DNA from: Mobula birostris
Taxonomy: Eukaryota
Assembly (NCBI RefSeq): GCF_030028105.1
Contig: NC_092383.1
Coordinates: forward strand, 86,695,921-86,759,920
Direction of reading: 5' to 3'
Length of the DNA stretch: 64,000 bases
This document shows positions 1-64,000 of the stretch, piece by piece (position 1 is the stretch's first letter; each line of letters begins with the position of its first letter). A model generated the notes under the pieces. It was not told the origin of the DNA. It worked only from the letters and a program-made list of their open reading frames with translations, and ran no database searches. Position numbers and translations under genes: made by a program.

Positions 1-1375
1 CACTCCACTCTTTAAGAAGGGAAGGAGTCAAAATAAAGGAAATTATAGGCCAGTCAGCCTGACATCAATGGTTGGGAAGATGTCGGAGTCCATTTTTAAG
101 GATGAGGTTTTGGGGTTCTTGTCGGTAATGATAATATAGGCTGAAGTCAGCGTAGTTTTCTAAAAGGAGAATCTTGCCTGGCAAATCTATTGGAATCCTT
201 TGAGGAAATAACAAACAGGATAGACAAAGGAGAGTCAGTGGATGTTGTTTGCTTAGAATTTCTGAAGGTCTTTGAGAAGGTGCCGCACATGAGGCTGCTT
301 AAGAAGATAGGAGCCCAGGATATTTCAAAACGGTACGTACTAGCATGGGTCCCCTGACTGGCAGGAGGCATAAAGTGGGAATAGAGAGGGCTTCTTTTGT
401 TTTACTGTTAGTGACTAGTGGTGTGCCACAGGGGTTCTTGTTGGGACCACTTCTTTTCATGTTGTATGCAGTGGTTTTGTGTCCAAATTTGTAGACAATA
501 TAAAGATAGGTGGAGGGACAGGTACTGCTGAGGAAGCAGGGTGTCTGCAATTGGTCTTAGACAGATTAGGGGAATGGATAAAGAAGTGGCAGATGGAAGA
601 TAATGTGGGGAGGTGCATGGTCATGCACTTCAGCAGAAGGAATGAAAGTGTGGACTATTTATTACATGGGGAGAATATTCAAAAATCAGAGATGCAGAGA
701 CTCTTGGGGGTTAACTTGCAGGTTGCATCAGTGGTAAGAAAGGCAAATGCAATGCTAGCATCCATTTCAAGAGGATCAGAACACAAAAGTAAGGATGTAA
801 TGCTGAGGCTTTATAAGGCATTGGTCAGACCACACTTGGAGTATTGTGAGCAGTTTTAAGCTCCTTATCTAAGATAAGATGCATTGGCATTGGAGAGGGT
901 CCAGAGGAGGTTGATAAGAATGATCCCTGGAATGAAAGAGTTAACATCTGAGGAGCATTTGATAGCTCTGGGCCTACACTCACTGGAGATTAGGGGTAAG
1001 AGCAGGAATCGTATTGCAACTCACTGAATAAAGTGGATGCGGAGAGGATGCTTCTGAAAGTGGGGGGATGTCTAAGGCCGGAGGGCACAGCCTCAGAATT
1101 GAGAGCTATCCCTTCGGAAACAGAAATGAGATGAAATTTCCTTAGCTGGAGGGTAGTGAATCTGTGGAATTCATTGCCACAATTGGCTGTGGAGGTATAT
1201 TTAAGGCAGAGATTGACAGGTTTTCAATTAATCAGGATGTCAAAGGTTACAGGGAGAAGGCAGGAGAATGGGTTTGAGAGAGATATTAAATCAGTCATGA
1301 TGGAATGGCGGGGCAGACTTGATTGTTGGAAGAGTCTATTGCTGCTCCTATGTCTTATGGTCTTAAACACTGTAT
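1..1375 (+). mobile_element. Degenerate CR1 LINE, RT region to 3' end
   Basis: NYRPVSLT, KGESCLANL and LYKALVRPHLEYC motifs with stops and frameshifts; ttatggtctta tail. Confidence 0.9.
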
Positions 1376-1854
1376 GTGCAGACCGGTAAATAGAGAAAAT
1401 GTAACTCAATTATATTCTCGTGTTGACCATTAATTGCTTCATATCTGGATCACTACCAGATGAATTGTCAGCAAATATATCTGATATTGTCAGCATGAAT
1501 TGTGGACATTGAATTTGCAAGGTCTATGCAAGTGATATAAACAAAATGTGAAGACCATTCTCTTCTGGAAAAAGTAACACTTATAATGCACTCCGGCGTT
1601 TACTCAAGGCAACAATGGAATTAATCTCTCAAATATAATGTCTCCAGTTCACAATCGGCTCTGTTGTTTAAAAATCCATTTGGGTCTTTTTACAGTCATC
1701 TTTATGGGATCATATTTCTCATTGCATTGTGAATAGATTGTGTTAGTCCTGAAATCAGAAACCATTTCCCTCTCCCTTTCTATCTGTTTGCAGCTGTCCA
1801 GATCAATAATACCCAGTTAACCCTTTCACCCTCATTGCCAATGGGAAGTTGTTG

Positions 1855-2410
1855 ACTTCCTCAGGAGATTAACGAAATTTGGTATGTCCCTGTCCACCCT
1901 TAACCAATTTTTAATTGATGCATCAGAAAAAGCATTCTGTCTGAAAGCATAACACGCGACTGTGAGAGACTGCAGAAAGTTGTGGCTATAGTTCAGCATA
2001 TCACAGGAAGGAGATTCCCCTCTCTGGACTCTGTCTGTACTTCTCACTACCTCAGTAAAGCAGCCAGCATAACCAAATACCCCAGTCACCCTGGAAATTC
2101 TCTTTACTCCTCCTGGAAGAAGATACAACCTGAAAGCACATACCACCAGGCTTTAGGACTGTTTCTATCTTGCTGTTATTAGATTCTTCAGCGAAACTCT
2201 TGTGCCATAAGATGGACTCTTGTGGTCTACCTTGCTGTGATGTTGCACTTTATCATTTACCTGCACTGCACTTTTCTTCAAAAGTTTTTACACGATATTC
2301 TGCATTGTTATTGTTTCACCTTGTACTACCTCAATGCACTGTGCAATGATCTGCTCTGTATGAACAGTATGCAAGGCAAGCTTTTCACTGTATCTTGGTA
2401 CATGTGACAA
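1855..2410 (+). mobile_element. Rex1/Babar-type LINE 3' fragment
   Basis: LQKVV..VQHITG...KAASITK.PSHPG C-terminal motif followed by the 3' UTR. Confidence 0.65.
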
Positions 2411-3079
2411 TAATATACCAATACTGATGCAGAAGACCAGTTCAGTGCCTGTCACTGAACTTTATCTCAGAATTTCCTTTTTGTACAAATATTGACCAAC
2501 TGAAAACTTGCAAACTTTAAAATTCTATATTTCCATGTATCAGTCACCAATCACAATGCATCATGTATGAGCTAATAACCTTTATTTGCATCTAAGCGGA
2601 TCAAAAAATAGAATTATACCTCAGTTTCAGTAAAAACTATTGTCCAGTTGTAAATTGTACCCTTTAGTCCATCGTTAGCATCCTTGCTTCAGTGCATTTG
2701 GTGTCCTTGGGTCTCATGCTGTACATAGAGAAGCCGTGTTTTCATGGACCTTACTCAACATGACTAATTGCACACTGCACACTATTTTAACCCTCTCATA
2801 GCCTACATAATGGAACTCAATTTTTTATTGGGTGATTCATAGCGCAGTTCACAGAGGTGGGTTTGGACTCACGCATAAACTGAACTGGGCTGGAATAGTG
2901 AAGCTCTGTTCTTGAAGGACATCAATGGCCCAGGAGGATTTTGCCAACAATCAGGTGGTTTCCTGATTAAAGATATTAATGACTTAAACACTTTGCATCT
3001 CACTGTAAATGCACATTTCAGGATACTTAAGCACCACTAAATATAAGCTCAGTTTGTGAAGGGATTGGGATCTGGTGGG

Positions 3080-5110
3080 GCTTCTGTCTGAAGTGGCGGT
3101 TTTCCATAATCTGAACCGTGACTGGGTCGGGATGGCAGGTAGCAGTGGAGGAAAAGAAGAGGAGGATGTGCGAGACTATGAGGAATGGAAGAAAGTGCAG
3201 ACAGGTAGGAAAAGTGGAAATAAATAAAATTATTATGATGATAGAGAACAATGATTGCGTCAAAGGAAGGTGATAGAAGAGGAGTTTAAAATAAGTTTGA
3301 GCAAGGGATTGAAGTAAGTATATTGAATGCAATGGCACTGACTAACAATCTAAAGAAGATAATAGGAGATATAAATGCGGCAAAAAATCTGCATCATGGA
3401 GCACTGTTGGTTGTTAGTAAAAATTCAGAGCGAAGGAACAAAGCAATGAAGGTACTAAATATTAGCAAAAGAGAGATTATAGAAAAGAGAGTGTTAGGGG
3501 GAAAATGGTGTGATAATGGGAATACCAAATTGGAGAAAAGGGAGGAAGTAAAGGAAAGTATTATAGGAGGGCTGGTGACCAAAAGAAAAAGATTGAAAGC
3601 ACTGAGTAATAGAGAAAAGGTTGATAGCATATCTGTTATGTTAATATTTCGGGAGCTTGTAGCGGTGGTATGTAAAGGAAGGCAGAGATGTGGTAGATGT
3701 CAAGGAGAATATCTGTACGAGCAGTGCAGACAAGATGAACCAGTAAAACGCCGTCATTGAGGTGGGGCCCAGGCAGTAATCTATCGGGGTGTGAAATCAG
3801 AAAAGAAGCAATGGAGGTCCAACAAGTGAGGGTAGAGCATGAAGAAAATTATCCAACTAAACAGCTTTCAGATCTATGCTGGGAAAAGGAAAGAAAGCAA
3901 ATCAGACGTCCTGCATGTACTAATGAAGAAAAAAACAGAAAGGACAGGAATTAGTAATAAGGCAGTGAGTGCAACAGTACCTTTTCCTGGGCAGTCTCCA
4001 TGCCTGTGTGAAGGAACAGAGGCGGATCTTAAATTATTTGAAAGGAGATAGAAAAATTGAGATATTAGTTTAAATCAAGGTATAATTGAATTTTATGTAA
4101 ATAATAATCATTTTGGTTATTAACAATTATACACAGATGCTTCTAAAATGGTAATAGTAGGTTAGGAGTAGGATTCATTTTACCTGATTTTAACATTAAA
4201 AAGCAGGTGAGGATGCATAATGATTTCTCAGTGTATACATGTGAAATGACAACTGGACTATTCCCTTTGCAGTGGGTAGAGGAAGTGACACCGACGTGAG
4301 TTGTAATATTGTTTGATTCAAGCACAATAATCAGGAGTCTAAGCGATTTACATTCAGAGGCAAGACCAAACATTATGTGTGAGATAATACAAATCTTATT
4401 TAAAACTAAATGATGGGACTCTGGATATGTTTTTATGTGGATTCCAGCACGCGTTGGTAAACAAGGGAATGAGCAAGAGAATAAATTAGCAAAGGAGGTA
4501 CCAGACGAGCAGAAGTGGACATTCAAATAAATTACAGTAAAGGAGAACTGAAAAGCATTATTAGAATGTACAGAGGAGATGTCAGGGGTAAGTTTTGTAC
4601 ACAGAGAGTGGTGAGTGTGTGGAATGGGCTGCCAGTGATGGTGATGGAGGTGGATACAATAGGGTCTTTTAAAAGACTCCTGGATAGATACATAGAGCTT
4701 AGAAAAATTGAGGGCTATAGGTAACCTGAGGTAATTTCTAAGGTAAGGACATGTTCAGCACAGCTTTGTGGGCCGAAGGGCCTGTTTTGTGCTGTAGGTT
4801 TTCTATGTTTCTATGTTTTCTAAAAATGAAATCAAGAAAATGTGGAGAAAACAACAGGATGAAGAGAGAATAAGAAGACATTTTTAAAATATCCAGGAAG
4901 AAGTGGGATGGTCAAGGAATGCAGGAAAGAGCAGGAGGGAGGAGGTAATAATATTGAAATTGAGTTTTGGGTACACAGGGTTAAATAGTACATTGTTTTC
5001 AATGAAGAAACGCAATAAAGGGAGGCGCGAGTATTGTAATCAACAAGAAATAGTTGAACATGTCCTGGTGAGGTGTCCAGGATATAATCAGGAGAGAGGA
5101 TGATTGGTTT
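3080..5110 (+). mobile_element. I-group (Nimb-like) LINE, internally deleted: ORF1 joined to RNase H/C-terminus
   Basis: ORF1 starts MAGSSGGKEEE and has degenerate knuckles (CKGRQRCGRC). Then YTDASK...FMWIPARVGKQGNE..KLAK (RNase H) and GYTGLNSTL...EIVEHVLVRC. No APE or RT between them. Confidence 0.7.
4567..4818 (+). mobile_element. CR1 3' end inserted into the Nimb-like element
   Basis: RGDVRGKF..QRVVSVWNGLP motif and (ttctatg)n tail. Confidence 0.85.
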
Positions 5111-5129
5111 TAGAGTTATCACGGAATAA

Positions 5130-5760
5130 AAGAGACGGTCAGCAGACTGGTGCGCTGGGACCCAGTTCGGTGCGTTCGGCCCCCGGTTGGCATGTTCAGC
5201 CCCAAGTCAGTGGCATTCGGACCCGGATCGGAAGCGTTCGGACCCGGGTCGATGGTCACTCTTCTCAGAAGTACTGAGCTTGTGCAGCTGATCTTCTCGT
5301 GTGCAGCAAAAAAAAAGATGCTTCCCATATTCTGAGATTTATGTGATCATTGGACTATACCTTATATTGGTTTCCTTAAGTTTTCAGTGTTTTCTTTCTT
5401 GTGGCCGATTGGCAGGTGAGTGGTCTGTCCGTTTCTGTGTGTAAGAGTTGGGGATTTGTTGCTACCCATCGTTATTCTTTTCTGCGAGTGAGGGAGTCAG
5501 GGATTGTTACAGTATGTGTAGGGATCGGTGATTGTTATTGCGGCTGTTTTTTTGCTGCGGAGGAGGGGGATTTTGGGGTCTGCGGGTTTTCTTCCTTTTT
5601 CGTCCTACGGTGGGTGGGGGTGGGGGTGATGTCTTCTCAGCAACACCCATGGTCTTTCCGTATTTCATGGGTATCTGGAGTAGACAAACATCAAAGTTGT
5701 ATCGTACATGCATGCTTTGAAAATAAAATGAACCTTTGAACCTTTCGAACTTTCGAATCT
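5130..5760 (+). repeat. Retroposon-like 3' region with internal 20-21 bp minisatellite and (cctttgaa)n tail
   Basis: About 5 degenerate units at 5151-5253; aataaaatgaacctttgaacctttcgaac terminus. Confidence 0.5.
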
Positions 5761-6591
5761 GGTAGATTCCGACCCTCTGAATCTCCTCCAGCAACTGTAT
5801 ATTTCACTGGCCTGTAGTTCCCTGACTTGTCACTGCTTCCCTTCTTCAATAACAGTTATATTAACACCCTCCAGTCTCCTGGAACTTCACCCATAGCTGA
5901 AGATTTCTTTCTACTGCTTAAACACTAGCCAGCATGGAGAGGTAGTCATGGTACTGACCCACATTGCATGGCATCCAGGGTGACCTAGCTAACTGAAAAG
6001 GTTCAAACATTTTCTCTGTTCATCTCACCACTATCTGACCCAACATCTTTCTGAAGTCCTAGACCTAACCACTGTCCCCCACTTCTCACGGACTAATCAA
6101 TGTTTTCTTATAGCGGTTTTGTAGTGCAGATGTTCTGAAATTCTGGGGGAGATATTCAGGTTCAGAAATCTGTGTGTACATGCAGCTCATTTGAGGGCAG
6201 GTAATCACAAAGATGTTGATGTCTGAATGGTTCAGATCATCAGGCTCTCTGTTGAAAGAGGATGAATGTCAGCTAGCCTATTTCAGAAGACTCTGCATGA
6301 CAAAGTTTTAGTGGGATCCATCTGTGCCATTGAATGGTTGGACCACGTCTGAGTTAAAAGAAAATCTCTGAGACAGCCGCTCCACCTCAGTACTGCACTG
6401 GGAGGACCGCCCAGAGTTTCTACTCGGATCTGTGGAGTGGGAAGTGAACCCACAATGTACTGACACACTGGACTGCAGTTCAGGCCATAATCATTGTGAG
6501 GTCATGGGGTACAACTAGGGTTGTGATGTTGAAATGAGCATTGAAATGTGTTTATATGTGAAATCTGTAAGAATTCCATCCTCAATTTCAG

Positions 6592-6879
6592 GTGCGTTAT
6601 GGGCAGAGAGAGATATAAAAGGAGTTGTGGGAAGAGCGATCACAATCGATTGTCACTATGAAGCAAAGTACCGCTCACACACAAAGTATTGGTGCCGTTG
6701 GCAGAGAGTAGGATGTTTTCCTTTACATGGACGAGAGTCAATCACAGATAACCCAGCACAAGGAATATTTACTGTTACTATGAAGGACCTTGTGTCTGGA
6801 GATACAGCACAGTATGACTGTGGAGTTACAGAATCGGGTACTGATATAGTTTTTACCGTGAATCTACAAGTATATGATG
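6592..6879 (+). CDS. Gene A exon: CD300/pIgR-like Ig V domain (shortened)
   Basis: tttcag|GTGCG acceptor and G|gtatgt donor, phase 1-1, 288 nt. GALWAERDIKGVVGRAITIDCHY...KYWCRWQRVGC...DTAQYDC has the canonical Ig cysteines plus the WC-x6-C pair typical of CD300/pIgR/TREM V domains. Confidence 0.9.
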
Positions 6880-7189
6880 GTATGTTTCTCAAGTATTGAC
6901 GTTATGGCTTCACTGAAGTATCTGATACATGTATTTTTTGGTAATGGTCAGGAAAGTATTGATATCCTGAAGATCCACAGCAGTGTATAGTCCTATGAGG
7001 AACTGGGTTTCCCAACCCATGCTCACTCCTTGCATGACTCTATACTGCTGAGGAGTGGGCAAGGGTTGGGAAGTTGCACTCATGTTGCTTTCACCCGCCA
7101 TGGGGTCTGTCTCATTGACTGTTTCCAGTGGGATGATCTGGTGGTTTAATCACCTTGGAGCTAGAGGAAATTGCAAACTATGATGTGTT

Positions 7190-7740
7190 AGGCGAGGAGG
7201 CTGGTGAGTGGGAAGTTCAGGACTAGAGGAAATCTGTTTTTCTATCCACTGGAAGTGGATAGGCACAGTAATGCAGCAAACAGACAAGAAATCAACATTA
7301 TCCTTTGCAATTCCCACCAACTCCAATAAAATTCCACCACAAACCTGAACCCTGCTCATCACCTTTTTAGCATTTTGTACCAATCATATCCTTTGTGAGT
7401 TCCTTATCTGCTTTACTGCCCCAACCTAGCATTCAACTAAGAATGGCTATCTCCTGTGCAATTGCTGGAGATGGAACACCTTTCCTTCTCACTCCCATCA
7501 CTCAGGGACCTAAACAGCCTTTCCAGCTGATGAAAGGGATTCAACCACACTTCTGCCAACCCAGGCTACTTCTTTCAATGTTCGCAATGTGGCCTTCACA
7601 ACAGGAGGAGCCAAACACAGATTGGTTGATCACTTTGGAGCATCTGCCTTCGGTCCATGCGTGTGACCCTGAGCTTCTCGATACCTGTCATTTGAATTCA
7701 CACAAGCCTCCATTTACCTTGCCCTCTGTATGTGGTTTCC
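7190..7740 (+). mobile_element. Penelope-like element fragment (GIY-YIG region)
   Basis: ITQGPKQPFQ, GGAKHRLVDHF and CHLNS remnants match the PLE endonuclease region. Confidence 0.6.
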
Positions 7741-8679
7741 TGCTGATAGGAGATGAGCTGATTTTTCCACAAATTCATATTGGAGTTTGCTGTAACAACA
7801 CAGATGTTACAAAGAAAAGTCACATCTGGGAGGTATGAGAACTAAAGATTGAGTCAACCAGCTCAGGGTCAACACTGTGGATTTAGTAGGTACTCTTCAA
7901 TACAATCACTGGATCAACATTTGCTTTGTCTGGTTACAGAGGCATTGTGAAGACCAAGGCAGAGCATTAGATTGGAAGAAGAACAAGTGAATAGCAGCAA
8001 AGAGCTTATACAGTGATTCAGTGTTCACAATGTGTTCTTCTCTTCAGTAATCCTGAGCTTCCTGTTCCCTACCACTTTTATTCTTCGTCCCTCTCTGACC
8101 TACCTGCGTCCTTTGCACTGTCCCAGGACATTCCACAAGCTCAAGGATTAACACCCCATTTTCCGACTGTGCATGTTTCTGCCTTCTGGAATTAATACCA
8201 AACTCAAAATCTTCAGATAACATACTTTTTCTTATAGTGCATAAAATCCTTTGTCCCGGTCACCTGCTATTCTTTTGCTGTCTGGGTGTAGACTAGGCTG
8301 ATAAACATGCACTTTTGCCAGAACCACATCAGGGCCAGATGGGATAGACCCCAGGTTACTAGAGGAAAGGAGGAAGGAAATTACTGGGCATTGATCATGA
8401 TCTTTCCATTGTCACTGGCTAGAGGATTAGTACTAGGGAATTGTTCTTAAACCCATCAGCCCTACTGGGGCATAGGCCACGGACACCAGCTTACCAGAGT
8501 CCTCTGTCCTGATCCAGTCTTCAAGTTGTCCCCTGGTGTAGCCATCTTCTTGTTGTATCTTTCCTTTTCCTCTTCTTCATGTATCTTCCCTTTTCCAGGG
8601 ACGAGGCCTTTAAGTTCCTCTTGGCATTTCTGTAACTCTGGAACTTTATAGGATGGGATCGCTAGCCCTGATTTATTCC

Positions 8680-8878
8680 TAGTCTAATCATGGGATTATT
8701 TACAATGACCAATTAACCTGCCAGCTGGTATGGCTTCAGATGTCTGTAGGAGGAAACGGAAGCATTTGGAAGAAACCCACATGGTCACAGGGCGAACGTA
8801 CAAACTCCTTATAGGCAGCGGTGAGAATTGAACCTGGTTCACTGGCACTGTAAAATGTTGTGTAACCATTATGCTGTG
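8680..8878 (-). mobile_element. V-SINE (HE1-like) copy; further copies near 12540-12790 (-) and 21790-21900 (+)
   Basis: gtaaggagtttgtacgttc...gtgggtttcttcc...ccggtttcctcccaca-type V-domain sequence. Confidence 0.6.
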
Positions 8879-8929
8879 TCATCCTTTTTTCTATGTTCCA
8901 AGGAATATAAACCTAGATTGGCCAATCAG

Positions 8930-9880
8930 TCCTGATAACTCAGGCCCTCTAGTGCTGGAAACACCTTTACAAATCTTTCTGCATTCTTTAAGCATCAGCT
9001 TTCCCAGTGCAGATTCCCACTTCAGGTGTGACTTTGCCAATGACTTGAAGAACGTAATGTCCCAATTCCTATATTCCGTGCCAGACTGATGAAAGCCAGT
9101 GAGTTTTTCACCACCCATTCGATGTGTGATTCCACCTTCAATTAACTATGCACTTTTCTGCTTGGACCCTCTGATCCTTTAAACTCCTTGGTTTACTACC
9201 ATTCATATGGTGGTTGCATTTTGGTGGCCTTATGCTGATTGCATTTTCTAAAATGCATGACTTAACAATTAGCTGCATTGAAATCCACTTGCCTCTCCTC
9301 AAGCCACTGCCCTAACTGATCACAATCCCCTTGTAATCTATGATAAACTTCTTCCCCATCATCACCTCCTCATTTTGTGTCGTCCAATGTTACACATCTG
9401 CATCCAAAGCGATTACATAAATGAACAACACTGGCCACTATGACACACCACTAGAGGTGGATCTCCATTCAGAGAAACAACTTTAAAACACTATGCTTTG
9501 CTTTCTATATACAAGCTAATATTGAATCCTCCAAACTATTTTTTCCTAGTATTTCATGGAATTAATCTTCTAGGTCAATCTACTATGTGGGACCTAGTAA
9601 TAGGCCATGCAAAAATCCAAATAGACAATATCCACATCCCTACCTTCACAAACCCTTGTGTTCAGTACTTCAAGTATGACTTCGCCAGTGACTTGAACAA
9701 CATAATGTCCCAATTTCTATACACTTCAAAAGTTCATAAAATTTGTCACACATGACTTCCCATGCTCAAAACAAAGTAGCCTCCTCCAAATTAGACTTTC
9801 CAAATGTTCATAGAACCCATCCCTCCGAATTTCCTCAAATAAATTCCCCACTGCTGATGTCAGGCTGGTCTGCTGAAAGA
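8930..9880 (-). mobile_element. Old CR1 RT fragment
   Basis: HGKSCVTNF, DVDIVYLDF and YRNWDIM..KSL motifs on the minus strand. Confidence 0.7.
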
Positions 9881-10116
9881 GGTTTTTAACATCCTCAGTG
9901 TTATCACTGCTGTCCTGTCCTAAAGTCCTGCTGTGTTCTGGGATATTGGCAGTCATGGCGGTTTAGGCGGCTGGGAGGATGCAGAGACACAGAGAGGTAT
10001 ATGAGCTGCTGAGATTCCAATCTGGTGGTTCATGGCTGTGATATAGAAGTACTGAAAATTGGAGAATGATTTTCAGATGTTCACTCAGTGTCTGAATGTT
10101 TGATCCTTTCCCACAG

Positions 10117-10434
10117 AACCGGTATCTGTTCCTGTGCTGTATCTGTCACCGCCAAATATCTCGTGTGTTGGACACTCAGTGTCAGTGTCCTGTGAGTCTC
10201 TCCAGGGATCTCTTCCCATTCAGTACACGTTCTATGAAAAGATCCCATCTGAGGATTCAAAGATCTCCAACACCAGTAAACTGGCTCTACATTGTCAATC
10301 CTTCAAACACCAGCACCATCAATATTACTGCACAGCCTCAAATAATCATGGAGCAAAATCCAGTGAAATGATCAACGTGAGAATCTTCAATAGAATGGGG
10401 AGTTGCAGTTATACGGTGGAAATCAATGGCACTG
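10117..10434 (+). CDS. Gene A exon: C2-type Ig domain
   Basis: cctttcccacag|AACC acceptor and G|gtgagt donor, phase 1-1, 318 nt. EPVSVPVLYLSPP...VSCESLQGSLPIQYTFY...YYCTASN; paralogous to the exons at 35184-35498 and 60652-60972. Confidence 0.9.
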
Positions 10435-10636
10435 GTGAGTGGTGGAGAAAGTGACTCTCTAAGATGGTTGGTGGTGCAAATGAACAACTGCCTTGTGCTA
10501 GATGTTTTGTCTTAGCTGCACTCAATCACAATTAGAGGACTGTATTATCACTCAGACATGTGTTGCAGAGGATGGGAATTGCTTTAGTGTTGGGAAATTC
10601 AGACTCCAACTCCTGATTTAGTAGGTAAAGTTTTAA

Positions 10637-11740
10637 ACTCACTGACTACTTTATTAAGTACACCTGTTACATCTGCTTGTAATGCAAATATCTAATCAGC
10701 CAATTATGTGACAGCAACTCAATGTATAAAAACATGCAGACAGGGTCAAGAGGTTCAGTTTTGGGGCATTGTGGGCTAAACTATTATTTAAAGATAATAG
10801 GAAAACATCCTACTGGATTATATGTCTGTGGTAGGCCAGAGACGGTTCAGCATGTTTTGCTGAGTTGTAATCGATACTTGTGGGTATCTTCGGGAGAAGA
10901 GAAGGCTAAAGAGTAAACCCTACACAAATCTGGAGTGGAGCCCCTAAGGCGGTCGGATGACGTATCAGAGGTCACTCCGGTAGGGCGCATCCATTGTCTG
11001 CTTAGACAGATGGAGCCATTATTATTATTATTATTAATCGAAATAGAATTGAAAGAAGCATATTGTTCAGGAGGCTGTCTTACTTAAATGCATTTTGTTT
11101 TTCTATTAAATCTTTGTTTGGCCACCAAGAGAACCACTGTCTGATTGAAGAGTTTATTATTCAGTTTATACGTGCGACTAATTTATATTCGAGAACTTGA
11201 GTTTCTTGAAATTCTATAATTAATCACACATCCTGTGGAGGGCAGTAATGCGTCTAGGTGCGTCTGAACTGCCGGAAGTAGAAGAAGAATAAAAAGAAGA
11301 AGAGGTTCAGTTGTTGTTCAGGCCAAACATCAGAATGGGGGAAGAAATGTGATCTAAGTGGCTTTGACCATGGAATGATTACTGGTGCCAGACAGGGTAG
11401 TTTGAGGATCTTAGAAACTGCTGATCTCCTGGAATTTTCATGCACAATGGTCCCTGGAGTTTACAGAGGATGGTGCAAAAAAACAATAAAAAATCCAGGT
11501 TAAAGCAGTTCTCTGGGCAAAAACACCCTGTTAATGAGTTAGGTCAGAGAAGAATGGCCAGACTGGTTCAAGCTGGCAGGATGGTCACAATAACTCAAAT
11601 AACCACGCTTTAAAATAGTGGTGTGCGAAAACCATCTACGAATGCGCCACACTTCGAATCTTGAAGTGGATGGTCTACAACAGCAGAAGACCATGAACAT
11701 ACACTCAGTACATGAGTGTATGGTACTTAATAAAGTGGGC
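10637..11740 (+). mobile_element. Tc1/mariner non-autonomous derivative interrupted by a Nimb-like 3' end
   Basis: actcactgactactttattaagtac...gtacttaataaagtgg TIR-like ends; HTH-region remnant (GKKCDLSGFDHGMI.GAR); same family as 33230, 53497 and 61010. Confidence 0.75.
10761..11299 (+). mobile_element. 5'-truncated Nimb/I-like LINE 3' end
   Basis: GHCGLNYYLKIIGKHPTG..ETVQHVLLSC; (gaa)n tail; 13-bp TSD AAGAGGTTCAGTT at 10748-10760 and 11300-11312. Confidence 0.75.
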
Positions 11741-11745
11741 TAGGT

Positions 11746-12082
11746 ATATAAGATGATGAGAAGTATTGATCGTGTGGATTGTCAGAGGCTTTTTCCCAGG
11801 GCTGAAATGGCTAACATGAGAGGGCATAGTTTTAAGGTGTTTGGAAGTAGGTACAGTGGGGATGTCAGGGGTAAGTTTTTGACACGGAGGGTCATGATTG
11901 CGTGGAATGGGCTGCCGGCGACAGTGGTGGAGGCGGATACGATAGGGTCTTTTAAGAGACTCCTGGGTAGGTACATGGAACTTAGGAAAATAGAGGGCTA
12001 TGGGTAACCCTAGGTAATTTCTAAAGTAAGTACATTTGGCACAGCATTGTGGGCCGAAGGTGTAGGTTTTCTATGTTTCTTT
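11746..12082 (+). mobile_element. CR1 3' end
   Basis: DRVDCQRLFPR..RGHSFKV..GDVRGKF..WNGLP; ttctatg tail. Confidence 0.9.
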
Positions 12083-13284
12083 GTATGTTACTGATTGAAG
12101 GCATGCAGCCTTTGAAAACCACACATTTGATCTGGTTGGTTTCATAAACATTTACTGGTGATACATTTCACAGAAATTTAATGGGATAATCAAATCTAAG
12201 CAGCAACATGTACAGGAAACTGTAGAAATCCATGCAGTTATATTGGACGCTGAGTGGCTGTGCCTTTATAAACCTGTTGTCTCTACTCAGGGAGTCTCCA
12301 GGAGAGAGTGCAGAAAGATCTGTCTCTAATTATCCTGGGGTGAGCAGTTTATATCTGGAGAGAAACACCAGGAGAGCTCAAAAGTACTCAGGGTTATTAG
12401 GGATGAGGACAAGCTAAGTCTAGTCTAGTGTGCCATATTATTGAGTCAGCAACACAAGGAAATAAATTTAAGATTACTAAAGTTGTGGAAGTCTATTTCT
12501 ATATTTATGTATGTAAATATGTATGCATTGACATGTGATGCAGCATGAAACAGGACTTTCTGGTCCAACAAGCCACACTGCCCAGCAAACCACCTATGTA
12601 TCACTAAGCTAATCAATTTATAATAACCAATTAATCTGCTAATCTGTATGTCTGGACTGTGGGAGGAACAGGAGCTCCTTGAGGAAATCCATGTAACTCA
12701 CAGGGAGAAGGTACAAACTCCTTAGTGATGGTTCGCAATTGAGCTCTGAACTCCGAAAGTCCCAAGCTGTGATAGTTCTAACTCAAACTGCCCAGTGCCT
12801 GATTGTAAGAAAGCAGATTATTATCTGAGTGGAAATTTGTTAGGAGAGGATCAAGTAACAAGGATTGGTATCCTTAGACAATTTAGAAATTTAGAAAGCA
12901 AGTGGTATGTTGGCACTATCAGTGATAGGATTCAAGTGCAGAAGCAGGAATGTAATGCAGTATAGTGATTAAACAGGGTTTTAAAAGGATGTCACAATGA
13001 CTGTTGTGTGCAGTTTTGATCTCCGTATTTAAGGACAATAGTTTTTGCTTTGGAGGGAGTTGTTAAATAATCTCCAGATTAGCTAATCCCTGGTATGACA
13101 TACTATATGAAGTGAGATTGGTTGAATTCAGGTTTTATGTGCTATAGTTTAGAAGACTAATTGGCAGCCTAATTTCCAGCCCACTCAGTTGGGTGTAACT
13201 CTCCCAAATATTTCCACAGGATAATATACATTTTGCTGTCCCACCAATCTCAGCACTTTTACTATATTTGTAGGCTCTCAGTGT

Positions 13285-14130
13285 TCAAAGGTTTCAAAAA
13301 TACATTTAATGTTAGAGAAATATGTACAATATACATCCTCAAATATTTTTTCTTCGCAACCATCTACGACAACAGAGGAGTGCCCCAAAGAATGAATGAT
13401 AGTTAAATGTTAGAACTCCAAAGTCCCCCCAGTAAGCAGCAGCAAGCAGCAATCCTCCCTCTCCCCACCTGCAAAAAAAGCATCGGCACCCACCACTGAG
13501 CACTCAAGCATGAGCAAAGCAATGGCAAAGAGACTGACTTGTAGTTACCCCAAAGACTTCACATTTCACCTGGTATTCGACATACCACAGGCTCTCTCTC
13601 TCTCCCTAATAAGGGAGAAAGAGGTGATTCTGTTTTCACAGGGAGTGGGAAGGCATAACAAACAACTCGCTGGTTTATGATGTTAAAGGTCCGCCATGTC
13701 GCTTTTTTCAAGCTCTGTGCCCAAAGATCACGAGTCTCTGGGCACACAGCCGCAGATAGTCTGACTCCCCCAGTGACACACGGGTCTCCTGCCATGATAC
13801 TGACCCTCGATCCACCAGACTCCAGAGCCCTGGCATCCCAGGTTCCAAACCCGAGCCAGACTCTTAGGTCCAGCCCTTGCCGTGCCAAACAACGTCCAGT
13901 CATGAAACCCCGAGCGCGGGTCCCATTTCCGTAAGGAACGTAGTCAGCATGTAACTCCAGGTCAGGGTCTTCAAAAGAACCCTGAAAGGAAAAAATAAAG
14001 GTATTAAAGATGGAAATAGGGCTGTTTCCGAAGATAGAAGCAAAGGAGTCGCTGTTTAGCACCATCATCGCTCCGCCCCACCTCAAATATGTGAAGGACA
14101 CATAACGAATCAGTGAACGTGACTGAAACA
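13285..14130 (-). repeat. CpG-rich retroposon 3' region, family not assigned
   Basis: Minus-strand (ctttgaa)-type tail at the left end and repeat-like content; the 190-aa ORF has no recognisable motif. Confidence 0.4.
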
Positions 14131-14306
14131 TGAGTGTGGGCAGTGTCTCTCATTTGCAGGAACAGACACGCTGTCACTGATAAGACTTCACCACATCCAT
14201 GAAAACACTCAGCTCCTTACTCAATGGAAGAACTTTCATCTAGCGATTGTGCTTGACTGTGAGTGAAAAGCGGGTGAAACTAAATTTTATTTCCTTGCCT
14301 CAACAG

Positions 14307-14358
14307 GACGTAATTATTCTTGTGAAACTATAGGAATACATTCCATTGCTTCCCTGAG
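14307..14358 (+). CDS. Gene A exon: short stalk (GRNYSCETIGIHSIASLR)
   Basis: Acceptor aaattttatttccttgcctcaacag closely matches the gene B stalk acceptor (gaattttatttccttgtctccacag). Shares the YxCE motif; AG|gtaaat donor; phase 1-2 joins the C2 and TM exons in frame. Confidence 0.85.
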
Positions 14359-15808
14359 GTAAATCACTCAATCAGTTTCCAGTGAAAAGCACAATGTTCC
14401 CATTGCCGATGATTTGAGATGTTCCACTTCAGATTGGTGCAGATTGTAGACAGAATTCCTTTTCATATGCTAGCACGAAATGTCTGTGAGGTTATTGACT
14501 TCAATCAAATCGACTCTGGGAGCCAAGAATACCTGGTGCTCCCATGCATGCTTAAAGCTGGAGTTCCAAGGTAAATTTATTTTTGAATAGCACAAGAATA
14601 AAAAGAGATATTTGTTTGCATTGGAACGCAGTTCATTAAGATGAAAATGTCACTGAGGTTATCTCACGCTGCATGCTTAGGCCCCCTTCAGGCCTTTTCC
14701 TATCTTTGCTTGTCTATCTCTCATTCTAACCCTCAGTTCTCTTCTCCCTCAGAATCTATTTTAAGCATCCCTAGAGGTACGACATAAAAAGTGTGCTCAC
14801 ATGTCTCTGTGGGGATGACCTGCGCATTCTCAGAAATCTTCCTAAAGGGATAATTCTTCTGATTTCAATTGGATATGTCAGAGACTAGCTTTTATTGGCA
14901 ATTTCTTGATATGCTCTTTCCATAACAAGAGGTGGTCCCTTGTTATCCATTCTGTTAAAACTTTTAAGGGAAGGTGGTTACAAATGGCCATATCTCAGTG
15001 TACAGGAAGGAGAAAGAGTATCTCGTGATGAGTTGTTATAACAACAACCATTTCCTCACTGTCAGCAAAACAAAGGAGCTTGTGATAGACCTGTGCACGT
15101 GACCCTGTCTTCATCGGCAGTGCTCAGGTTGACAGGGTTGAGAGCTTCAAGATCCTAGGGGTGAACATTACCAATAACATGACTGGTCCGACCATATAGA
15201 AGCTTTGCGCCAATTGGAAAATTATTCTTTATTAACATTATTACATATTCAAATATTAGTGTATCTATTGCATTCTGTTGAACCTAGTCCACACACCAAC
15301 CACTGTAACCCAAGCCATAATGGGTTTAATAAAGTAGCTCGTGGTTATTTTCCCATTTTAAAAATCATTGCCCTTGTTTCTATGCCTTCGCATCTCATCC
15401 TCCTGAATCCTCTGTAGTTGCTCATATCCGTCCATGTAGATTCCATTGTCTCCTTCAGAGCTGTATCCATTTTTCCAATGACGTCATGTTGTTCCCAGCG
15501 CAGTCATTATTTCACCTCGCCAGTTCTCTCTCTGTCTTTTCTAAGTCCATTTCACACTGCAGTGACTAATTCCCAGATCCAATTTATCTGTAGCCATGTA
15601 CCAGTAGCTAGGTCTGTAAATGATGACCCCAGGTTTTCCCTGTCTCCCTCAGTCAACAAGACTTTAGTCTCGTAGCCGAACTCTGTTGTCTCTGTTGCTT
15701 TACCTTGCTTCACTCCACTAGGATTACAGAGCAAAACTGGGGGTGAGTGTATCAAACACAAAGCCAGCTCGTTTCTCCCCACTCCTGTATCTCTTCTCCT
15801 TTGCTCAG

Positions 15809-15881
15809 ATACACAGTATGGAAGCTGGGGCGCTGGCTGCTCTTTATTCTGATGGTTATCTTCACTATTTCAATCAAATAG
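15809..15881 (+). CDS. Gene A exon: transmembrane segment with basic residues, ending in TAG (YTVWKLGRWLLFILMVIFTISIK*)
   Basis: Polypyrimidine tract plus ctcag acceptor; phase-2 start as in the gene B TM exon; hydrophobic run; TAG at 15879-15881; AAG|gtaggt donor 18 nt further on. Confidence 0.8.
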
Positions 15882-17154
15882 TTCAAGCAAGAAACTAAGG
15901 TAGGTTTGATGGACATCTGAAGATTGTGCCCAAATAGTTTCCATGAATGCTTTCAAATATACAGGTCACTGAAAGGCCAAAAATACTGTCTGTATGGAGT
16001 ACTTTACATCCTCTGACCAAACCAAACCTCTGTTCAAAGTCCAAGATTCAAGGTAAATTTCATTATCAAAGTACATATATGACACCCTGAGATTCATTTT
16101 CTTGTCATAATCAACAAGTCTATGGAAGAGTAACTATAAGAAGATTAATGAAAGATCAACCAGAGTGCAGAAGACAACAAACTGTGCAAATGCAAGAATA
16201 AATAAATGGCAATAAATAATGAGAACATGAATTCAAGAGTCCTTGAAAATGAGTCCGTTGGTTGTGGGAACATTTCAGTGGTGGGGCAAGTGAATCTGGT
16301 AGTGTGCTTGAACCTGGTGGTGTGAGTCCTGAGGTTCTATGCAGCTGCTTTCAGTAAGTTTTGACACATTGTGTGCAGAAGGGACTGGAGAGCTTGACAT
16401 CAAATCAAATCCAGTTTAATTATCATTTAAACCATGCATAGGCACAGCTGAACGAGACAGTGTTAATCTGGGGCTAAGGTGCAAAACGTTCAAAATAGCA
16501 AGCAAACTTGAAAATAGCGAGTAACATAATTCAATGTGAATATGGAGTCCTTGTGTCAGTGTGAGACAGAATTCTGTTGTGAGCAGCCATTTGGAATAAA
16601 CCAGATTCCCATTTTCAAAGTATTTGATGACTTCATCATTGTCTTCTGCAGAAATGCGATGACTGAAATTTGCACTGCTTATACCTTTGTGAAGAATCCT
16701 TGAAGCTGACAAATGTGATGGAATTCTGCTTCAAGATCAGATGTTTTCTCCTAGCTTTGAACAGCTCGTATTGACTGTTCTGTGTATATGCCTTACGTCA
16801 CTATACCAGTGACTTAATGAAACTGGAACCAAGCAAAACAAACTAATCATCCTTCAAAGTGACATTTTTGTTTCCATAATTCTATTTTTAAAACTTTCCC
16901 TTCTTTGTACTGAACATAGTTTGACCTTTCCCAATGCTTGAGAATCTTCAACTCTGTTAGATAGAGAGTTGTCAATTCAAATTTTAGCCGTAGATATTGC
17001 TTATTATACTAATCTGCAAATAATAATGAATTAAATGCTTCTTAATTCATTGCTGGTGTTAATGAGTGGTTATATGTTTTTTTCTCATCTGACTTAAGTC
17101 ATGGAGAACAGATTGCATTTTGGTTCCTGGATTTGTCTCAGTGTCAATGGTTAT

Positions 17155-17450
17155 TTACTTACTGCCCGTTATGCCGGTGCTTAGAGCATCAATGAAGGTC
17201 CTCCATCTCCGTCTGTCCTAGGCCACCTTCTCTATTGTATCTCAGATTTGGTTCAAGGGTCCTCATTTTTGCCTCTATGGTATGGTGCCAAGTAGTATTT
17301 GGCCTCCCGCATTTCCTCAGCCCTTCAGGTGTCCTCTGAAGTGCTGTCTTGGAGAATGGAATTGACCACTCTTCTCACTATGTGCCCAAATCATCTGCAA
17401 CATTTACTCATGATGACTGAGGCCACGTCCTCTTGATAACACTGATGGAG
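17155..17450 (-). mobile_element. RTE-clade LINE 3' fragment
   Basis: Minus strand gives WLGHIVRR...G(RRK)RGRP.TTW-like remnants and a taagtaa tail. Confidence 0.55.
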
Positions 17451-18454
17451 TATGGGAAACAATTAATCCTTCAGGCCATGAGATTACACGAGAACAATTA
17501 TTGAAGATGGATATGGACCTGAAGCATTGGATTTGTTTTTCTTTACGCGGATGCTGCCTGACCCACTAAAGAATTTTCATCATCGGCTATTTTTGTTTTG
17601 GATATTCAGCATTTTTGCTTCTCTGTTAGAAAGATGAATAAATGGCAATGCTGCAATGATACAATCAACTCAAGCTCAGTTCTCGTCACTATGTAAAAGC
17701 CTTAAAGGCTAATGAACAATGGTAAGAAAAGACGGGTGCTGGATTAAATGAGTGAGTTGCAGCATGAAATGGTGGGTGGTGAAGCGTGTGAAAATGCTTG
17801 TAGTTGGTGTTACTTTATTCACTGCTGTTGTGTGATAGAAACCCATGAACATACAATAACACTTGGAACTACTGTGTGAAGAAGTTGTTTGCAAATGGGA
17901 CAAAGTGAACTACATAGACAGTACAGGAGTCTCTGCTATTTGGTGCTGCAGGAGTGGGATGTGGAATTTTACACTCACTCTCAACACTGTTATTATCACA
18001 ATACTATTCACTGCTTGGATGAGTGCAGCTCCACAAAAACACTCACAAAGTCCGATGTCTTCCTGGGTAAATTACCGAGGGTGTTCACCTGGAATTCTCT
18101 AACAGCATCTCCAAGTTGAAGGTCTACAGCAGTGACTAATGGCAATGTCCTGAGTAACATGCCACTTGACAGTGGAAATATTTAGCAGTTTGTTCATTAT
18201 TGCTCGCTGTGAATCTTGGATATTATTCATGAAGTAATAATGTGGCTGATCTTAAGGGCTGCCTGGCTTGAACCTTAACCAACAATAACATATGAAAAGA
18301 GGAGGAGAAATGGGACAGCAGACACTTCAGATTTCAAAGTCAATGTCAAAGTTGAATTTACTGTCATATGCACGATTACATGTATGTGCAGATGCAATGC
18401 AAATCTTACTTGCAGGGGCACCATAAGCAAATAACATCAGAGTAGGTAGATAAA

Positions 18455-19275
18455 TCACCTGGACCAGATAGTCTACACTCCAGGGTTCTGAAAGGGGTGG
18501 CTGAAGAGATTGTGGAGGCTTTAGTAATGATCTTTCAAGAGTCAATAGACTCTGGCATGGTTCCGGAGGACTGGAAAATTGCAAATGTCAAGAAGGGAGG
18601 GAGGCAGAAGAAAGGAAATTATAGACCAGTTAGTCTGAGCTCAATAATTGGGAAGATGTTGGAGTCAATTATTAAGGTTGTGGTTTCAAGGCACTTGGAG
18701 GCACATGATAAAACAGGCCATAATAAGCATGGTTTCCTTAAGGGAAAAACTTGTCTCATAATTTTTTTTGGAATTCTTTGAAGAAATAGCAAGCAGGATA
18801 GACAAAGGAGAATTGGTGGCTGTTGTGAACTTGGATTTTCAGAAGGCCTTTGACAAGGAGCCACACATGAGGCTGCTTAACAGATCAAGAGCACATGGTA
18901 TTGCAGGAAAGATCCTAGCATTGATAGAGCATTGGTTGTTTGGTAGGAGGCAAAGAGTGGGAATAAAGGGAGGCTCTTCCAGCTGGCTACTGATGGTGTT
19001 CCACAGTGGTCTGTGTTGGGACCACTTGTTATGTTATATATCAATGATTTGGATAATGGAATTCATGGCTTCGTGGCCAAGTTTGAGGATGATATGGAGA
19101 GAGGTGAATGGGCAGGTAGTTTTGAGGAAGTAGAGAGGCTACAGAAGAGCTTAAATAGATTATGAGAATGGGAAAAGAAGTGGTAGATGGAACTCAGTGT
19201 CGTAAAGTGCACGTTCATGCACGTTGGTCGAAGAAATAAAAGCATGCACTATTTTCTAAATGGAGAGAAACTTCA
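18455..19275 (+). mobile_element. CR1 RT fragment
   Basis: VPEDWKIANV, NYRPVSL, HGFLKGK and LDFQKAFDK motifs. Confidence 0.9.
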
Positions 19276-19467
19276 AAGATCTTTTCCTAGTAATCTTCAG
19301 ACCTGCTACTTCTTCTGGAAAATGAGTCTAAACACCTTTTCTTATCTACAATTGGATAATTTGTTTTTGTATTTTGCATGAGAAAGGAAAGTCTAAATGA
19401 TCAATGACTGCTAATGCAAACTATAATGCTTTATTTCAGGTTTACATAACATTAAATAACAAAACTC

Positions 19468-20103
19468 TTAAGACCATAAGACATAAGACAAAGGAGCAGA
19501 AGTCGGCCTTTCGGCCCATCGAGTCTGCTCCGCCATTTTATCATGAGCTGATCCATTCTCCCATTTAGTCCCACTCCCCCGCCCTCTCACCATAACCTTT
19601 GATGCCCTGGCTACTCAGATACCTATGAATCTCTGCCTTAAATACACCCAATGACCTGGCCTCCACTGCTGCCCGTGGCAACAAATTCCATAGATTCATC
19701 ACCCTATGACTAAAAAAATTTCTTCGCATTTCTGTTCTGAATGGGTGCCCTTCAATCCTTAAGTCATGCCCTCTCGTACTAGACTCCCCCATCATGGGAA
19801 ACAACTTTGCCACATCCACTCTGTCCATGCCTTTCAACATTCGAAATGTTTCTATGAGGTCTCCCCTCATTCTTCTAAACTCTAAGGAATACAGTCCAAG
19901 AGCGGACAAATGTTCCTCATACATTAACCCTCTCATTCCCGGAATCATTCTAGCGAATCTTCTCTGTACCCTCTCCAACGTCAGCACATCCTTTCTTAAA
20001 TAAGTTGACCAAAACTGCCCACCGTACTCCAAGTGAGGTCTCACCAGCGCCTTATAGAGCCTCAACATCACATCCCTGCTCCTATACTCTATTCCTCTTG
20101 ATG
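19468..20103 (-). mobile_element. Young CR1 3' portion
   Basis: 185-aa open segment LYKALVRPHLEY...WNLLP; (tcttatg)n tail. Confidence 0.92.
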
Positions 20104-20904
20104 AATTTAAGCTCCTTTCCATTTAAGCTCAAGTTCAGGTTTATTCTCATTCAACTACATGCATATATATGGCTAAATAAAACATCGTTTTACTGGGGAC
20201 AAAGTGCAAAACACAGTACATATAGTCACACACAGCAGATATAGTTTTGATTCGCCATATACAATCATAAAATAATATTAGTAGAAGTCCCTGAGTAGCA
20301 TGGCCTGAATATTGACAGGTTGACATAAAGTGTGAGGTGCATGCTTATGCAGGACAGTACAATGTCGCTGGCACTATTATAATAAAACAAGCAGATGTAT
20401 AAATATTTGAAGCAGCAGCAATAAAAGGTGAAAAGTGACAAGTGCAGGATGAGAGTGTGTCTGTGAGATGGGGAATGGGGAGGCATTTATGTAATTTGAA
20501 TGCCCACTGTAATCAGCACACTTGAATAAACATCTAGATAATGGGGAACTGCACTGCAAGAGCTGGTGCGTTAGGAAACAGCAATAAATACCACTTCTTC
20601 AAATATGAAAGGAAATTAAACCAGATGATTCCTGTTGTTCTCTCCTGTGTCAAGGCCTAAAGTCAGTGCTGAACCCAACATAGGACTTCAGCCATTGGAA
20701 GCATTTAATAGGTAGTCACAACTTAACCCCATTATCAACCCCGGCTATAACAGCCTTACGGAACCATGTATACAGTATCCATACTTTGATAATAAATATA
20801 CTTTGACTTTGAGTTTGAGTTTCCTAGGGCAATTATTATCTAAGGCGTAAAGAGGATTGTTTCATATTGCTTTAAATGGGGACTTGTTTCCTTATACAAG
20901 TATT

Positions 20905-21520
20905 AGTCCATGAGACCATAAGACATAAATGCAGGATTAGGCCATTCAGCCTATCGAGTCTGCTCTGCCATTCCATCACGGCTGATCCCAGATCTCGCTC
21001 AACCCTATACACCTGCCTTCTCGCCATACCCTCATAATCTAATCTAATATCCTTTGATGCCCTGACCAATCAGGAAATAATCAACTTCTGCCTTAAATAT
21101 ACCCACAGACTTGGCCTCCACTGCAGTCTGTAGCAGGGCATTCCACAGATTTACTACTCTCTGGCTAAAAAACCTCTGTTCTAAAGGGTAACCCATCAGT
21201 TCTGAGGCTGTGCCCTTTAGTTCTGGATGCGTCCACCATAGGAAATAACTTTTCCACATCCACCCTATTTAGTCCTTTCAAGATCATGTGGGTTTCAAAG
21301 AGATTCCCCTGCATTCTTCTAAATTCCAGTAAGTACAAGCTCAAAGCTGCAAAACGCTCCTCATATGTTAACCACTTCATTCCCAGAATCATCCTCATGA
21401 ACCTCCTCTGGACTCTCTCAGTGGCAACACACCCCTTCTGAGATATGGGGGCCAAAACTGTTGACAATACTCCAAGTGCAGCCTGACCAGTGTCTTATAA
21501 AGGCTCAGCATAATCTCCAG
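20905..21520 (-). mobile_element. CR1 3' portion
   Basis: ERVQRRFMRMILGM...QRVVNLWNAL. Confidence 0.88.
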
Positions 21521-21904
21521 TGTTAGCAGTATGGGTGGAGCAGAAGACTTTGGTGGGAGTTGTCATAAAGTCATACAACCATGAAGAGATAAATCACAGC
21601 CCACCGAGTCCATGGACTAGGATCTATTACTCATTTGTAAAGAAGGTGCAGTTGAAACTAGACAGTAATTTACCAAGATTCACATTTTTGAGATGTGCAT
21701 GGAAATTGAGTCAAGTGGAAGAAACCCAGGAGAACAGTACTATATTCACTTTTATACAGTTACAGACTTGTCCCACCAGCACTTCTGAAGTTCAGAGTTC
21801 AATTCTGCTGCCATTCTGTAAGGAGAATCTGTACGTCCTCTCCATGGATTTCAGGGATTTTCTCCAGGTTCTCTGGTTTTGTCCCACAGTCCAAAGATGT
21901 ACCA

Positions 21905-22250
21905 TGACCATTCACAATTAAGTGCCATGTTGGATGACATAGGTGATCATGGTCAGCAAGGTGACCATGACTGTTGTTGGCGAATTCTTCCACAGAAGTG
22001 GTTTACCATTGCCTTCTTCTGGGCAGTGTCTTTACAAGACAGGCGACCCCAACCATTATTAATGCTCTACAGAGACTGTCTACTTGGTGTCAGGGGTCAC
22101 ATTACCAGGACTTGTGATATGCACCAGCTGCTTATACGACCAACCAGCACCTGTTCCCATGGCTTCATTTGACCCTGATCGTGGGGCTAAGCAAGTGCTA
22201 CGCTTTGCCCCAGGGTGACCTGCAGGCTAGTGGATGGAAGGAGCACCTTG
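21905..22250 (-). mobile_element. SINE with RTE/Bov-A-like 3' segment; second copy at 42040-42418 (-)
   Basis: Two homologous copies; minus strand AGAAGGCAATG(G/A)(T/C)AAACCACT resembles the RTE/BovB-derived tail. Confidence 0.6.
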
Positions 22251-23234
22251 AGAATGGGAAGGGTGGAGTGTTGTAGGAGGGCTGTGGGACAAATGGAGTG
22301 CCAGGGGTGGGGAGTTGGCGCAGATGCAGACACACCAGGCCCTGAGATACCAGGCAAGGTCACTTGATTCCAAACAATTGGTTTATTGAACATTACAGAA
22401 TGTTTCTCTATTTTTTTCCCATTCCTGACACACTCCCTTCCCCCTTTTCCCAAACATGATTTCCCTCTCCCTGACCCCTTCCCACTCTCAGTCTACAACA
22501 GAGACCCATATCAGAACCAGGTTTATCATCACTCACATATGTCACAATTTTTTTTGGTAGGAATACAGTGCAATACATAAAATTATGACAGCACTGTTCT
22601 AATGTGTTAGGCACTCTAGATATATACATGTGCCTAAGATTTTATACATAGTACTGTCAATTTAAAATTACTTTGAAATTTAGAATGCCACCTTACCATT
22701 ATTTTATGGGGAAACTGGGGTGTTTAAGTGGTTTTAAATCTGATCAAAAGAATCGACTGTGCAAACTGTGAGTGGTTTTAGTAGCTACTCACGGAGCAGA
22801 ATGAAAACTCTAACGCTTTTATTCAAAGCGAGAATGGTGATTTTGGAACATCCTGAGCAGTTAGTTGAACAGGACACTTTGATAATAACTCTATTTTGGA
22901 CTTTGAACAGAGATGCAGGAGGAGCCCTTGTTTAGTGTCGCACCCAGATTCCGGCATTTCTGACAGTGACACACTCCTTCAGTCTACATTGGAATGTCCT
23001 GTTGGACTATGTGTTAAAGTGCTGGAGTTAGGTGTCCATCCATGACTTTATTATCTGAAGTTGAGAGGAAGATGAGAAGCTCAAAACGACTGCTGAGGGT
23101 ATTTATAATGTGAAAGTGGTGTGATGCGGCTATTGCAAGGTTTAAATCTGAAAGCCTGACTTTTTGTCATGTCAATTGTCTGCAATTCCTGATGAAGGGT
23201 AACTGCAAGTGGCTCATATTGGAAGGAAGTACTG

Positions 23235-23570
23235 AGAAACTACATTAAGAAGAGGCAACATCAATCATTAAGGACCCTCACCATCCAGGACATGCCCTCT
23301 TCTCATTGCTATCATCAAGGAGGATGTATAGGAGCCGAAAGAAACACACTCAACATTTTAGGAACAGTTTCTTCCCCTCTGCCATCAGATGAACCCATGA
23401 ACACTGCCTCGCTATTTTACTTTCTTTTTGCACTATGTACTCACTTTCTATATATTTCTTATTGTGATTTATTGTAATTTTTATGCATTGCACTCTACTG
23501 CAGCTGCAAAACAACAAATATCATGACATATGTCAGTAGTAATAAACCTTATTATGATTCTGATTTGGAT
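23235..23570 (+). mobile_element. Rex1/Babar 3' end, in the gene B 3' region
   Basis: KKATSIIKDPHHPGHALFS..PSRRMYRS motif. Confidence 0.75.
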
Positions 23571-23681
23571 TTGAAAATCTGTATCTGGGCAGCTTATGAC
23601 TGAGGAATCTCAATAAAGCAGTGGATCTCAACACAAAGCTGGAGTAGTAACAACCATGTCCAAGCATGTACAGTCGATCTC

Positions 23682-23963
23682 CTAAGGAGCAATACTGGCA
23701 TAAATTGTCTTAGTAGAGTCCTCTGGCATGCTAGGAGACAGATGTTTTCTGCTGACCTTTGGGGGGTTGTTTATAAATTTAACATCTGTGTAGATGACAT
23801 TACTCTCTCCATTAACAGAGGGATCTGCTGTTGATTTCCTTTGAAATTCCATTGTTGCATCCATGGCCCCATTTTCTTCGTTAGCCATCTGGGCAGGAGC
23901 CTTGTCGCTTTGAATCTCCAGCACTGTCGCATAAGCATTTTGCTCTACAGATGTTGTTGTTTC
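23682..23963 (-). CDS. Gene B terminal exon: cytoplasmic tail with ITIM/ITSM motifs
   Basis: ttcattctttag|GAA acceptor, phase 0. ETTTSVEQNAYATV...VIYTDV...TIYASIAP*. Confidence 0.88.
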   Translation of the reverse strand, partial: ETTTSVEQNAYATVLEIQSDKAPAQMANEENGAMDATMEFQRKSTADPSVNGESNVIYTDVKFINNPPKVSRKHLSPSMPEDSTKTIYASIAP

Positions 23964-24054
23964 CTAAAGAATGAAAAATGCAAAGACCAGTTTATGTCTG
24001 ATGGATATGAAAGGTGCTGAGCAGAAGTCTATGACTAAGCAGCTCTCAAACAGT

Positions 24055-24715
24055 TCTTTTTTTAAACAAGGTAAACTTTATTCATAATAAAAAAAACTTA
24101 CAAGAATAAACCGTGCATCACCTTTTCATTGTTTACATTCTCAAAGTTGATGCTTAAGATACTGTTCTATTATTTTCCTACTTATCAATCAATAGCACTG
24201 CTGCCTCTCATTTGGCCCCCTGAGGTGGTACCCTATTACATAATTGAAAGGCTTCCTCCACTAACCCAACCCGCCCTTTCCAGTAAGAGATGAAATCTAC
24301 ACTGTGGTCTTTCCCCATCAAACCTTCGCAGTGGCTGCACCAAGCTTTTGTGATTCCTACAGTCCATAATCCTCCATCTTGGAATGTGACAGTCGGTAGC
24401 ATTCCCTTATAGACATCTCGATGTGCTGGCAGAACAACAGGCTTCAGGCAGACCAAAGGATGTCTTCACCAAGTTGATGATCTGCCAGCAGCACTTGATG
24501 TCCATCTCCGTGTGTGCCCCTGCGGACTGCCCGTAGGTCAGAGAATCTTCTGTCACGCAGCTGCTCGGGATAAACTGCAACACAGGCACTTGCATCTTTC
24601 CCCCACACCCTCTTTGCAAACCCACCGTTCGTGTTGAGGTGAGCTACTGTCTCTTCCCCATAATAGTCATTCTGCGGACTCAAAAAACCCTAGCCAATTT
24701 TTGCAGTGAATGATC
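24055..24715 (-). mobile_element. Tx1/L1-clade LINE 3' fragment
   Basis: CPQ..YGEETVAHL...FAKRVW zinc-knuckle remnant and poly(T) on the plus strand. Confidence 0.7.
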
Positions 24716-25517
24716 TGCTAAAGACCTCACAGGTTGAGCAGCATCTATGGTTGGGTGGGGGGGTGGGAGGAATTTTAGCATTTCAGATTGAAAACCAGTA
24801 TCAGAATTGGTTTTATATGTCTGTCTGGTGTTTGAACATAATTTATTCACTTGTGTTAAGCCTTGCTATTGTTTTCCCCATGTGCTTACACACTTTCCTT
24901 TACGATACCTGATTCACTTCACTTACCTCCAGCAGTGACTAACTCTGGAATGTCATCATGATCAGTCTACGTATATAGGCTAATCTAATGTAATTATATT
25001 TATTGTGTTTTTTTTAAAGTTTAGTTCTTTATGGTTATTGTGTTTTTTATGTTACATCATATCCGGAATACCATCATTTTGTTCTCCTTTACACCTCTCT
25101 ACTGAAGAATGACAATAAACAAAGTGAACCTTGAATAATCTGCAAATGGAATTTAATCTAGAATTCTTGATGGGGTGGGTCCATTATTAATTGCCTTATA
25201 CATATAGCTTTACATTTGCTCTCCCCTTCTAGTGGAAACATCTTCACCTCACTGTAAATAGTCTGACAACCTTGTAACAACTTCTATCAAGTCACCACTG
25301 CCCCTGCCCCAACTCTGCTTTGCTTTTCATTTTTTTTATTAAGCTTCATCTCCTTAAATGTGACTATAAAACTCTAATTTTCTAGCGTGAATGATAACAG
25401 CTAATGATTCTAAATCAACACTGGCTATATGTAAACGTACAAGAACCACAGTAAGTTCAATACAAGTAAAACTATTCTAAATACTTCACGGTGGCATCAT
25501 TAGAGAGATACTTTCGA

Positions 25518-25735
25518 GAGATACTTTATTGTCGCCAAACAACTGACACTAGAACGTACAATCATCACAGTGATATTTGATTCTGCACTTCCAACTCCCT
25601 GGATTACAAATCGATAGTAAATATTAAACATTTAAATTATAAATCATAAATAGAAAATAGAAAAATGGAAAGTAAGGCAGTGCAAAAAAACCGAGAGGCA
25701 GGTCCGGATATTTGGAGGGCACGGTTCAGATAAAA
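25518..25735 (-). repeat. Young 5'-truncated retroposon 3' end; near-identical copy at about 30833-31070
   Basis: atactttattgtcgccaaac...gagaggcaggtcc present twice with high identity. Confidence 0.75.
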
Positions 25736-26663
25736 GACTGAAACTGAATGTGGATGGCATCAGAGCAAGGCACAAAGTCTTTGTTGTTTGCAGTCAACAA
25801 CATTTAATGGAGCAGTTTAGAGTTGCAAGTATTCAGGGAGTGGATCCCAGAGCTGAGAACCAGGACAACTGATGCCAAAGTGACAAGCAGTGAGATTAAG
25901 CAAGTGCAGATGGACCAGAGGGAAGATCTAGGACAGATCAGCAACCTGTGGAAATGTGGAGAGACAGTGGATGTAAGTGAGAAGATTTTGAACCCTATTG
26001 ACCATTTATTCCAAGTGGCCAAAGATCTTATCAACTGCAGTGTCCAGTTAAAAATTCATCAGGTAGTCAGACAGAACAAGCATTCAGCATATTGTAGAAA
26101 ATATCATTAACAAAGATGGCTGATAATTGATCCAAGAATCGGCAATATGTTTGGAGTGATGTTGTCAGCATTGAAAGGTACAGTGAGAAAGCGGGTAGCT
26201 GAGGGCAGCTTATGACCACAGAAAAGGAGAGCTTTTTATTCACTTGCAGACAACAAATTTTACAATATATGTCAATAATATTAAACCTGATGCTGATTCT
26301 GGGTGTTAGAGTGAACTTTCTTTATATTTCTGATTTTGCTTCAGTGGGGAAATATGAAATGTCGACTGAATAATCGCTGAACACAAATATAGAATTAGAA
26401 AAGTTCCCATTTTTAACAGTAAAGCCAGAGCCAGACTCACCTTGTGCCCATCAGTAAAAATATTAAAGAATGTGGCCACTCTGAGGATGAGCTCAGTAAA
26501 ATACTATGGTTCTTTTTAAGGAAATGCTGGATAATACTGAAGAGAGAATGAACAGAAGGATATGCTAAAGAAGAGTGATGTGAGGAGATTTGTGTATGGT
26601 ATGGGGTGAATGGCCTGATTTGTTTGCTGTAAATTTTAAAACATTCACAGTTCAAGCCCTTAC

Positions 26664-26710
26664 CTGGGTTTCATTCTTGCGTGTTCTGTGAAACATCTTG
26701 AACTTGGTTT
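26664..26710 (-). CDS. Gene B exon: membrane-proximal cytoplasmic segment (ETKFKMFHRTRKNETQ)
   Basis: ttttccag acceptor and CAG|gtaag donor, 47 nt. Phase 1-0 exactly bridges the TM and terminal exons. Confidence 0.78.
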
Positions 26711-27375
26711 CTGGAAAATACAATATCACCTTTGAAAATTCCTGTCAGTAACAGGGTTAATTGTCCATGTGTTGCGTGCAAAACCTTGGTTCCACTACAG
26801 GCATGAATCGCCACATAGAGCCAGAATATGCTTTGGCCACTGCACACAACATCAGAACAAACAGAATCATTTTCTATAAGTGCTCAACTCAATAATGAAC
26901 CTCAAAGACGTGTGCTCTTCCCATTATTCCCATCAGGGAGGAAGTACAGAAGCCTGAAGCCAGATTCTCAGTGATTCAGGAACAGCTTGTTCCCTTTCAT
27001 AATCAGATATCTGAACAATCCATGAACCTATAAACATTACTTTATTCCTTTTTAGCTCTTTTTACTTATCTTTGTAATTTACAGCATACGGATGAGATCA
27101 TGTTAACAGAAAATGCCGGAAGTACTGCTTCTGCCTGGGGAAAGAGAAGCAGTGAGCAGTCCAGCTCCTGAGAACTTCATCAGAATAACTGCCTGACCTA
27201 CCATTTCCCGTATTTATTTCTGCTTCAGATTTCAACCCCAGCAGGTTTTTGATTTTCAGTCAAGTATGTCCTTAACGCTATTACTTTTTATTAAGAACCA
27301 AACAAAATCTCTCAATGCAGTGCAGCAAATTCTCACAAAATATCATGAAAATACTTTAAAAAGTTCAAAACTCAC

Positions 27376-27467
27376 CCTTGAGTTTAGAGTTTAGGCACCA
27401 AATTAGGCAAATGAGAAAAACCATGGCAAGAACTCCAGTGACACTGAGCACGACTATGGGAATGAGT
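27376..27467 (-). CDS. Gene B exon: uncharged transmembrane segment (LIPIVVLSVTGVLAMVFLICLIWCLNSKLK)
   Basis: tgtttgtaccacag acceptor and G|gtgag donor, 92 nt, phase 2-1; about 23 hydrophobic residues. Confidence 0.88.
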
Positions 27468-28414
27468 CTGTGGTACAAACAACAAGAAGGCATCAGCCTT
27501 GGTTCACATTGATTCTTGGCTAATAGTAAGCAATGAGCATCTGGCATTTACTCAACTTATTATACGTTATATGTGTTTCTAGTTTCTGATTGCTCCTTTT
27601 TATTGCTATTGTGTTCGCTTTTGATTGGGGCAGACTGTCTCTACAGTCTGCAGTCAACGACACATTGCTAAATTGAACTGAAGTGAACTAAACTGTTTCA
27701 ATGACTCTGTAATTTATTCTGTGTTTTTCACTCATTTTTTTTGCCATCTGCATATTTGTTCTTTTCTTTTTGTGCGTTGGGTGTTGGATATTTTCTTTGA
27801 ACAGGTTCCATTGTGTTTTTCTGTTTCGGGGCCGCCTGTGGGAAGACAAATCTCAGGGTTGTATACTGCACACATACTATGATAATCAATATACCTGCAA
27901 TCTTTGAACTCCACTCATGACCTCAGGATGTGTGCAGCCCAGTAAGTGAGGTGTTGGATATTGTTGCAGTGTAGAAATGCAGCAGCAAATATATGCCTAG
28001 CAAGATCCCATAAGCAACCATGTGATAATGACCAATGATAATGATAGAGATAAGTATTGTGCAGGCCATAAGGAAGCGGCAATTTGCTCCTCACTGAATA
28101 TTACACGGGGACTGCACCATCCACCTGAAAGCACTGATTGAGTCATTTTAATCCAACAGATGACACTAATAACCATGCAACCCTCCTTAGCCCTTCTCAC
28201 CAAGATATTGACCCAACAATTTGCAGTCGGACCTAAACACTACATTTAGAAGCCAACCCCAACCTCAGTGGTGAAGTCTGCTCTTGCAAGGCCAGCAAAG
28301 TGTCAGTCCCCTTAAGGGGAGGGGTGGAGGAGGCAGAGCAAACAAGGCCCAGGAAACTGATGTAAAATCCTTTACTGTTAGACAAACTCCTCCCACCCAC
28401 ATGACTTTCTGTCC

Positions 28415-28900
28415 ACCAGTCAAATCTTTTTATTAATTTTCCAAAATTATAAACAGAATAACAGTATTGATAGAGAGATTGGAATAATCTCACTGTTGAC
28501 AAATGTGTACAAAAAAAGACTTAAAATAATACAAGTATACAGTAATAGACTTCCAAACTCTTAATATAGTTAATCATAGGGACAAAACAAATAAAAAGAA
28601 AAAAAATGCAAAGAACCCCCCCCCCAAAAAAAAACTAAATACTAAACCCGGAAAAAAAAGCAAACGGAACAAAACAAGGCTAGACCAGTACTTAAATCGA
28701 ATACGTTCAATAATGTCATCAACTCCCCTCCTCTATTCATATATTTTAAGTTAATAGAAGGATTCAGAAAAGGTCAAATTACATCATATGAAAATGTTGA
28801 ATAAATGGTTTCCAAGTTTCTTCAAATTTAACCAAAGGATCAACAATGTCACTTCTAAGTTTTTCTAAATTTAAACATGATATAGTTTGGGAAAACACCA
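28415..28900 (-). mobile_element. L1 3' end
   Basis: FSQTISCLNLEK.RSDIVDPLVKFEETWKPFIQHFHMM* on the minus strand; same subfamily as 56628-56985. Confidence 0.8.
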
Positions 28901-28924
28901 GTCAAATCTATGAAATGTTTTGAT

Positions 28925-29420
28925 TACAGTCATAGTCATAGACAAGTACAGCACAGAAGCAGGCCTTTTGGCCCACCTAGTCCATGCAAAAACCATTTAA
29001 ACTGTCTACTCCCATCGACCTGCAGCAGGACCATAACCCTCCATACCCCTACTATCCATGAACCTATCCAAACTTCTCCTAAATGTTGAATTTGAGCTTG
29101 TATGCACTACTTGGTCTGGCAGCTCATTCCATTCTCACGACCCTCTGAGTAAAGAATTTTCCGCTCGTGTTCCTCTTAAACTTCTCACCTTTCACCCTCA
29201 ACTCATGACCTCTGATTGTAGTCCTACCCAACCTCAGTGGGAAATGGTTGCTTGCATTTACCCTATCAATACCCCATCATAATTCTGTATACTTCTATCA
29301 AATCTCCTTTCAGTCTTATGCATTCTAAAGAATATAGTCCGAACCTGTTCAATCTTTCCCTATAAATCAGGTTCTCCAGACCTGGTAACATCCTTGTAAA
29401 TTTTCTCTGTACTCTTCTGG
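28925..29420 (-). mobile_element. CR1 3' end
   Basis: QRVVRMEWAAR..GSWIGSMEGYG-type terminus; (gactat)n tail. Confidence 0.8.
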
Positions 29421-29732
29421 CAGGGAGATTAATGAAAGAAATCACACTATTTAAGGAAATTTGAAATCATTGAAAATCTATGTAAAAAAAAAATTTATAA
29501 AAATTTTCAAGCACTGCTTTTAGGAATCTGAACAGTGGTACTGTTTTTGGGAGATTCTGGGCTGATATGTACAGACCTCATTGCAAATACACTCACATCG
29601 TGAGCATCTCATAAAAGGACAATCCTCAGACTATGTTGTTTTCTCCCAAATAATTGTCCCATAAAAGTACTTCTAGTCAAACGGTCAGCATTGAGACCAT
29701 TGCATTATCTAATGTAACCGGATCGAGTTTAC

Positions 29733-29820
29733 CTTTGTCTATCATTGTCTCTTATTTCTGGATTTGTAGAAGGAGTTGTTACTGATTCAGTTCCAGAACT
29801 TTCACAAGTATATCCAGACC
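29733..29820 (-). CDS. Gene B exon: Ser/Thr-rich stalk (GSGYTCESSGTESVTTPSTNPEIRDNDRQR)
   Basis: ttccttgtctccacag acceptor and AG|gtaaac donor, 88 nt, phase 1-2. Confidence 0.85.
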
Positions 29821-29984
29821 CTGTGGAGACAAGGAAATAAAATTCAGTTTAAACTTTGTTTCCGCCTTTATTCAAGTTAGAGAGCATTGAAATCTATTGA
29901 ATATTGAAAGACTTAATCCTAATCTTGCGCATGCCTGCAAATAGAACAGAGGGATCACAAAATATTTTCCACTCAGTTGCTGAG

Positions 29985-30630
29985 AAATTATCCAAGTACT
30001 AGGCTTTATAAGACTTGGCCAGACTGCACTTGGAATATGGTGAGCAGTTTTGGGCTCCTTATTGAAGAAAGGATGTGCTGTCATCGCAGACGGTCTAGTG
30101 CAGGGTTTCCTAACCTTTTTTATGCCAATGGGCCTTACCATCAGCCAAGGGATCCATGGACTCCCAAGTTGGGAAGCCCTAGTCTAGGAGAGCTTGATGC
30201 AAATGATCCTGGGAATGAAAGGATTAAAGTATGAGGAGTGTTTTCCTGTACTCACTGGAGTTTCAAAAAATGAGAGGTGATCTTATTGAACCTATCAAAT
30301 ATTGAAAGGCCTAGACAGCGTGGATGTGGAGAGGATGTTTTCTAGAGTAGGTGAGTCTCGATCCAGAGAGCATAGTCACAGAATAAAAAGATGCCCCTTT
30401 AAAATAGATTTGAGGAGGAATTTCGTTAGCCAGCAGGTGCTATAGATGGCTGTAGAGGCTAAGTCATTGGGTATATTTAAAGCGGAAGTTGATAGATTCT
30501 TGACTAGTAAAGACATCAAAGTTTATGTGGAAAAGGCATGAGAATGGGGTTGAGAGGAATAATAAATCAGCCAAGATTGAATGGCGGAGTACTTGATGGG
30601 CCAAATGACCTAATTCTGCTCCTAAATCTT
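29985..30630 (+). mobile_element. CR1 3' portion
   Basis: RLYKTW(V)RLHLEY...MRGDLIE...RNF motifs. Confidence 0.85.
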
Positions 30631-30649
30631 ATGATCTTTGATATATAGT

Positions 30650-31345
30650 ACACTAGGGCAATTCACAATATGTAGCACTGAAGAGGATGAGGAAATCTAC
30701 TATAATATTTTCTGACTGCCAACAGCTGAGAGTGTTTATGAGTTGGGAGGCAGATAGATCTCCATGGATCTCCAGTTTCCTCCTCCTGAAGACAATAATC
30801 AGATCCTTGGTCTTGCTGACTTTATACTTTATACTTTATTGTCGCCAAACAATTTATACTAGAACGTACAATCATCACAGCGATATTTGATTCTGCTCTT
30901 CCTGCTCCCGGAAATGAAAATTGATAGTAAATATTAAAAATTTTAATTATAAATCATAAACAGAAAATAGAAAAATGGAAAGTAAGGTAGTGCAAAAAAA
31001 CTGAGAGGCAGGTCCAGATGTTTGGAGGCTACGCCCCAGATCCAGATCAAGATCTGTTCAGCAGTCTCAGACTTTGAGTAAGAGGTTGTGTTGTTGTGGT
31101 AGTACTCAGCCAGAATGCGAGTTCGTCACCAGCTTTGACTTGGCCAATGACAGTGGGGTGGCAGCAAACGTAAATATGCCATTGGAGCTGTGCTTAGCCT
31201 CACAGTCAGAATTATAAAGCAAGTAGAGCAGGGAGCTAAGCACACAGCCTTGTGTCGCACCTGTGCTGATGGTGACTGTGGGTGAGATGTTGCTGCCAAT
31301 CCGAACAGACTGGGACTGGACTTCTCCAGTTCCTGCATCACCCAT
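30650..31345 (-). mobile_element. Rex1/Babar RT fragment with nested insertion
   Basis: TISTGATQGCVLSSLLY...FA(DD)T...ELIVDFR motifs. Confidence 0.75.
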
Positions 31346-32199
31346 GACAATTTCCATCAGAAATGCATCCCATGGGCATTACTACCTACATCTTTCACTG
31401 CAGCAGGATTTGGAGACAGAAGGTGAGCATGGTTCATGTCACCAAGGACAAGGAGTAGGGCAGGTGGACTCAGGAACCAGGGATTATACAGGAAATTGGA
31501 GTTGGATAATTGATTGGTCCCAAGGGAACAGGGTGGTACAGAACTATGCACATGGTGAGCAGTAAGAGAACTGTGAAATATGGGAACACTTCATAGTCTG
31601 GGAGGTGGGCTTAGTGAAAAGAAAGATCAGATAATGGCTTCAGTGGGGCATTTCAGGGCGAGAATCTTGGAGACATGACTAAAATGGTTATTAGATCAAT
31701 GCACCTGTTGGGAGAAAACCCTTTGGTGGGGAAAGTGTTGACAGTAAAGTTCCAGGAAGTTGGTTGAAAATAAAGCAGAGTAAAGGGCTGAAAATAAGCG
31801 GATTACAAGGAAAACTGAAGTAGGAATCATGTCTGAGAGAGGCCTGAGGAAGCTTGCCAATAAAACAGAGGAAAGAGCTGTGTGAATGTACATAACAGCA
31901 CAAATGAATAAGCCAGAGGCACATGTCTGGTTGATGCAATAGGTTTCAAAGAATCAAAGTTTCAGGTAGAGTGAAATTGGGACCTTAACATTAGAGTTTA
32001 TAACTCTTATTCATTAGGAGCAAGATATGGCAAAAAAAATAACAAAATGTTACCCGTTAAAATTAAAAACAAGAGAGAAGACCAACATTAATGATGGCTC
32101 CAAGGCACTATAAGGTTGTTTTAAAGTCCATTGAGTTCTCTACTGTCCTCTAGGGAAGAAGATTCACTATCCTTACCTGGCCTGTCTGATGACAGCAAA

Positions 32200-32580
32200 A
32201 CCATTAAATCTGCTTCACTCTTCTCCCTCTCCCTCATTCCCCTTCTTCCATTCCCTACTCTAGCTCCCTTCTTATCCCTTCTCTTCTCCACATCTGCTTG
32301 TTATCTCCTCTTGGCGCCCCTCCTACGCCACTTTCTCCCATAGTTCACTCTTCTTTCCTGTTAGATTTTCCACCTGTCACCTCCCAGCTTCTTACTTCCT
32401 CCTCCCTCCCCTACCCACCTGGCTTCACCTACCACCTTCTAGCTTGTACTCCTTCCCCTCCCCCCACCTTCTTGTTCCAGCATATCCCCCCTGTCCTTTC
32501 CAGTCTTGATGAAGGGTTTCAGCCTGAACCTTTCCTTTTCAAAGATACTACATGGCCTGCTAAGATCCTCCAGCATTTTG
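32200..32580 (+). repeat. Penelope-associated pyrimidine-rich tail repeat; similar copies at 39600-40010 and 61270-61360 (-)
   Basis: cagtcttgatgaagggtttcagcctgaa...ggcctgctaagatcctccagcattttg terminus. Confidence 0.6.
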
Positions 32581-33229
32581 TAAAGTGTTACATGCTCCTA
32601 AGTGTGCTGAGAAGCCTCCTGTTCATATTTTTGTTTTGTAAGAGACGTGTTACCTTGTACTTCATGAGGAACTACAGAAAGGCTCCTCCTTTCATATCAT
32701 TCCCTTGCATGTTTCTCCTCCAACTTGAATCAGCAGCTCTTCACTTCCCTTTTAGAAGTGTTTTTTGGTTCTGTGCCTCAGCAGCAATTCCACTTCATCA
32801 GGATCATTTGCATCAGTAAATTTCTCATAATCCCTGACTATATGAAATTTATGTTTTCTAGTACTAACTCACTAACTGGTAGACCTATACTCATTTTTCC
32901 AAAATCCTGATAATTTTGAGTGCACCCAGCAGCTAATAATCTCTGTATTGATATCTCTCCCCTCAAAACTAAAACTGCTCACTTCTGATGTTAATGGTAT
33001 CCCAACCTACTTACACCATCTCCTGGACATCCTCTCTAAACTAGGTTACACCACTCTGCAGCACTTCCAACTTTTCACATTCCTTTATTTGTGTCCTTTC
33101 TCTTTATAGCTTTAAGTTCATAACTTTTATTCATCTGTCCAGTTTTCTCTTCTCTTCCTCTTTAATCCAATGATCAGATTTCCTCCATAATATGCTCCCA
33201 TGACAATCTTGGTCTCTCCCTATCATTAA

Positions 33230-33796
33230 TACACCAGAGGATTCTTTATTAGGTACTCCTTTACACCTGCTCATTAATGCAAATATCCATCAGCCCAATG
33301 ATGTGGCAGCAACTCAATGCATAAAAGCATGTGGACATGGTCAAGCAGTTCAGTTGTTGTTCAGATCAAACATGAGAATGAAGGAGAAAAGTGACCTAAG
33401 TGACTTTGACTGTGGAATGATTGTTGGCGCTGGATGGGGTGGTTTGAGTATCTCAGAATCTGCTGACCTCCTGGGCTTTTCACATATAACTGTCTCTAGC
33501 ATTTATAGAGAACGGTGCAAATAAACGAAAAAAAAAATCATTTAGTGAGCAGCAGTTCCGTGGGTGAAAGGACCTCATTATTGAGAGTTTATATGAAAAT
33601 GGTCAGACTGGTTCAAGCCGACAGAAAGGCAACGTGTTTCCTGACTCTGCTGATGTATTACAAGAGTGGTGTTCAGAACAGCATCTCTGAATGTACAACA
33701 CATCAAATCTTAAAGTGAGTTGGCTACAGTAGCAGAGCATGCACTGGGTAACCACTTCGTTAGGTACAGGAGGTGTCTGAGTGGTCACTAAGTGTA
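33230..33796 (+). mobile_element. Tc1 non-autonomous derivative
   Basis: ctttattaggtac...gtggtcactaagtgta; aligns with the other Tc1 copies. Confidence 0.75.
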
Positions 33797-35183
33797 CTTG
33801 CTTCGTTATATTCATCACTCTCCCTGCAACTGAAAGCTAACTCTTCTCAACTTCTTATGAAGAGTCTTCAAACTGAAATGTTAGCTCTGTTTGCCTCTCC
33901 ACAGATGCAGCCTGAACTGCCGAGTGCAATTTCAAGCTTTTATGTTTTTCAGACTTGCAATTTTTTGATTTCCATGATCTACATCAGATGTGTTCCAGAT
34001 TTCTCAGAGTGATATGATCCAAATGACATTATCATTTATAAAAGCAGAGCTAAGCAGATTCTAGTGGAGGCAGGTACACTAGTGAAGTTCAAGAGATTAC
34101 TAGACAGGTATATGGATGAATTTAAGGTGGGGGGTTATATGGGAGGCAGGGTCTGAGGGTCGGCACAACATTGTGGGCCAAAGGGCCTGTACTGTGCTGT
34201 ACTATCCTATGTTCTATATTCTATATTAATCATAATTCTGTGCTCCTGTAGTTCTGAACTCTTTTGTACTCCAACTGTGTTTTATCCATGTTTTGAGATT
34301 CATTACAAATGCATACCAACATTCAGCAGGTCAGGCAAAAGAAACAGAGATACTTACAGATCAGAGAACCATTGCCCAAACTGGAGCCAACCCAAAACAG
34401 TAGGGTTCCAGAACTGCTTCTCTTTCCTCAGATGCTGCCTGACCTGATGAGTATGTCCAAAATTTTATGCTTTTATTTTGAATTTTCAACATCTGCGGAA
34501 GATTTTCTTTTTTAAAATTTACTTTTATGATTTAGTAATTCTGCCACAAGCCGGGAAAAGAGGGTGGCCTCCATCAGGGTGGTGAATCTGTGGAAGTCAT
34601 TGCCAAAGACGGCTGTGGAGGCCAGGCCATTCAGAGCATTTAAAGCGGAGGTTGATAGATTCTTGATCAGTCAAGGCATGAACAGACTCGATGGGCTGAA
34701 TGGCCTAATTCCGCTCCAATGTCTTATGGTCTTATAAGTGTTAATATATCCACATTGAGGGATATGGGTTTTTTTTTCAAAGTGACTGAGAGATCTAAAT
34801 CAGGAACTTGGCATTCATTTTGTTTTTTATACAGCATTGTGGTTATTCCAGATGGTCAGCAACTGGATAACATACCTCACTCTTCAATGCCTTCAGGGCA
34901 CTAATCTAGGAGTATGTTGGAACGATTTCCATTTGCCTGAAATAATGCAAACCACTCTGCAAGATTTCCAACTGTTAGTGTTATCATAATGGGCACATTA
35001 AACATCATGAAAGGCATCATAAATAAACCCTCTATGCAGCAGCAGCACAGCACCCTGGCACCAGTGTGTGACATCTACAAAACACCAGGAAGCACATGAC
35101 TATCACCATTAAGGCAAAATCATCAGACGCATAGCATGCAGTGAAATAATCAGCTCTCGAGCAAACGGACAAATGCAGCTTAC

Positions 35184-35498
35184 CAGTGATGGTAGTATTT
35201 GAAGTATCTGTACATTTTTCTATAATGTTGGAGGCTGTCACATCCAATATCTCACTGTTTTTTTTCCCACAATAATTTGAGGCAGTGCAGTAATACTGTT
35301 GGTGTTTGAAGGATTGACAATGTAGATCCAATGTATTGGTGTTTGAGATCATTGTATCCTCATACAGGGCCTTTTCATACCACGCGTACTGAATGGGAAG
35401 CGATCCTTGAACAGACTCACAGGACACTGACAGTGAGTTCTGAAAACCTGAAGCATTTGCTGATGGCAGAAATCTAAGCACAGGTCCAGACACACATT
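35184..35498 (-). CDS. Gene B exon: C2-type Ig domain
   Basis: cctttcccacag acceptor and G|gtaagc donor, 315 nt, phase 1-1. ECVSGPVLRF...VSCESVQGSLPIQYAWY...YYCTASN. Confidence 0.9.
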
Positions 35499-35899
35499 CT
35501 GTGGGAAAGGATCAAACATTCAGATATTGAGTGAACATCTAAAAATAAAACACTGTCCAATTTTTAGTACTTCTGTATCTCAGCCCAGACCCACCAGCTT
35601 GGGATCTCAGCAGCTCAACTCCCCCTCAGTGTCTCTGTATCGTCCCAGCTGCCACATCTGCCATTATCCCTGAACACAGCAGGACTCCAGATCAGGACAG
35701 CAGTGATGACACTGAGACTGTGATAATCAAGGCTACAATCTCTCTCAGCAGTAGGAAACCAGCTCCCAGTGGTGATGTATGCATGTTCTACTGGTTTGGC
35801 ACTTTGATGGGCATAAGTCAGAAAGTATCCTGGAAAACCTAAGCAGGACATTAGCATAGGAATTTGTGACATATATATCACATGTTCTGTGGCTTCAGA

Positions 35900-37110
35900 G
35901 TCATAAAGCTGTTGTTACACAGCATGGAAACAAGCCCTTCAGTCTATCTCATTTGAGCTGACCAGATTGTCTACTTGTAAACTAGTCCTGTTTCCCTGCA
36001 TTTGTCACATATCCCTCTATACATTTCATCCATGTACCTGTTTCAATATACTTTAAGTGTTGTAGTTGTACCCATGTCCATAGGAGGCTTTATCAATGTA
36101 CCCATCACCCACTTGGTGAAAAACGTCGCTCCTCATATCCTTTCTAAATCTTCCCTCTCTCACTTTAAATGCGTGCCCTCTGTTTTTAGATTACATTAGC
36201 CCAGGAATAGGGCTTTTGCCATTATCAATGCCCCTCCTGTATTTTTTTACAAATCTCTGTAAAGCCAACACTCAGCCTCCTACACTGTAGAAGAAAAAGT
36301 CCATGCCTATCCAATCCCTTCTCATAATTTGAGCCCCCCAGGCTGATAAACTACTTTTACACCCATTCCAGGTTAATGACTTCAATCCTCTACCAAGATT
36401 ACCAGAACAGAGTATTCCAAATGCAGCTTCACAAATATCTTTTACTTGTATCTTTTAGATACAAATATCTTTTAGATGTAACTTGCCATTATAACTCTTG
36501 AACTCAGTCCCCTGACCATTAAAGGCAAGTGTGCCAAGTGCATTCTTCGCCATCCTGTCAAATTGTGTCTCACCTTTCAGGGAAATATCTACCTTTCTTT
36601 CTGTTATGTAACACTTCCCAGGGCCCTACCGTGTAGTTCTTCAGTCCTGCCCTAGTTTAACTTACCTAAGTGCAACAACTCACATTTATCTGCATTAAAT
36701 TTAATTTGCTATTTCTGACCCACTTCATACGTTGGTCGAAGTTTCTTTGTAAAATAGACCGCGTTTTACATTGCCCACTATACCACCAACTTTGTTGTCA
36801 TGTGCAAACTTATTAACCACATGGATAATGTCATCTTCCAGACTGATAACACTGATGATGCACAACAGTGGAACCAACATCAATCCCCTTAGCACATCAC
36901 TGGTTACAGACCTCTAACCTGGAAGCAACTCTACACCGCAATGGTCATACACCTTCCACCAAGACAAATTTTTTTCAGCTTATCCTGATTTCCATGTGAT
37001 CACACCTTCCAAATCAGTCTACAGTGCTGAAGCTCATGAAGATCACATCCACCGCTCTGCCCTTGGTTACCTTTTCTATAAACTCAATCAACTTCATGAA
37101 CGGGGTAGAG
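35900..37110 (-). mobile_element. Old CR1 RT fragment
   Basis: KGRAVDVIFMSFS, DVLRGLMLVPLL and FTKWVMGTL remnants. Confidence 0.7.
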
Positions 37111-37766
37111 AGTGGAATTGCGATTGGTTTCAGTGACTTGCAGCTGATATTTACACAGAGGTAGCAAGAGATCACGTCAGCCTGGAAAGCTAAGAAACTC
37201 CCTGGGAAGGTTGAGGTCGCCCAGAGTTTAACAGCAGGACTGTTGGAGACTGATTCCCTTATTATGACTTTTGAGGCATGCAGTCCATGAGCAATACTTT
37301 TGTTTCTCACTGATCTGTTACTGTTGGATTGTTCGTTTTAGTCTGAATGCAAACTGCTGACAGGGTGACATTTCATACAGTTCAGAGGCAGGACATATGT
37401 TCAACCTTCCGCTGGAGATCGGTGCCCAGTCAGTACGACAGATCCTCCACTAGGTGAGAGCAACAAGGGTGGGGTTTCCCAACTCCTGCCTGCTCCCCAT
37501 AGAGTGTTGCACTGTTGTGGAGTCTCAGAATACCGGTACTGCCCTAACTGTTCCCAGAGAAAGCTTAGAACTTGGAACAGTGCAGCACAGCCCTTCAGCC
37601 CATGATGTTATGATGAACTAATTAAACTCATAATTAATTACCTAACTAAACCAATCCATTCTGCATACACAATGTCCATAACTCTCAATTTTCTGCACAG
37701 TTAAATGCTCATCTAAAAGCCTCTTATCTGCCTCTATCATATTTGCCTCCAACATCACCCCTAGCA

Positions 37767-37963
37767 GTCAGCTGGTGGTGTAGTGGCATCAGCACTGGAC
37801 TTGGTCCCAGGTTCAAATCCAGCTGACTCCTTGCATGCTTTCTTTCCATGCTGGGTTGAGTGTCAAATTAGCAACCTGGCGTCATACAAAACAGACTAAG
37901 GCTAAGGAAACAGAAAAAAAGTCACCGGATGTGCCACAGGGCACGGAGAGGAACAACAACAAT
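37767..37963 (+). mobile_element. tRNA-derived SINE
   Basis: A box tggtgtagtgg at 37776-37786, B box ggttcaaatcc at 37810-37820, (aca)n tail. Confidence 0.7.
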
Positions 37964-38659
37964 AATCACCCCTGGCAGTGCATCACAGGCACCCATCACT
38001 CTAGGTGTAAAAATACTTGTCTCATTCATCTACTTTGAACTTGCCACACCTCACCTTAAAGCGTGCCCCCTACGATTCAACCCTGAGACAAAGATACTGT
38101 CTATCTACTCTGTCTATGCCTCTTGTTGTCTGATAAAGTTCAAAGTTCAAAGTCGAATTTATTATCCAAGTATATACATGTCATTCAGCCTCCAGCACTC
38201 CACAGAATACAAGCTAAGTTTGTCCAGCTCCTGTTTATAGCCCATGCCCTCTAATCCAGGCAACATCTTGGTAAATCTCTTTCCAAAGCTTCCACATTCT
38301 TCCTATAAGAGGGTAAACAGAACTAACACAAGACTGCAGATATGGTCCAACTAGTTCTATAAAGCTGCAACATAACATCCTGTCTCTTTAACGCAGTGCC
38401 TCAATCAATAATAGCAAGCACTACCACGCCCTCAACCTGAGCAGCTACTTTCGAGGAGCTTTAGACTTGCACGCGGAGATCCCTCTGTCAATCAGCATTG
38501 TTAATGCTCCTGCCATTACCTATGTACTGACCATTTACATTTGATCTTTCAAAGTGCAACACCTCACATATGGCTGGACTAAAGTCCAATTTGGGCAGAC
38601 TAAACTTCATGGATCAAATTTATTAGTGGGGACATAACATCAGTTACTGACAAACTTAC

Positions 38660-38980
38660 CAACAAGTACATGCAGATGTACATTTAATAACAGACCGAGA
38701 CCTGGTGTTGTAATTCCACAGCTGTACCATCCTGTATCTCCAGAGTGAAGATCCTCCATAGTAACAGTAAATATTCTCCGTTCCGGGTTATCTGTGATTG
38801 ACAATCGTCCACGCCGTCTGTGTTGCCCATTTGTTTCCACTAAAACTGAACATTGGCGAGTCCATCCATGGCACCAATACTTTGTGTGTGAGCGGTACTT
38901 TGCCTCATAGTAACAATCGATTGTAATCGCTCTTCCCACAACTCCTCTTACATATTCATCTGCCCACAATGCACCTGAAA
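38660..38980 (-). CDS. Gene B exon: second CD300/pIgR-like V domain (V2)
   Basis: cctcag|TTTCAG|GTGCA tandem acceptors (alternative start 38974) and G|gtaagt donor. VSGALWADEYVRGVVGRAITIDCYY...WCHGWTRQC...DTGWYSC. Confidence 0.88.
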
Positions 38981-39072
38981 CTGAGGGAGGTATTTTCAGA
39001 TTTGATGGAAAGGAAGAATTTAATGCAAATAAATAACATTGAAAGCACAAGGTTAACCACTAAGAAACCTAC

Positions 39073-39393
39073 TATCAATTACTTGTAGATGAACATAAAA
39101 TCTCGGATTGGGACTTCTTTCTGTAATTCCACAGCTGTACCACCCTGTATCTCGAGAGTGAAGATTCTCCATAGTAACAGTAAATATTCCCTGTTCCGGG
39201 TTATCTGTGATTGACACTCGTCCACTCCGTCCACATTGCCCATTTGTTTCCACTAAAACTGAACATTGGCGAGTCCATCCATGACACCAATACTTTGTGT
39301 GTGAGCGGTACTTTGCTTCATAGTGACAATCAATTGTGATCGCTCTTCCCACAACTCCTGTTACATATTCATCTGCCCACAATGCACCTGAAA
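39073..39393 (-). CDS. Gene B exon: first CD300/pIgR-like V domain (V1)
   Basis: ccttag|TTTCAG|GTGCA tandem acceptors (alternative start 39387) and A|gtaggt donor; open frame with the same cysteine pattern. Confidence 0.88.
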
Positions 39394-42300
39394 CTAAGGA
39401 GGAAGTACTTCAGAAAATTAAGGTGTAAAATCAATTTAGCCAACAAGGCATCTGAAATTGAACAGAAGAATATTCAGATTCCGTGGGAAAGGAATTGCTT
39501 CATATGCTGATGTACATTTTGCAAATAATTACTGCCTGCCCATTATTGATTTAAAAGGAATTCCGTCAGATTTATGATTAAAGATGATTGTAAAAAATCA
39601 TCAGATATTAATCATTAGCTTCTTGCACTGGTTGTGTTCCTGCTCCTCACCTTCCTCATTGTCTCAATCGTCACCCTCCCTGCCATCCACCCGGATCCAT
39701 CTACCTTTTGTTTTCATCTGGGTGCTTCCAGCTATCACCCACCCAGCTCTATCTCCAAACATCACCGCTCCCCTAACCCTATAAGGGTTCCATCTGCCTG
39801 TTATCCTACAGCCCTCTTCGGTCCACTAATGAGCTACTGGCTCCTGTTTCGCCACTCCCCCTCTCCTTTTGATACAGACTATCTTTCCTCTCCACCCTCA
39901 GTCCTAAGATAGGGAATCAAGCCAAAACATCGACAATATCTTTCTCACCCATCTCCCCCCACCCACAGATGCAGCTTGACTCACTGAGTTCCTCCAGCGT
40001 CTGCAGTTGTGTCTCAATAAGAATATCCCTCTTGATCATGTCCTGAGGAGGTGTCTCATGACTTCACAGCCAATGACTTTGGTCTGAAGTACTGCCGGTG
40101 CTGTTGCTATGTCAGTGTTCCCTCCAGTACATTGTGGGGTCACTCCTGCTTCACCATGGGTAACTTCGCTCACCTCAACACTGAACTGATTCCACAATCT
40201 ACTGACTCACTTTCAAGGACTCTACATCTCATTTTCTGAATGTTATTTATCTACCTATCATCTTTTGTAGCCTGGGGAAAAATACACACGCAGGACCACA
40301 AATATTTTTAGGGGTCATTAAGTCCTTTATCTGTTTTAGGTATTTTAATACAGAAAGAGGGTATCAAAATAACATCACAATACACATTAATGAAAAACAC
40401 AGTTCCTGCTGTGACAATCTCAGCTTAATTTCGGTTCATACCCTTGTTTTGTCTACAGTATGAAAATAAATAAAATAAAATATACAGACCAATATGGTAG
40501 TGGCAATTCTATAAAACCATACAAACAATATTAGACTCCCGCCAACCCTGTACCTTATACACAACATCAAAAATATGAATAAATACATCTCATGTTAATT
40601 AAGGGATATACTCACTTTGGCACACACGTGCTTAACTTCCAAACACATATAGGCAAGTTATAGACAAGTTATCCTCGCTCATGCTACGTGAACAGAGATT
40701 AACACATTCACATTACTAGGTTATGTTCACATTTGCTCATGAAACAATAAAGTAAGCCAAAAAAAGACTTTTACAATATAATGCCTTGTAGATAAATTAC
40801 CAGAAAGACTAACCTACTAGGCCAATAAGGAACTTTATGCAACCACACTATCCAACGCTGACATCTTACTCACAGAAATATGAAGCATCCACATGCAAAA
40901 CATGTCAAATTACCGATATTCTAGATTTACAAACAAGTATAAACAAATTTACATGGATATTATCAAATATTATTCATCGTATGACTAGCCTTCAACATTC
41001 TTTCTAGAACCTTCAACTCTTCTTTCTACTCCACACATGCATAATGACATCACTGTTTTCTTTTAAAGGCACAGACAGCTATTTTAGCATTACCAGGGTG
41101 AATACGTAAATGCACTTTAACAATAAATAATGATATTCGATGGTCAGCTGGTTACATTTCTATTTATTTTTGTATTTGCACATTGGTTATTTGTCAGTCT
41201 CTTGTTAGTGTGTAGTTTTACATTGATTCTATTATACTTTTTCTGCTGTGAATGCCCACAAGAAAATTGATTTTTCAGTTGACAACTGGGTGTGAAGATC
41301 AATGGACTCCCTTGATACTCACAGAACCATCGACCATCCATTCTCACCTCACTTGCTCCTTAAATTGTTAACAAGCTGGGTTCTGAATGGTGAGAGTTTG
41401 AAAACTGAGAGAAACTGGTATTGCATGAGGTCTGTAGACTATTTTTGGACTTGTTGTGGTGTTGGTGAAATAGAATAAATGGAGAATATGTCTATAAAGA
41501 TGTATAAAGATGGCTTCCTCCACCTGTACTTGAAAGCTCGATTTCAGCATATAAGAGAAGTTTGGTTAGGGACATGGATAGTAGGGGGATGGAGGGCTAT
41601 GGCATTGGTACCGGTTGATGGAAATGAGCAGTTTAAATGGGTTGGTATGGACTAGATAGGTTAAGGGGCCTGTTTCTGTACTGTACTTTTCTGTGACTCT
41701 ATCACTCTAGATCTGACTATCTATCCTATCTCTGCCTCTCATAATTTTCTAAACTTTCATCAGTCTCTGTCTCCAATCCAACTTTGAACAACTTCTCCTT
41801 ATAGCACATAATCTCTAATCCAGACAGAATCATGTTAAACCCCTTCTGTTCTCTTTCCAAAGCTTCCACATCCTTCATATGATGGGGTCACAACGCTACA
41901 CACATTAATCCATGTGTGGCCTAACTAAAGTTTTATAAGGCTGCAATATGACTTTCTAACTTTCTACTGAATGACTTGCTGATGAAGGCTATATGCCTTC
42001 TGTACCACCTCGTTTAATTGTATGGGAGCTATGAATTCATTATCATCATCATTATGTGCCATATTGTATGATGTAGACAATCATAGTCTCATGGCCATGA
42101 CTGTTTTGGCAAATTTTTCTACAGGAGTGGTTTGTCATTGCCTTCTTCTGGGCAGTGTCTTTACAAGACAGAAGACCTCAGCCATTATCAATACCCTTCA
42201 GAGATTGTCTGTCTGGCGTCAGTGGTCGCATAACCTGGACTTATGACATACACCAGCTGCTCATATGACCATCCACCACCTGCTCCCATGGCATCATGTT

Positions 42301-42439
42301 ACCCTGATCAGGGCTAAACAAGTGCTACACATTGCCCAACGGTGGCCTGCAGGCTAATAGAGAGAAGGAATGTGTTACACCTCCTTTGGTAGAGACATAT
42401 CTCTACCCCACCACCCTAGCTATGGACTAGAACCCCAAA

Positions 42440-42830
42440 CTGCCCCTATATAGTCATAGTCATAGTTTATTGATCCCGGGGGAAATTGGTTTTCATTACA
42501 GTTGCACCATAAATAATTAAATAGTACTAAAACCATAAATAGTTAAATAGTAATATGTAAATTATGCCAGGAACTAAGTCCAGGACCAGCCTATTGGCTC
42601 AGAGTGTCTGACCCTCCAAGGGAGAAGTTGTAAAGTTTGATGGCCACAGGCAGGAATGACTTCCTATGATGCTCTGTGTTGCATCTCGGTGGAATGAGTC
42701 TCTGGCTGAATGTACTCCTGTGTCCACCCAGTACATTATGTAGTGGATGGGAGACATTGGCCAAGATGGCATGCAGCTTGGACAGCATCCTCTTTTCAGA
42801 AGTCATATCCATGCTGTCAAAAGTCCTGCC
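42440..42830 (-). mobile_element. Rex1/Babar 3' end
   Basis: MLSKLHAILANVSHPLH...RLIPPRCNTEHHRKSFLPVAIKLYN. Confidence 0.8.
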
Positions 42831-43302
42831 ATCAACTGACTACTCTCCCTTTACATTTGACGTCTCAAAGAGCAACAACTCACACTTACTTGGATCAAAC
42901 TGGTCTGGCCATTTTTCAGCCAATACCTGTAACTGATTTAAGAAATTAGATTAGTTTTTTTTTTATCACATGTTCATTGAAACATACAGTGAAATGTTTC
43001 ATTTTACTTCAAAGACCAACACAGTCCAAGGATTGTGACAATCTTATACTCTGTCCCAAACTCCATGAACCTTTGTGTCAGTTGCAAACTTACTAAGCCA
43101 GGCATCTACTTTCTGATTCAAGTCACAGAAGCCCCAGCACCAATCTCTTTGGAGCATCCACTGGTAATGGACCTCTAGCCAGAATAACACTTTCCAGCAC
43201 TACTCTCTGTCTTCAATAGAAAAGCCAATTCTGAATCCAAACTACTAAGTCACTGTAGACCCCAACACCTTCATCTTCTGGATCATATTAGAGATTTAGA
43301 GG

Positions 43303-43624
43303 GACATAGGCGCGTGGCCAAGTGGTTAAGGTGTTCATCTAGTGATTTGAAGGTCGTTAGTTCGAGCCTTGGCTGGGGCAGTGTGTTGTGTCCTTGAGCA
43401 AGGCACTTAGACACACATTGCTCTGCAACGACATCAGTGCCAAGCTGTATGGGTCCTAATGCCCTTCCCTTGGACAACATCGGTGGCATGGAGAGGAGAG
43501 CCTTGCAGCATGGGCAACTGCTGGTCTTCCATACAATCTTGCCTAGGCCTGCACCCTGGAAATCTTCCAAGGTCCAAGAAACCTGCACAAATCCATGGTC
43601 TCATGAGACTAACAGATGCCATAG
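43303..43624 (+). mobile_element. tRNA-derived SINE with CORE-like segment
   Basis: A box tggccaagtgg at 43315-43325, B box gttcgagcc at 43360-43368, gtgtccttgagcaaggcactt core-like motif. Confidence 0.75.
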
Positions 43625-44729
43625 GCAAGTGGAATTAGATTATGAAGGCACATGGATGAGTTCGGCCTAGGAGTTTGTTACTGTACTGTGTAACAGTGAG
43701 GGTGAAGAAGAAACTACCAGGTTTTACCAAAGCACGCTGGTTTGGTAATGTCCTTTGATAAGGAGATCTAACATTCCTGTCAGGCATGAACCACCAATGT
43801 GCTTGATTACTAACTGCCTCTCTGACGTGGCTCCAGAATGCCGGCCATTTATTATCTTGAACTCAGTGATGCCCGTAACCCCAAGAATCGGCAACACACT
43901 CACAAACTCCATTTGGCCACTAGAGTGAAAAGGCCGTGGGTGAAGTTGACAAGTTTACATGACTAGCAGTACTGAGCAAGAAGAAAATGGTTCCTCATTG
44001 CAAGAGTAACGCAGACCTTCAGGAGCATGGTCCTGAAGAAAGGATCATTAAACTGGATTTTAATGAACAAAAACAATTGAGTACAAGAGACGATTATATG
44101 TACTCAATTAAAACTGCAGATTATTCGAAACATTACCTTTTAACAGATAACCGACAGGTGGTAAAGAGGCATCTGCACTGGACTAATGATGGTGTGTGGT
44201 CCCAGTTTCTCCTTCACAAGCAAGAGAAAACCTGCAGATGCTGGAAATCAAAGTAATAAACAGAAAATGCTGAGTTCCTCCAGCATTTTGTGTGTATTAC
44301 CTGGGTTCTCCTTGCACACTTTCCAACCGTGCTGGGTTAAACGTCCAGCAACACAGCCTCATTAAACTGGACAAATGCTAAATAAACAGCAAGGTTGCCA
44401 CCTGATGCACCACCAGGCGTGGAAGTAAACAGCAACTTTATAACAGAAGAGAATCATGACCCACGTGTTTCAACTTTGTTACTTGTATAGACTTTTAACT
44501 TAAATGCTCTTCTTCTTCATTTACAATTTATACTAAAAACCTTAGTCAGTATTGGTGCTATATGTGTGGTACGCCAGTGCAGACACACAAGAAATTACTT
44601 GACAACACCTATGGAGTGACATTTTTATATCTTTACAAGTCTACACATAGTTAAACATCTTTGTTGTGGGAACATTGCACAAGACCAAAACACTGATTTT
44701 AAAAATGTCTGGGACTAGCTGTTACTCAC

Positions 44730-44766
44730 CCGGCAGGAAGCAAATGAGAAGAATTAGAATCCACAT
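44730..44766 (-). CDS. Gene B leader exon (MWILILLICFLP)
   Basis: aaaataATG; hydrophobic signal peptide; G|gtgagt phase-1 donor; paralog at 52911. Confidence 0.88.
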
Positions 44767-44915
44767 TATTTTATTCGCAGAAACCAAGCCTGCTTTTGTC
44801 AGTCACCCAGTTCTTAATCTTTGAAGCTAAATATCCACCTAGTAAAAAGGCAATATAGAAACTAAATGAGGAAGAAGGCAAATGAAGTCCAACCATGAAA
44901 GCACAGTGAGTTAAC
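44767..44915 (-). promoter_or_regulatory. Putative proximal promoter/5'UTR of gene B
   Basis: Minus strand gacttcatttgccttcttcctc aligns with gene C gacttcctgttgccttcttcctc; GAGGAAG PU-box-like motif at 44868-44874 (+). Confidence 0.5.
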
Positions 44916-45539
44916 ACTTGAAACCTGAAACCCTCTCAATTTTCTCTCACAAATTATTCTGAACTGATTGACATTGGCAGGTGGAAATAGTGAAAACCAG
45001 CAAGTTAAAATATTAGCAGTGTTATTAATGAGTTAATGACTGAAACATCATGATGAATTGCAAGAAAAGCAGGAAAAAAAGAAAACAAAATCACAAAATT
45101 GTTGAGATTGATTGGAAAATTACATCCCCCGTCTCCCTGGAAGAGGTATCGCACCAGCATCATCTGAAGACAATTAGAAATGGGCAACGACTGCTGATTT
45201 TATCCCACATTTGTACCACTCACCTGACATATACTTACTTAGATAAAAAATTTACTTTGATTAATAGGATATCCATCCCTGGCTGTCACTCATCAGGAAG
45301 AGAAAACATGGGAAGAATCAGACTCCATATTACTTTATCGGCAGGGTCCAGGCCAACATACTTAGTCTGTCACCTGGCTGATAGGGCTGTCAGAAGTGCA
45401 TGCTGAAATGTAAATGAAGAAGAAGGACGCAGGAAATCCAGTACTAAAATCACACTGAGCCAGCTGACAAAGTCTAATAGGCTAATTAACCACTAAAAAT
45501 TCTCCTAGGAGAATAATACACATTTATGAGGGTTATAGT

Positions 45540-45865
45540 CAATGTAAATATGTGCAGGTGTTTTTCCCCTGAGGTTGGGTCAGACTAGAACTACAGGTTA
45601 TAGGTTTAGCATAAAAGGTGAAATATTTAAGGGGAACCTGGGGGCGAAGACCTTCATTCAGAGTGTGGTGAAAGTGTGGAGTGAGCTAACAGGAGAAGTG
45701 ATGGATGCAGGTTCAATTGCGACAGTTCAGAGAAGTTTAGATAGTCACATGGATGTGTTGAGTCTGGAAAGGGTATGGTCCAGATGGAGTTCAATGAGTC
45801 TTTGCAGAAAAACGAGTCAACGTGAACTAGATGGGCTGAAGAGCTGTAGTGTTCTATGACTTTGT
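45540..45865 (+). mobile_element. CR1 3' end
   Basis: RTTGYRFSIKGEIFKGNL..F.QSVVKVW. Confidence 0.8.
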
Positions 45866-47004
45866 AACTGTATTTCTCCCATCATTGCTAGAAATGCTCA
45901 CTCTAGGTATCATTGTACCTCAGTTCTTTCTGGACCCTCCCTGAACTTGGACACACACAGTATCGAGAACACATATCATTATTCTATTCATTAGGAGTTG
46001 GTAGGCTAAAAGCATGGGACTGCAGAGTGTTCATTCTAGTGTCGAGATAATAGGAATTTGACCATTTTGTAGTCAATGTATTGGTTACTGAATCTAAAGG
46101 GAGAGAGCGGAGGTATTTGCAACTTATCAAAGCCTCAGGCATTTCAGTGAGGCATCAGAAAGGGTAGTTGACACATAAACATTATGCCAGCAAGAAAAAG
46201 TAACAGGCTGGGCATTCTGTGGTAAATGATTCTCATCTTAGCTATATTGTGGTTCCCACATTTTCCACAACTACACACCTGCACATATTCCAGTAAGATG
46301 GCAATGTGCTCGGACGCGGTGGTTCCAATCAAAGGTGTATTTGTTCATCTTTTACATCCTTTTTTACAAATGCAGATCACTGCTGGATACTAAGAACATC
46401 AAGTACTGCAGGACTGTCCCATCAGCCAGTTGCTTGATAGGGATGGAGCTGGACATATTACATACCGTCGTGCTGTCACCTAGACTTTTTGGGGACTGTT
46501 GTTGCGCTGAGGCGGTCCGTGGTGTGAGTGATTAGCTTGGACTTTATATTGTGATTGAAAGATCCTATTGGACTTTGGTAAAGTAGAATAGTGCAAGTCG
46601 GGTTCACTGGTTTATTGGTGAGACCGAGGGCAGGTGAGCTGCATGGCCTTGGTTGTGGTGAGGACTAGGCCTGCACAGTGAGGTCGCCTGCTGTAATTAC
46701 CCAGTGGAGGAGGGACCACAGGCAGTGTGAGGGAGTGCAGAAACCTCTATTGGCGCATTGGAATCTGTAGCGGGTTGAAGGCTGACCCCCCCCAGTTGGT
46801 GCTGTTCTCTAATGTCCGCTCTGTGGAAGAAGCTGGACCAGGACAATTTATCAATCTACAGTCATACCACTCAGGGACCAAACCGTTGTTTTTTCCCTTT
46901 CTAATGGTATGTTTTTCTGCAATTGTAACCAAATGTGCTATTTGTGCCAAGTGCCAAGTGAATTGAATTGAATTGGATTGGCTTTATTACTTACATCCTT
47001 CATA

Positions 47005-47415
47005 TAGAACATAGAACATAGAATAGTACAGCACAGTACAGGCCCTTCGGCCCACAATGTTGTGCCGACCCTCAAACCCTACCTCTCATATAAGCCCCAC
47101 CTTAAATTCCTCCATATACCTGTCTAGTAGTCTCTTAAACTTCACTAGCGTATCTGCCTCCACCACTGACTCAGGCAGTGCATTCCACGCACCAACCACT
47201 CTCTGAGTGAAAAACCGTCCTCTAATATCCCCCTTGAACTTCCCACCCCTTACCTTAAAGCCATGTCCTCTTGTATTGAGCAGTGGTGCCCAGAGAAAGA
47301 GGCGCTGGCTATCCACTCTATCTATTCCTCTTATTATCTTGTACACCTCTAACATGTCTCCTCTCATCCTCCTTCTCTCCAAAGAGTAAAGCCCTAGCTC
47401 CCTTAATCTCTGATT
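47005..47415 (-). mobile_element. Young CR1 3' end
   Basis: LRELGLYSLERRRMRGD...WNALPESVVEA; (ttctatg)n tail. Confidence 0.9.
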
Positions 47416-47454
47416 TTTACATGAGGAGTAAAAATCTTTAAGTTGCGTCTCCAT

Positions 47455-48600
47455 CTAAATGTGCAATGTGCAATTTATAGTAATTTATAATAAATAGTAT
47501 GTAAAACAGGATAGTTAGTATAACATAGAAATACAGTTGTGTCAGCATGAGTTAATCAGTCTGATGGCCCGGTGGAAGAAGCTGTCCTGGAGCCTGTTGG
47601 TCCTGGCTTTTATGCTGCAGTACCGTTTCCTGGATGGTAGCAGCTGGAACAGTCTGTGGCTGGGGTGACTCGGGTCCTCAATGACCCTTCAGGCCCTTTT
47701 TACGCACCTGTCTCTGTAAATGTCCTGAATAGTGGGAAGTTCACATCTACAGATGAACTGGGCTGTCTGCACCACTCTCTGCAGAGTCCTGTGATTGAGG
47801 GGAATACAGTTCCCATGCCAGGCAGTGATGTAGCCAGTCAGGATGCCCTCAATTGTGCCCCTGTAGAAAGTTCTTGGGATTTAGAGGCCCACACCAAACT
47901 TCTTCAACTGTCTGAGGTGAAAGAGGCACTGTTGTGCCTTTTTCACCACACAGCTGGTGTGTACAGACCATGTGAGATCCTCAGTGATGTTTATGCCGAA
48001 GAATTTAAAGCTGCTCACCCTCTTAACCCCAGATCGATTGACGTCAATAGAGGTTAGTCTGTCTGCATTCCTCCTGTAGTCCACAACCAGCTCCTTTGTT
48101 ATTGCGACATTGAGGGAGAGGTTGTTTTCTTGACACCAATGTTATGTGATTAGGCCAATCAGTGTAGTGCCATCAGCAAATTTAATTAGCAGACTGGAGC
48201 TGTGGGTGGTGACGCAGTCATGGGTATACAGAGAGTAAAGGAGGGGCCTTAGTACACAGCCCTGAGGGACATTTGTGTTGAAGGGGAGAGGTGAGGGAGC
48301 CCACTCTTACTGCCAACCGGTGATCTGACAGGAAGTCCAGGATCCAGCTGCACAAGGCAGGGTGAAGGCCGAGGAGGTCTCTGAGCTTCTTGTCAAGTCT
48401 GGAGGGAATTATGGTGTTGAACGTTGAACTGTAGTCCAAGAACAGCATTCTCACATAAGCATCCTTCTTCTCCAGGTGTGTAAGGACGGTGTGTAGAGCT
48501 GTGGCTATTGCGTCATCTGTCAATCGGTTGTGTCAGTAGACAAATTGTAGGGGGGCCAGTGTGAGTGGCAGCAAGCTGCAGATGTAGTGTGCAACGGGCT
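47455..48600 (-). mobile_element. Rex1/Babar RT to 3' end
   Basis: [38 protein letters not shown]; FKFFGINITEDLTWS; KAQQCLFHLR. Confidence 0.88.
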
Positions 48601-49029
48601 ATTGGTAATGTATTTGGCACCTTGACCTCGGAAGAACACTGGTTCATTTGTATTCATGTACAGTTGAATCATTATTAAACTTGAACCTGATATTTAATCA
48701 TCGCCTTTGAGGAAATCTTTCACTAGTTCTGAACTATGACTAACCATGAGAATGTTCAGTTCTGGGTGTCACTCACCAGGCAGGAAAGAGGTAGGGTTAT
48801 TAGAACATTCAGGAAAAGAAAACAGCTCTTAATTCTTGGAGCAAAGGGATTATTCAATAGAGATGTTGATAGAATATTTGTGGGGAAGAAGGCAACAGGA
48901 AGTACACTGGTGAAATCACGGTGTGCCTGACATTTGAAAATCTGTAAGAATATTTAACAAATAAAAAGAAAACAATTATTATAAAAAGTAAAAAGAAGAA
49001 GAAACATTTTAAGGTCTGGGTGATTACGG

Positions 49030-49610
49030 ATGGCATCCGTTAGTCTCGCGAGACCATGGATCTGCACCTGGAAGGTCTAGCTTCAGACTCTCCAGGGCAC
49101 AGGCCTGGGCAAGGTTGTATGGAAGACTGGCAGTTGCCCAAGCAGCAAGTCTCCCCTCTCCACGCTACCAGTGTTGTCCAAGGAAAGGGCAAGTGCCGAT
49201 ACAGCTTGGCACCAGTGACATTGCAGAAGTTGCCAGAGCGAGGTTGAAAGCAAAGTCGGACTGCCTTAGGGACTCCAGCTTCGGATTTGTTCTCAGGATT
49301 TACTCCCGAAGCCTTTCCCATGAGTGGGTATGGCTGCAAGGCAGTGGAGGTTTGAAATCTGAGTTTTCCCTCTCTTAGATGGACTGCCTTCCCAGGCTGA
49401 CGAGCTCCATCTACCCGAAGCACTGGTTTTAAGGCTCCAGGACCCGCCTTCGCCCCTTCTCCTGTCAATAGAAACAGTTCCGCTAGGCTTAGAGGCTAAG
49501 CCACACGAGAAGGCCAGGAGTAGGACTTGGTTGTCAGAGGCTATTTGAGGCGCCTGCCATGAGAAGCACTTTTAGGTAGTGGGAGCTTGTCCCCACTACC
49601 GCTCCTCGGC
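49030..49610 (-). mobile_element. Non-autonomous retroposon sharing its 3' segment with the 43303 SINE; head resembles an RTE 5' UTR
   Basis: 49030-49215 is a reverse-complement homolog of 43436-43624; the rest is unrelated to tRNA. Confidence 0.5.
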
Positions 49611-50084
49611 TTGTCAACTTTGGACCCATATTACCCATTTTAAACAGTCTGAAATATTCACAAACAAGCATAGCAACAATTATATTTGGACACCTCACAT
49701 AAAACGAATTGCAGGTACGGTTTGGGAAAGGCGGGAATGCCGAGATTGGACTAAATAAGGACTGTGGGCACACACTCCCTGTTTATGAACATTAAAGATG
49801 GTGGCGGAGGTCAAATTGTTTGACCCATCAGCTGCCTTGTTGTCAGGGCCACCAGCGACCATCCGGTCAGTGGCTGCAGAATGGATATATGATCTCACTG
49901 ATGGCCCGAGGGCCGAGGACTGGTCAGAGGCAATACTTTTTATAGAGGTGTTGTCGAGGCTTTGACTATGGGCACCGACATAATTCTCTTGGGCGGGATT
50001 TGTTCTCATGAGCTTGATTACCAGTTTTATTACAGCAACAGACTGTGACCCCGCTCCATGCAACTGGACCCAGATGTCGGCTTA

Positions 50085-50488
50085 AGGCTGATTTATACTA
50101 GCGTGTACGAGCTACACCGTATCCTATGCAGTAGGCCTGATTTATACTACTGCGTAGCCCTACGCCGTAGCGAGCATGCGTTGTTGCGTCTGCGTCGCTC
50201 TGCAATTCACCGCCAAAATGCTAGTTAGCGGTAGGGTCTCTATGCTACTGTGTTGAGTTTCTTCGTGAGAGACATGGACGAGGAAATGCATTTCAAATAT
50301 TTTTGGATGTAGGCAGGTGGACTTGACGATTTGGTTCATCGTCTCCAACCATTTATTTCACATCAGTGTACAGACATGGCGGAGAAAATCAACCAGAAAT
50401 GCGTAGGAGGAAATGCGATGCTACCAAGCGGACCAATCACAGTTGTTGCGGTCTGCGTCACATTTGACGCAGAAGTATAAATTGGGCT
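50085..50488. mobile_element. PIF/Harbinger-type MITE
   Basis: Imperfect TIRs AGGCTGATTTATACT and AGTATAAATTGGGCT with a TTA target duplication (50082-50084, 50489-50491); CpG-rich. Confidence 0.75.
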
Positions 50489-52794
50489 TTAGTCCAGATC
50501 ACAACTGCCTACACTGGCCACAACGGGTACACTCCGGATTACCAGATCCTCCCTGGAGAGGCAGGATAGGTCCTGACTTTGGTATAATGCCCATCCCTCT
50601 GTACAGAAGTCTAACCACCTCTATCGTGCTGCCCAGCAGTGGGACGTCCCACTTGGTCTGGTACCACTACTCTCATCATTCCTTCTCACCGTCCAAAATG
50701 TAGCATCTCAATTTAAAACAATGATCATAATTTGCCTCCAGGAATGCTGCCTGACTCGATGAGTTCCTCCCTAGTTCAAAGTAAATTTATTATCAAAGTA
50801 GGTAGACCACATACATCCCTGAAGTTCATTTTCTTGCCAGCCCTCACAGGAAAATAAAGAAATGCAATAGAGTCTGTCATATAGCAAAGACCGAAAAACT
50901 TCCAATGTTCAAAAGAGGACAAATCAGGCAAATAATAAAATTAAACATATTATATTGAGAATATGAACTGCAGAGTCCCTGAATTTGAGGCCACAGGCTG
51001 TGAATGAAATCAGCTCATAACTGAAGCAGTGAAGCCACACACGCTGGTCTGGAGTTTTTTTTAATTTCTCACTTCACAATCTTCACAATTTACCACAAGT
51101 ACCTGCTAACAGTTTAAACACCTCTCACTAATTGTAGCAGACATTGGAAGTTTGTTTTGTTGTAGTTGCTGACACTACACTTCCTCTTTTGCAGTAACTT
51201 TATTCTGCATTCTGTTATTGCTTTTCTCTTGTACTAACCTTGATGTACTGATATGATAAAAGTTTCTGTATGAACGGCTGAGCTTTTCACTAACACGATA
51301 ATAATAAATATGCAGATGCAGAAAATCCAAAACAACGCACACAAAATGCTGGAAAAGCTCAGCAGGTCAGGCAGCGCCTATGGAAGTGAATGAACAGTCA
51401 ACACTTCGGGTCCTGAGTGAGATTCTCAGCCCAAAACCCTAACTGCTCGTTTCCATGGATGCTGCCTGAACCGTTGAGTTCCACCGGCATTGTGTGTGTG
51501 TGGTTTTGAGTTCTTCATTGTGTGTCTGTACACGCGACAGTAATAACTCGATAAACCAATTTGTTAAATATAACAGAGATGATATTGCATTCTAGGGTGA
51601 TTTTGCCAGCTGTCTCACTGTCGTACAACTATAGAGCTTCTTGGTGTTTTCTTCCTCATGTGTCTCCTACCTAACATTTAACTCATCGAAGAGCTTGTTG
51701 AATAAGTGACAAGGGCTGGCCTGCTGTCTGTGAAGAAAACAATCCGTCTCGTCTGCACCCTGCCATGGGGAAGCTGTTGGAATTGAGTTTTATCTCCTTA
51801 TCTCCACAGAATCTGATATCCTTGTGGAACTTCAGCAACATAATCAACAAGAGCCTCATATTCCGAAAATTCAGAAATAAGATTCAATGATACTGCAAGA
51901 TCCAGTTCCATCGAAAGGCAGAATGTCCTCGATTACCAGTGCTTTGTGACACAACTGCCACATGAGATATAATTGCAGTGATGTTATTGATGGCGGTGGA
52001 CTGCGGAGGGTGGGGGAGGGGGGACTGAGCGGTGCATCCACTTTCATTCTCTAGGGTTGTGCCTGTAAGAGTATTGACTTCAATCGTACTGAAATAATGC
52101 GAGAGGACTATACGCTACCCTCTCTCACAGATTGCAATCCTGAGACCCCAAGGTAGATTAGTCTCTATAAACTGTATTGATTTAGACCTGTAAGTTGAAA
52201 TTGTTATTTTAGAATTTCACTTTTCAAAATGGGTTTGCATCTCGCAGTTTTGCTTGTTGAGAACAGATTCTTCCACTTGCCACCCCTCAGAAGTTTTATG
52301 GTTTGAAGGAAGTTGTATCTGCCAGACCCTGGCAATGCTGCTTTGTCTTGCCATGACCAACTCTGATGTAGCCCTGATGGCAAAGTTCATGGTTGATTAT
52401 CTTAGTATCTTAAGTTCTCATTATTTCTTGCTATTTATTTATATTTGCAATTGCAGTTTGTTGTCTTCTGCACTCTGGTTGATTTTTCATTGATCCAGGA
52501 TAAAGAGTCCTTGAAGCGAGATTATTGGTAGTGGAAACATTTCCATGGATGTGTAGTTATTCTCTTTGTTCAAGAGCCCAATGGTTGTGGGGTAGGAAAT
52601 GTTCTTGGTCATGGAGTTGTGAAACTTGAGATTCTTGTACCTTCTTCCCAATGACAGCAGCGAGAAAAGATTCACTTTACTGTTCTATAGATTTGCTGCC
52701 TATGCCTGCAAGAAAATGAATCTCAGAGTTATATATGGTGGTATACATGTCCTTTGATAATAAAATTTACTTCTTCATTTTGTAATGTACCACA

Positions 52795-52910
52795 TTTCAG
52801 TTTGCTGTGGTTTTATCATCAGACTTCCTGTTGCCTTCTTCCTCTATTTTATTTCTGTTATTTCGCTCCAAGGACAGGGAGTATTTGACCGGATCTCTGC
52901 AAATAAAACG
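52795..52910 (+). promoter_or_regulatory. Putative proximal promoter/5'UTR of gene C with RUNX- and ETS/PU.1-like motifs
   Basis: TGTGGTT at 52806-52812, ACTTCCTGT at 52823-52831, TTCCTC at 52839-52844; homologous to the sequence upstream of the gene B ATG. Confidence 0.5.
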
Positions 52911-52947
52911 ATGTGGATTTCAGTTCTGCTGATTAGTTTCCTACCTG
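52911..52947 (+). CDS. Gene C leader exon (MWISVLLISFLP)
   Basis: aaaacgATG; G|gtgagt phase-1 donor; homologous to the gene B leader, including flanks. Confidence 0.88.
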
Positions 52948-53496
52948 GTGAGTGAAAGCCAGTGCAGGACATTTACATCATCAGTGTTAGGTTGGGTATA
53001 GTGCACCATTTGCGCAGCAGAGTGCTTCCCTAGATTTAGTCGAGTACAGAATTTAAGTGCGTGGGTGGGGGGGGGGTGGATGGTTGGCGTATATTTAGGA
53101 TGAGATGGAAAAGATTTAAAAAGCACCTGAGGAGTACCCAGTGGATTGTAGAAGGAAATGATAGCAGTACTGTTGAATACAGGTACAGTAGTATCATTTA
53201 GGAGACTTTTCATTAAGTACACAGAGGTGTTGGGCTTGGACGGAAATGAACCAAATGCAGAAAACTTAGACTAACTATATAGGCGCTGTGCTCAGAATGA
53301 ACTGGTTAGGCCGAAGGGTGCCAGACCATTCTACGTTGCTCTAATGTGTGTAGACATAAAAGACTGCAAATGCCGGAATGCAAAGTTCGAAGCAAATGAC
53401 TGGAGTTCAGCAGGTTGAGTAGTATCTGCGGAAGGAGGGGAATTGTCAACATTTTGGGCCGAGGCCCTGCATCAGATTGGAAGTGGAGAGTGAAGA

Positions 53497-54020
53497 TACA
53501 GTCAGTGGCCACTATTTTAGGTACAGCTGAACACCTGCTCGTTTATGTAAATATCCAGTCCACCGGTTATGTGGCAGCAAGTCAATGCAGATGTGGTCAA
53601 GAGGTCAGTTGTTGTTCAGACCTACCATCAGAATGGGGAAGAAACGTGATTTAGGTGACACTGTTGGTGTAAGAAGGGATGGGTTGAGCATATCAGAAAC
53701 TGCTGATCTCCTGTGATTTTCTGTAGAGTTTAAAGAGAATAATCTGAGAAACAAAAACAAAAAACATCCTGCGAGCAGCAGCTTTGTGGGCAAAATTGCC
53801 TCGTGAATGAGAGAGGTCAGAGGAGGATGATTAAACTGGTTCAAGTTGACAGAGAGGTGATAATAACTGAAATGACCAAGCATTACAACATTGGTATGCA
53901 GAAGAACATCTCTGAACACACAACACGTCAAACGTTGAAGTGGATAGAGTACAGCAGATGACCACAAACATGCATTCAGTAGCCACTTTATTAGGAAAAA
54001 GGGGTACGCAAAGTGGCTTC
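53497..54020 (+). mobile_element. Tc1 non-autonomous derivative
   Basis: tacagtcagtggccactattttaggtac left end; internal TIR copy cagtagccactttattagg near the right end. Confidence 0.75.
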
Positions 54021-54569
54021 TTTAATAGGTACACAGTAACGTGGTCACAGTGTGTAGTGTAAAGAGGACAGAACAATGTGTGAATCAGGGTCAAATAGGT
54101 GACAGAGGGACCAAGGGGGAAGTGGGGATGAAGGAGCCGGGAGGGAGAGGGGTGCAGTTGGGAGACAGAGGCATGTGGGTGGGAGAGGAAGCAGACATTG
54201 GAAAAAGAGGTAGGGGTGGAGAATACTGCTGGAGAATGTTAAGTGGGAAAATCTGGTTACCAGTACTAGAATCTGATCTTGTACTGCAGTGATTGCAGTG
54301 AAGATCAGCATTGTTCTCTTGAATTTGGTGTCTTTATGGGGCTATTTCAGTGGGCGGGGGCACAATTAGTAGTCAAGAAGATTGATAGTTCTGTATTTAT
54401 GGGTAAACCAGATTGGGTAGGGATGTTAGATTTCCATCCCTAATGTGTCTTTGCAACTCTCGTACAATTTTGGTAACCACCTAGAGGTCTCTTGATCATT
54501 ATAATTATTTTATCATTATTGATACATGGTTATTAATTCCAGAATTAAATAATAAATTGTATTTGAATT

Positions 54570-57500
54570 ATCAATGTCCCCTCATGGAATTTGAAATCAC
54601 ATCTGGATTCCCTGATGCAAAATTGGTCCGACCACTGTTGTAAAATACTCGAACTCAGGAAGCGCATATCAGAACAGGCCATCAAAATAGATTTTTTAAA
54701 ATGTGGAAGGGCCTTCAATCTCATGCCACTTGTCAAAATAAAACAAAGGGAGTGTCTATTTTTTATTAAATCTAATATTTTATTTATCTAAGAAGACATT
54801 GTGTCAGATACTAATGATAGATATTTAATTGTCAAAGGAACAATTTGTAATAGAAAATTTGTCCTGGTTAATCTGTATGGATCTAATGTAGATGATCCTT
54901 CTTTTTTTAAAAAATGTATTTGGTTTATTGCCAGATTTAAATGAATATATGTTATTAATGAGTGGTGATTTTAACTGTTGTTTAAATCCTTTGATTGACA
55001 AGAGTTCAACCAATCAACAGCTTCGAAGTTGTTCGGCATCACTTATTAACTCTTCTTTAATCGATTATGGTTTGATCAAAATCTGGAGACATCTACATCC
55101 TAATGACAGAGATTATTCCTTTTATTCACATGTTCACAAAAAAATTCGAGAATCGATTATTTTATAGTTGATTTCCAATTTTTGTCCAAAGTCTAGAAAT
55201 ATGAATATGTCGCTATCGTCGTTTCGGATCATGCGCCTTTAAGCTTAGCTTTTGAATTGAATGATGTCAGTATTGTAAACTTGCCTTGGTGTTTTCCAGA
55301 AAATTTATTACAAAGTTCGGACTTTGTCAAATTTATTGAGACTCAGAAAAGACTTTTTACCTTTTTAACAATATGGGAGATGTGTCGAAATTGATTATAT
55401 GGGATACATTTAAAGCATATTTGCGAGGTCAGATAATCCCCTATTTAGCTAAGGTTAAGAAACTAGAGTTACTAGACTCTAGAGAAACTAGACAAAAACA
55501 GAGTTAGATAAGATTTCAAAACAAATTAAAGACTTGGATAATATTTTTGCAATCTCTCCTAACATTGATTTATTTAAACAAATGGTTGAACTTCAATCAC
55601 AATATAATTTACTATTAACTTATCCTATTGAAAGAAATCTGCTTAAATTGAAAAGTTAATTTTATGTGTTTGGAGGTAAAAATTATAAGCTATTAGCAGC
55701 CCAATTAAAGGCAGCTAGAGCTAAAAGACAAATTTTAAAAATTCATAAGGGAGACAGTAGTTTAGCTTGTAATTATGAAGACATTAATAAAATTTTTCAA
55801 GACTATTACATTGAACTTTATAAATCTCAGTTTCCAGCTGATCCTTCTAAAATGAATGCCCTTTTACAAAAGATTGATTTTCCTAGAATATCTGTTGAAG
55901 ATCAACAAACTCTTGATACTCCTATTACTGAAAAAGAAATTCAGAAAGCTATTCTTTCAATACAATCTGGTAAAGCTCCTGGATTGGATGTTTTTTCTGT
56001 AGGATTTTATAAAAAAATTGAAAAATTGCTTTCTCCATATATGTCAGAAAAGATTAAAGATTCTTTTTTGTTAGGAGAGTTACCTCCCATATTTTATGAA
56101 GCTTCTACTTCTTTAATTTAAAGGAAGATAAAGACCCTACTGACTGCGCTACATATAGACCCATTTCATTATTAAATGTGGATGCTAAAATTCTTTCGAA
56201 AATAATAGCTTATCGACTGGAGAATATTCTAGCTAAAATTATCTCTCAGGACCAAACAAGTTTTGTAAAGAGCCGTTATTCCTTCTCTAATACTCAGAGA
56301 CTGTTAAATGTTATATCCTCATCCTTTTCTAAGACTCCCCAATGTGTTGTTTCTCTTGATGCTGGAAAGGCATTTGATAGAGTTGAATGGAAATACTTAT
56401 TTAACGTTTTAGAGAAATTCAACTTTGGTACTCATTTTAATAAGTGGATTAGAGTGATATATAAAAGCCCTATTGCTACTGTTATTACTAACAATTGCAG
56501 ATCTCCTTTTATTCGACCTTCGCAGGGTACGAGACAAAAATGTACGCTAAGTCCCCTGTTATTTAATTTGGTGTTGGAACCCTTGGCCATTGCACTTCGT
56601 GAATCTAAAGATATCCATAGAATTTCCTTTCTTTCTTTTTAAATCTTTTTATTAATTTTTCAAAATTACAAACTCAATAACAAAGTTGGTACAAAGAGAT
56701 TGGAAAAATATTCATCAACGTATATAAAATGAATTTTAAGTAACATAGATATAAAAGACTTCCAAACTCATAATGAGATTAAACATTAAAAAAGAAATAA
56801 AAAGAAAAAAATATATAAACAAAAAAAACCTCAAAAGAAAAAAAGAAAGAAAACCCCCAAGAAGAAAAAAAAACAAAACAGGGCTAGACCAACAGCTTAT
56901 ATCGGATATGTTCAATAATGTCGTTAACTCCGCTCCTCTCATCATATAATTTAAATTTAGAAAAAAGTTTAAATTTAGAAAAAAGAGAATTTCCATAAAT
57001 GGGACTATTCATAAGATAACCCTTTATGCAGATGATCTCTTAGTTTATGTTCCAAATCCTGAAGAATGCATTCCTAGTTTATTGAAATTATTAAATGAAT
57101 TTGGAAAGTTTTGGGATGTAAACTAAACCTTCATAAAAGTGAATTATTTCTTCTAAATGATTTTGCTTCTATATATGATGACATTCCTTTTAAAGTTATG
57201 GACTCTTTTAAATATTTAGGTCTTATTATCAGTAAAAATTACAGAGACTTTTATGGAGCTAATTTGGTTCCTTTAGTGGACTTTATGAAGCAATTATTTT
57301 GTAGATGGAATCCACTTACACTTTTGTTAACTGGCCAAATTTGGTACCAGTTTCGTAATTTATTTAATCTCAGAAAATTTAACCTTCTTAGTTTAATTTA
57401 TCAAAATTAATTATTTAAACCTTCACTAAGTGATCCTACCTTTTTTCTTTGGAGGAATAAGGGAGTCTATCCCTTCATGGATCTGTTCCAAGAAGGCCGA

Positions 57501-58620
57501 TTGATGTCTTTTGAGAAATTAGTAACTAAACACTCTCTCTCGTTCTCACATTTATTGCAATATCTTCAGGTCAGACATTTCTTACAAGAATATTTAAGTA
57601 GTTTTCCATATATACAGGATTCTGACCTGTTAGACATTATTTTAAAAGTGAATCCTTTAGTGAAACGTTTTATTGGGAAAACTTATTATTTACTATTACA
57701 ACAGTACAATTATCCTTCACCTAAGATTAAGCAAGATTAGGAAAGAGGGCTTAACATGACCTTGATAACAGAGGATTGGTTGCGAATTTTGAAGTTGGTT
57801 AAGTCTTCTTCGATTTGTGCCAGTCACCCTTTAATTCAATTTAAAATTGTACATCGTTACTATTTGAGGAAGGAGAGACTGTATAAAATATTTCCTAATG
57901 TTGATAGTCAGTGTGATAGATGTAAAACTGAGAGAGCCATATTGACACATATGTTTTCGTTGTGTTCTATATTGAAACAGTTTTGGAAATCTATTTTCTC
58001 TACAATTTCTAAAGCTTTAAAAAATAATTTAAAATCTAATAAACTGACAGTTTTGTTCGGTATAATCCTTCAATATATTCATTGTACTTCAATATCAGAC
58101 TAACATGTAATTGCATTTGTTACATTATTGGCCAGAAGGGCTATTTTATTGAAGTGGAAAGATGCCCCTGCTCCCACTTTGATACAATGGTTCTCTCAGG
58201 TGATGCTATGTCTTAGTTTGGAGAAAATCAGAAGTCAAATTTTGATCCTCGATTTGACTTTGAGAAAAGGTGGAGTTCTTTTGCCCGCTACTATCATCTG
58301 ATTTGAGTTAATTTAGATGGTTTCCTTCTGATTCTTGTTTAAATGGATTTGAATTGGCGGATTGATGTTTTTCTTTTATGGAAGCTTGTATGGCGTATAG
58401 CTCTGGGGTCGTGCTCCCAATGGGGATTTTTTTGGGGTTTTTTTGTTTTAGTTAGTAGGGGTTCTTTTTCCCTTCTTTCTTTTTTCCAAAAACAAAATAG
58501 TTTTAACACTTTATTTTTTCTTCTTATTATTGATATATTGTTTAGCTTTGCTAATCAGTTATTTGTTAATTTAATTCCTCATTTTACATATTGACATGCT
58601 GACTTGATTACTTTAATGTA
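54570..58620 (+). mobile_element. L1-clade LINE: near-complete but decayed ORF2 (APE+RT+CCHC) and 3' UTR
   Basis: SGDFNC, DYSFYS, GKAPG.D, YRPISLLNVDAKI, SLDAGKAFDRVEW, LYADD and CDRCK...THMF motifs; many stops and frameshifts. Confidence 0.92.
56628..56985 (-). mobile_element. Inverted L1 3' end nested in the L1 RT
   Basis: Poly(T) left end; 9-bp TSD AGAATTTCC at 56619-56627 and 56986-56994. Confidence 0.8.
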
Positions 58621-59124
58621 TTTTTTTTGTTAATCTTCAATAATAATTATTCAAAAGATTTTAAAATGAAAATATTCAAACAACTCATTGAAGGATACTT
58701 GGCAGGAACAAAATATGGACTGAATTTGGAACAGATTCCAAGGCAACTGGACCATCCCTGTAGAAGGAGCATGTGGTATCCATGCGTAAAATCAGGGATT
58801 TCTGTGACCGCTGGCACCACAGGGACTGCAGAGTGTTCTGGATGTGAAATATTGCAGTATTGTATTAAACCTCTGTAGGCGTGGGAGAACTCAGGACTTT
58901 ACACAGTACCTACTTGTCCTTCGACCCAGCCTCACAGATTCTCCAAGTCTGAGACTGACGAACAGTCCTTTCTCCTGTGACCTCTCAGGCAGTGGTCACA
59001 GTAATTGTCTGTAGGCAGGTCTAGCCCTCCCCTCCCAGTATTTGCAGTGGCATGAAAGTTCGCCTGCCCGCCTGAGACAATCCCAAATAAAATACACTAG
59101 AGAGGCATAATACCTGCAGGAAAA

Positions 59125-59600
59125 ATATCAATAAGATTGTAAGGGAGCAGAGAAAGTTTCCGAGGATTTTGCCTAGACTTGAGGACCTGAGTTATAGGGA
59201 AAGGTTGAATGGGTTAGGATTTTATTACCTAGAGTGTAGAAGAATGAGGGAAGATTTGATTAAGGTATACAAAATTATGAGGGATATAGATAAGGTGAAG
59301 GCAAGCAGGTTTTTCCCACTAAGGTTGGGTGAGACCAGAACTAGAGGTAAAGGGTGAAAGGTGAAGTGTCAGGAACTTGAGGGGGAACTTCTTCACTGCT
59401 GGTCAGAGAGTGGAGCAAGCTGCCAGAGCAAGTGGCGGATGCATGTTCGATTTCAACATTCAAAATTAGTTTGGATAAGTACGTGGATGAGCTCTGATCC
59501 AGGTGCAGGTTAATGGGATTAGGCAGAATAATAGTTTGGCATGGACTAAACTGATCTAAGGGTCTGTTTCTGTGCTGTAGTGCCCTATGACTCTGTGACT
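59125..59600 (+). mobile_element. CR1 3' portion
   Basis: LEDLSYRERL..LG..LECRRMREDLIKVYKIM. Confidence 0.85.
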
Positions 59601-59879
59601 ATGGTCTGGGTTGATTGAAAGTTAGCATCCACTGCACTGCCACACTCCTTACCAGAACGTTAGCTGGGAGTTCCACTTGGGTCTCTGGAGTAGAAAGTGA
59701 CCCTAGAATGTACTGCAGCCAGCATAGTCACAGCACTGACAGCACCAAAATCATTAACTGTGAGGTCATCAGACATATCCTAGGACATGACCTGCAGTCC
59801 TTTTTGAAATTACTTTCTAAGTATATTTGTTTGTATTAAATAGCTTCTTTTACCTCACATCTGAGACTATCCCCTTCAG

Positions 59880-60200
59880 TTTCAGGTGCATTTTGGGCAG
59901 AGAAATATATAAGAGGAGTTGTGGGAAGAACAGTCACAATCGATTGTCACTATGAAGCAATGTACCTCTTTCACACAAAATTTTGGTGCATTGGATTCAA
60001 CCACCCATGTTCAACCGTAGTGGAAACACATGGGCACCCAGAACGGAGTGAAAGAGTGTCAATCACAGATAACCGGATACTAGGAGTGTTTACTGTTACT
60101 ATGGAGGATCTTCACCCTGGAGATACAGGATGGTACAGTTGTGGAATTACAACATCTGGCAACAATCCACTGTTTGGAGTATATCTACTGGTATCTGACG
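59880..60200 (+). CDS. Gene C exon: CD300/pIgR-like V domain
   Basis: ttcag|TTTCAG|GTGCA tandem acceptors (alternative start 59886) and G|gtcagt donor. GAFWAEKYIRGVVGRTVTIDCHY...FWCIGFNHPC...DTGWYSC. Confidence 0.88.
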
Positions 60201-60651
60201 GTCAGTTTGTTAGTGATTGCCCTTGTGTCTTCATTAAATAAATGTTTGATCCGTGTTTCCTCTGGAAAGAGTCAGAACAAACGATGACTGGGGAAGATAA
60301 TGCACAGGTGTCCCTGCCAATTGGGGAGATGTTGCTCTCATGGCTGAGGGTCATCATCATATTAATAAAGACAATCTTCTCCTCCTCCTCCTCCTCTTCC
60401 TCCTATTTCTGCTCCTCCTCCTCGCCAACACAAGAGTACAAGATCTTTTTTCAGTCCTTGTCCATCCCTTGCTGCCTCCATGTTAATATCAGTGCCAAGT
60501 GTTTTCCTTCCTGCTACAGGTCTCCAAACACAGTCATAATTACATTTGCTGTACAAGAGCCATCAACATATTCAAGACATCTGAGAAATTGATGCTTTTT
60601 TAAGTTTTCAGATGCTCATCCAGTGTCTAAATATTTGATTCTTTCCCACAG

Positions 60652-60972
60652 AACCCGTGTCTGTTCCAGTGCTTGGATTTCTGTCGCCAGCAAATGTTTC
60701 ACGTCTCGGGGGCTCAGTGACAGTGTCCTGTGAGTCTGTGCAGGGATCCCTTCCCATTCAGTACACATGGTATGAAAACAATTCATCTGGGCATTCAAAG
60801 ATCTCAGATACTAATAAACTGGATCTACATTGTCAATCCTTCAAACATCAACGTCATCAATATTACTGCACAGCCTCAAATTGGCATGGAGCAAAATCCA
60901 GTGAAATGGTCAACGTGACCATCTTCAACAATGGAGAGAACTGCAGTTATGTGACAGAAATCAATGGCACTA
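60652..60972 (+). CDS. Gene C exon: C2-type Ig domain
   Basis: ctttcccacag acceptor and A|gtaagt donor, 321 nt, phase 1-1. EPVSVPVLGFLSPANVS...YYCTASN...CSYVTEINGT. Confidence 0.9.
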
Positions 60973-61009
60973 GTAAGTGTTTTTTTGGGGGGGAGGACGC
61001 ATTTAATTA

Positions 61010-61200
61010 CACTCAGTGGCCACTTTATTTCACATATTTATACTGCAACTCATTAATGCAAATATCGAATCAGCAAATCATGTGACAGCAATTCAATGCA
61101 TAAAATCGTGGTGACATGGTCAAGAGGTTCAATTGTTGTTCAGACCAAAGATCAAAATGGGGGAAAAATGTGATCTCGGTGACAATGACCATGGAATGAG
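61010..61200 (+). mobile_element. Tc1 derivative, left fragment
   Basis: tacactcagtggccactttatt TIR. Confidence 0.7.
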
Positions 61201-61519
61201 TTTAATTCACAAGGACATTGCTGGGTCATGAGGACCTGAGGGATGGATGGATAAGTTAGAAGTTTATTCCTTCAACACACATAAAAGTTGCTGGTGAACG
61301 CAGCAGGCCAGGCAGCATCTCTAGGAAGAGGTGCAGTCGACGTTTCAGGCCAAGACCCTTTATTCCTTGGAGTGTTGAAGAGTCAGAGAAAACTTGATAG
61401 AGGTATGCAAAATTATAAAGGGTAAAACCAAACAGACTTTTTTTCCACTGAGGTTGGGTGGGACAAGAACTGTAGGTCATGTGTTAAAGCCATTACTTCC
61501 TTCAAAGCAAAATCTAACA

Positions 61520-62255
61520 TCATGAATGGCAGTGATGCTTCAATCCCAGATGAACTCAACACCTTTTATGCATGCTTTGAAAGGGAGAATAAAACTACAA
61601 CTATGATGATTCCTGCAGCATCTAGTGATATTGTAGTCTGCGTCTCTGTCTGCTGTTTTCATGGCTGCGTGGCTAAGCACAACTCAACTGCCATTTATAA
61701 ATTTGCTGATGATAGAATTATTGTTGGCAGAATTTCAGATGGTGACAAGGAGGCGTACAGGAATGGGATAGATCAGCTGGTCTAGTGATGTTGCAGCAAC
61801 AACCTTGCTCTCAGTGTCAGTAAGATCAAAGAATTGATTGTGGACTTCAGAAAGGGTAAAACAATGGAACACATACCAGTCCTCATCGAGGGACTAGAAG
61901 TGGAAAGAGTGAGAAACTTCATGTTCTTGGGTGTGAACATATCTGAGGGTCAATCCTGGGCCCAACATATTGATGCAGCTACAAAAAAAGTCACGGCAGT
62001 GGCTATATTTCATTAGAAGTTTGAAGAGATTTGGTATGTCACCAAAGACACTGGTAAGCTTCTAAGGATGTACTGTGGAGAGCATTCTCACTGGCTGCGA
62101 AACATTCTGGTAACGGGGTGGGGGGAGGATGGGTCCACTGCACAGAATCAAAATAATTTGCAGAAAGCTGTGAACTCAGTCAAATCCAACATGGGTACAG
62201 GCCTCCATAGTATCCAGGACATCTTCAAGGAGCAATGCCTCAAAAAGGTGGCACC
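61520..62255 (+). mobile_element. Rex1/Babar fragments
   Basis: LPDELNTFYACFE, IYKFADD..IVG.I, ELIVDFRK and FLGVNISE motifs. Confidence 0.8.
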
Positions 62256-62800
62256 CATTAAACCAAACATCACTTACTGTGCTCACACCATTGACACACA
62301 AGGATTACACAAGTGTGCAGAGAAAACTCAAGTGGTGGTGGATGCCCCAAAGGCAAAATATGTGTCACAATTGCAGTCCATCTTAGGATTTGTCAATTAC
62401 CATAACAGGTTCCTGCCATGTCTGGCTACTGTGCACCACCACTTAAGCTCATTTCTGCAGATCAGAAAGGAATGGCAATGGACAAAGCAGTGTGAAGTTG
62501 CTTTCAAAACAGGAAAGAGAATGGTGACTCTGTAGGAAACTGTACTCACATGTTATGATCCACATCGTCCAGTGAAGCTTTCCTGTGACACTTCTCTCTA
62601 TGGCATAGGTGCAATCTTTCACGTTATGAGTGAAGGAAGTGAATGCCCCATAGCCTTTGAATCACATTTCCTTACCTCTGCAGAGAAAAATTATGCTCAG
62701 ATTGACAGAGAGGAATTGAGACTGGTTTGGGCATAAAATGTTTCAGCCAGTACTTGTATGGGAGAGAATTTATCCTTGTACTGATCATCAAACAATTGTT
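62255..62800 (+). mobile_element. Ty3/Gypsy pol fragment (RT C-terminus/RNase H)
   Basis: LQSILGFVNYHNRFLP, WQWTKQCEVAF, YDPHRPVKLSCDTS..GIGA and SAEKNYAQIDRE motifs. Confidence 0.85.
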
Positions 62801-62809
62801 ACTGATCTG

Positions 62810-64000
62810 ACAGTATAAAAATAAAAGAGAAGTATAACATAGCAAAGACGAGTGGGAAGCCGGAGGATTGGGAAACTTTTAACAAGCAACAGAAGGTAAC
62901 TAAAAAGGCAATACGCGGAGAAAAAATGAGGTATGAAGGTAAACTAGCCGAGAATATAAAGGAGGATAGTAAAAACTTCTTTAGGTATGTGAAATGGAAA
63001 AAAAATAGTTAAGACCAAAATTGGGCCCTTGAAGACAGAAGTGGGTGAATTTATTATGGGGAACAAGGAAATGGTAGACAAGTTGAACAAGTACTTTGGA
63101 TCTGTCTTCACCAGGGAAGACACAAACAATCTCCCAGATATAATAGTGGCCAAAGGACCTAGGGTAATGGATGAACTGAAGGAAATTTATATTAGGCAGG
63201 AAATGGTGTTGGATAGACTGTTGGGTCTGAAGGCTGATAAGTCCCCGGAATTTGATTGTCTGCATCCCAGGGTACTTAAGGAGGTGGCTTTAGAAATCGT
63301 GGACGCATTGGTAATCATTTTCCAATGTTCTATAGATTCAGGATCAGTTCCTGGGGACTGGAGGGTGGCTAATGTTGTCCCTCTCTTCAAGAAGGGAGGA
63401 AGGGAGAAAACAGGGAATTATAGACCAGTTAGCCTGACGTCGGTGGTGGTAAAGTTGCTGGAGTCAATTATAAAAGATGAAATTATGACACATCGGGATA
63501 GCAGTAACAGGATCGGTCCGAGTCAGCATGGATTTACGAAGGGAAAATCGTGCTTGACTAATCTTCTGGAATTTTTTGAGGATGTAACTATGAAAATGGA
63601 CAAGGGAGAGCCAGTGGATGTAGTGTACCCGGACTTTCAGAAAGCCTTTGATAAAGTCCCACATAGGAGATTAGTGGGCAAAATTAGGGCACATGGTATT
63701 GGGGGCAGAGTACTGACATGGATTGAAAATTGGCTGGCTGACAGAAAACAAAGAGTAGCGATTAATGGGTCCCTTTCGGAATGGTAGGCGGTGACCAGTG
63801 GGGTACCGCAGGGTTCAGTGCTGGGACCGCAGCTGTTTACAATATATATTAATGATTTAGATGAGGGAATTAAAAGTAACATTAGCAAATTTGCCGATGA
63901 CACAAAGCTGGGTGGCAGTGTTAAATGTGAGGAGGATGTTATGAGAATGCAGGGTGACTTGGACAGGCTGGGTGAGTGGGCAGATGCATGGCAGATGCAG
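62810..64000 (+). mobile_element. Young CR1 ORF2 (RT), running off the window
   Basis: 252-aa ORF with KSP..D.LHPRVLKE, NYRPVSLTS, QHGFTKGKSCLTNL and DFQKAFDKVPH; after a single TAG the frame continues [13 protein letters not shown]...FADDTK. Confidence 0.95.

Follow-up and report, generated by a model that had tools for sequence, protein, structure and literature searches.

A probable segment of a modular domain immune-type receptor gene cluster on a giant manta ray chromosome

To which receptor family do the immunoglobulin-domain genes of this locus belong, and do two of them form a matched activating/inhibitory pair? The window, that is the whole stretch of 64,000 nucleotides analysed here, had been described by a sequence-only reading as DNA of a probable cartilaginous fish carrying three genes (A, B and C) with CD300-type V exons and C2 exons. 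The host is indeed a cartilaginous fish, Mobula birostris, since RefSeq proteins of this species (XP_072133754.1 and XP_072134922-25) are 100% identical to exons of genes B and C. The evidence set out below points, with a probability of about 85%, to the window being a piece of a multigene cluster of modular domain immune-type receptor (MDIR) genes on a giant manta ray chromosome.

When the translated exons were compared with the window by tblastn, four V and three C2 exons came back and no others; Pfam classed them as V-set and Ig_3/Ig_2, respectively. Every exon described previously was recovered in its place, and the three V- and C2-bearing genes stand; the expectation of one V and one C2 exon in each gene has to be amended for gene B, which carries two V exons. 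The exons are as follows.

Gene A
6592..6879, plus strand: V exon, CD300/pIgR-type (tblastn, Pfam, rebuilt exon chain)
10117..10434, plus strand: C2 exon, FCRL-type (tblastn, Pfam, rebuilt exon chain)
14307..14358, plus strand: linker exon GRNYSCETIGIHSIASL-, 52 nt (39 nt less than in the M. hypostoma ortholog), phase 1 to 2
15809..15899, plus strand: transmembrane (TM) exon YTVWKLGRWLLFILMVIFTISIK, donor at 15900 intact

Gene B
46274..46348, minus strand: first exon in the RefSeq model, lying upstream, probably 5' UTR (tblastn, 96% over 25 aa)
44730..44766, minus strand: leader exon MWILILLICFLP
39073..39393, minus strand: V1 exon, 100% to XP_072133754.1
38660..38980, minus strand: V2 exon
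35184..35498, minus strand: C2 exon, intact but divergent
29733..29820, minus strand: linker exon GSGYTCESSGTESVTTPSTNPEIRDNDRQ-, part of XP_072133754.1
27376..27467, minus strand: TM exon LIPIVVLSVTGVLAMVFLICLIWCLNSKLK, membrane span without a charged residue
26664..26710, minus strand: juxtamembrane exon, 47 nt, -ETKFKMFHRTRKNETQ (RNA contigs)
23682..23963, minus strand: last exon, cytoplasmic tail and stop codon (RNA contigs without mismatches)

Gene C
52911..52947, plus strand: leader exon MWISVLLISFLP
59880..60200, plus strand: first V exon, 100% to XP_072134922-24
60652..60972, plus strand: first C2 exon; the gene runs on past the window end

In the rebuilt chains every exon follows an AG acceptor that has its pyrimidine tract and is closed by a GT donor, all of them canonical sites. 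The splice phases are conserved as claimed, being 1-1 for the Ig exons, 1-2 for the linkers and 2-1 for the TM exons (2-0 in gene A), and shared intron flanks were likewise found, for example 78% identity between 9894-10116 and 35716-35499. Genes A and B lie tail-to-tail and genes B and C head-to-head. The usual V exon start is 6 nt further upstream, at an earlier AG (TTTCAG...) that is absent in gene A. All four V exons show the pattern ...IDC...KYWC-x6-C...Y-x-CG, in which a second C-C' disulfide pattern stands beside the canonical one.

Gene B has the structure leader-V-V-C2-linker-neutral TM-tail with an open frame of 500 aa, and its two V exons are separated by an intron of only 92 nt. 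The RefSeq model covers the 5' part of the gene: the C2 exon, which has an end branch of 0.6, is skipped, and a stop is reached by read-through past the linker. The three tyrosine motifs noticed earlier behind the neutral TM are NAYATV, the ITIM VIYTDV and the ITSM-like TIYASI; one further motif is lost (GAMDATM, Y to D). The leader of gene C is homologous to that of gene B, together with approximately 100 nt of upstream sequence. In RefSeq, gene C continues beyond the window as V-C2-V-C2-TM(Arg), with isoforms in which single V exons are skipped; it is of the activating type and lies in the window with its 5' half.

An MDIR-like identity had been proposed for these genes, and BLASTP comparison with the skate MDIRs bears it out, with significant full-length similarity for all three. 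Clearnose skate MDIR2, MDIR3 and MDIR5 are 46-64% identical to the window genes over 220-410 aa (E 1e-77 to 1e-127). Gene A matches MDIR5 (59%, 250 aa, E 1.5e-96), as does gene C (64%, 226 aa); gene B matches both MDIR3 (62%, 315 aa, E 4e-127) and MDIR2 (46%, 408 aa), the latter match extending into the tail. Relatives are present in sharks, rays, skates and Callorhinchus, and a Callorhinchus protein already named MDIR2 falls in the same family. Judged from these protein similarities, genes A, B and C are true MDIR family members.

The names given to such proteins by NCBI suggest another identity, namely that the window genes are cartilaginous-fish orthologs of pIgR or FCRL genes. 'Polymeric immunoglobulin receptor-like' is one such automatic name and 'Fc receptor-like protein 2/5' another, and domain closeness, ranked by PDB E-values, gives some substance to them: the V domain summed over several pIgR domains reaches E 3e-52 (FAIM3/FCMR, E 3e-4), and the C2 domain matches FCRL5 at E 7e-35, followed by FCRL4 and CD22. 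However, the top single-domain match of the V domain is CD300f/CLM-1 (E 1.7e-19), ahead of pIgR D1 (E 1.9e-13), in agreement with the CD300/pIgR-like V type assigned before. Moreover, pIgR has V-type domains only and FCRL proteins have C2-type domains only, whereas the window genes mix both. Where pIgR is V-only and single-copy with a sorting tail, these genes have C2 modules, ITIM or Arg-TM ends and many paralogs per species; where an FCRL ectodomain is C2-only, they share the C2 similarity but start with CD300-type V exons. In addition, the family carries at least five automatic names (pIgR-like, FCRL2/5/6, CMRF35-like, CXADR-like and A33-like). Orthology to pIgR or FCRL is therefore highly improbable and was rejected because the architecture does not fit, and the automatic RefSeq names of the locus (pIgR-like, FCRL-like) are misleading.

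The genes can also be set beside their other relatives. Like mammalian CD300 (CMRF35-like) proteins, they have an additional Cys pair that follows the C strand, found in all four V exons, and both families are clustered and multigene with ITIM and charged-TM forms. CD300 proteins, however, have a single V domain without C2, and all three window genes carry FCRL-type C2 exons. The charged TM residue of CD300 is Lys or Glu; in MDIRs it is Arg, within a different, family-specific motif. pIgR, FCAMR and FCMR have a related V-domain type, and tandem V domains occur in both groups, but these receptors lack C2 modules and alternative ITIM or Arg-TM ends and are single-copy; the likeness to pIgR implies no transport function. 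FCRL and CD22 share ITIM/ITAM-type signalling and a modular domain number with MDIRs, and the nearest matches to the C2 domain are FCRL5, FCRL4 and CD22 d6-d7, yet FCRL proteins are without a CD300-type V domain. The reading as a single conserved non-immune IgSF gene was rejected as well, because the genes belong to a family of many members whose ends are of the ITIM or the Arg-TM kind.

The breadth of this family was surveyed in 123 proteins from 23 chondrichthyan species. The Arg-TM motif occurs in 39/123 and an ITIM tail in 42/123, and both forms are conserved from sharks to rays. At least 30 V/C2 arrangements are found among the 123 relatives, and identical architectures occur with either signalling end. 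Within the window the two signalling types stand side by side as had been proposed, genes A and C being of the Arg-TM type and gene B of the ITIM type.

In the reading that best fits these features, each gene is assembled from phase-1 cassette exons open to duplication, skipping and exchange. The cassettes are a leader, one or more CD300/pIgR-type V domains with the extra Cys-x6-Cys pair, FCRL-type C2 domains and a Cys-containing linker, and they are joined to one of two signalling ends. The first is a TM with a W-x-V-G/I-R-W motif and a short tail, whose arginine would be predicted to pair with an ITAM adaptor (FcR-gamma/DAP12 class) and so lead to cell activation. In the second, a neutral TM precedes a tail bearing ITIM/ITSM tyrosines, which would recruit SHP/SHIP phosphatases and lead to inhibition. 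Gene B would then be a putative inhibitory V-V-C2 receptor, gene C the 5' half of a putative activating V-C2-V-C2 receptor, and gene A an activating-type V-C2 gene that lost its tail by a nonsense change and bears other signs of decay. Exon structure, family membership, motifs, the splicing of the gene B 3' end and the RefSeq models for gene C and the 5' part of gene B are observed; any ligand, adaptor, recruited phosphatase or cell type is inferred.

RNA evidence was drawn from Logan contigs, in which X1 is flagged as possibly DNA. The predicted splicing was observed at the 3' end of gene B, where the TM, 47-nt and last exons are joined with zero mismatches and GT..AG ends. The last exon is covered without mismatch in X6 (record 25), X5 (record 17) and X1 (record 1), and the joint of the 47-nt exon to 23963 has GT..AG ends in both X6 and X1; an X1 contig alignment ends precisely at 26710, in the 47-nt exon, and X1 contig record 8 precisely at 27376, in the TM exon. 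The contigs over the V and C2 exons of gene B are mostly 90-95% alike and therefore appear to be paralogs; all have fixed differences from the window, so that a paralogous or allelic origin is possible. Among the RNA contigs none over the gene B C2 exon was identical to it, nor did any transcript link the V exons of this gene to its TM and tail exons. Contigs of paralogs with V-to-V and V-to-C2 splicing were seen, and so family transcripts with such junctions exist.

Gene A had been described as ending in a basic-residue TM without a tail. Indeed, its TM exon holds the family-conserved arginine motif (W-x-V/L-G-R-W or W-x-V-G/I-R-W) and terminates at an in-exon TAG (15879-15881) after YTVWKLGRWLLFILMVIFTISIK, which arose by a TGG-to-TAG change at a family-conserved Trp and cuts off the final three TM residues together with the entire tail. 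This raises the question of whether gene A is a working activating receptor or, instead, a decaying gene or pseudogene. In its V exon 27 nt of the C'-C'' region are deleted and the upstream primary acceptor is lost, CAA standing in place of CAG/TAG; in the V tree this exon sits on a long branch (0.53). A hydrophobic-ORF scan, blastn with the leaders of genes B and C and a regular-expression search found no leader-like exon in window positions 1-6592, i.e. in the 6.6 kb upstream; however, the leader may precede the window start, as the leader-to-V introns span 5.3 kb in gene B and 6.9 kb in gene C. There is no M. birostris protein model for gene A among the proteins of 93-296 aa, and the M. hypostoma model is without a V domain and has an odd, far-off first exon. 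None of the words of the gene A C2 exon (0.00) turned up in three RNA runs from M. birostris itself.

Against decay, all four exons of gene A have open frames and canonical splice sites. The stop is common to M. hypostoma, in which protein identity in C2 and TM is 94-96% (94% for C2 against XP_062921371.1), and an Arg-TM receptor could associate with an adaptor even without a tail. In addition, RNA runs from a related organism contained 0.19-0.39 of the words of the orthologous C2 exon. On this balance gene A may be decaying, at odds that we would place somewhat below even.

The second part of the opening question concerns genes A and B, which had been taken as an ectodomain-matched pair, seeing the same ligand with opposite signals in the manner of KIR2DL/2DS, SIRP-alpha/beta or CD300a/c. 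In strict paired receptors the activating and inhibitory ectodomains are highly similar, typically above 80%. Genes A and B do adjoin tail-to-tail with opposite signalling ends, but by tblastn both their V and their C2 domains are only 55-60% identical as protein, and the two ectodomains are therefore not matched; genes B and C, at 58-61% aa, are also below the strict-pair level. Gene A has one V exon, with its deletion, against two in gene B, and its C2 exon is nearest to that of gene C (72% aa). A 77-nt tract shared by the V exon of gene A and V1 of gene B is 96% identical, compared with 70% elsewhere, and is compatible with gene conversion (run test p about 0.01, uncorrected for six comparisons). 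This tract codes for the family's most conserved motif, GVVGRAITIDCHYEAKYRSHTKYWC, and constraint can thus account for much of the identity. A properly matched pair is found elsewhere in M. birostris, where P0181 (ITIM) and P0201 (Arg-TM) are 86.5% identical over 489 aa. Pairing of A with B in the strict sense is accordingly unlikely. The accompanying proposal of exchange between modules is plausible, given the 77-nt tract and the near-random distribution of signalling type on the V tree, with 32 changes of type against 37-42 when labels were shuffled.

MDIRs were reportedly first described in 2006 from skate cDNAs, and follow-up since then was scarce in the open literature searched. The family is thus already known, and the manta genes are further members that hold no surprise for the specialist. 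The skate proteins (Raja/Rostroraja eglanteria) are likewise composed of these two Ig module types, in differing numbers: MDIR2 (ABC86796.1) joins V-C2 to an ITIM tail, MDIR3 (ABC86797.1) joins V-V-C2-V-C2 to an ITIM tail, and MDIR5 (ABC86800.1) is V-C2-V-C2 with a W-K-V-G-R-W TM like that of the Arg-TM genes here. As to the suggestion that the genomic organisation may be undescribed, the skate sequences are cDNAs and the exon-level layout is seen here in the manta, but the locus had been annotated automatically in RefSeq. Specific to the window in this comparison are the tandem V1/V2 exons with their 92-nt intron, the tail-less gene A and the head-to-head arrangement of B and C with homologous leaders.

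Lineage-specific clusters of activating and inhibitory V receptors are known in teleosts as pIgR-like/CD300-like clusters, NILT, DICP, NITR and zebrafish 'MDIR' (PMC3031540; 10.1101/2022.04.21.489081). They share the concept with the window but belong to another lineage with other module sets, and are likened to it here by description. A protein-atlas feature search returned generic Ig clusters only, and a tRNA scan aimed at the SINE-like repeat gave no hit.

Dozens of MDIR genes lie under misleading names in chromosome-level ray and shark genomes. The exon-level map shows how receptor diversity in the oldest jawed vertebrates is generated from phase-1 V/C2 cassettes, from acceptors in tandem 6 nt apart and from two signalling ends that are interchangeable. 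It also allows the genes to be named correctly and points out clear candidates for work on ligands and adaptors; its value is that of descriptive comparative immunology. As a long shot, MDIRs could be Fc or polymeric-Ig receptors for cartilaginous-fish Ig (IgM/IgW/IgNAR), with the W-x-V-G/I-R-W motif, conserved from shark to ray, as a dedicated adaptor-docking site; gene A, which lacks a tail in two Mobula species, would then be a natural decoy or regulatory variant, as would gene B in its read-through V-V form. The Ig-receptor reading takes its basis from the joining of pIgR/FCAMR/FCMR-type V to FCRL-type C2 domains in MDIRs.

The window contains no N runs, and a tblastn search of candidate exon translations against its whole length found exactly four V-type exons (the CD300/pIgR-type Ig exon; 6.6, 39.1-39.4, 38.7-39.0 and 59.9-60.2 kb) and three C2-type exons (the FCRL-type Ig exon; 10.1-10.4, 35.2-35.5 and 60.7-61.0 kb). 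Pfam assigned the former to V-set, with E-values down to 3e-13, and the latter to Ig_3/Ig_2/Ig_C17orf99. Reading of the DNA and of the rebuilt exon chains gave canonical AG/GT sites and pyrimidine tracts for all exons, and the phases agree: phase 1 at the end of the leader, 1-1 for Ig exons, 1-2 for the linker and phase 2 at the start of the transmembrane (TM) exon. The consistency of exon counts, splice sites and phases indicates that what the sequence-only reading had described, V and C2 exons of three paralogous genes with conserved splice phases, is real and far beyond chance. The exons of the three genes are as follows.

Gene A, forward strand
6592-6879, +, V exon
10117-10434, +, C2 exon
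14307-14358, +, linker exon (52 nt)
15809-15899, +, TM exon, encoding YTVWKLGRWLLFILMVIFTISIK and then TAG
Gene B, reverse strand
44766-44730, -, leader exon, encoding MWILILLICFLP
39393-39073, -, V1 exon
38980-38660, -, V2 exon, separated from V1 by a 92-nt intron
35498-35184, -, C2 exon
29820-29733, -, linker exon
27467-27376, -, TM exon, without charged residues
26710-26664, -, 47-nt exon
23963-23682, -, last exon
Gene C, forward strand
52911-52947, +, leader exon
59880-60200, +, V exon
60652-60972, +, C2 exon

Two acceptors spaced by 6 nt lie ahead of every V exon (..YAG/TTTCAG/GTGC..; window 39394-39399, 38981-38986, 59874-59885 and 6584-6591), and between RefSeq isoforms of neighbouring genes the choice of acceptor adds or removes precisely the two residues VS (NGSVSGALW vs NGSGALW). 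Phase-1 cassette exons and these tandem acceptors would together generate isoform diversity.

A scan of protein representatives with the gene C C2 exon returned 786 matches, of which all close ones (55-76% identity) are chondrichthyan. Protein searches recovered the clearnose-skate modular domain immune-type receptors MDIR2 (ABC86796.1), MDIR3 (ABC86797.1) and MDIR5 (ABC86800.1), and a Callorhinchus protein deposited as MDIR2 sits in the same set. By BLASTP, gene A is 59% identical to MDIR5 over 250 aa, gene B 62% to MDIR3 over 315 aa and 46% to MDIR2 over 408 aa, and gene C 64% to MDIR5 over 226 aa. Among solved structures the closest single domain to V is CD300f/CLM-1 (1.7e-19), followed by pIgR (3e-52 summed over its domains) and then NKp44, TREM2 and FCMR; the closest to C2 is FCRL5 (7e-35 over six domains), then FCRL4 and CD22. 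The window adds new members to a family that was already known, and automatic annotation lists them under misleading names; the value of the finding lies in the exon-level description. The skate matches, together with the presence of both Arg-TM and ITIM genes, bear out the proposal of an MDIR-type cluster carrying both signalling types.

The inhibitory type is represented by gene B, whose exon chain gives an uninterrupted open frame of 500 aa. Its tail carries NAYATV, VIYTDV (ITIM consensus) and TIYASI (ITSM-like), and a fourth motif, G-I-M-Y-A-A-V in relatives, has become GAMDATM with loss of the tyrosine. By tblastn, its leader, both V exons and the linker are 100% identical to the Mobula birostris protein XP_072133754.1, which has 287 aa and is named 'polymeric immunoglobulin receptor-like'. 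This RefSeq model omits C2 and reads through to a stop just past the linker (CAA AGg taa, window 29731-29735, -); it predicts a putative soluble or secreted V-V-linker form that would lack C2, TM and tail. The leader exon has a degenerate duplicate without ATG ∼0.5 kb upstream (45279-45344, -; 74% over 66 nt), and a weaker copy is found at 48751-48787.

RNA evidence was drawn from Logan contigs of coded runs only. An 822-nt contig of run X6 joins 26664 to 23963 over a 2.7-kb GT..AG intron, and continues into the 3' UTR, with no mismatches. A 173-nt contig of run X1, flagged as possibly DNA, also has no mismatches; it ends at the last base of the gene B TM exon (27376), and the joint recovered from that run extends exactly to 26710. 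The sum 63 + 47 + 63 = 173 is consistent with the TM, 47-nt and last exons being joined. No RNA contig spanned the linker-to-TM junction of gene B. Contigs over the V and C2 exons of gene B mostly show 90-95% similarity, with fixed differences from the window even in the best of them. They document V-C2 and V-V junctions in transcripts of the family, but do not establish use of gene B's own 5' exons. One mismatch-free contig runs unbroken through 172 nt of the intron upstream of the 47-nt exon (26711-26882, -) before splicing to the last exon, and could reflect intron retention, pre-mRNA or an alternative start.

Gene C extends past the window end according to RefSeq, with a further V-C2-linker-TM (FMIWKVGRWVLFALLMISTISVMWFTRETK) and a short tail, and is an activating-type V-C2-V-C2 gene. 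Its leader, V and C2 exons match XP_072134922 to XP_072134925 at 100% (tblastn). These are isoforms X1-X4, in which either V exon is skipped, and they bear the names 'pIgR-like', 'FCRL2' and 'FCRL5'. The full identities for genes B and C identify the window as DNA of the giant manta ray, M. birostris.

The stop of gene A falls at the position of a conserved Trp (...TISV-x-W-FTRETK, alignment of 40 relatives), and past it the TM exon still ends in ...KQETK with an intact donor. The best match, M. hypostoma XP_062921371.1 ('Fc receptor-like protein 2', 169 aa; 94% in C2, 96% in TM), has the same end residue. The stop is a TGG-to-TAG change that arose before the two Mobula species diverged. The linker exon is 39 nt shorter than in that ortholog (13 aa, TTAESMTTAGSTG), a difference in frame. 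This nonsense change raises the alternative that gene A is decaying, to which we give somewhat less than an even chance. The same direction is indicated by the 27-nt deletion that removes the C' region of its V exon, by the long branch of its V domain and by the loss of the normal upstream V acceptor (AG to AA, giving CAA), so that only the short V form is possible. In addition, no leader is present in the 6.6 kb upstream, although one could sit just ahead of the window start, and no protein model or same-species RNA was found, with none of the words of the C2 exon occurring in three same-species runs. Decay is opposed, however, by intact reading frames and splice sites, and by retention of the stop and sequence in a second species where the ortholog is transcribed. 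Of the C2 exon words, 0.19-0.39 are present in RNA runs of a related organism, which fits an expressed gene A ortholog ∼3% diverged.

Genes A and B had been proposed as an activating/inhibitory pair. Their signalling ends are indeed opposite, but the ectodomains are not matched in the strict sense (V and C2 are each 55-60% identical as protein); the C2 of gene A is closest to that of gene C (72% aa, 82% nt). A matched pair occurs elsewhere in M. birostris, XP_072134917.1 (ITIM) and XP_072134926.1 (Arg-TM) being 86.5% identical over a 489-aa ectodomain. The near-identical V tract noted earlier is real: in alignment columns 34-110 gene A is 96% identical to V1 and 95% to V2 of gene B, against 70% elsewhere, and a run test on polymorphic sites gave p about 0.01, uncorrected. 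Gene conversion between the A and B V exons is rated no higher than plausible because this tract encodes the most conserved motif of the family. Upstream of C2, ∼220 nt of intron are 78% identical between A and B (9894-10116, +, vs 35499-35716, -); the likeness of either to gene C covers only ∼50 nt.

By Nei-Gojobori counts, comparisons among V exons gave dN/dS of 0.7-0.9 and those among C2 exons 0.36-0.53. Between V1 and V2 of gene B the ratio is 0.5 for the first 88 codons and 2.6 for the last 18 (the FG end), the latter resting on the small numbers of 15.5 non-synonymous and 2.5 synonymous differences. This pattern would fit a fast-evolving, ligand-facing V tip.

Signalling ends were compared across 123 proteins of the family, drawn from 23 chondrichthyan species. 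In 39 of the 123 a short tail follows the TM motif [WYF]-x-[VMIL]-[GIV]-R-W, and 42 have a neutral TM with one to five ITIM/ITSM-like motifs; the Arg motif is conserved between sharks (catsharks, epaulette sharks) and batoids (skates, stingrays, mantas). Domain extraction with HMMs gave more than 30 V/C2 arrangements, and the common ones, V-C2 and V-C2-V-C2, are found with either end. On a FastTree phylogeny of 186 V domains signalling type requires 32 changes, compared with 37-42 for shuffled labels, and on the C2 tree 26, counts that are inflated by the poor resolution of 106-column trees. Since the V-tree count lies so near the shuffled values and arrangements are shared by both ends, ectodomain modules and signalling ends appear almost unlinked, which fits frequent exchange. 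Functionally, the V tip would bind a putative ligand. By analogy with established ITIM and charged-TM receptors, phosphorylated VIYTDV and TIYASI of gene B would recruit SHP or SHIP phosphatases. Gene C has its TM arginine close to the outer third of the helix, a placement characteristic of receptors coupled to FcR-gamma, and this arginine would form a pair with an acidic residue in an ITAM adaptor.

Several repeats lie within and between the genes. A gene B intron segment (33244-33736) matches sequence just downstream of C2 in gene A (10649-10760 and 11305-11687, interrupted by a ∼540-nt insertion) and gene C (61049-61199), in the opposite orientation relative to its gene, and is probably a repeat element or small inversion. 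RNA contigs pile up to depths in the thousands, with many mismatches, at 25450-25850, 26850-27049, 28650-29450 and 37670-38290; these regions are highly repeated, transcribed elements within gene B introns. Loose ends near 37802 resemble a tRNA-derived SINE head (GGTTCGAATCC-like); ARAGORN found no tRNA there. Between B and C, an AT-rich (30-34% GC) LINE-like element at 54900-58100 contains reverse-transcriptase fragments (Pfam RVT_1, E 1.5e-19). A second such fragment (63029-63787, E 7e-16) lies past the gene C C2 exon, and further reverse-transcriptase-like ORFs occur at 18.5-20.1 and 47.1-47.5 kb.

What the first reader, a model, noticed from the sequence alone, without database searches (positions are those of the whole stretch)
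15809..15899. Gene A TM carries YTVxxLxR, the spacing of the FcR-gamma-coupling motif, with a stop just before an intact donor
Seen: RYTVWKLGRWLLFILMVIFTISIK*, TAG at 15879-15881, then six more sense codons (FKQETK) and AAG|gtaggt. Established: LILRA/PIR-A (YTVENLIR) and GPVI (YTKGNLVR) use an arginine at this position to bind FcR-gamma. A stop under about 50 nt upstream of the last junction usually escapes NMD. Inference: gene A is an adaptor-coupled activating receptor, and the stop is either a fixed tail truncation or a recent nonsense allele. This exon is absent from the supplied ORF track.
Basis: partly seen in the sequence, partly recalled or inferred. Interest (0 to 1): 0.72.

Follow-up and report, generated by a model that had tools for sequence, protein, structure and literature searches.

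The report
Tail-less arginine-anchor receptor gene in manta
This is the real membrane-anchor exon of one gene in a large manta-ray family of paired on/off immune receptors; an old stop codon, shared with a second devil-ray species, removes its short inner tail, a small twist on a known kind of gene.

Summary
Observation confirmed. Window 15809-15899 (+) is a 91-nt phase-1 exon with a good acceptor and an AAG|gtaggt donor. It reads YTVWKLGRWLLFILMVIFTISIK-TAG-FKQETK.

The window is giant manta ray (Mobula birostris) chromosome DNA, inside a 1.9-Mb cluster of CD300/pIgR-like (skate "MDIR"-like) V+C2 receptor genes.
- The cluster holds 31 homologous arginine-type TM exons. R-W is invariant across manta, skate and sharks.
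- Proteins with this TM have short tails without motifs. ITIM-tailed genes use a different, uncharged TM exon.

So gene A belongs to the activating-type class. An FcR-gamma gene with the membrane Asp lies on the same chromosome.

The stop:
- TAG is a derived TGG>TAG change.
- It is not a recent allele. The M. hypostoma ortholog (XP_062921371) ends at the same residue.
- An RNA contig from that species carries the TAG and splices 15899 to 16652, the family's last junction, 18 nt after the stop.
- The no-longer-translated tail codons have decayed.

Y and R are family features. T, V and L are private to gene A, which has Lys where the NxxR motif has Asn.

Whether the 257-aa tail-less product still works with an adaptor, is GPI-anchored, or is decaying remains open. 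Apart from a repeat listing of this same stretch (s1-145571), the scan had not noted it before.

The parts
6586..6879 (+). V-set (CMRF35/CD300-like) Ig exon of gene A. The canonical acceptor AG has become AA at 6584-6585, and an in-frame AG lies at 6590-6591. There is a 9-codon deletion in the C'-C'' region relative to paralogs.
   Evidence: tblastn to family proteins. Pfam V-set E=1e-7. Acceptor compared with genes B and C. The ORF is assembled and open.
10117..10434 (+). C2-type Ig exon of gene A
   Evidence: 94% identical to M. hypostoma XP_062921371 (P0012). At least 74 homologous exons in the cluster. Splice sites seen.
14307..14358 (+). Stalk/linker exon (G-RNYSCETIGIHSIASL-R). It carries a 39-nt in-frame deletion at 14330 relative to two other species.
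   Evidence: Sequence. P0012 has the extra TTAESMTTAGSTG. The runs of organisms A and C both hold the extra 38-39 nt at 14330.
15809..15899 (+). Arginine-type transmembrane exon, 91 nt, phase 1: the finding itself
   Evidence: Aligned with 14 paralogous exons. Profile search finds 31 such exons. Present in a spliced RNA contig of the sister species.
15831..15833 (+). Conserved membrane Arg codon (CGC)
   Evidence: R8 and W9 are invariant in alignment A1: manta, Rhinoraja, Scyliorhinus and Hemiscyllium. Arg is present in 13 of 14 paralogous exons.
15879..15881 (+). Derived stop codon TAG. Paralogs have TGG (Trp), or TCG in two copies.
   Evidence: Alignment. P0012 ends at the same residue. The RNA contig X1 record 2 has only one difference in 15807-15899, at 15846.
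15900..16651 (+). Last intron (gt...ag). It contains a very high-copy repeat at about 16022-16453.
   Evidence: RNA contig X1 record 2 joins 15899 to the sequence that starts at 16652 (tables 5c and 8). Acceptor read.
16652..17049 (+). Terminal exon. It is the homolog of the paralogs' last coding exon. Here the relic tail codons read KCDD then TGA (16664-16666), and the rest is 3' UTR. ATTAAA lies at 17030. Further RNA contigs reach 17587.
   Evidence: homology and decay. (RNA contigs 16684-17049, 17016-17516, 17246-17587). (poly(A) signals).

Best explanation
Shown:
- The exon is the TM exon of 'gene A'. Its structure is leader (368 nt before the window), V, C2, linker, TM exon, then terminal exon.
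- Gene A is a member of the arginine-TM, short-tail (activating-type) class of a giant-manta CD300/pIgR-like ('MDIR-like') paired-receptor cluster.
- A G>A change turned the Trp codon near the inner end of the TM helix into TAG.
- This happened before M. birostris and M. hypostoma split.
- In M. hypostoma the gene is still transcribed, and the TM exon still splices through the 15900 donor to the family's terminal exon. The stop therefore lies 18 nt before the last junction.
- The ORF from ATG to TAG is open for 257 codons.

Inferred:
- The mRNA should escape nonsense-mediated decay.
- It encodes a V-C2 receptor that ends ...GRWLLFILMVIFTISIK. That is Arg, 14 hydrophobic residues and one Lys, with no cytoplasmic tail.
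- My preferred mechanism, at about 0.4, is that this is still a working receptor. The Arg would pair with the membrane Asp of a disulfide-linked ITAM adaptor, most likely the FcR-gamma ortholog on the same chromosome. In that adaptor's TM exon, Asp is followed by 15 hydrophobic residues and then Arg, so the depths match.
- A tail is dispensable in such receptors. The intact paralogs carry only about 20 tail residues without motifs.
For: - Sequence and splice sites.
- Homology to 14 and then 31 Arg-TM exons, all on C18 at 85.90-87.78 Mb. R-W invariant across five species.
- Class split. All 14 Arg-TM segments found in 13 family proteins are followed by no ITIM or ITAM. Eleven are followed by tails of 3 to 48 residues; the other two are internal segments of long gene models. 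P0012 alone ends inside the hydrophobic segment. Uncharged-TM proteins have long ITIM tails.
- In the genome, uncharged TM exons lie 3.5-5.4 kb upstream of an ITIM exon in 4 of 4 cases. No Arg-TM exon has a same-strand ITIM exon within 30 kb.
- TAG derived from TGG.
- Shared with M. hypostoma: P0012 = XP_062921371/2 ends ...FTISIK. RNA contig X1 record 2 covers 15807-15899 with one mismatch at 15846, then joins to 16652 and onward and runs to 17049. The join is absent from the same species' DNA run.
- ORF open for 257 aa.
- The only indel that certainly post-dates the stop is the 39-nt deletion at 14330, and it is in frame.
- FcR-gamma ortholog: TM exon [30 protein letters not shown] plus the two ITAM halves.
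- Published link between an Arg at the N-terminal end of the TM (NxxR motif, with a DYT motif before it) and FcR-gamma association: PMC2413239, PMC6557307, PMC4536121.
Against: - No binding evidence. The fold test gave no verdict.
- Gene A lacks the Asn of NxxR.
- Signs of relaxed constraint:
  - Gene A's TM exon is the second most divergent of the 30 full-length exon matches (39.5 bits against 54-72), and it is less conserved than its own intron flanks (70% against 73%). Intact paralogs show the reverse, 81% against 78%.
  - There are about 7 amino-acid changes in 148 codons against M. hypostoma, with intron divergence of 2.3%. That gives an omega of about 0.9.
  - The V exon has lost its canonical acceptor and 9 codons.
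- The M. hypostoma RefSeq model lacks the leader and the V domain and starts from an exon tens of kb upstream.
- No RNA run of M. birostris itself held words of the exon.
- Only 14 hydrophobic residues follow the Arg, against 17 in every intact relative.
Confidence: 0.42

Rival explanations
1. Transcribed but decaying gene. The TAG, or another lesion, ended useful function before the two Mobula species split. What remains is a relic that is still spliced at a low level, and the open frame is there because too little time has passed.
For: - Omega of about 0.9 against M. hypostoma.
- TM exon more diverged than its flanks, unlike intact paralogs, with the lowest profile score among the exons with intact splice sites.
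- Canonical V acceptor AG>AA and a 9-codon V deletion.
- The M. hypostoma model lacks leader and V.
- RNA contigs are at low depth, and one retains the intron after 14358.
- With about 1.2% change per lineage, I expect only about one disrupting mutation in 771 nt. An intact ORF is therefore weak evidence (own estimate).
- No M. birostris protein for this gene turned up in the length-matched search.
Against: - All five coding exons and their splice sites give an open 257-codon frame.
- All three structural changes keep the frame: the 39-nt deletion, the 27-nt deletion, and the 6-nt acceptor shift.
- The gene is still transcribed and correctly spliced at the last intron in the sister species.
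- The stop removes only a tail that carries no known motif.
Confidence: 0.3
2. Conversion to a lipid (GPI) anchor. By ending the protein inside the hydrophobic segment, the stop turned the TM exon into a C-terminal GPI-attachment signal. Primate and pig CEACAM genes did this through stops in their TM exons, and I recall that human CD16b (FcγRIIIB) is a similar case. The Arg would then lie in the cleaved spacer, and no adaptor would be needed.
For: - The product ends with 14 hydrophobic residues plus Lys and has no cytoplasmic tail.
- A candidate cleavage site with small residues (S-I-A) lies 11 residues before the hydrophobic run (a rule-of-thumb scan only).
- Precedent for independent stops in TM exons creating GPI signals: PMC2832619.
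- Faster change of the TM exon after truncation fits a switch to 'any hydrophobic tail will do'.
Against: - The tail is very hydrophobic (mean Kyte-Doolittle 2.8, above the 2.1 of intact paralog TMs). That favours stable membrane insertion over transamidase processing.
- The spacer carries three positive charges.
- No dedicated GPI predictor was available.
- Arg-Trp and most of the helix are still conserved with the ortholog, with only Ile/Val differing.
Confidence: 0.15
3. The Arg is not an adaptor-docking residue. It would be a juxtamembrane feature of this family's anchor, for example snorkelling to the outer head-groups. In that case the 'activating' reading of the whole class is wrong.
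For: - The Arg lies at the outer edge of the hydrophobic run, 17 residues from the inner boundary in intact copies.
- Asn at R-3 is absent from most copies.
- No adaptor binding has been shown for any elasmobranch member.
Against: - ITIM-tailed genes of the same cluster use a separate TM exon with no charge, the classic paired-receptor split.
- R-W is invariant from sharks to rays.
- An FcR-gamma with the matching Asp is conserved.
- In tetrapods an Arg in this position is needed for FcR-gamma association (PMC6557307, PMC2413239).
Confidence: 0.1
4. Recent nonsense allele private to the sequenced animal, or an assembly error.
For: None found.
Against: - The same stop position appears in the M. 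hypostoma RefSeq protein.
- The same codon appears in an RNA contig of that species.
- The downstream tail codons have decayed to 52% identity against 62.5% in the flanks, and they carry a second stop shared by both species.
Confidence: 0.02

Closest known systems
Skate modular domain immune-type receptors (MDIR; Cannon et al. 2006, Immunogenetics 58:362; cited in PMC3031540)
   Same: An elasmobranch multigene family of activating and inhibitory Ig receptors whose V domains resemble CD300, pIgR and TREM. From memory of the abstract, MDIR1 has a positively charged TM residue and MDIR2/3 have ITIMs. Skate (Rhinoraja, Amblyraja) proteins are among the closest hits here.
   Different: I could not read the paper, so identity of the TM type is not checked. 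Gene A is a Mobula-lineage copy whose TM is cut short by a stop. I know of no description of that for MDIRs.
NxxR-type TM of FcR-gamma-associated receptors (LILRA2, PIR-A, GPVI, OSCAR, Fc-alpha-R, NKp46; Xenopus XFL 'TM1')
   Same: An Arg at the N-terminal end of the TM, a Tyr 7 residues before it (compare the published DYT motif), a short tail without motifs, and pairing with inhibitory genes that use an uncharged TM (PMC2413239, PMC6557307). Some manta and skate paralogs have the exact N-x-x-R (NMGR, NVGR).
   Different: - Gene A has K-L-G-R, with no Asn.
- The residue after Arg is an invariant Trp.
- The C-end lacks the acidic residues described for the LRC type.
- The ectodomain is a CD300-like V plus a C2 domain, not LRC/KIR-like.
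- Homology of the TM exons was not demonstrable: there was no significant sequence match.
Mammalian CD300/CMRF35 (CLM/LMIR) family
   Same: V domain of the same type, with the ...ITIxCxY...KYWC... signature. NCBI names several relatives 'CMRF35-like molecule 8' or 'polymeric immunoglobulin receptor-like'. Both families are paired activating/inhibitory families.
   Different: From general knowledge, activating CD300 members use a mid-membrane Lys (with DAP12) or Glu (with FcR-gamma), not an N-terminal Arg. They also lack the second C2 domain.
Stop-in-TM-exon conversions: primate and pig GPI-linked CEACAMs; human CD16b versus CD16a
   Same: A point mutation creates a stop inside the TM exon of a paired Ig receptor, leaving a C-terminal hydrophobic stub without a tail (PMC2832619). 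The CD16b case is from memory.
   Different: In those cases GPI anchoring is proven, and extra changes lowered the hydrophobicity or created the cleavage site. Here nothing beyond the stop is shown.
Tail-less antigen-receptor chains (membrane IgM 'KVK', TCR-alpha), from general knowledge
   Same: A ligand-binding chain with 1-3 cytoplasmic residues that depends fully on ITAM partners docked through membrane charges.
   Different: Those are ancient, constrained designs. Gene A's state is a lineage-specific truncation of a chain that normally has about 20 tail residues.

Membership tests
Elasmobranch CD300/pIgR-like (MDIR-like) cluster, Arg-TM class | CMRF35-type V-set domain followed by the family's C2 domain | tested here: met
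   Pfam V-set E=1e-7, and Ig_2/Ig_3/Ig_C17orf99 just under their cut-offs for C2. 57% (V) and 70% (C2) identity to M. hypostoma family protein P0008. At least 74 C2 exons in the cluster.
Elasmobranch CD300/pIgR-like (MDIR-like) cluster, Arg-TM class | 91-nt phase-1 TM exon with invariant Arg-Trp, homologous to paralogs including intron flanks | tested here: met
   Gene A scores 39.5 bits, E=2.9e-6.
Elasmobranch CD300/pIgR-like (MDIR-like) cluster, Arg-TM class | 17 hydrophobic residues after Arg, then T-R-E-T-K and about 15 more tail residues from a terminal exon | tested here: not met
   A stop follows 14 hydrophobic residues plus Lys. The terminal-exon tail codons have decayed and carry TGA. 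All other Arg-TM family proteins examined keep the full hydrophobic run after the Arg.
Elasmobranch CD300/pIgR-like (MDIR-like) cluster, Arg-TM class | No ITIM exon downstream | tested here: met
   The nearest same-strand ITIM exon is 105 kb away, with other genes between.
NxxR-type FcR-gamma-coupled TM | Arg at the N-terminal end of the TM | tested here: met
   Arg codon at 15831-15833. Definition from PMC2413239.
NxxR-type FcR-gamma-coupled TM | Asn three residues before the Arg | tested here: not met
   Gene A has K-L-G-R. N-M-G-R or N-V-G-R occurs only in the L011/L012, P0004 and P0051 copies.
NxxR-type FcR-gamma-coupled TM | DYT-like motif before the TM and acidic residue(s) at its C-end (PMC6557307) | tested here: inconclusive
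   R-Y-T is present in gene A, but the family consensus is S-Y/F-M. The C-end is missing in gene A and is basic/acidic T-R-E-T-K in paralogs.
NxxR-type FcR-gamma-coupled TM | Physical, Arg-dependent association with FcR-gamma | not testable with these tools
   Complex prediction with 2 x the FcR-gamma TM exon plus P0012:120-169 scored 0.02, which is no verdict. It needs co-IP or surface rescue.
NxxR-type FcR-gamma-coupled TM | Partner present: an FcR-gamma gene with a TM Asp and an ITAM in the same genome | tested here: met
   PF11628 hit of 56.6 bits at C18:98440460. The exon reads ...[23 protein letters not shown]. The ITAM halves DVYEEL and DTYESLQQKAPRKM-stop lie downstream.
GPI-anchored protein | C-terminal hydrophobic run with no cytoplasmic tail, small-residue cleavage site about 9-12 residues upstream | tested here: inconclusive
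   The run is 14 residues plus Lys. The only candidate site is S-I-A, with an 11-residue, three-plus-charge spacer. No real predictor was available.
Pseudogene | Frame-breaking lesions upstream of the normal stop region, or loss of transcription or splicing | tested here: inconclusive
   The ORF is open for 257 codons and the sister species has spliced RNA. Against that, omega is about 0.9, the V acceptor is lost, and the TM exon is less conserved than its flanks.

The most novel reading that the evidence does not exclude
The TGG>TAG change was not a loss but a switch of anchoring mode. It would have converted an adaptor-dependent, Arg-TM receptor into a GPI-linked (or adaptor-only, tail-less) decoy or capture receptor. 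That form would then have been kept for millions of years in devil rays. It would be an independent elasmobranch replay of the CEACAM and CD16b route from TM to lipid anchor.
Probability: 0.15. Interest if true: 0.55.

Novelty: new member of a known kind. Interest (0 to 1): 0.33.

Why it matters
For this gene the value is modest. It shows how one copy in a fast-turnover immune receptor family lost its tail through a single old point mutation yet stayed transcribed. It gives a clean case for testing whether such a receptor needs any tail at all.

The family-level picture is more useful:
- A 1.9-Mb manta cluster holds about 31 Arg-type and a separate set of uncharged/ITIM-type anchors.
- The Arg-Trp motif is unchanged from sharks to rays.
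- An FcR-gamma gene with the matching Asp lies on the same chromosome.

The papers read here trace the 'Arg at the outer end of the membrane helix plus FcR-gamma' design only as far back as birds and amphibians. If the pairing were confirmed at the bench, it would put that design at the base of jawed vertebrates, joined to CD300-like rather than LRC-like ectodomains.

Tried and rejected
- Complex prediction (2 x FcR-gamma TM exon plus the ortholog's stalk and TM): score 0.02, no verdict. Not evidence either way.
- TM-exon profile against PDB sequences: no match at E<=10.
- ESM Atlas search with a paralog's stalk-TM-tail: only generic single-helix look-alikes. Uninformative.
- The look-up of encoding contigs for the M. 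hypostoma ortholog: first busy, then no DNA served. A proper dN/dS could not be computed, and the state of the V exon in that species is unknown.
- Cannon 2006 (PMC3701310) and Cannon 2010 (PMC2823954) are not held. MDIR details are from memory and from PMC3031540.
- A literal search for the human motif strings found nothing. Only the published NxxR and DYT motif descriptions were.
- RNA of M. birostris itself: the three candidate runs held none of the 15 sampled words of the exon. Expression in the window's own species is therefore unshown. Reads were laid on the sister species' runs.
- Organism C (run X4) covers the exon, but its single-run differences were cut from the table. Its codon at 15879-15881 is unknown.
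- I first read the conserved block after the TM exon as a mini-exon with a lost donor. Searches showed it is the family's terminal coding exon (GTA-AAG-TGA = Val-Lys-stop), so I withdrew that reading.
- The minus strand of the stretch holds only a chance 54-codon ORF.
Full report
**What is there.**
- A pyrimidine-rich acceptor (...ctcttctcctttgctcag) ends at 15808.
- A 91-nt exon follows. Its frame from 15810 reads YTVWKLGRWLLFILMVIFTISIK, then TAG (15879-15881), then FKQETK.
- The donor AAG|gtaggt lies at 15899/15900.
- The upstream exon 14307-14358 ends in AG. This supplies the Arg codon AG|A before YTV and keeps an open frame (G)RNYSCETIGIHSIASL.

**Where we are.** The window is G000:C18:86695921-86759920 of a 4.0-Gb genome. 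The contig length, 99,800,974, equals that of the contig carrying XP_072133758.1 of Mobula birostris, so this is the giant manta ray. An earlier scan note on a neighbouring gene (s1-145476) used the name 'MDIR-like'. That led me to the skate MDIR literature.

The window holds three genes with a CMRF35/CD300-type V domain (...GRAITIDCHYEAKYRSHTKYWC...) and a C2 domain (Pfam). Across C18 at 85.90-87.78 Mb there are:
- at least 74 C2 exons;
- 12 ITIM-type tail exons;
- 31 exons homologous to the one under study, found with a profile.

**Gene A model.**

| Part | Window coordinates |
|---|---|
| Leader MWILILLVCSSA | 368 nt before the window start |
| V exon | 6586-6879 |
| C2 exon | 10117-10434 |
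| Linker exon | 14307-14358 |
| TM exon | 15809-15899 |
| Terminal exon | from 16652 |

Joined, the frame is open from ATG to the TAG for 257 codons. It is 255 codons if the in-frame AG at 6590-6591 replaces the canonical V acceptor, which has mutated from AG to AA.

**The exon belongs to an arginine-anchor class.**
- Aligned with 14 paralogous exons, including their intron flanks, the consensus is Y/F-M-I-W-x-V-G-R-W-L-L-F-x-L-L-x-I-C-T-I-S-V-x-W-F-T-R-E-T-K.
- With shark and skate proteins added, Arg-Trp is invariant.
- Among the family proteins retrieved, I found 14 Arg-TM segments in 13 proteins. In all but P0012, 17 hydrophobic residues follow the Arg. Eleven of these are then followed by tails of 3-48 residues without ITIM or ITAM. 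The other two are internal segments of long gene models.
- Proteins with long ITIM tails (P0018, P0021, P0031, P0040, P0156, P0161) have an uncharged anchor.
- Gene B in this window shows the inhibitory layout. Its uncharged TM exon (...LIPIVVLSVTGVLAMVFLICLIWC...) lies at about 27377-27469 on the minus strand. An ITIM exon (VIYTDV, TIYASI) lies 3.6 kb downstream at 23685-23924.
- The three other exons of gene B's TM type each have an ITIM exon 3.5-5.4 kb downstream. No Arg-type exon has a same-strand ITIM exon within 30 kb.

This is the standard paired-receptor split, and gene A is on the 'activating-type' side.

**How good is the 'YTVxxLxR' match?** Papers by Guselnikov, Taranin and colleagues define a conserved TM subtype with an NxxR motif at its N-terminal end and a DYT motif before it. 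This subtype promotes association with FcR-gamma in LILRA2, PIR-A, NKp46, GPVI, OSCAR, Fc-alpha-R and Xenopus XFLs. The Arg is essential (PMC2413239, PMC6557307, PMC4536121).
- The manta family shares the Arg at that end, and an aromatic residue (Tyr or Phe; Tyr in gene A) seven residues before it.
- A few copies have the literal N-x-x-R (NMGR in L011/L012 and P0004, NVGR in P0051).
- Gene A itself has K-L-G-R.
- Its T, V and L are private substitutions on the family consensus, shared only with its M. hypostoma ortholog.

Gene A fails the Asn criterion. I could not show sequence homology between this TM exon and tetrapod NxxR exons. The claim is 'works like', not 'is a member'.

**A partner exists.** A PF11628 search of the genome gave two strong hits.
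- One is on C7 and is CD3-zeta-like ([27 protein letters not shown]).
- One is on C18 at 98.44 Mb and is FcR-gamma-like ([30 protein letters not shown]). ITAM halves DVYEEL and DTYESLQQKAPRKM-stop lie downstream.

In that adaptor, the Asp is followed by 15 hydrophobic residues before the inner Arg. In gene A, the Arg is followed by 14 hydrophobic residues before the terminal Lys. The shortened helix could therefore still span from the charge level to the inner face (inference). A fold test of the two TM segments gave no verdict.

**Origin and age of the stop.** Twelve of the 14 paralogous exons have TGG where gene A has TAG, and two have TCG. The change is therefore a derived G>A. Three lines show it is not a recent allele.
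1. The best database match to gene A's C2 domain is P0012 = XP_062921371.1/XP_062921372.1 of Mobula hypostoma. It is 94% identical over C2 and reads ...GIHSIASLRYTVWKLGRWLLFVLMVIFTISIK. It ends at exactly the same residue.
2. Organism A in the read tools carries that protein's diagnostic differences. These are the 39 extra nucleotides at 14330 encoding TTAESMTTAGSTG, and A>G at 15846 (Ile>Val). Its RNA-type contig X1 record 2 covers 15807-15899 with that single difference, so it contains TAG.
3. The tail codons that the stop silenced have decayed. Gene A's terminal exon reads KCDD-TGA where paralogs read K/R-x-D-E-S-D-P...V-K-stop. It is 52% identical to paralogs against 62.5% in its flanks, whereas other paralog pairs show 78% against 76%. 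The sister species' RNA has the same TGA (table 5c).

Intron divergence between the two species is 87 differences in 3,712 nt, or 2.3%. This suggests a split of the order of ten million years, which is an inference. Whether a third, more distant species (run X4) has the stop could not be read from the output.

**Splicing and NMD.** The same 525-nt contig runs from 15899 straight into AAATGCGATAACTGA..., which is 16652 onward with three mismatches, and then continues colinear with 16684-17049. The joint is absent from the DNA run of that species.
- The 15900 donor is therefore used, and the intron is 15900-16651.
- The acceptor is the one that the paralogs use for their last coding exon.
- The contig ends 19 nt after an ATTAAA at 17030. 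Other contigs reach 17587, ahead of an AATAAA at 17637.

This is the last junction, and the stop lies 18 nt before it. That is inside the roughly 50-nt zone in which a stop does not normally trigger NMD (established rule). The contig's first 28 nt lie elsewhere, and its match begins 2 nt early, on an AG shared with the end of exon 14358. Together with P0012, this supports the 14358-15809 join. Another contig retains the intron after 14358.

**Is the truncated gene still useful?**

In favour:
- The 257-codon frame is open.
- All splice sites are usable.
- The last intron is spliced.
- All three structural changes keep the frame. These are a 39-nt deletion specific to M. birostris and therefore later than the stop, a 27-nt V deletion, and a 6-nt acceptor shift.

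Against:
- About 7 amino-acid changes in 148 codons against 2.3% intron divergence gives an omega near 0.9, with a wide error.
- The TM exon is the second most divergent of the 30 full-length matches, and it is less conserved than its flanks.
- The M. hypostoma model has neither leader nor V and starts tens of kb upstream.
- No M. birostris RNA run showed the exon.
- No M. birostris protein for it was returned.

With so little elapsed divergence, an intact frame is only weak evidence. My odds are:

| Reading | Odds |
|---|---|
| Tail-less, adaptor-dependent receptor | about 0.4 |
| Decaying relic | about 0.3 |
| GPI-anchored form, by analogy with stops in CEACAM TM exons (PMC2832619) | about 0.15 |
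| Remainder, including 'the Arg is not an adaptor site' | about 0.15 |

**Verdict.** It overstates the specific motif match. The 'recent allele' option is excluded.

The thing is a lineage-specific, tail-less member of a known kind of elasmobranch paired receptor family.

Noticed in passing
G000:C18 86.24-86.66 Mb (loci L002-L005 and rows): Identical Arg-TM exons recur every 103-110 kb (86288273, 86391608, 86501122, 86607279). A second exon type recurs at the same spacing (86238169 through 86661464), and C2 exons repeat with it. This suggests a roughly 105-kb segment present in 4-5 tandem copies. It is either a very recent segmental duplication or an assembly artefact.
   Followed up: no
window 23685-23924 (-) and 27377-27469 (-): Gene B's ITIM tail exon (VIYTDV, TIYASI) and its uncharged TM exon. 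Together with the leader at 44766 (-) and two tandem V exons at 38643-39409 (-), they form an inhibitory counterpart tail-to-tail with gene A.
   Followed up: partly
window 6584-6591: Gene A's V exon has AA where genes B and C have the acceptor AG. An in-frame AG lies 6 nt downstream and could replace it. Which one is used is unknown.
   Followed up: partly
window 14330: M. birostris lacks 39 nt (13 codons, TTAESMTTAGSTG) of the stalk exon that both other sampled species carry. This is a species-specific in-frame deletion.
   Followed up: yes
L024, about 4,355 nt before the window start (+): A fragment resembling the flanks and 3' end of an Arg-type TM exon (...GAAACTAAGGT...) with its middle missing. 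It is probably the remnant of a lost gene just upstream of gene A's leader.
   Followed up: no
G000:C18:86770568-86770657 (+), 10.6 kb after the window end: An intact Arg-type TM exon that probably belongs to gene C (V at window 59840-60238, C2 at 60639 onward). Gene C would then also be activating-type.
   Followed up: no
G000:C18:86975640-86975726 (+): The only other Arg-type TM exon with an internal stop (TGA) among the 31.
   Followed up: no
G000:C18:98440451-98449200 (L027, L031, L032) and G000:C7:39292028-39292111: An FcR-gamma-like gene (TM exon plus two ITAM halves) lies on the same chromosome as the receptor cluster, 11.7 Mb away. A CD3-zeta-like TM exon lies on C7.
   Followed up: partly
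window 16022-16453, 15014-15301, 17174-17317: Very high-copy interspersed repeats. Summed contig depth reaches about 3x10^5 in DNA runs of two other species. They sit inside gene A's introns and 3' UTR. CR1-like LINE fragments lie at 18446-21500.
   Followed up: no
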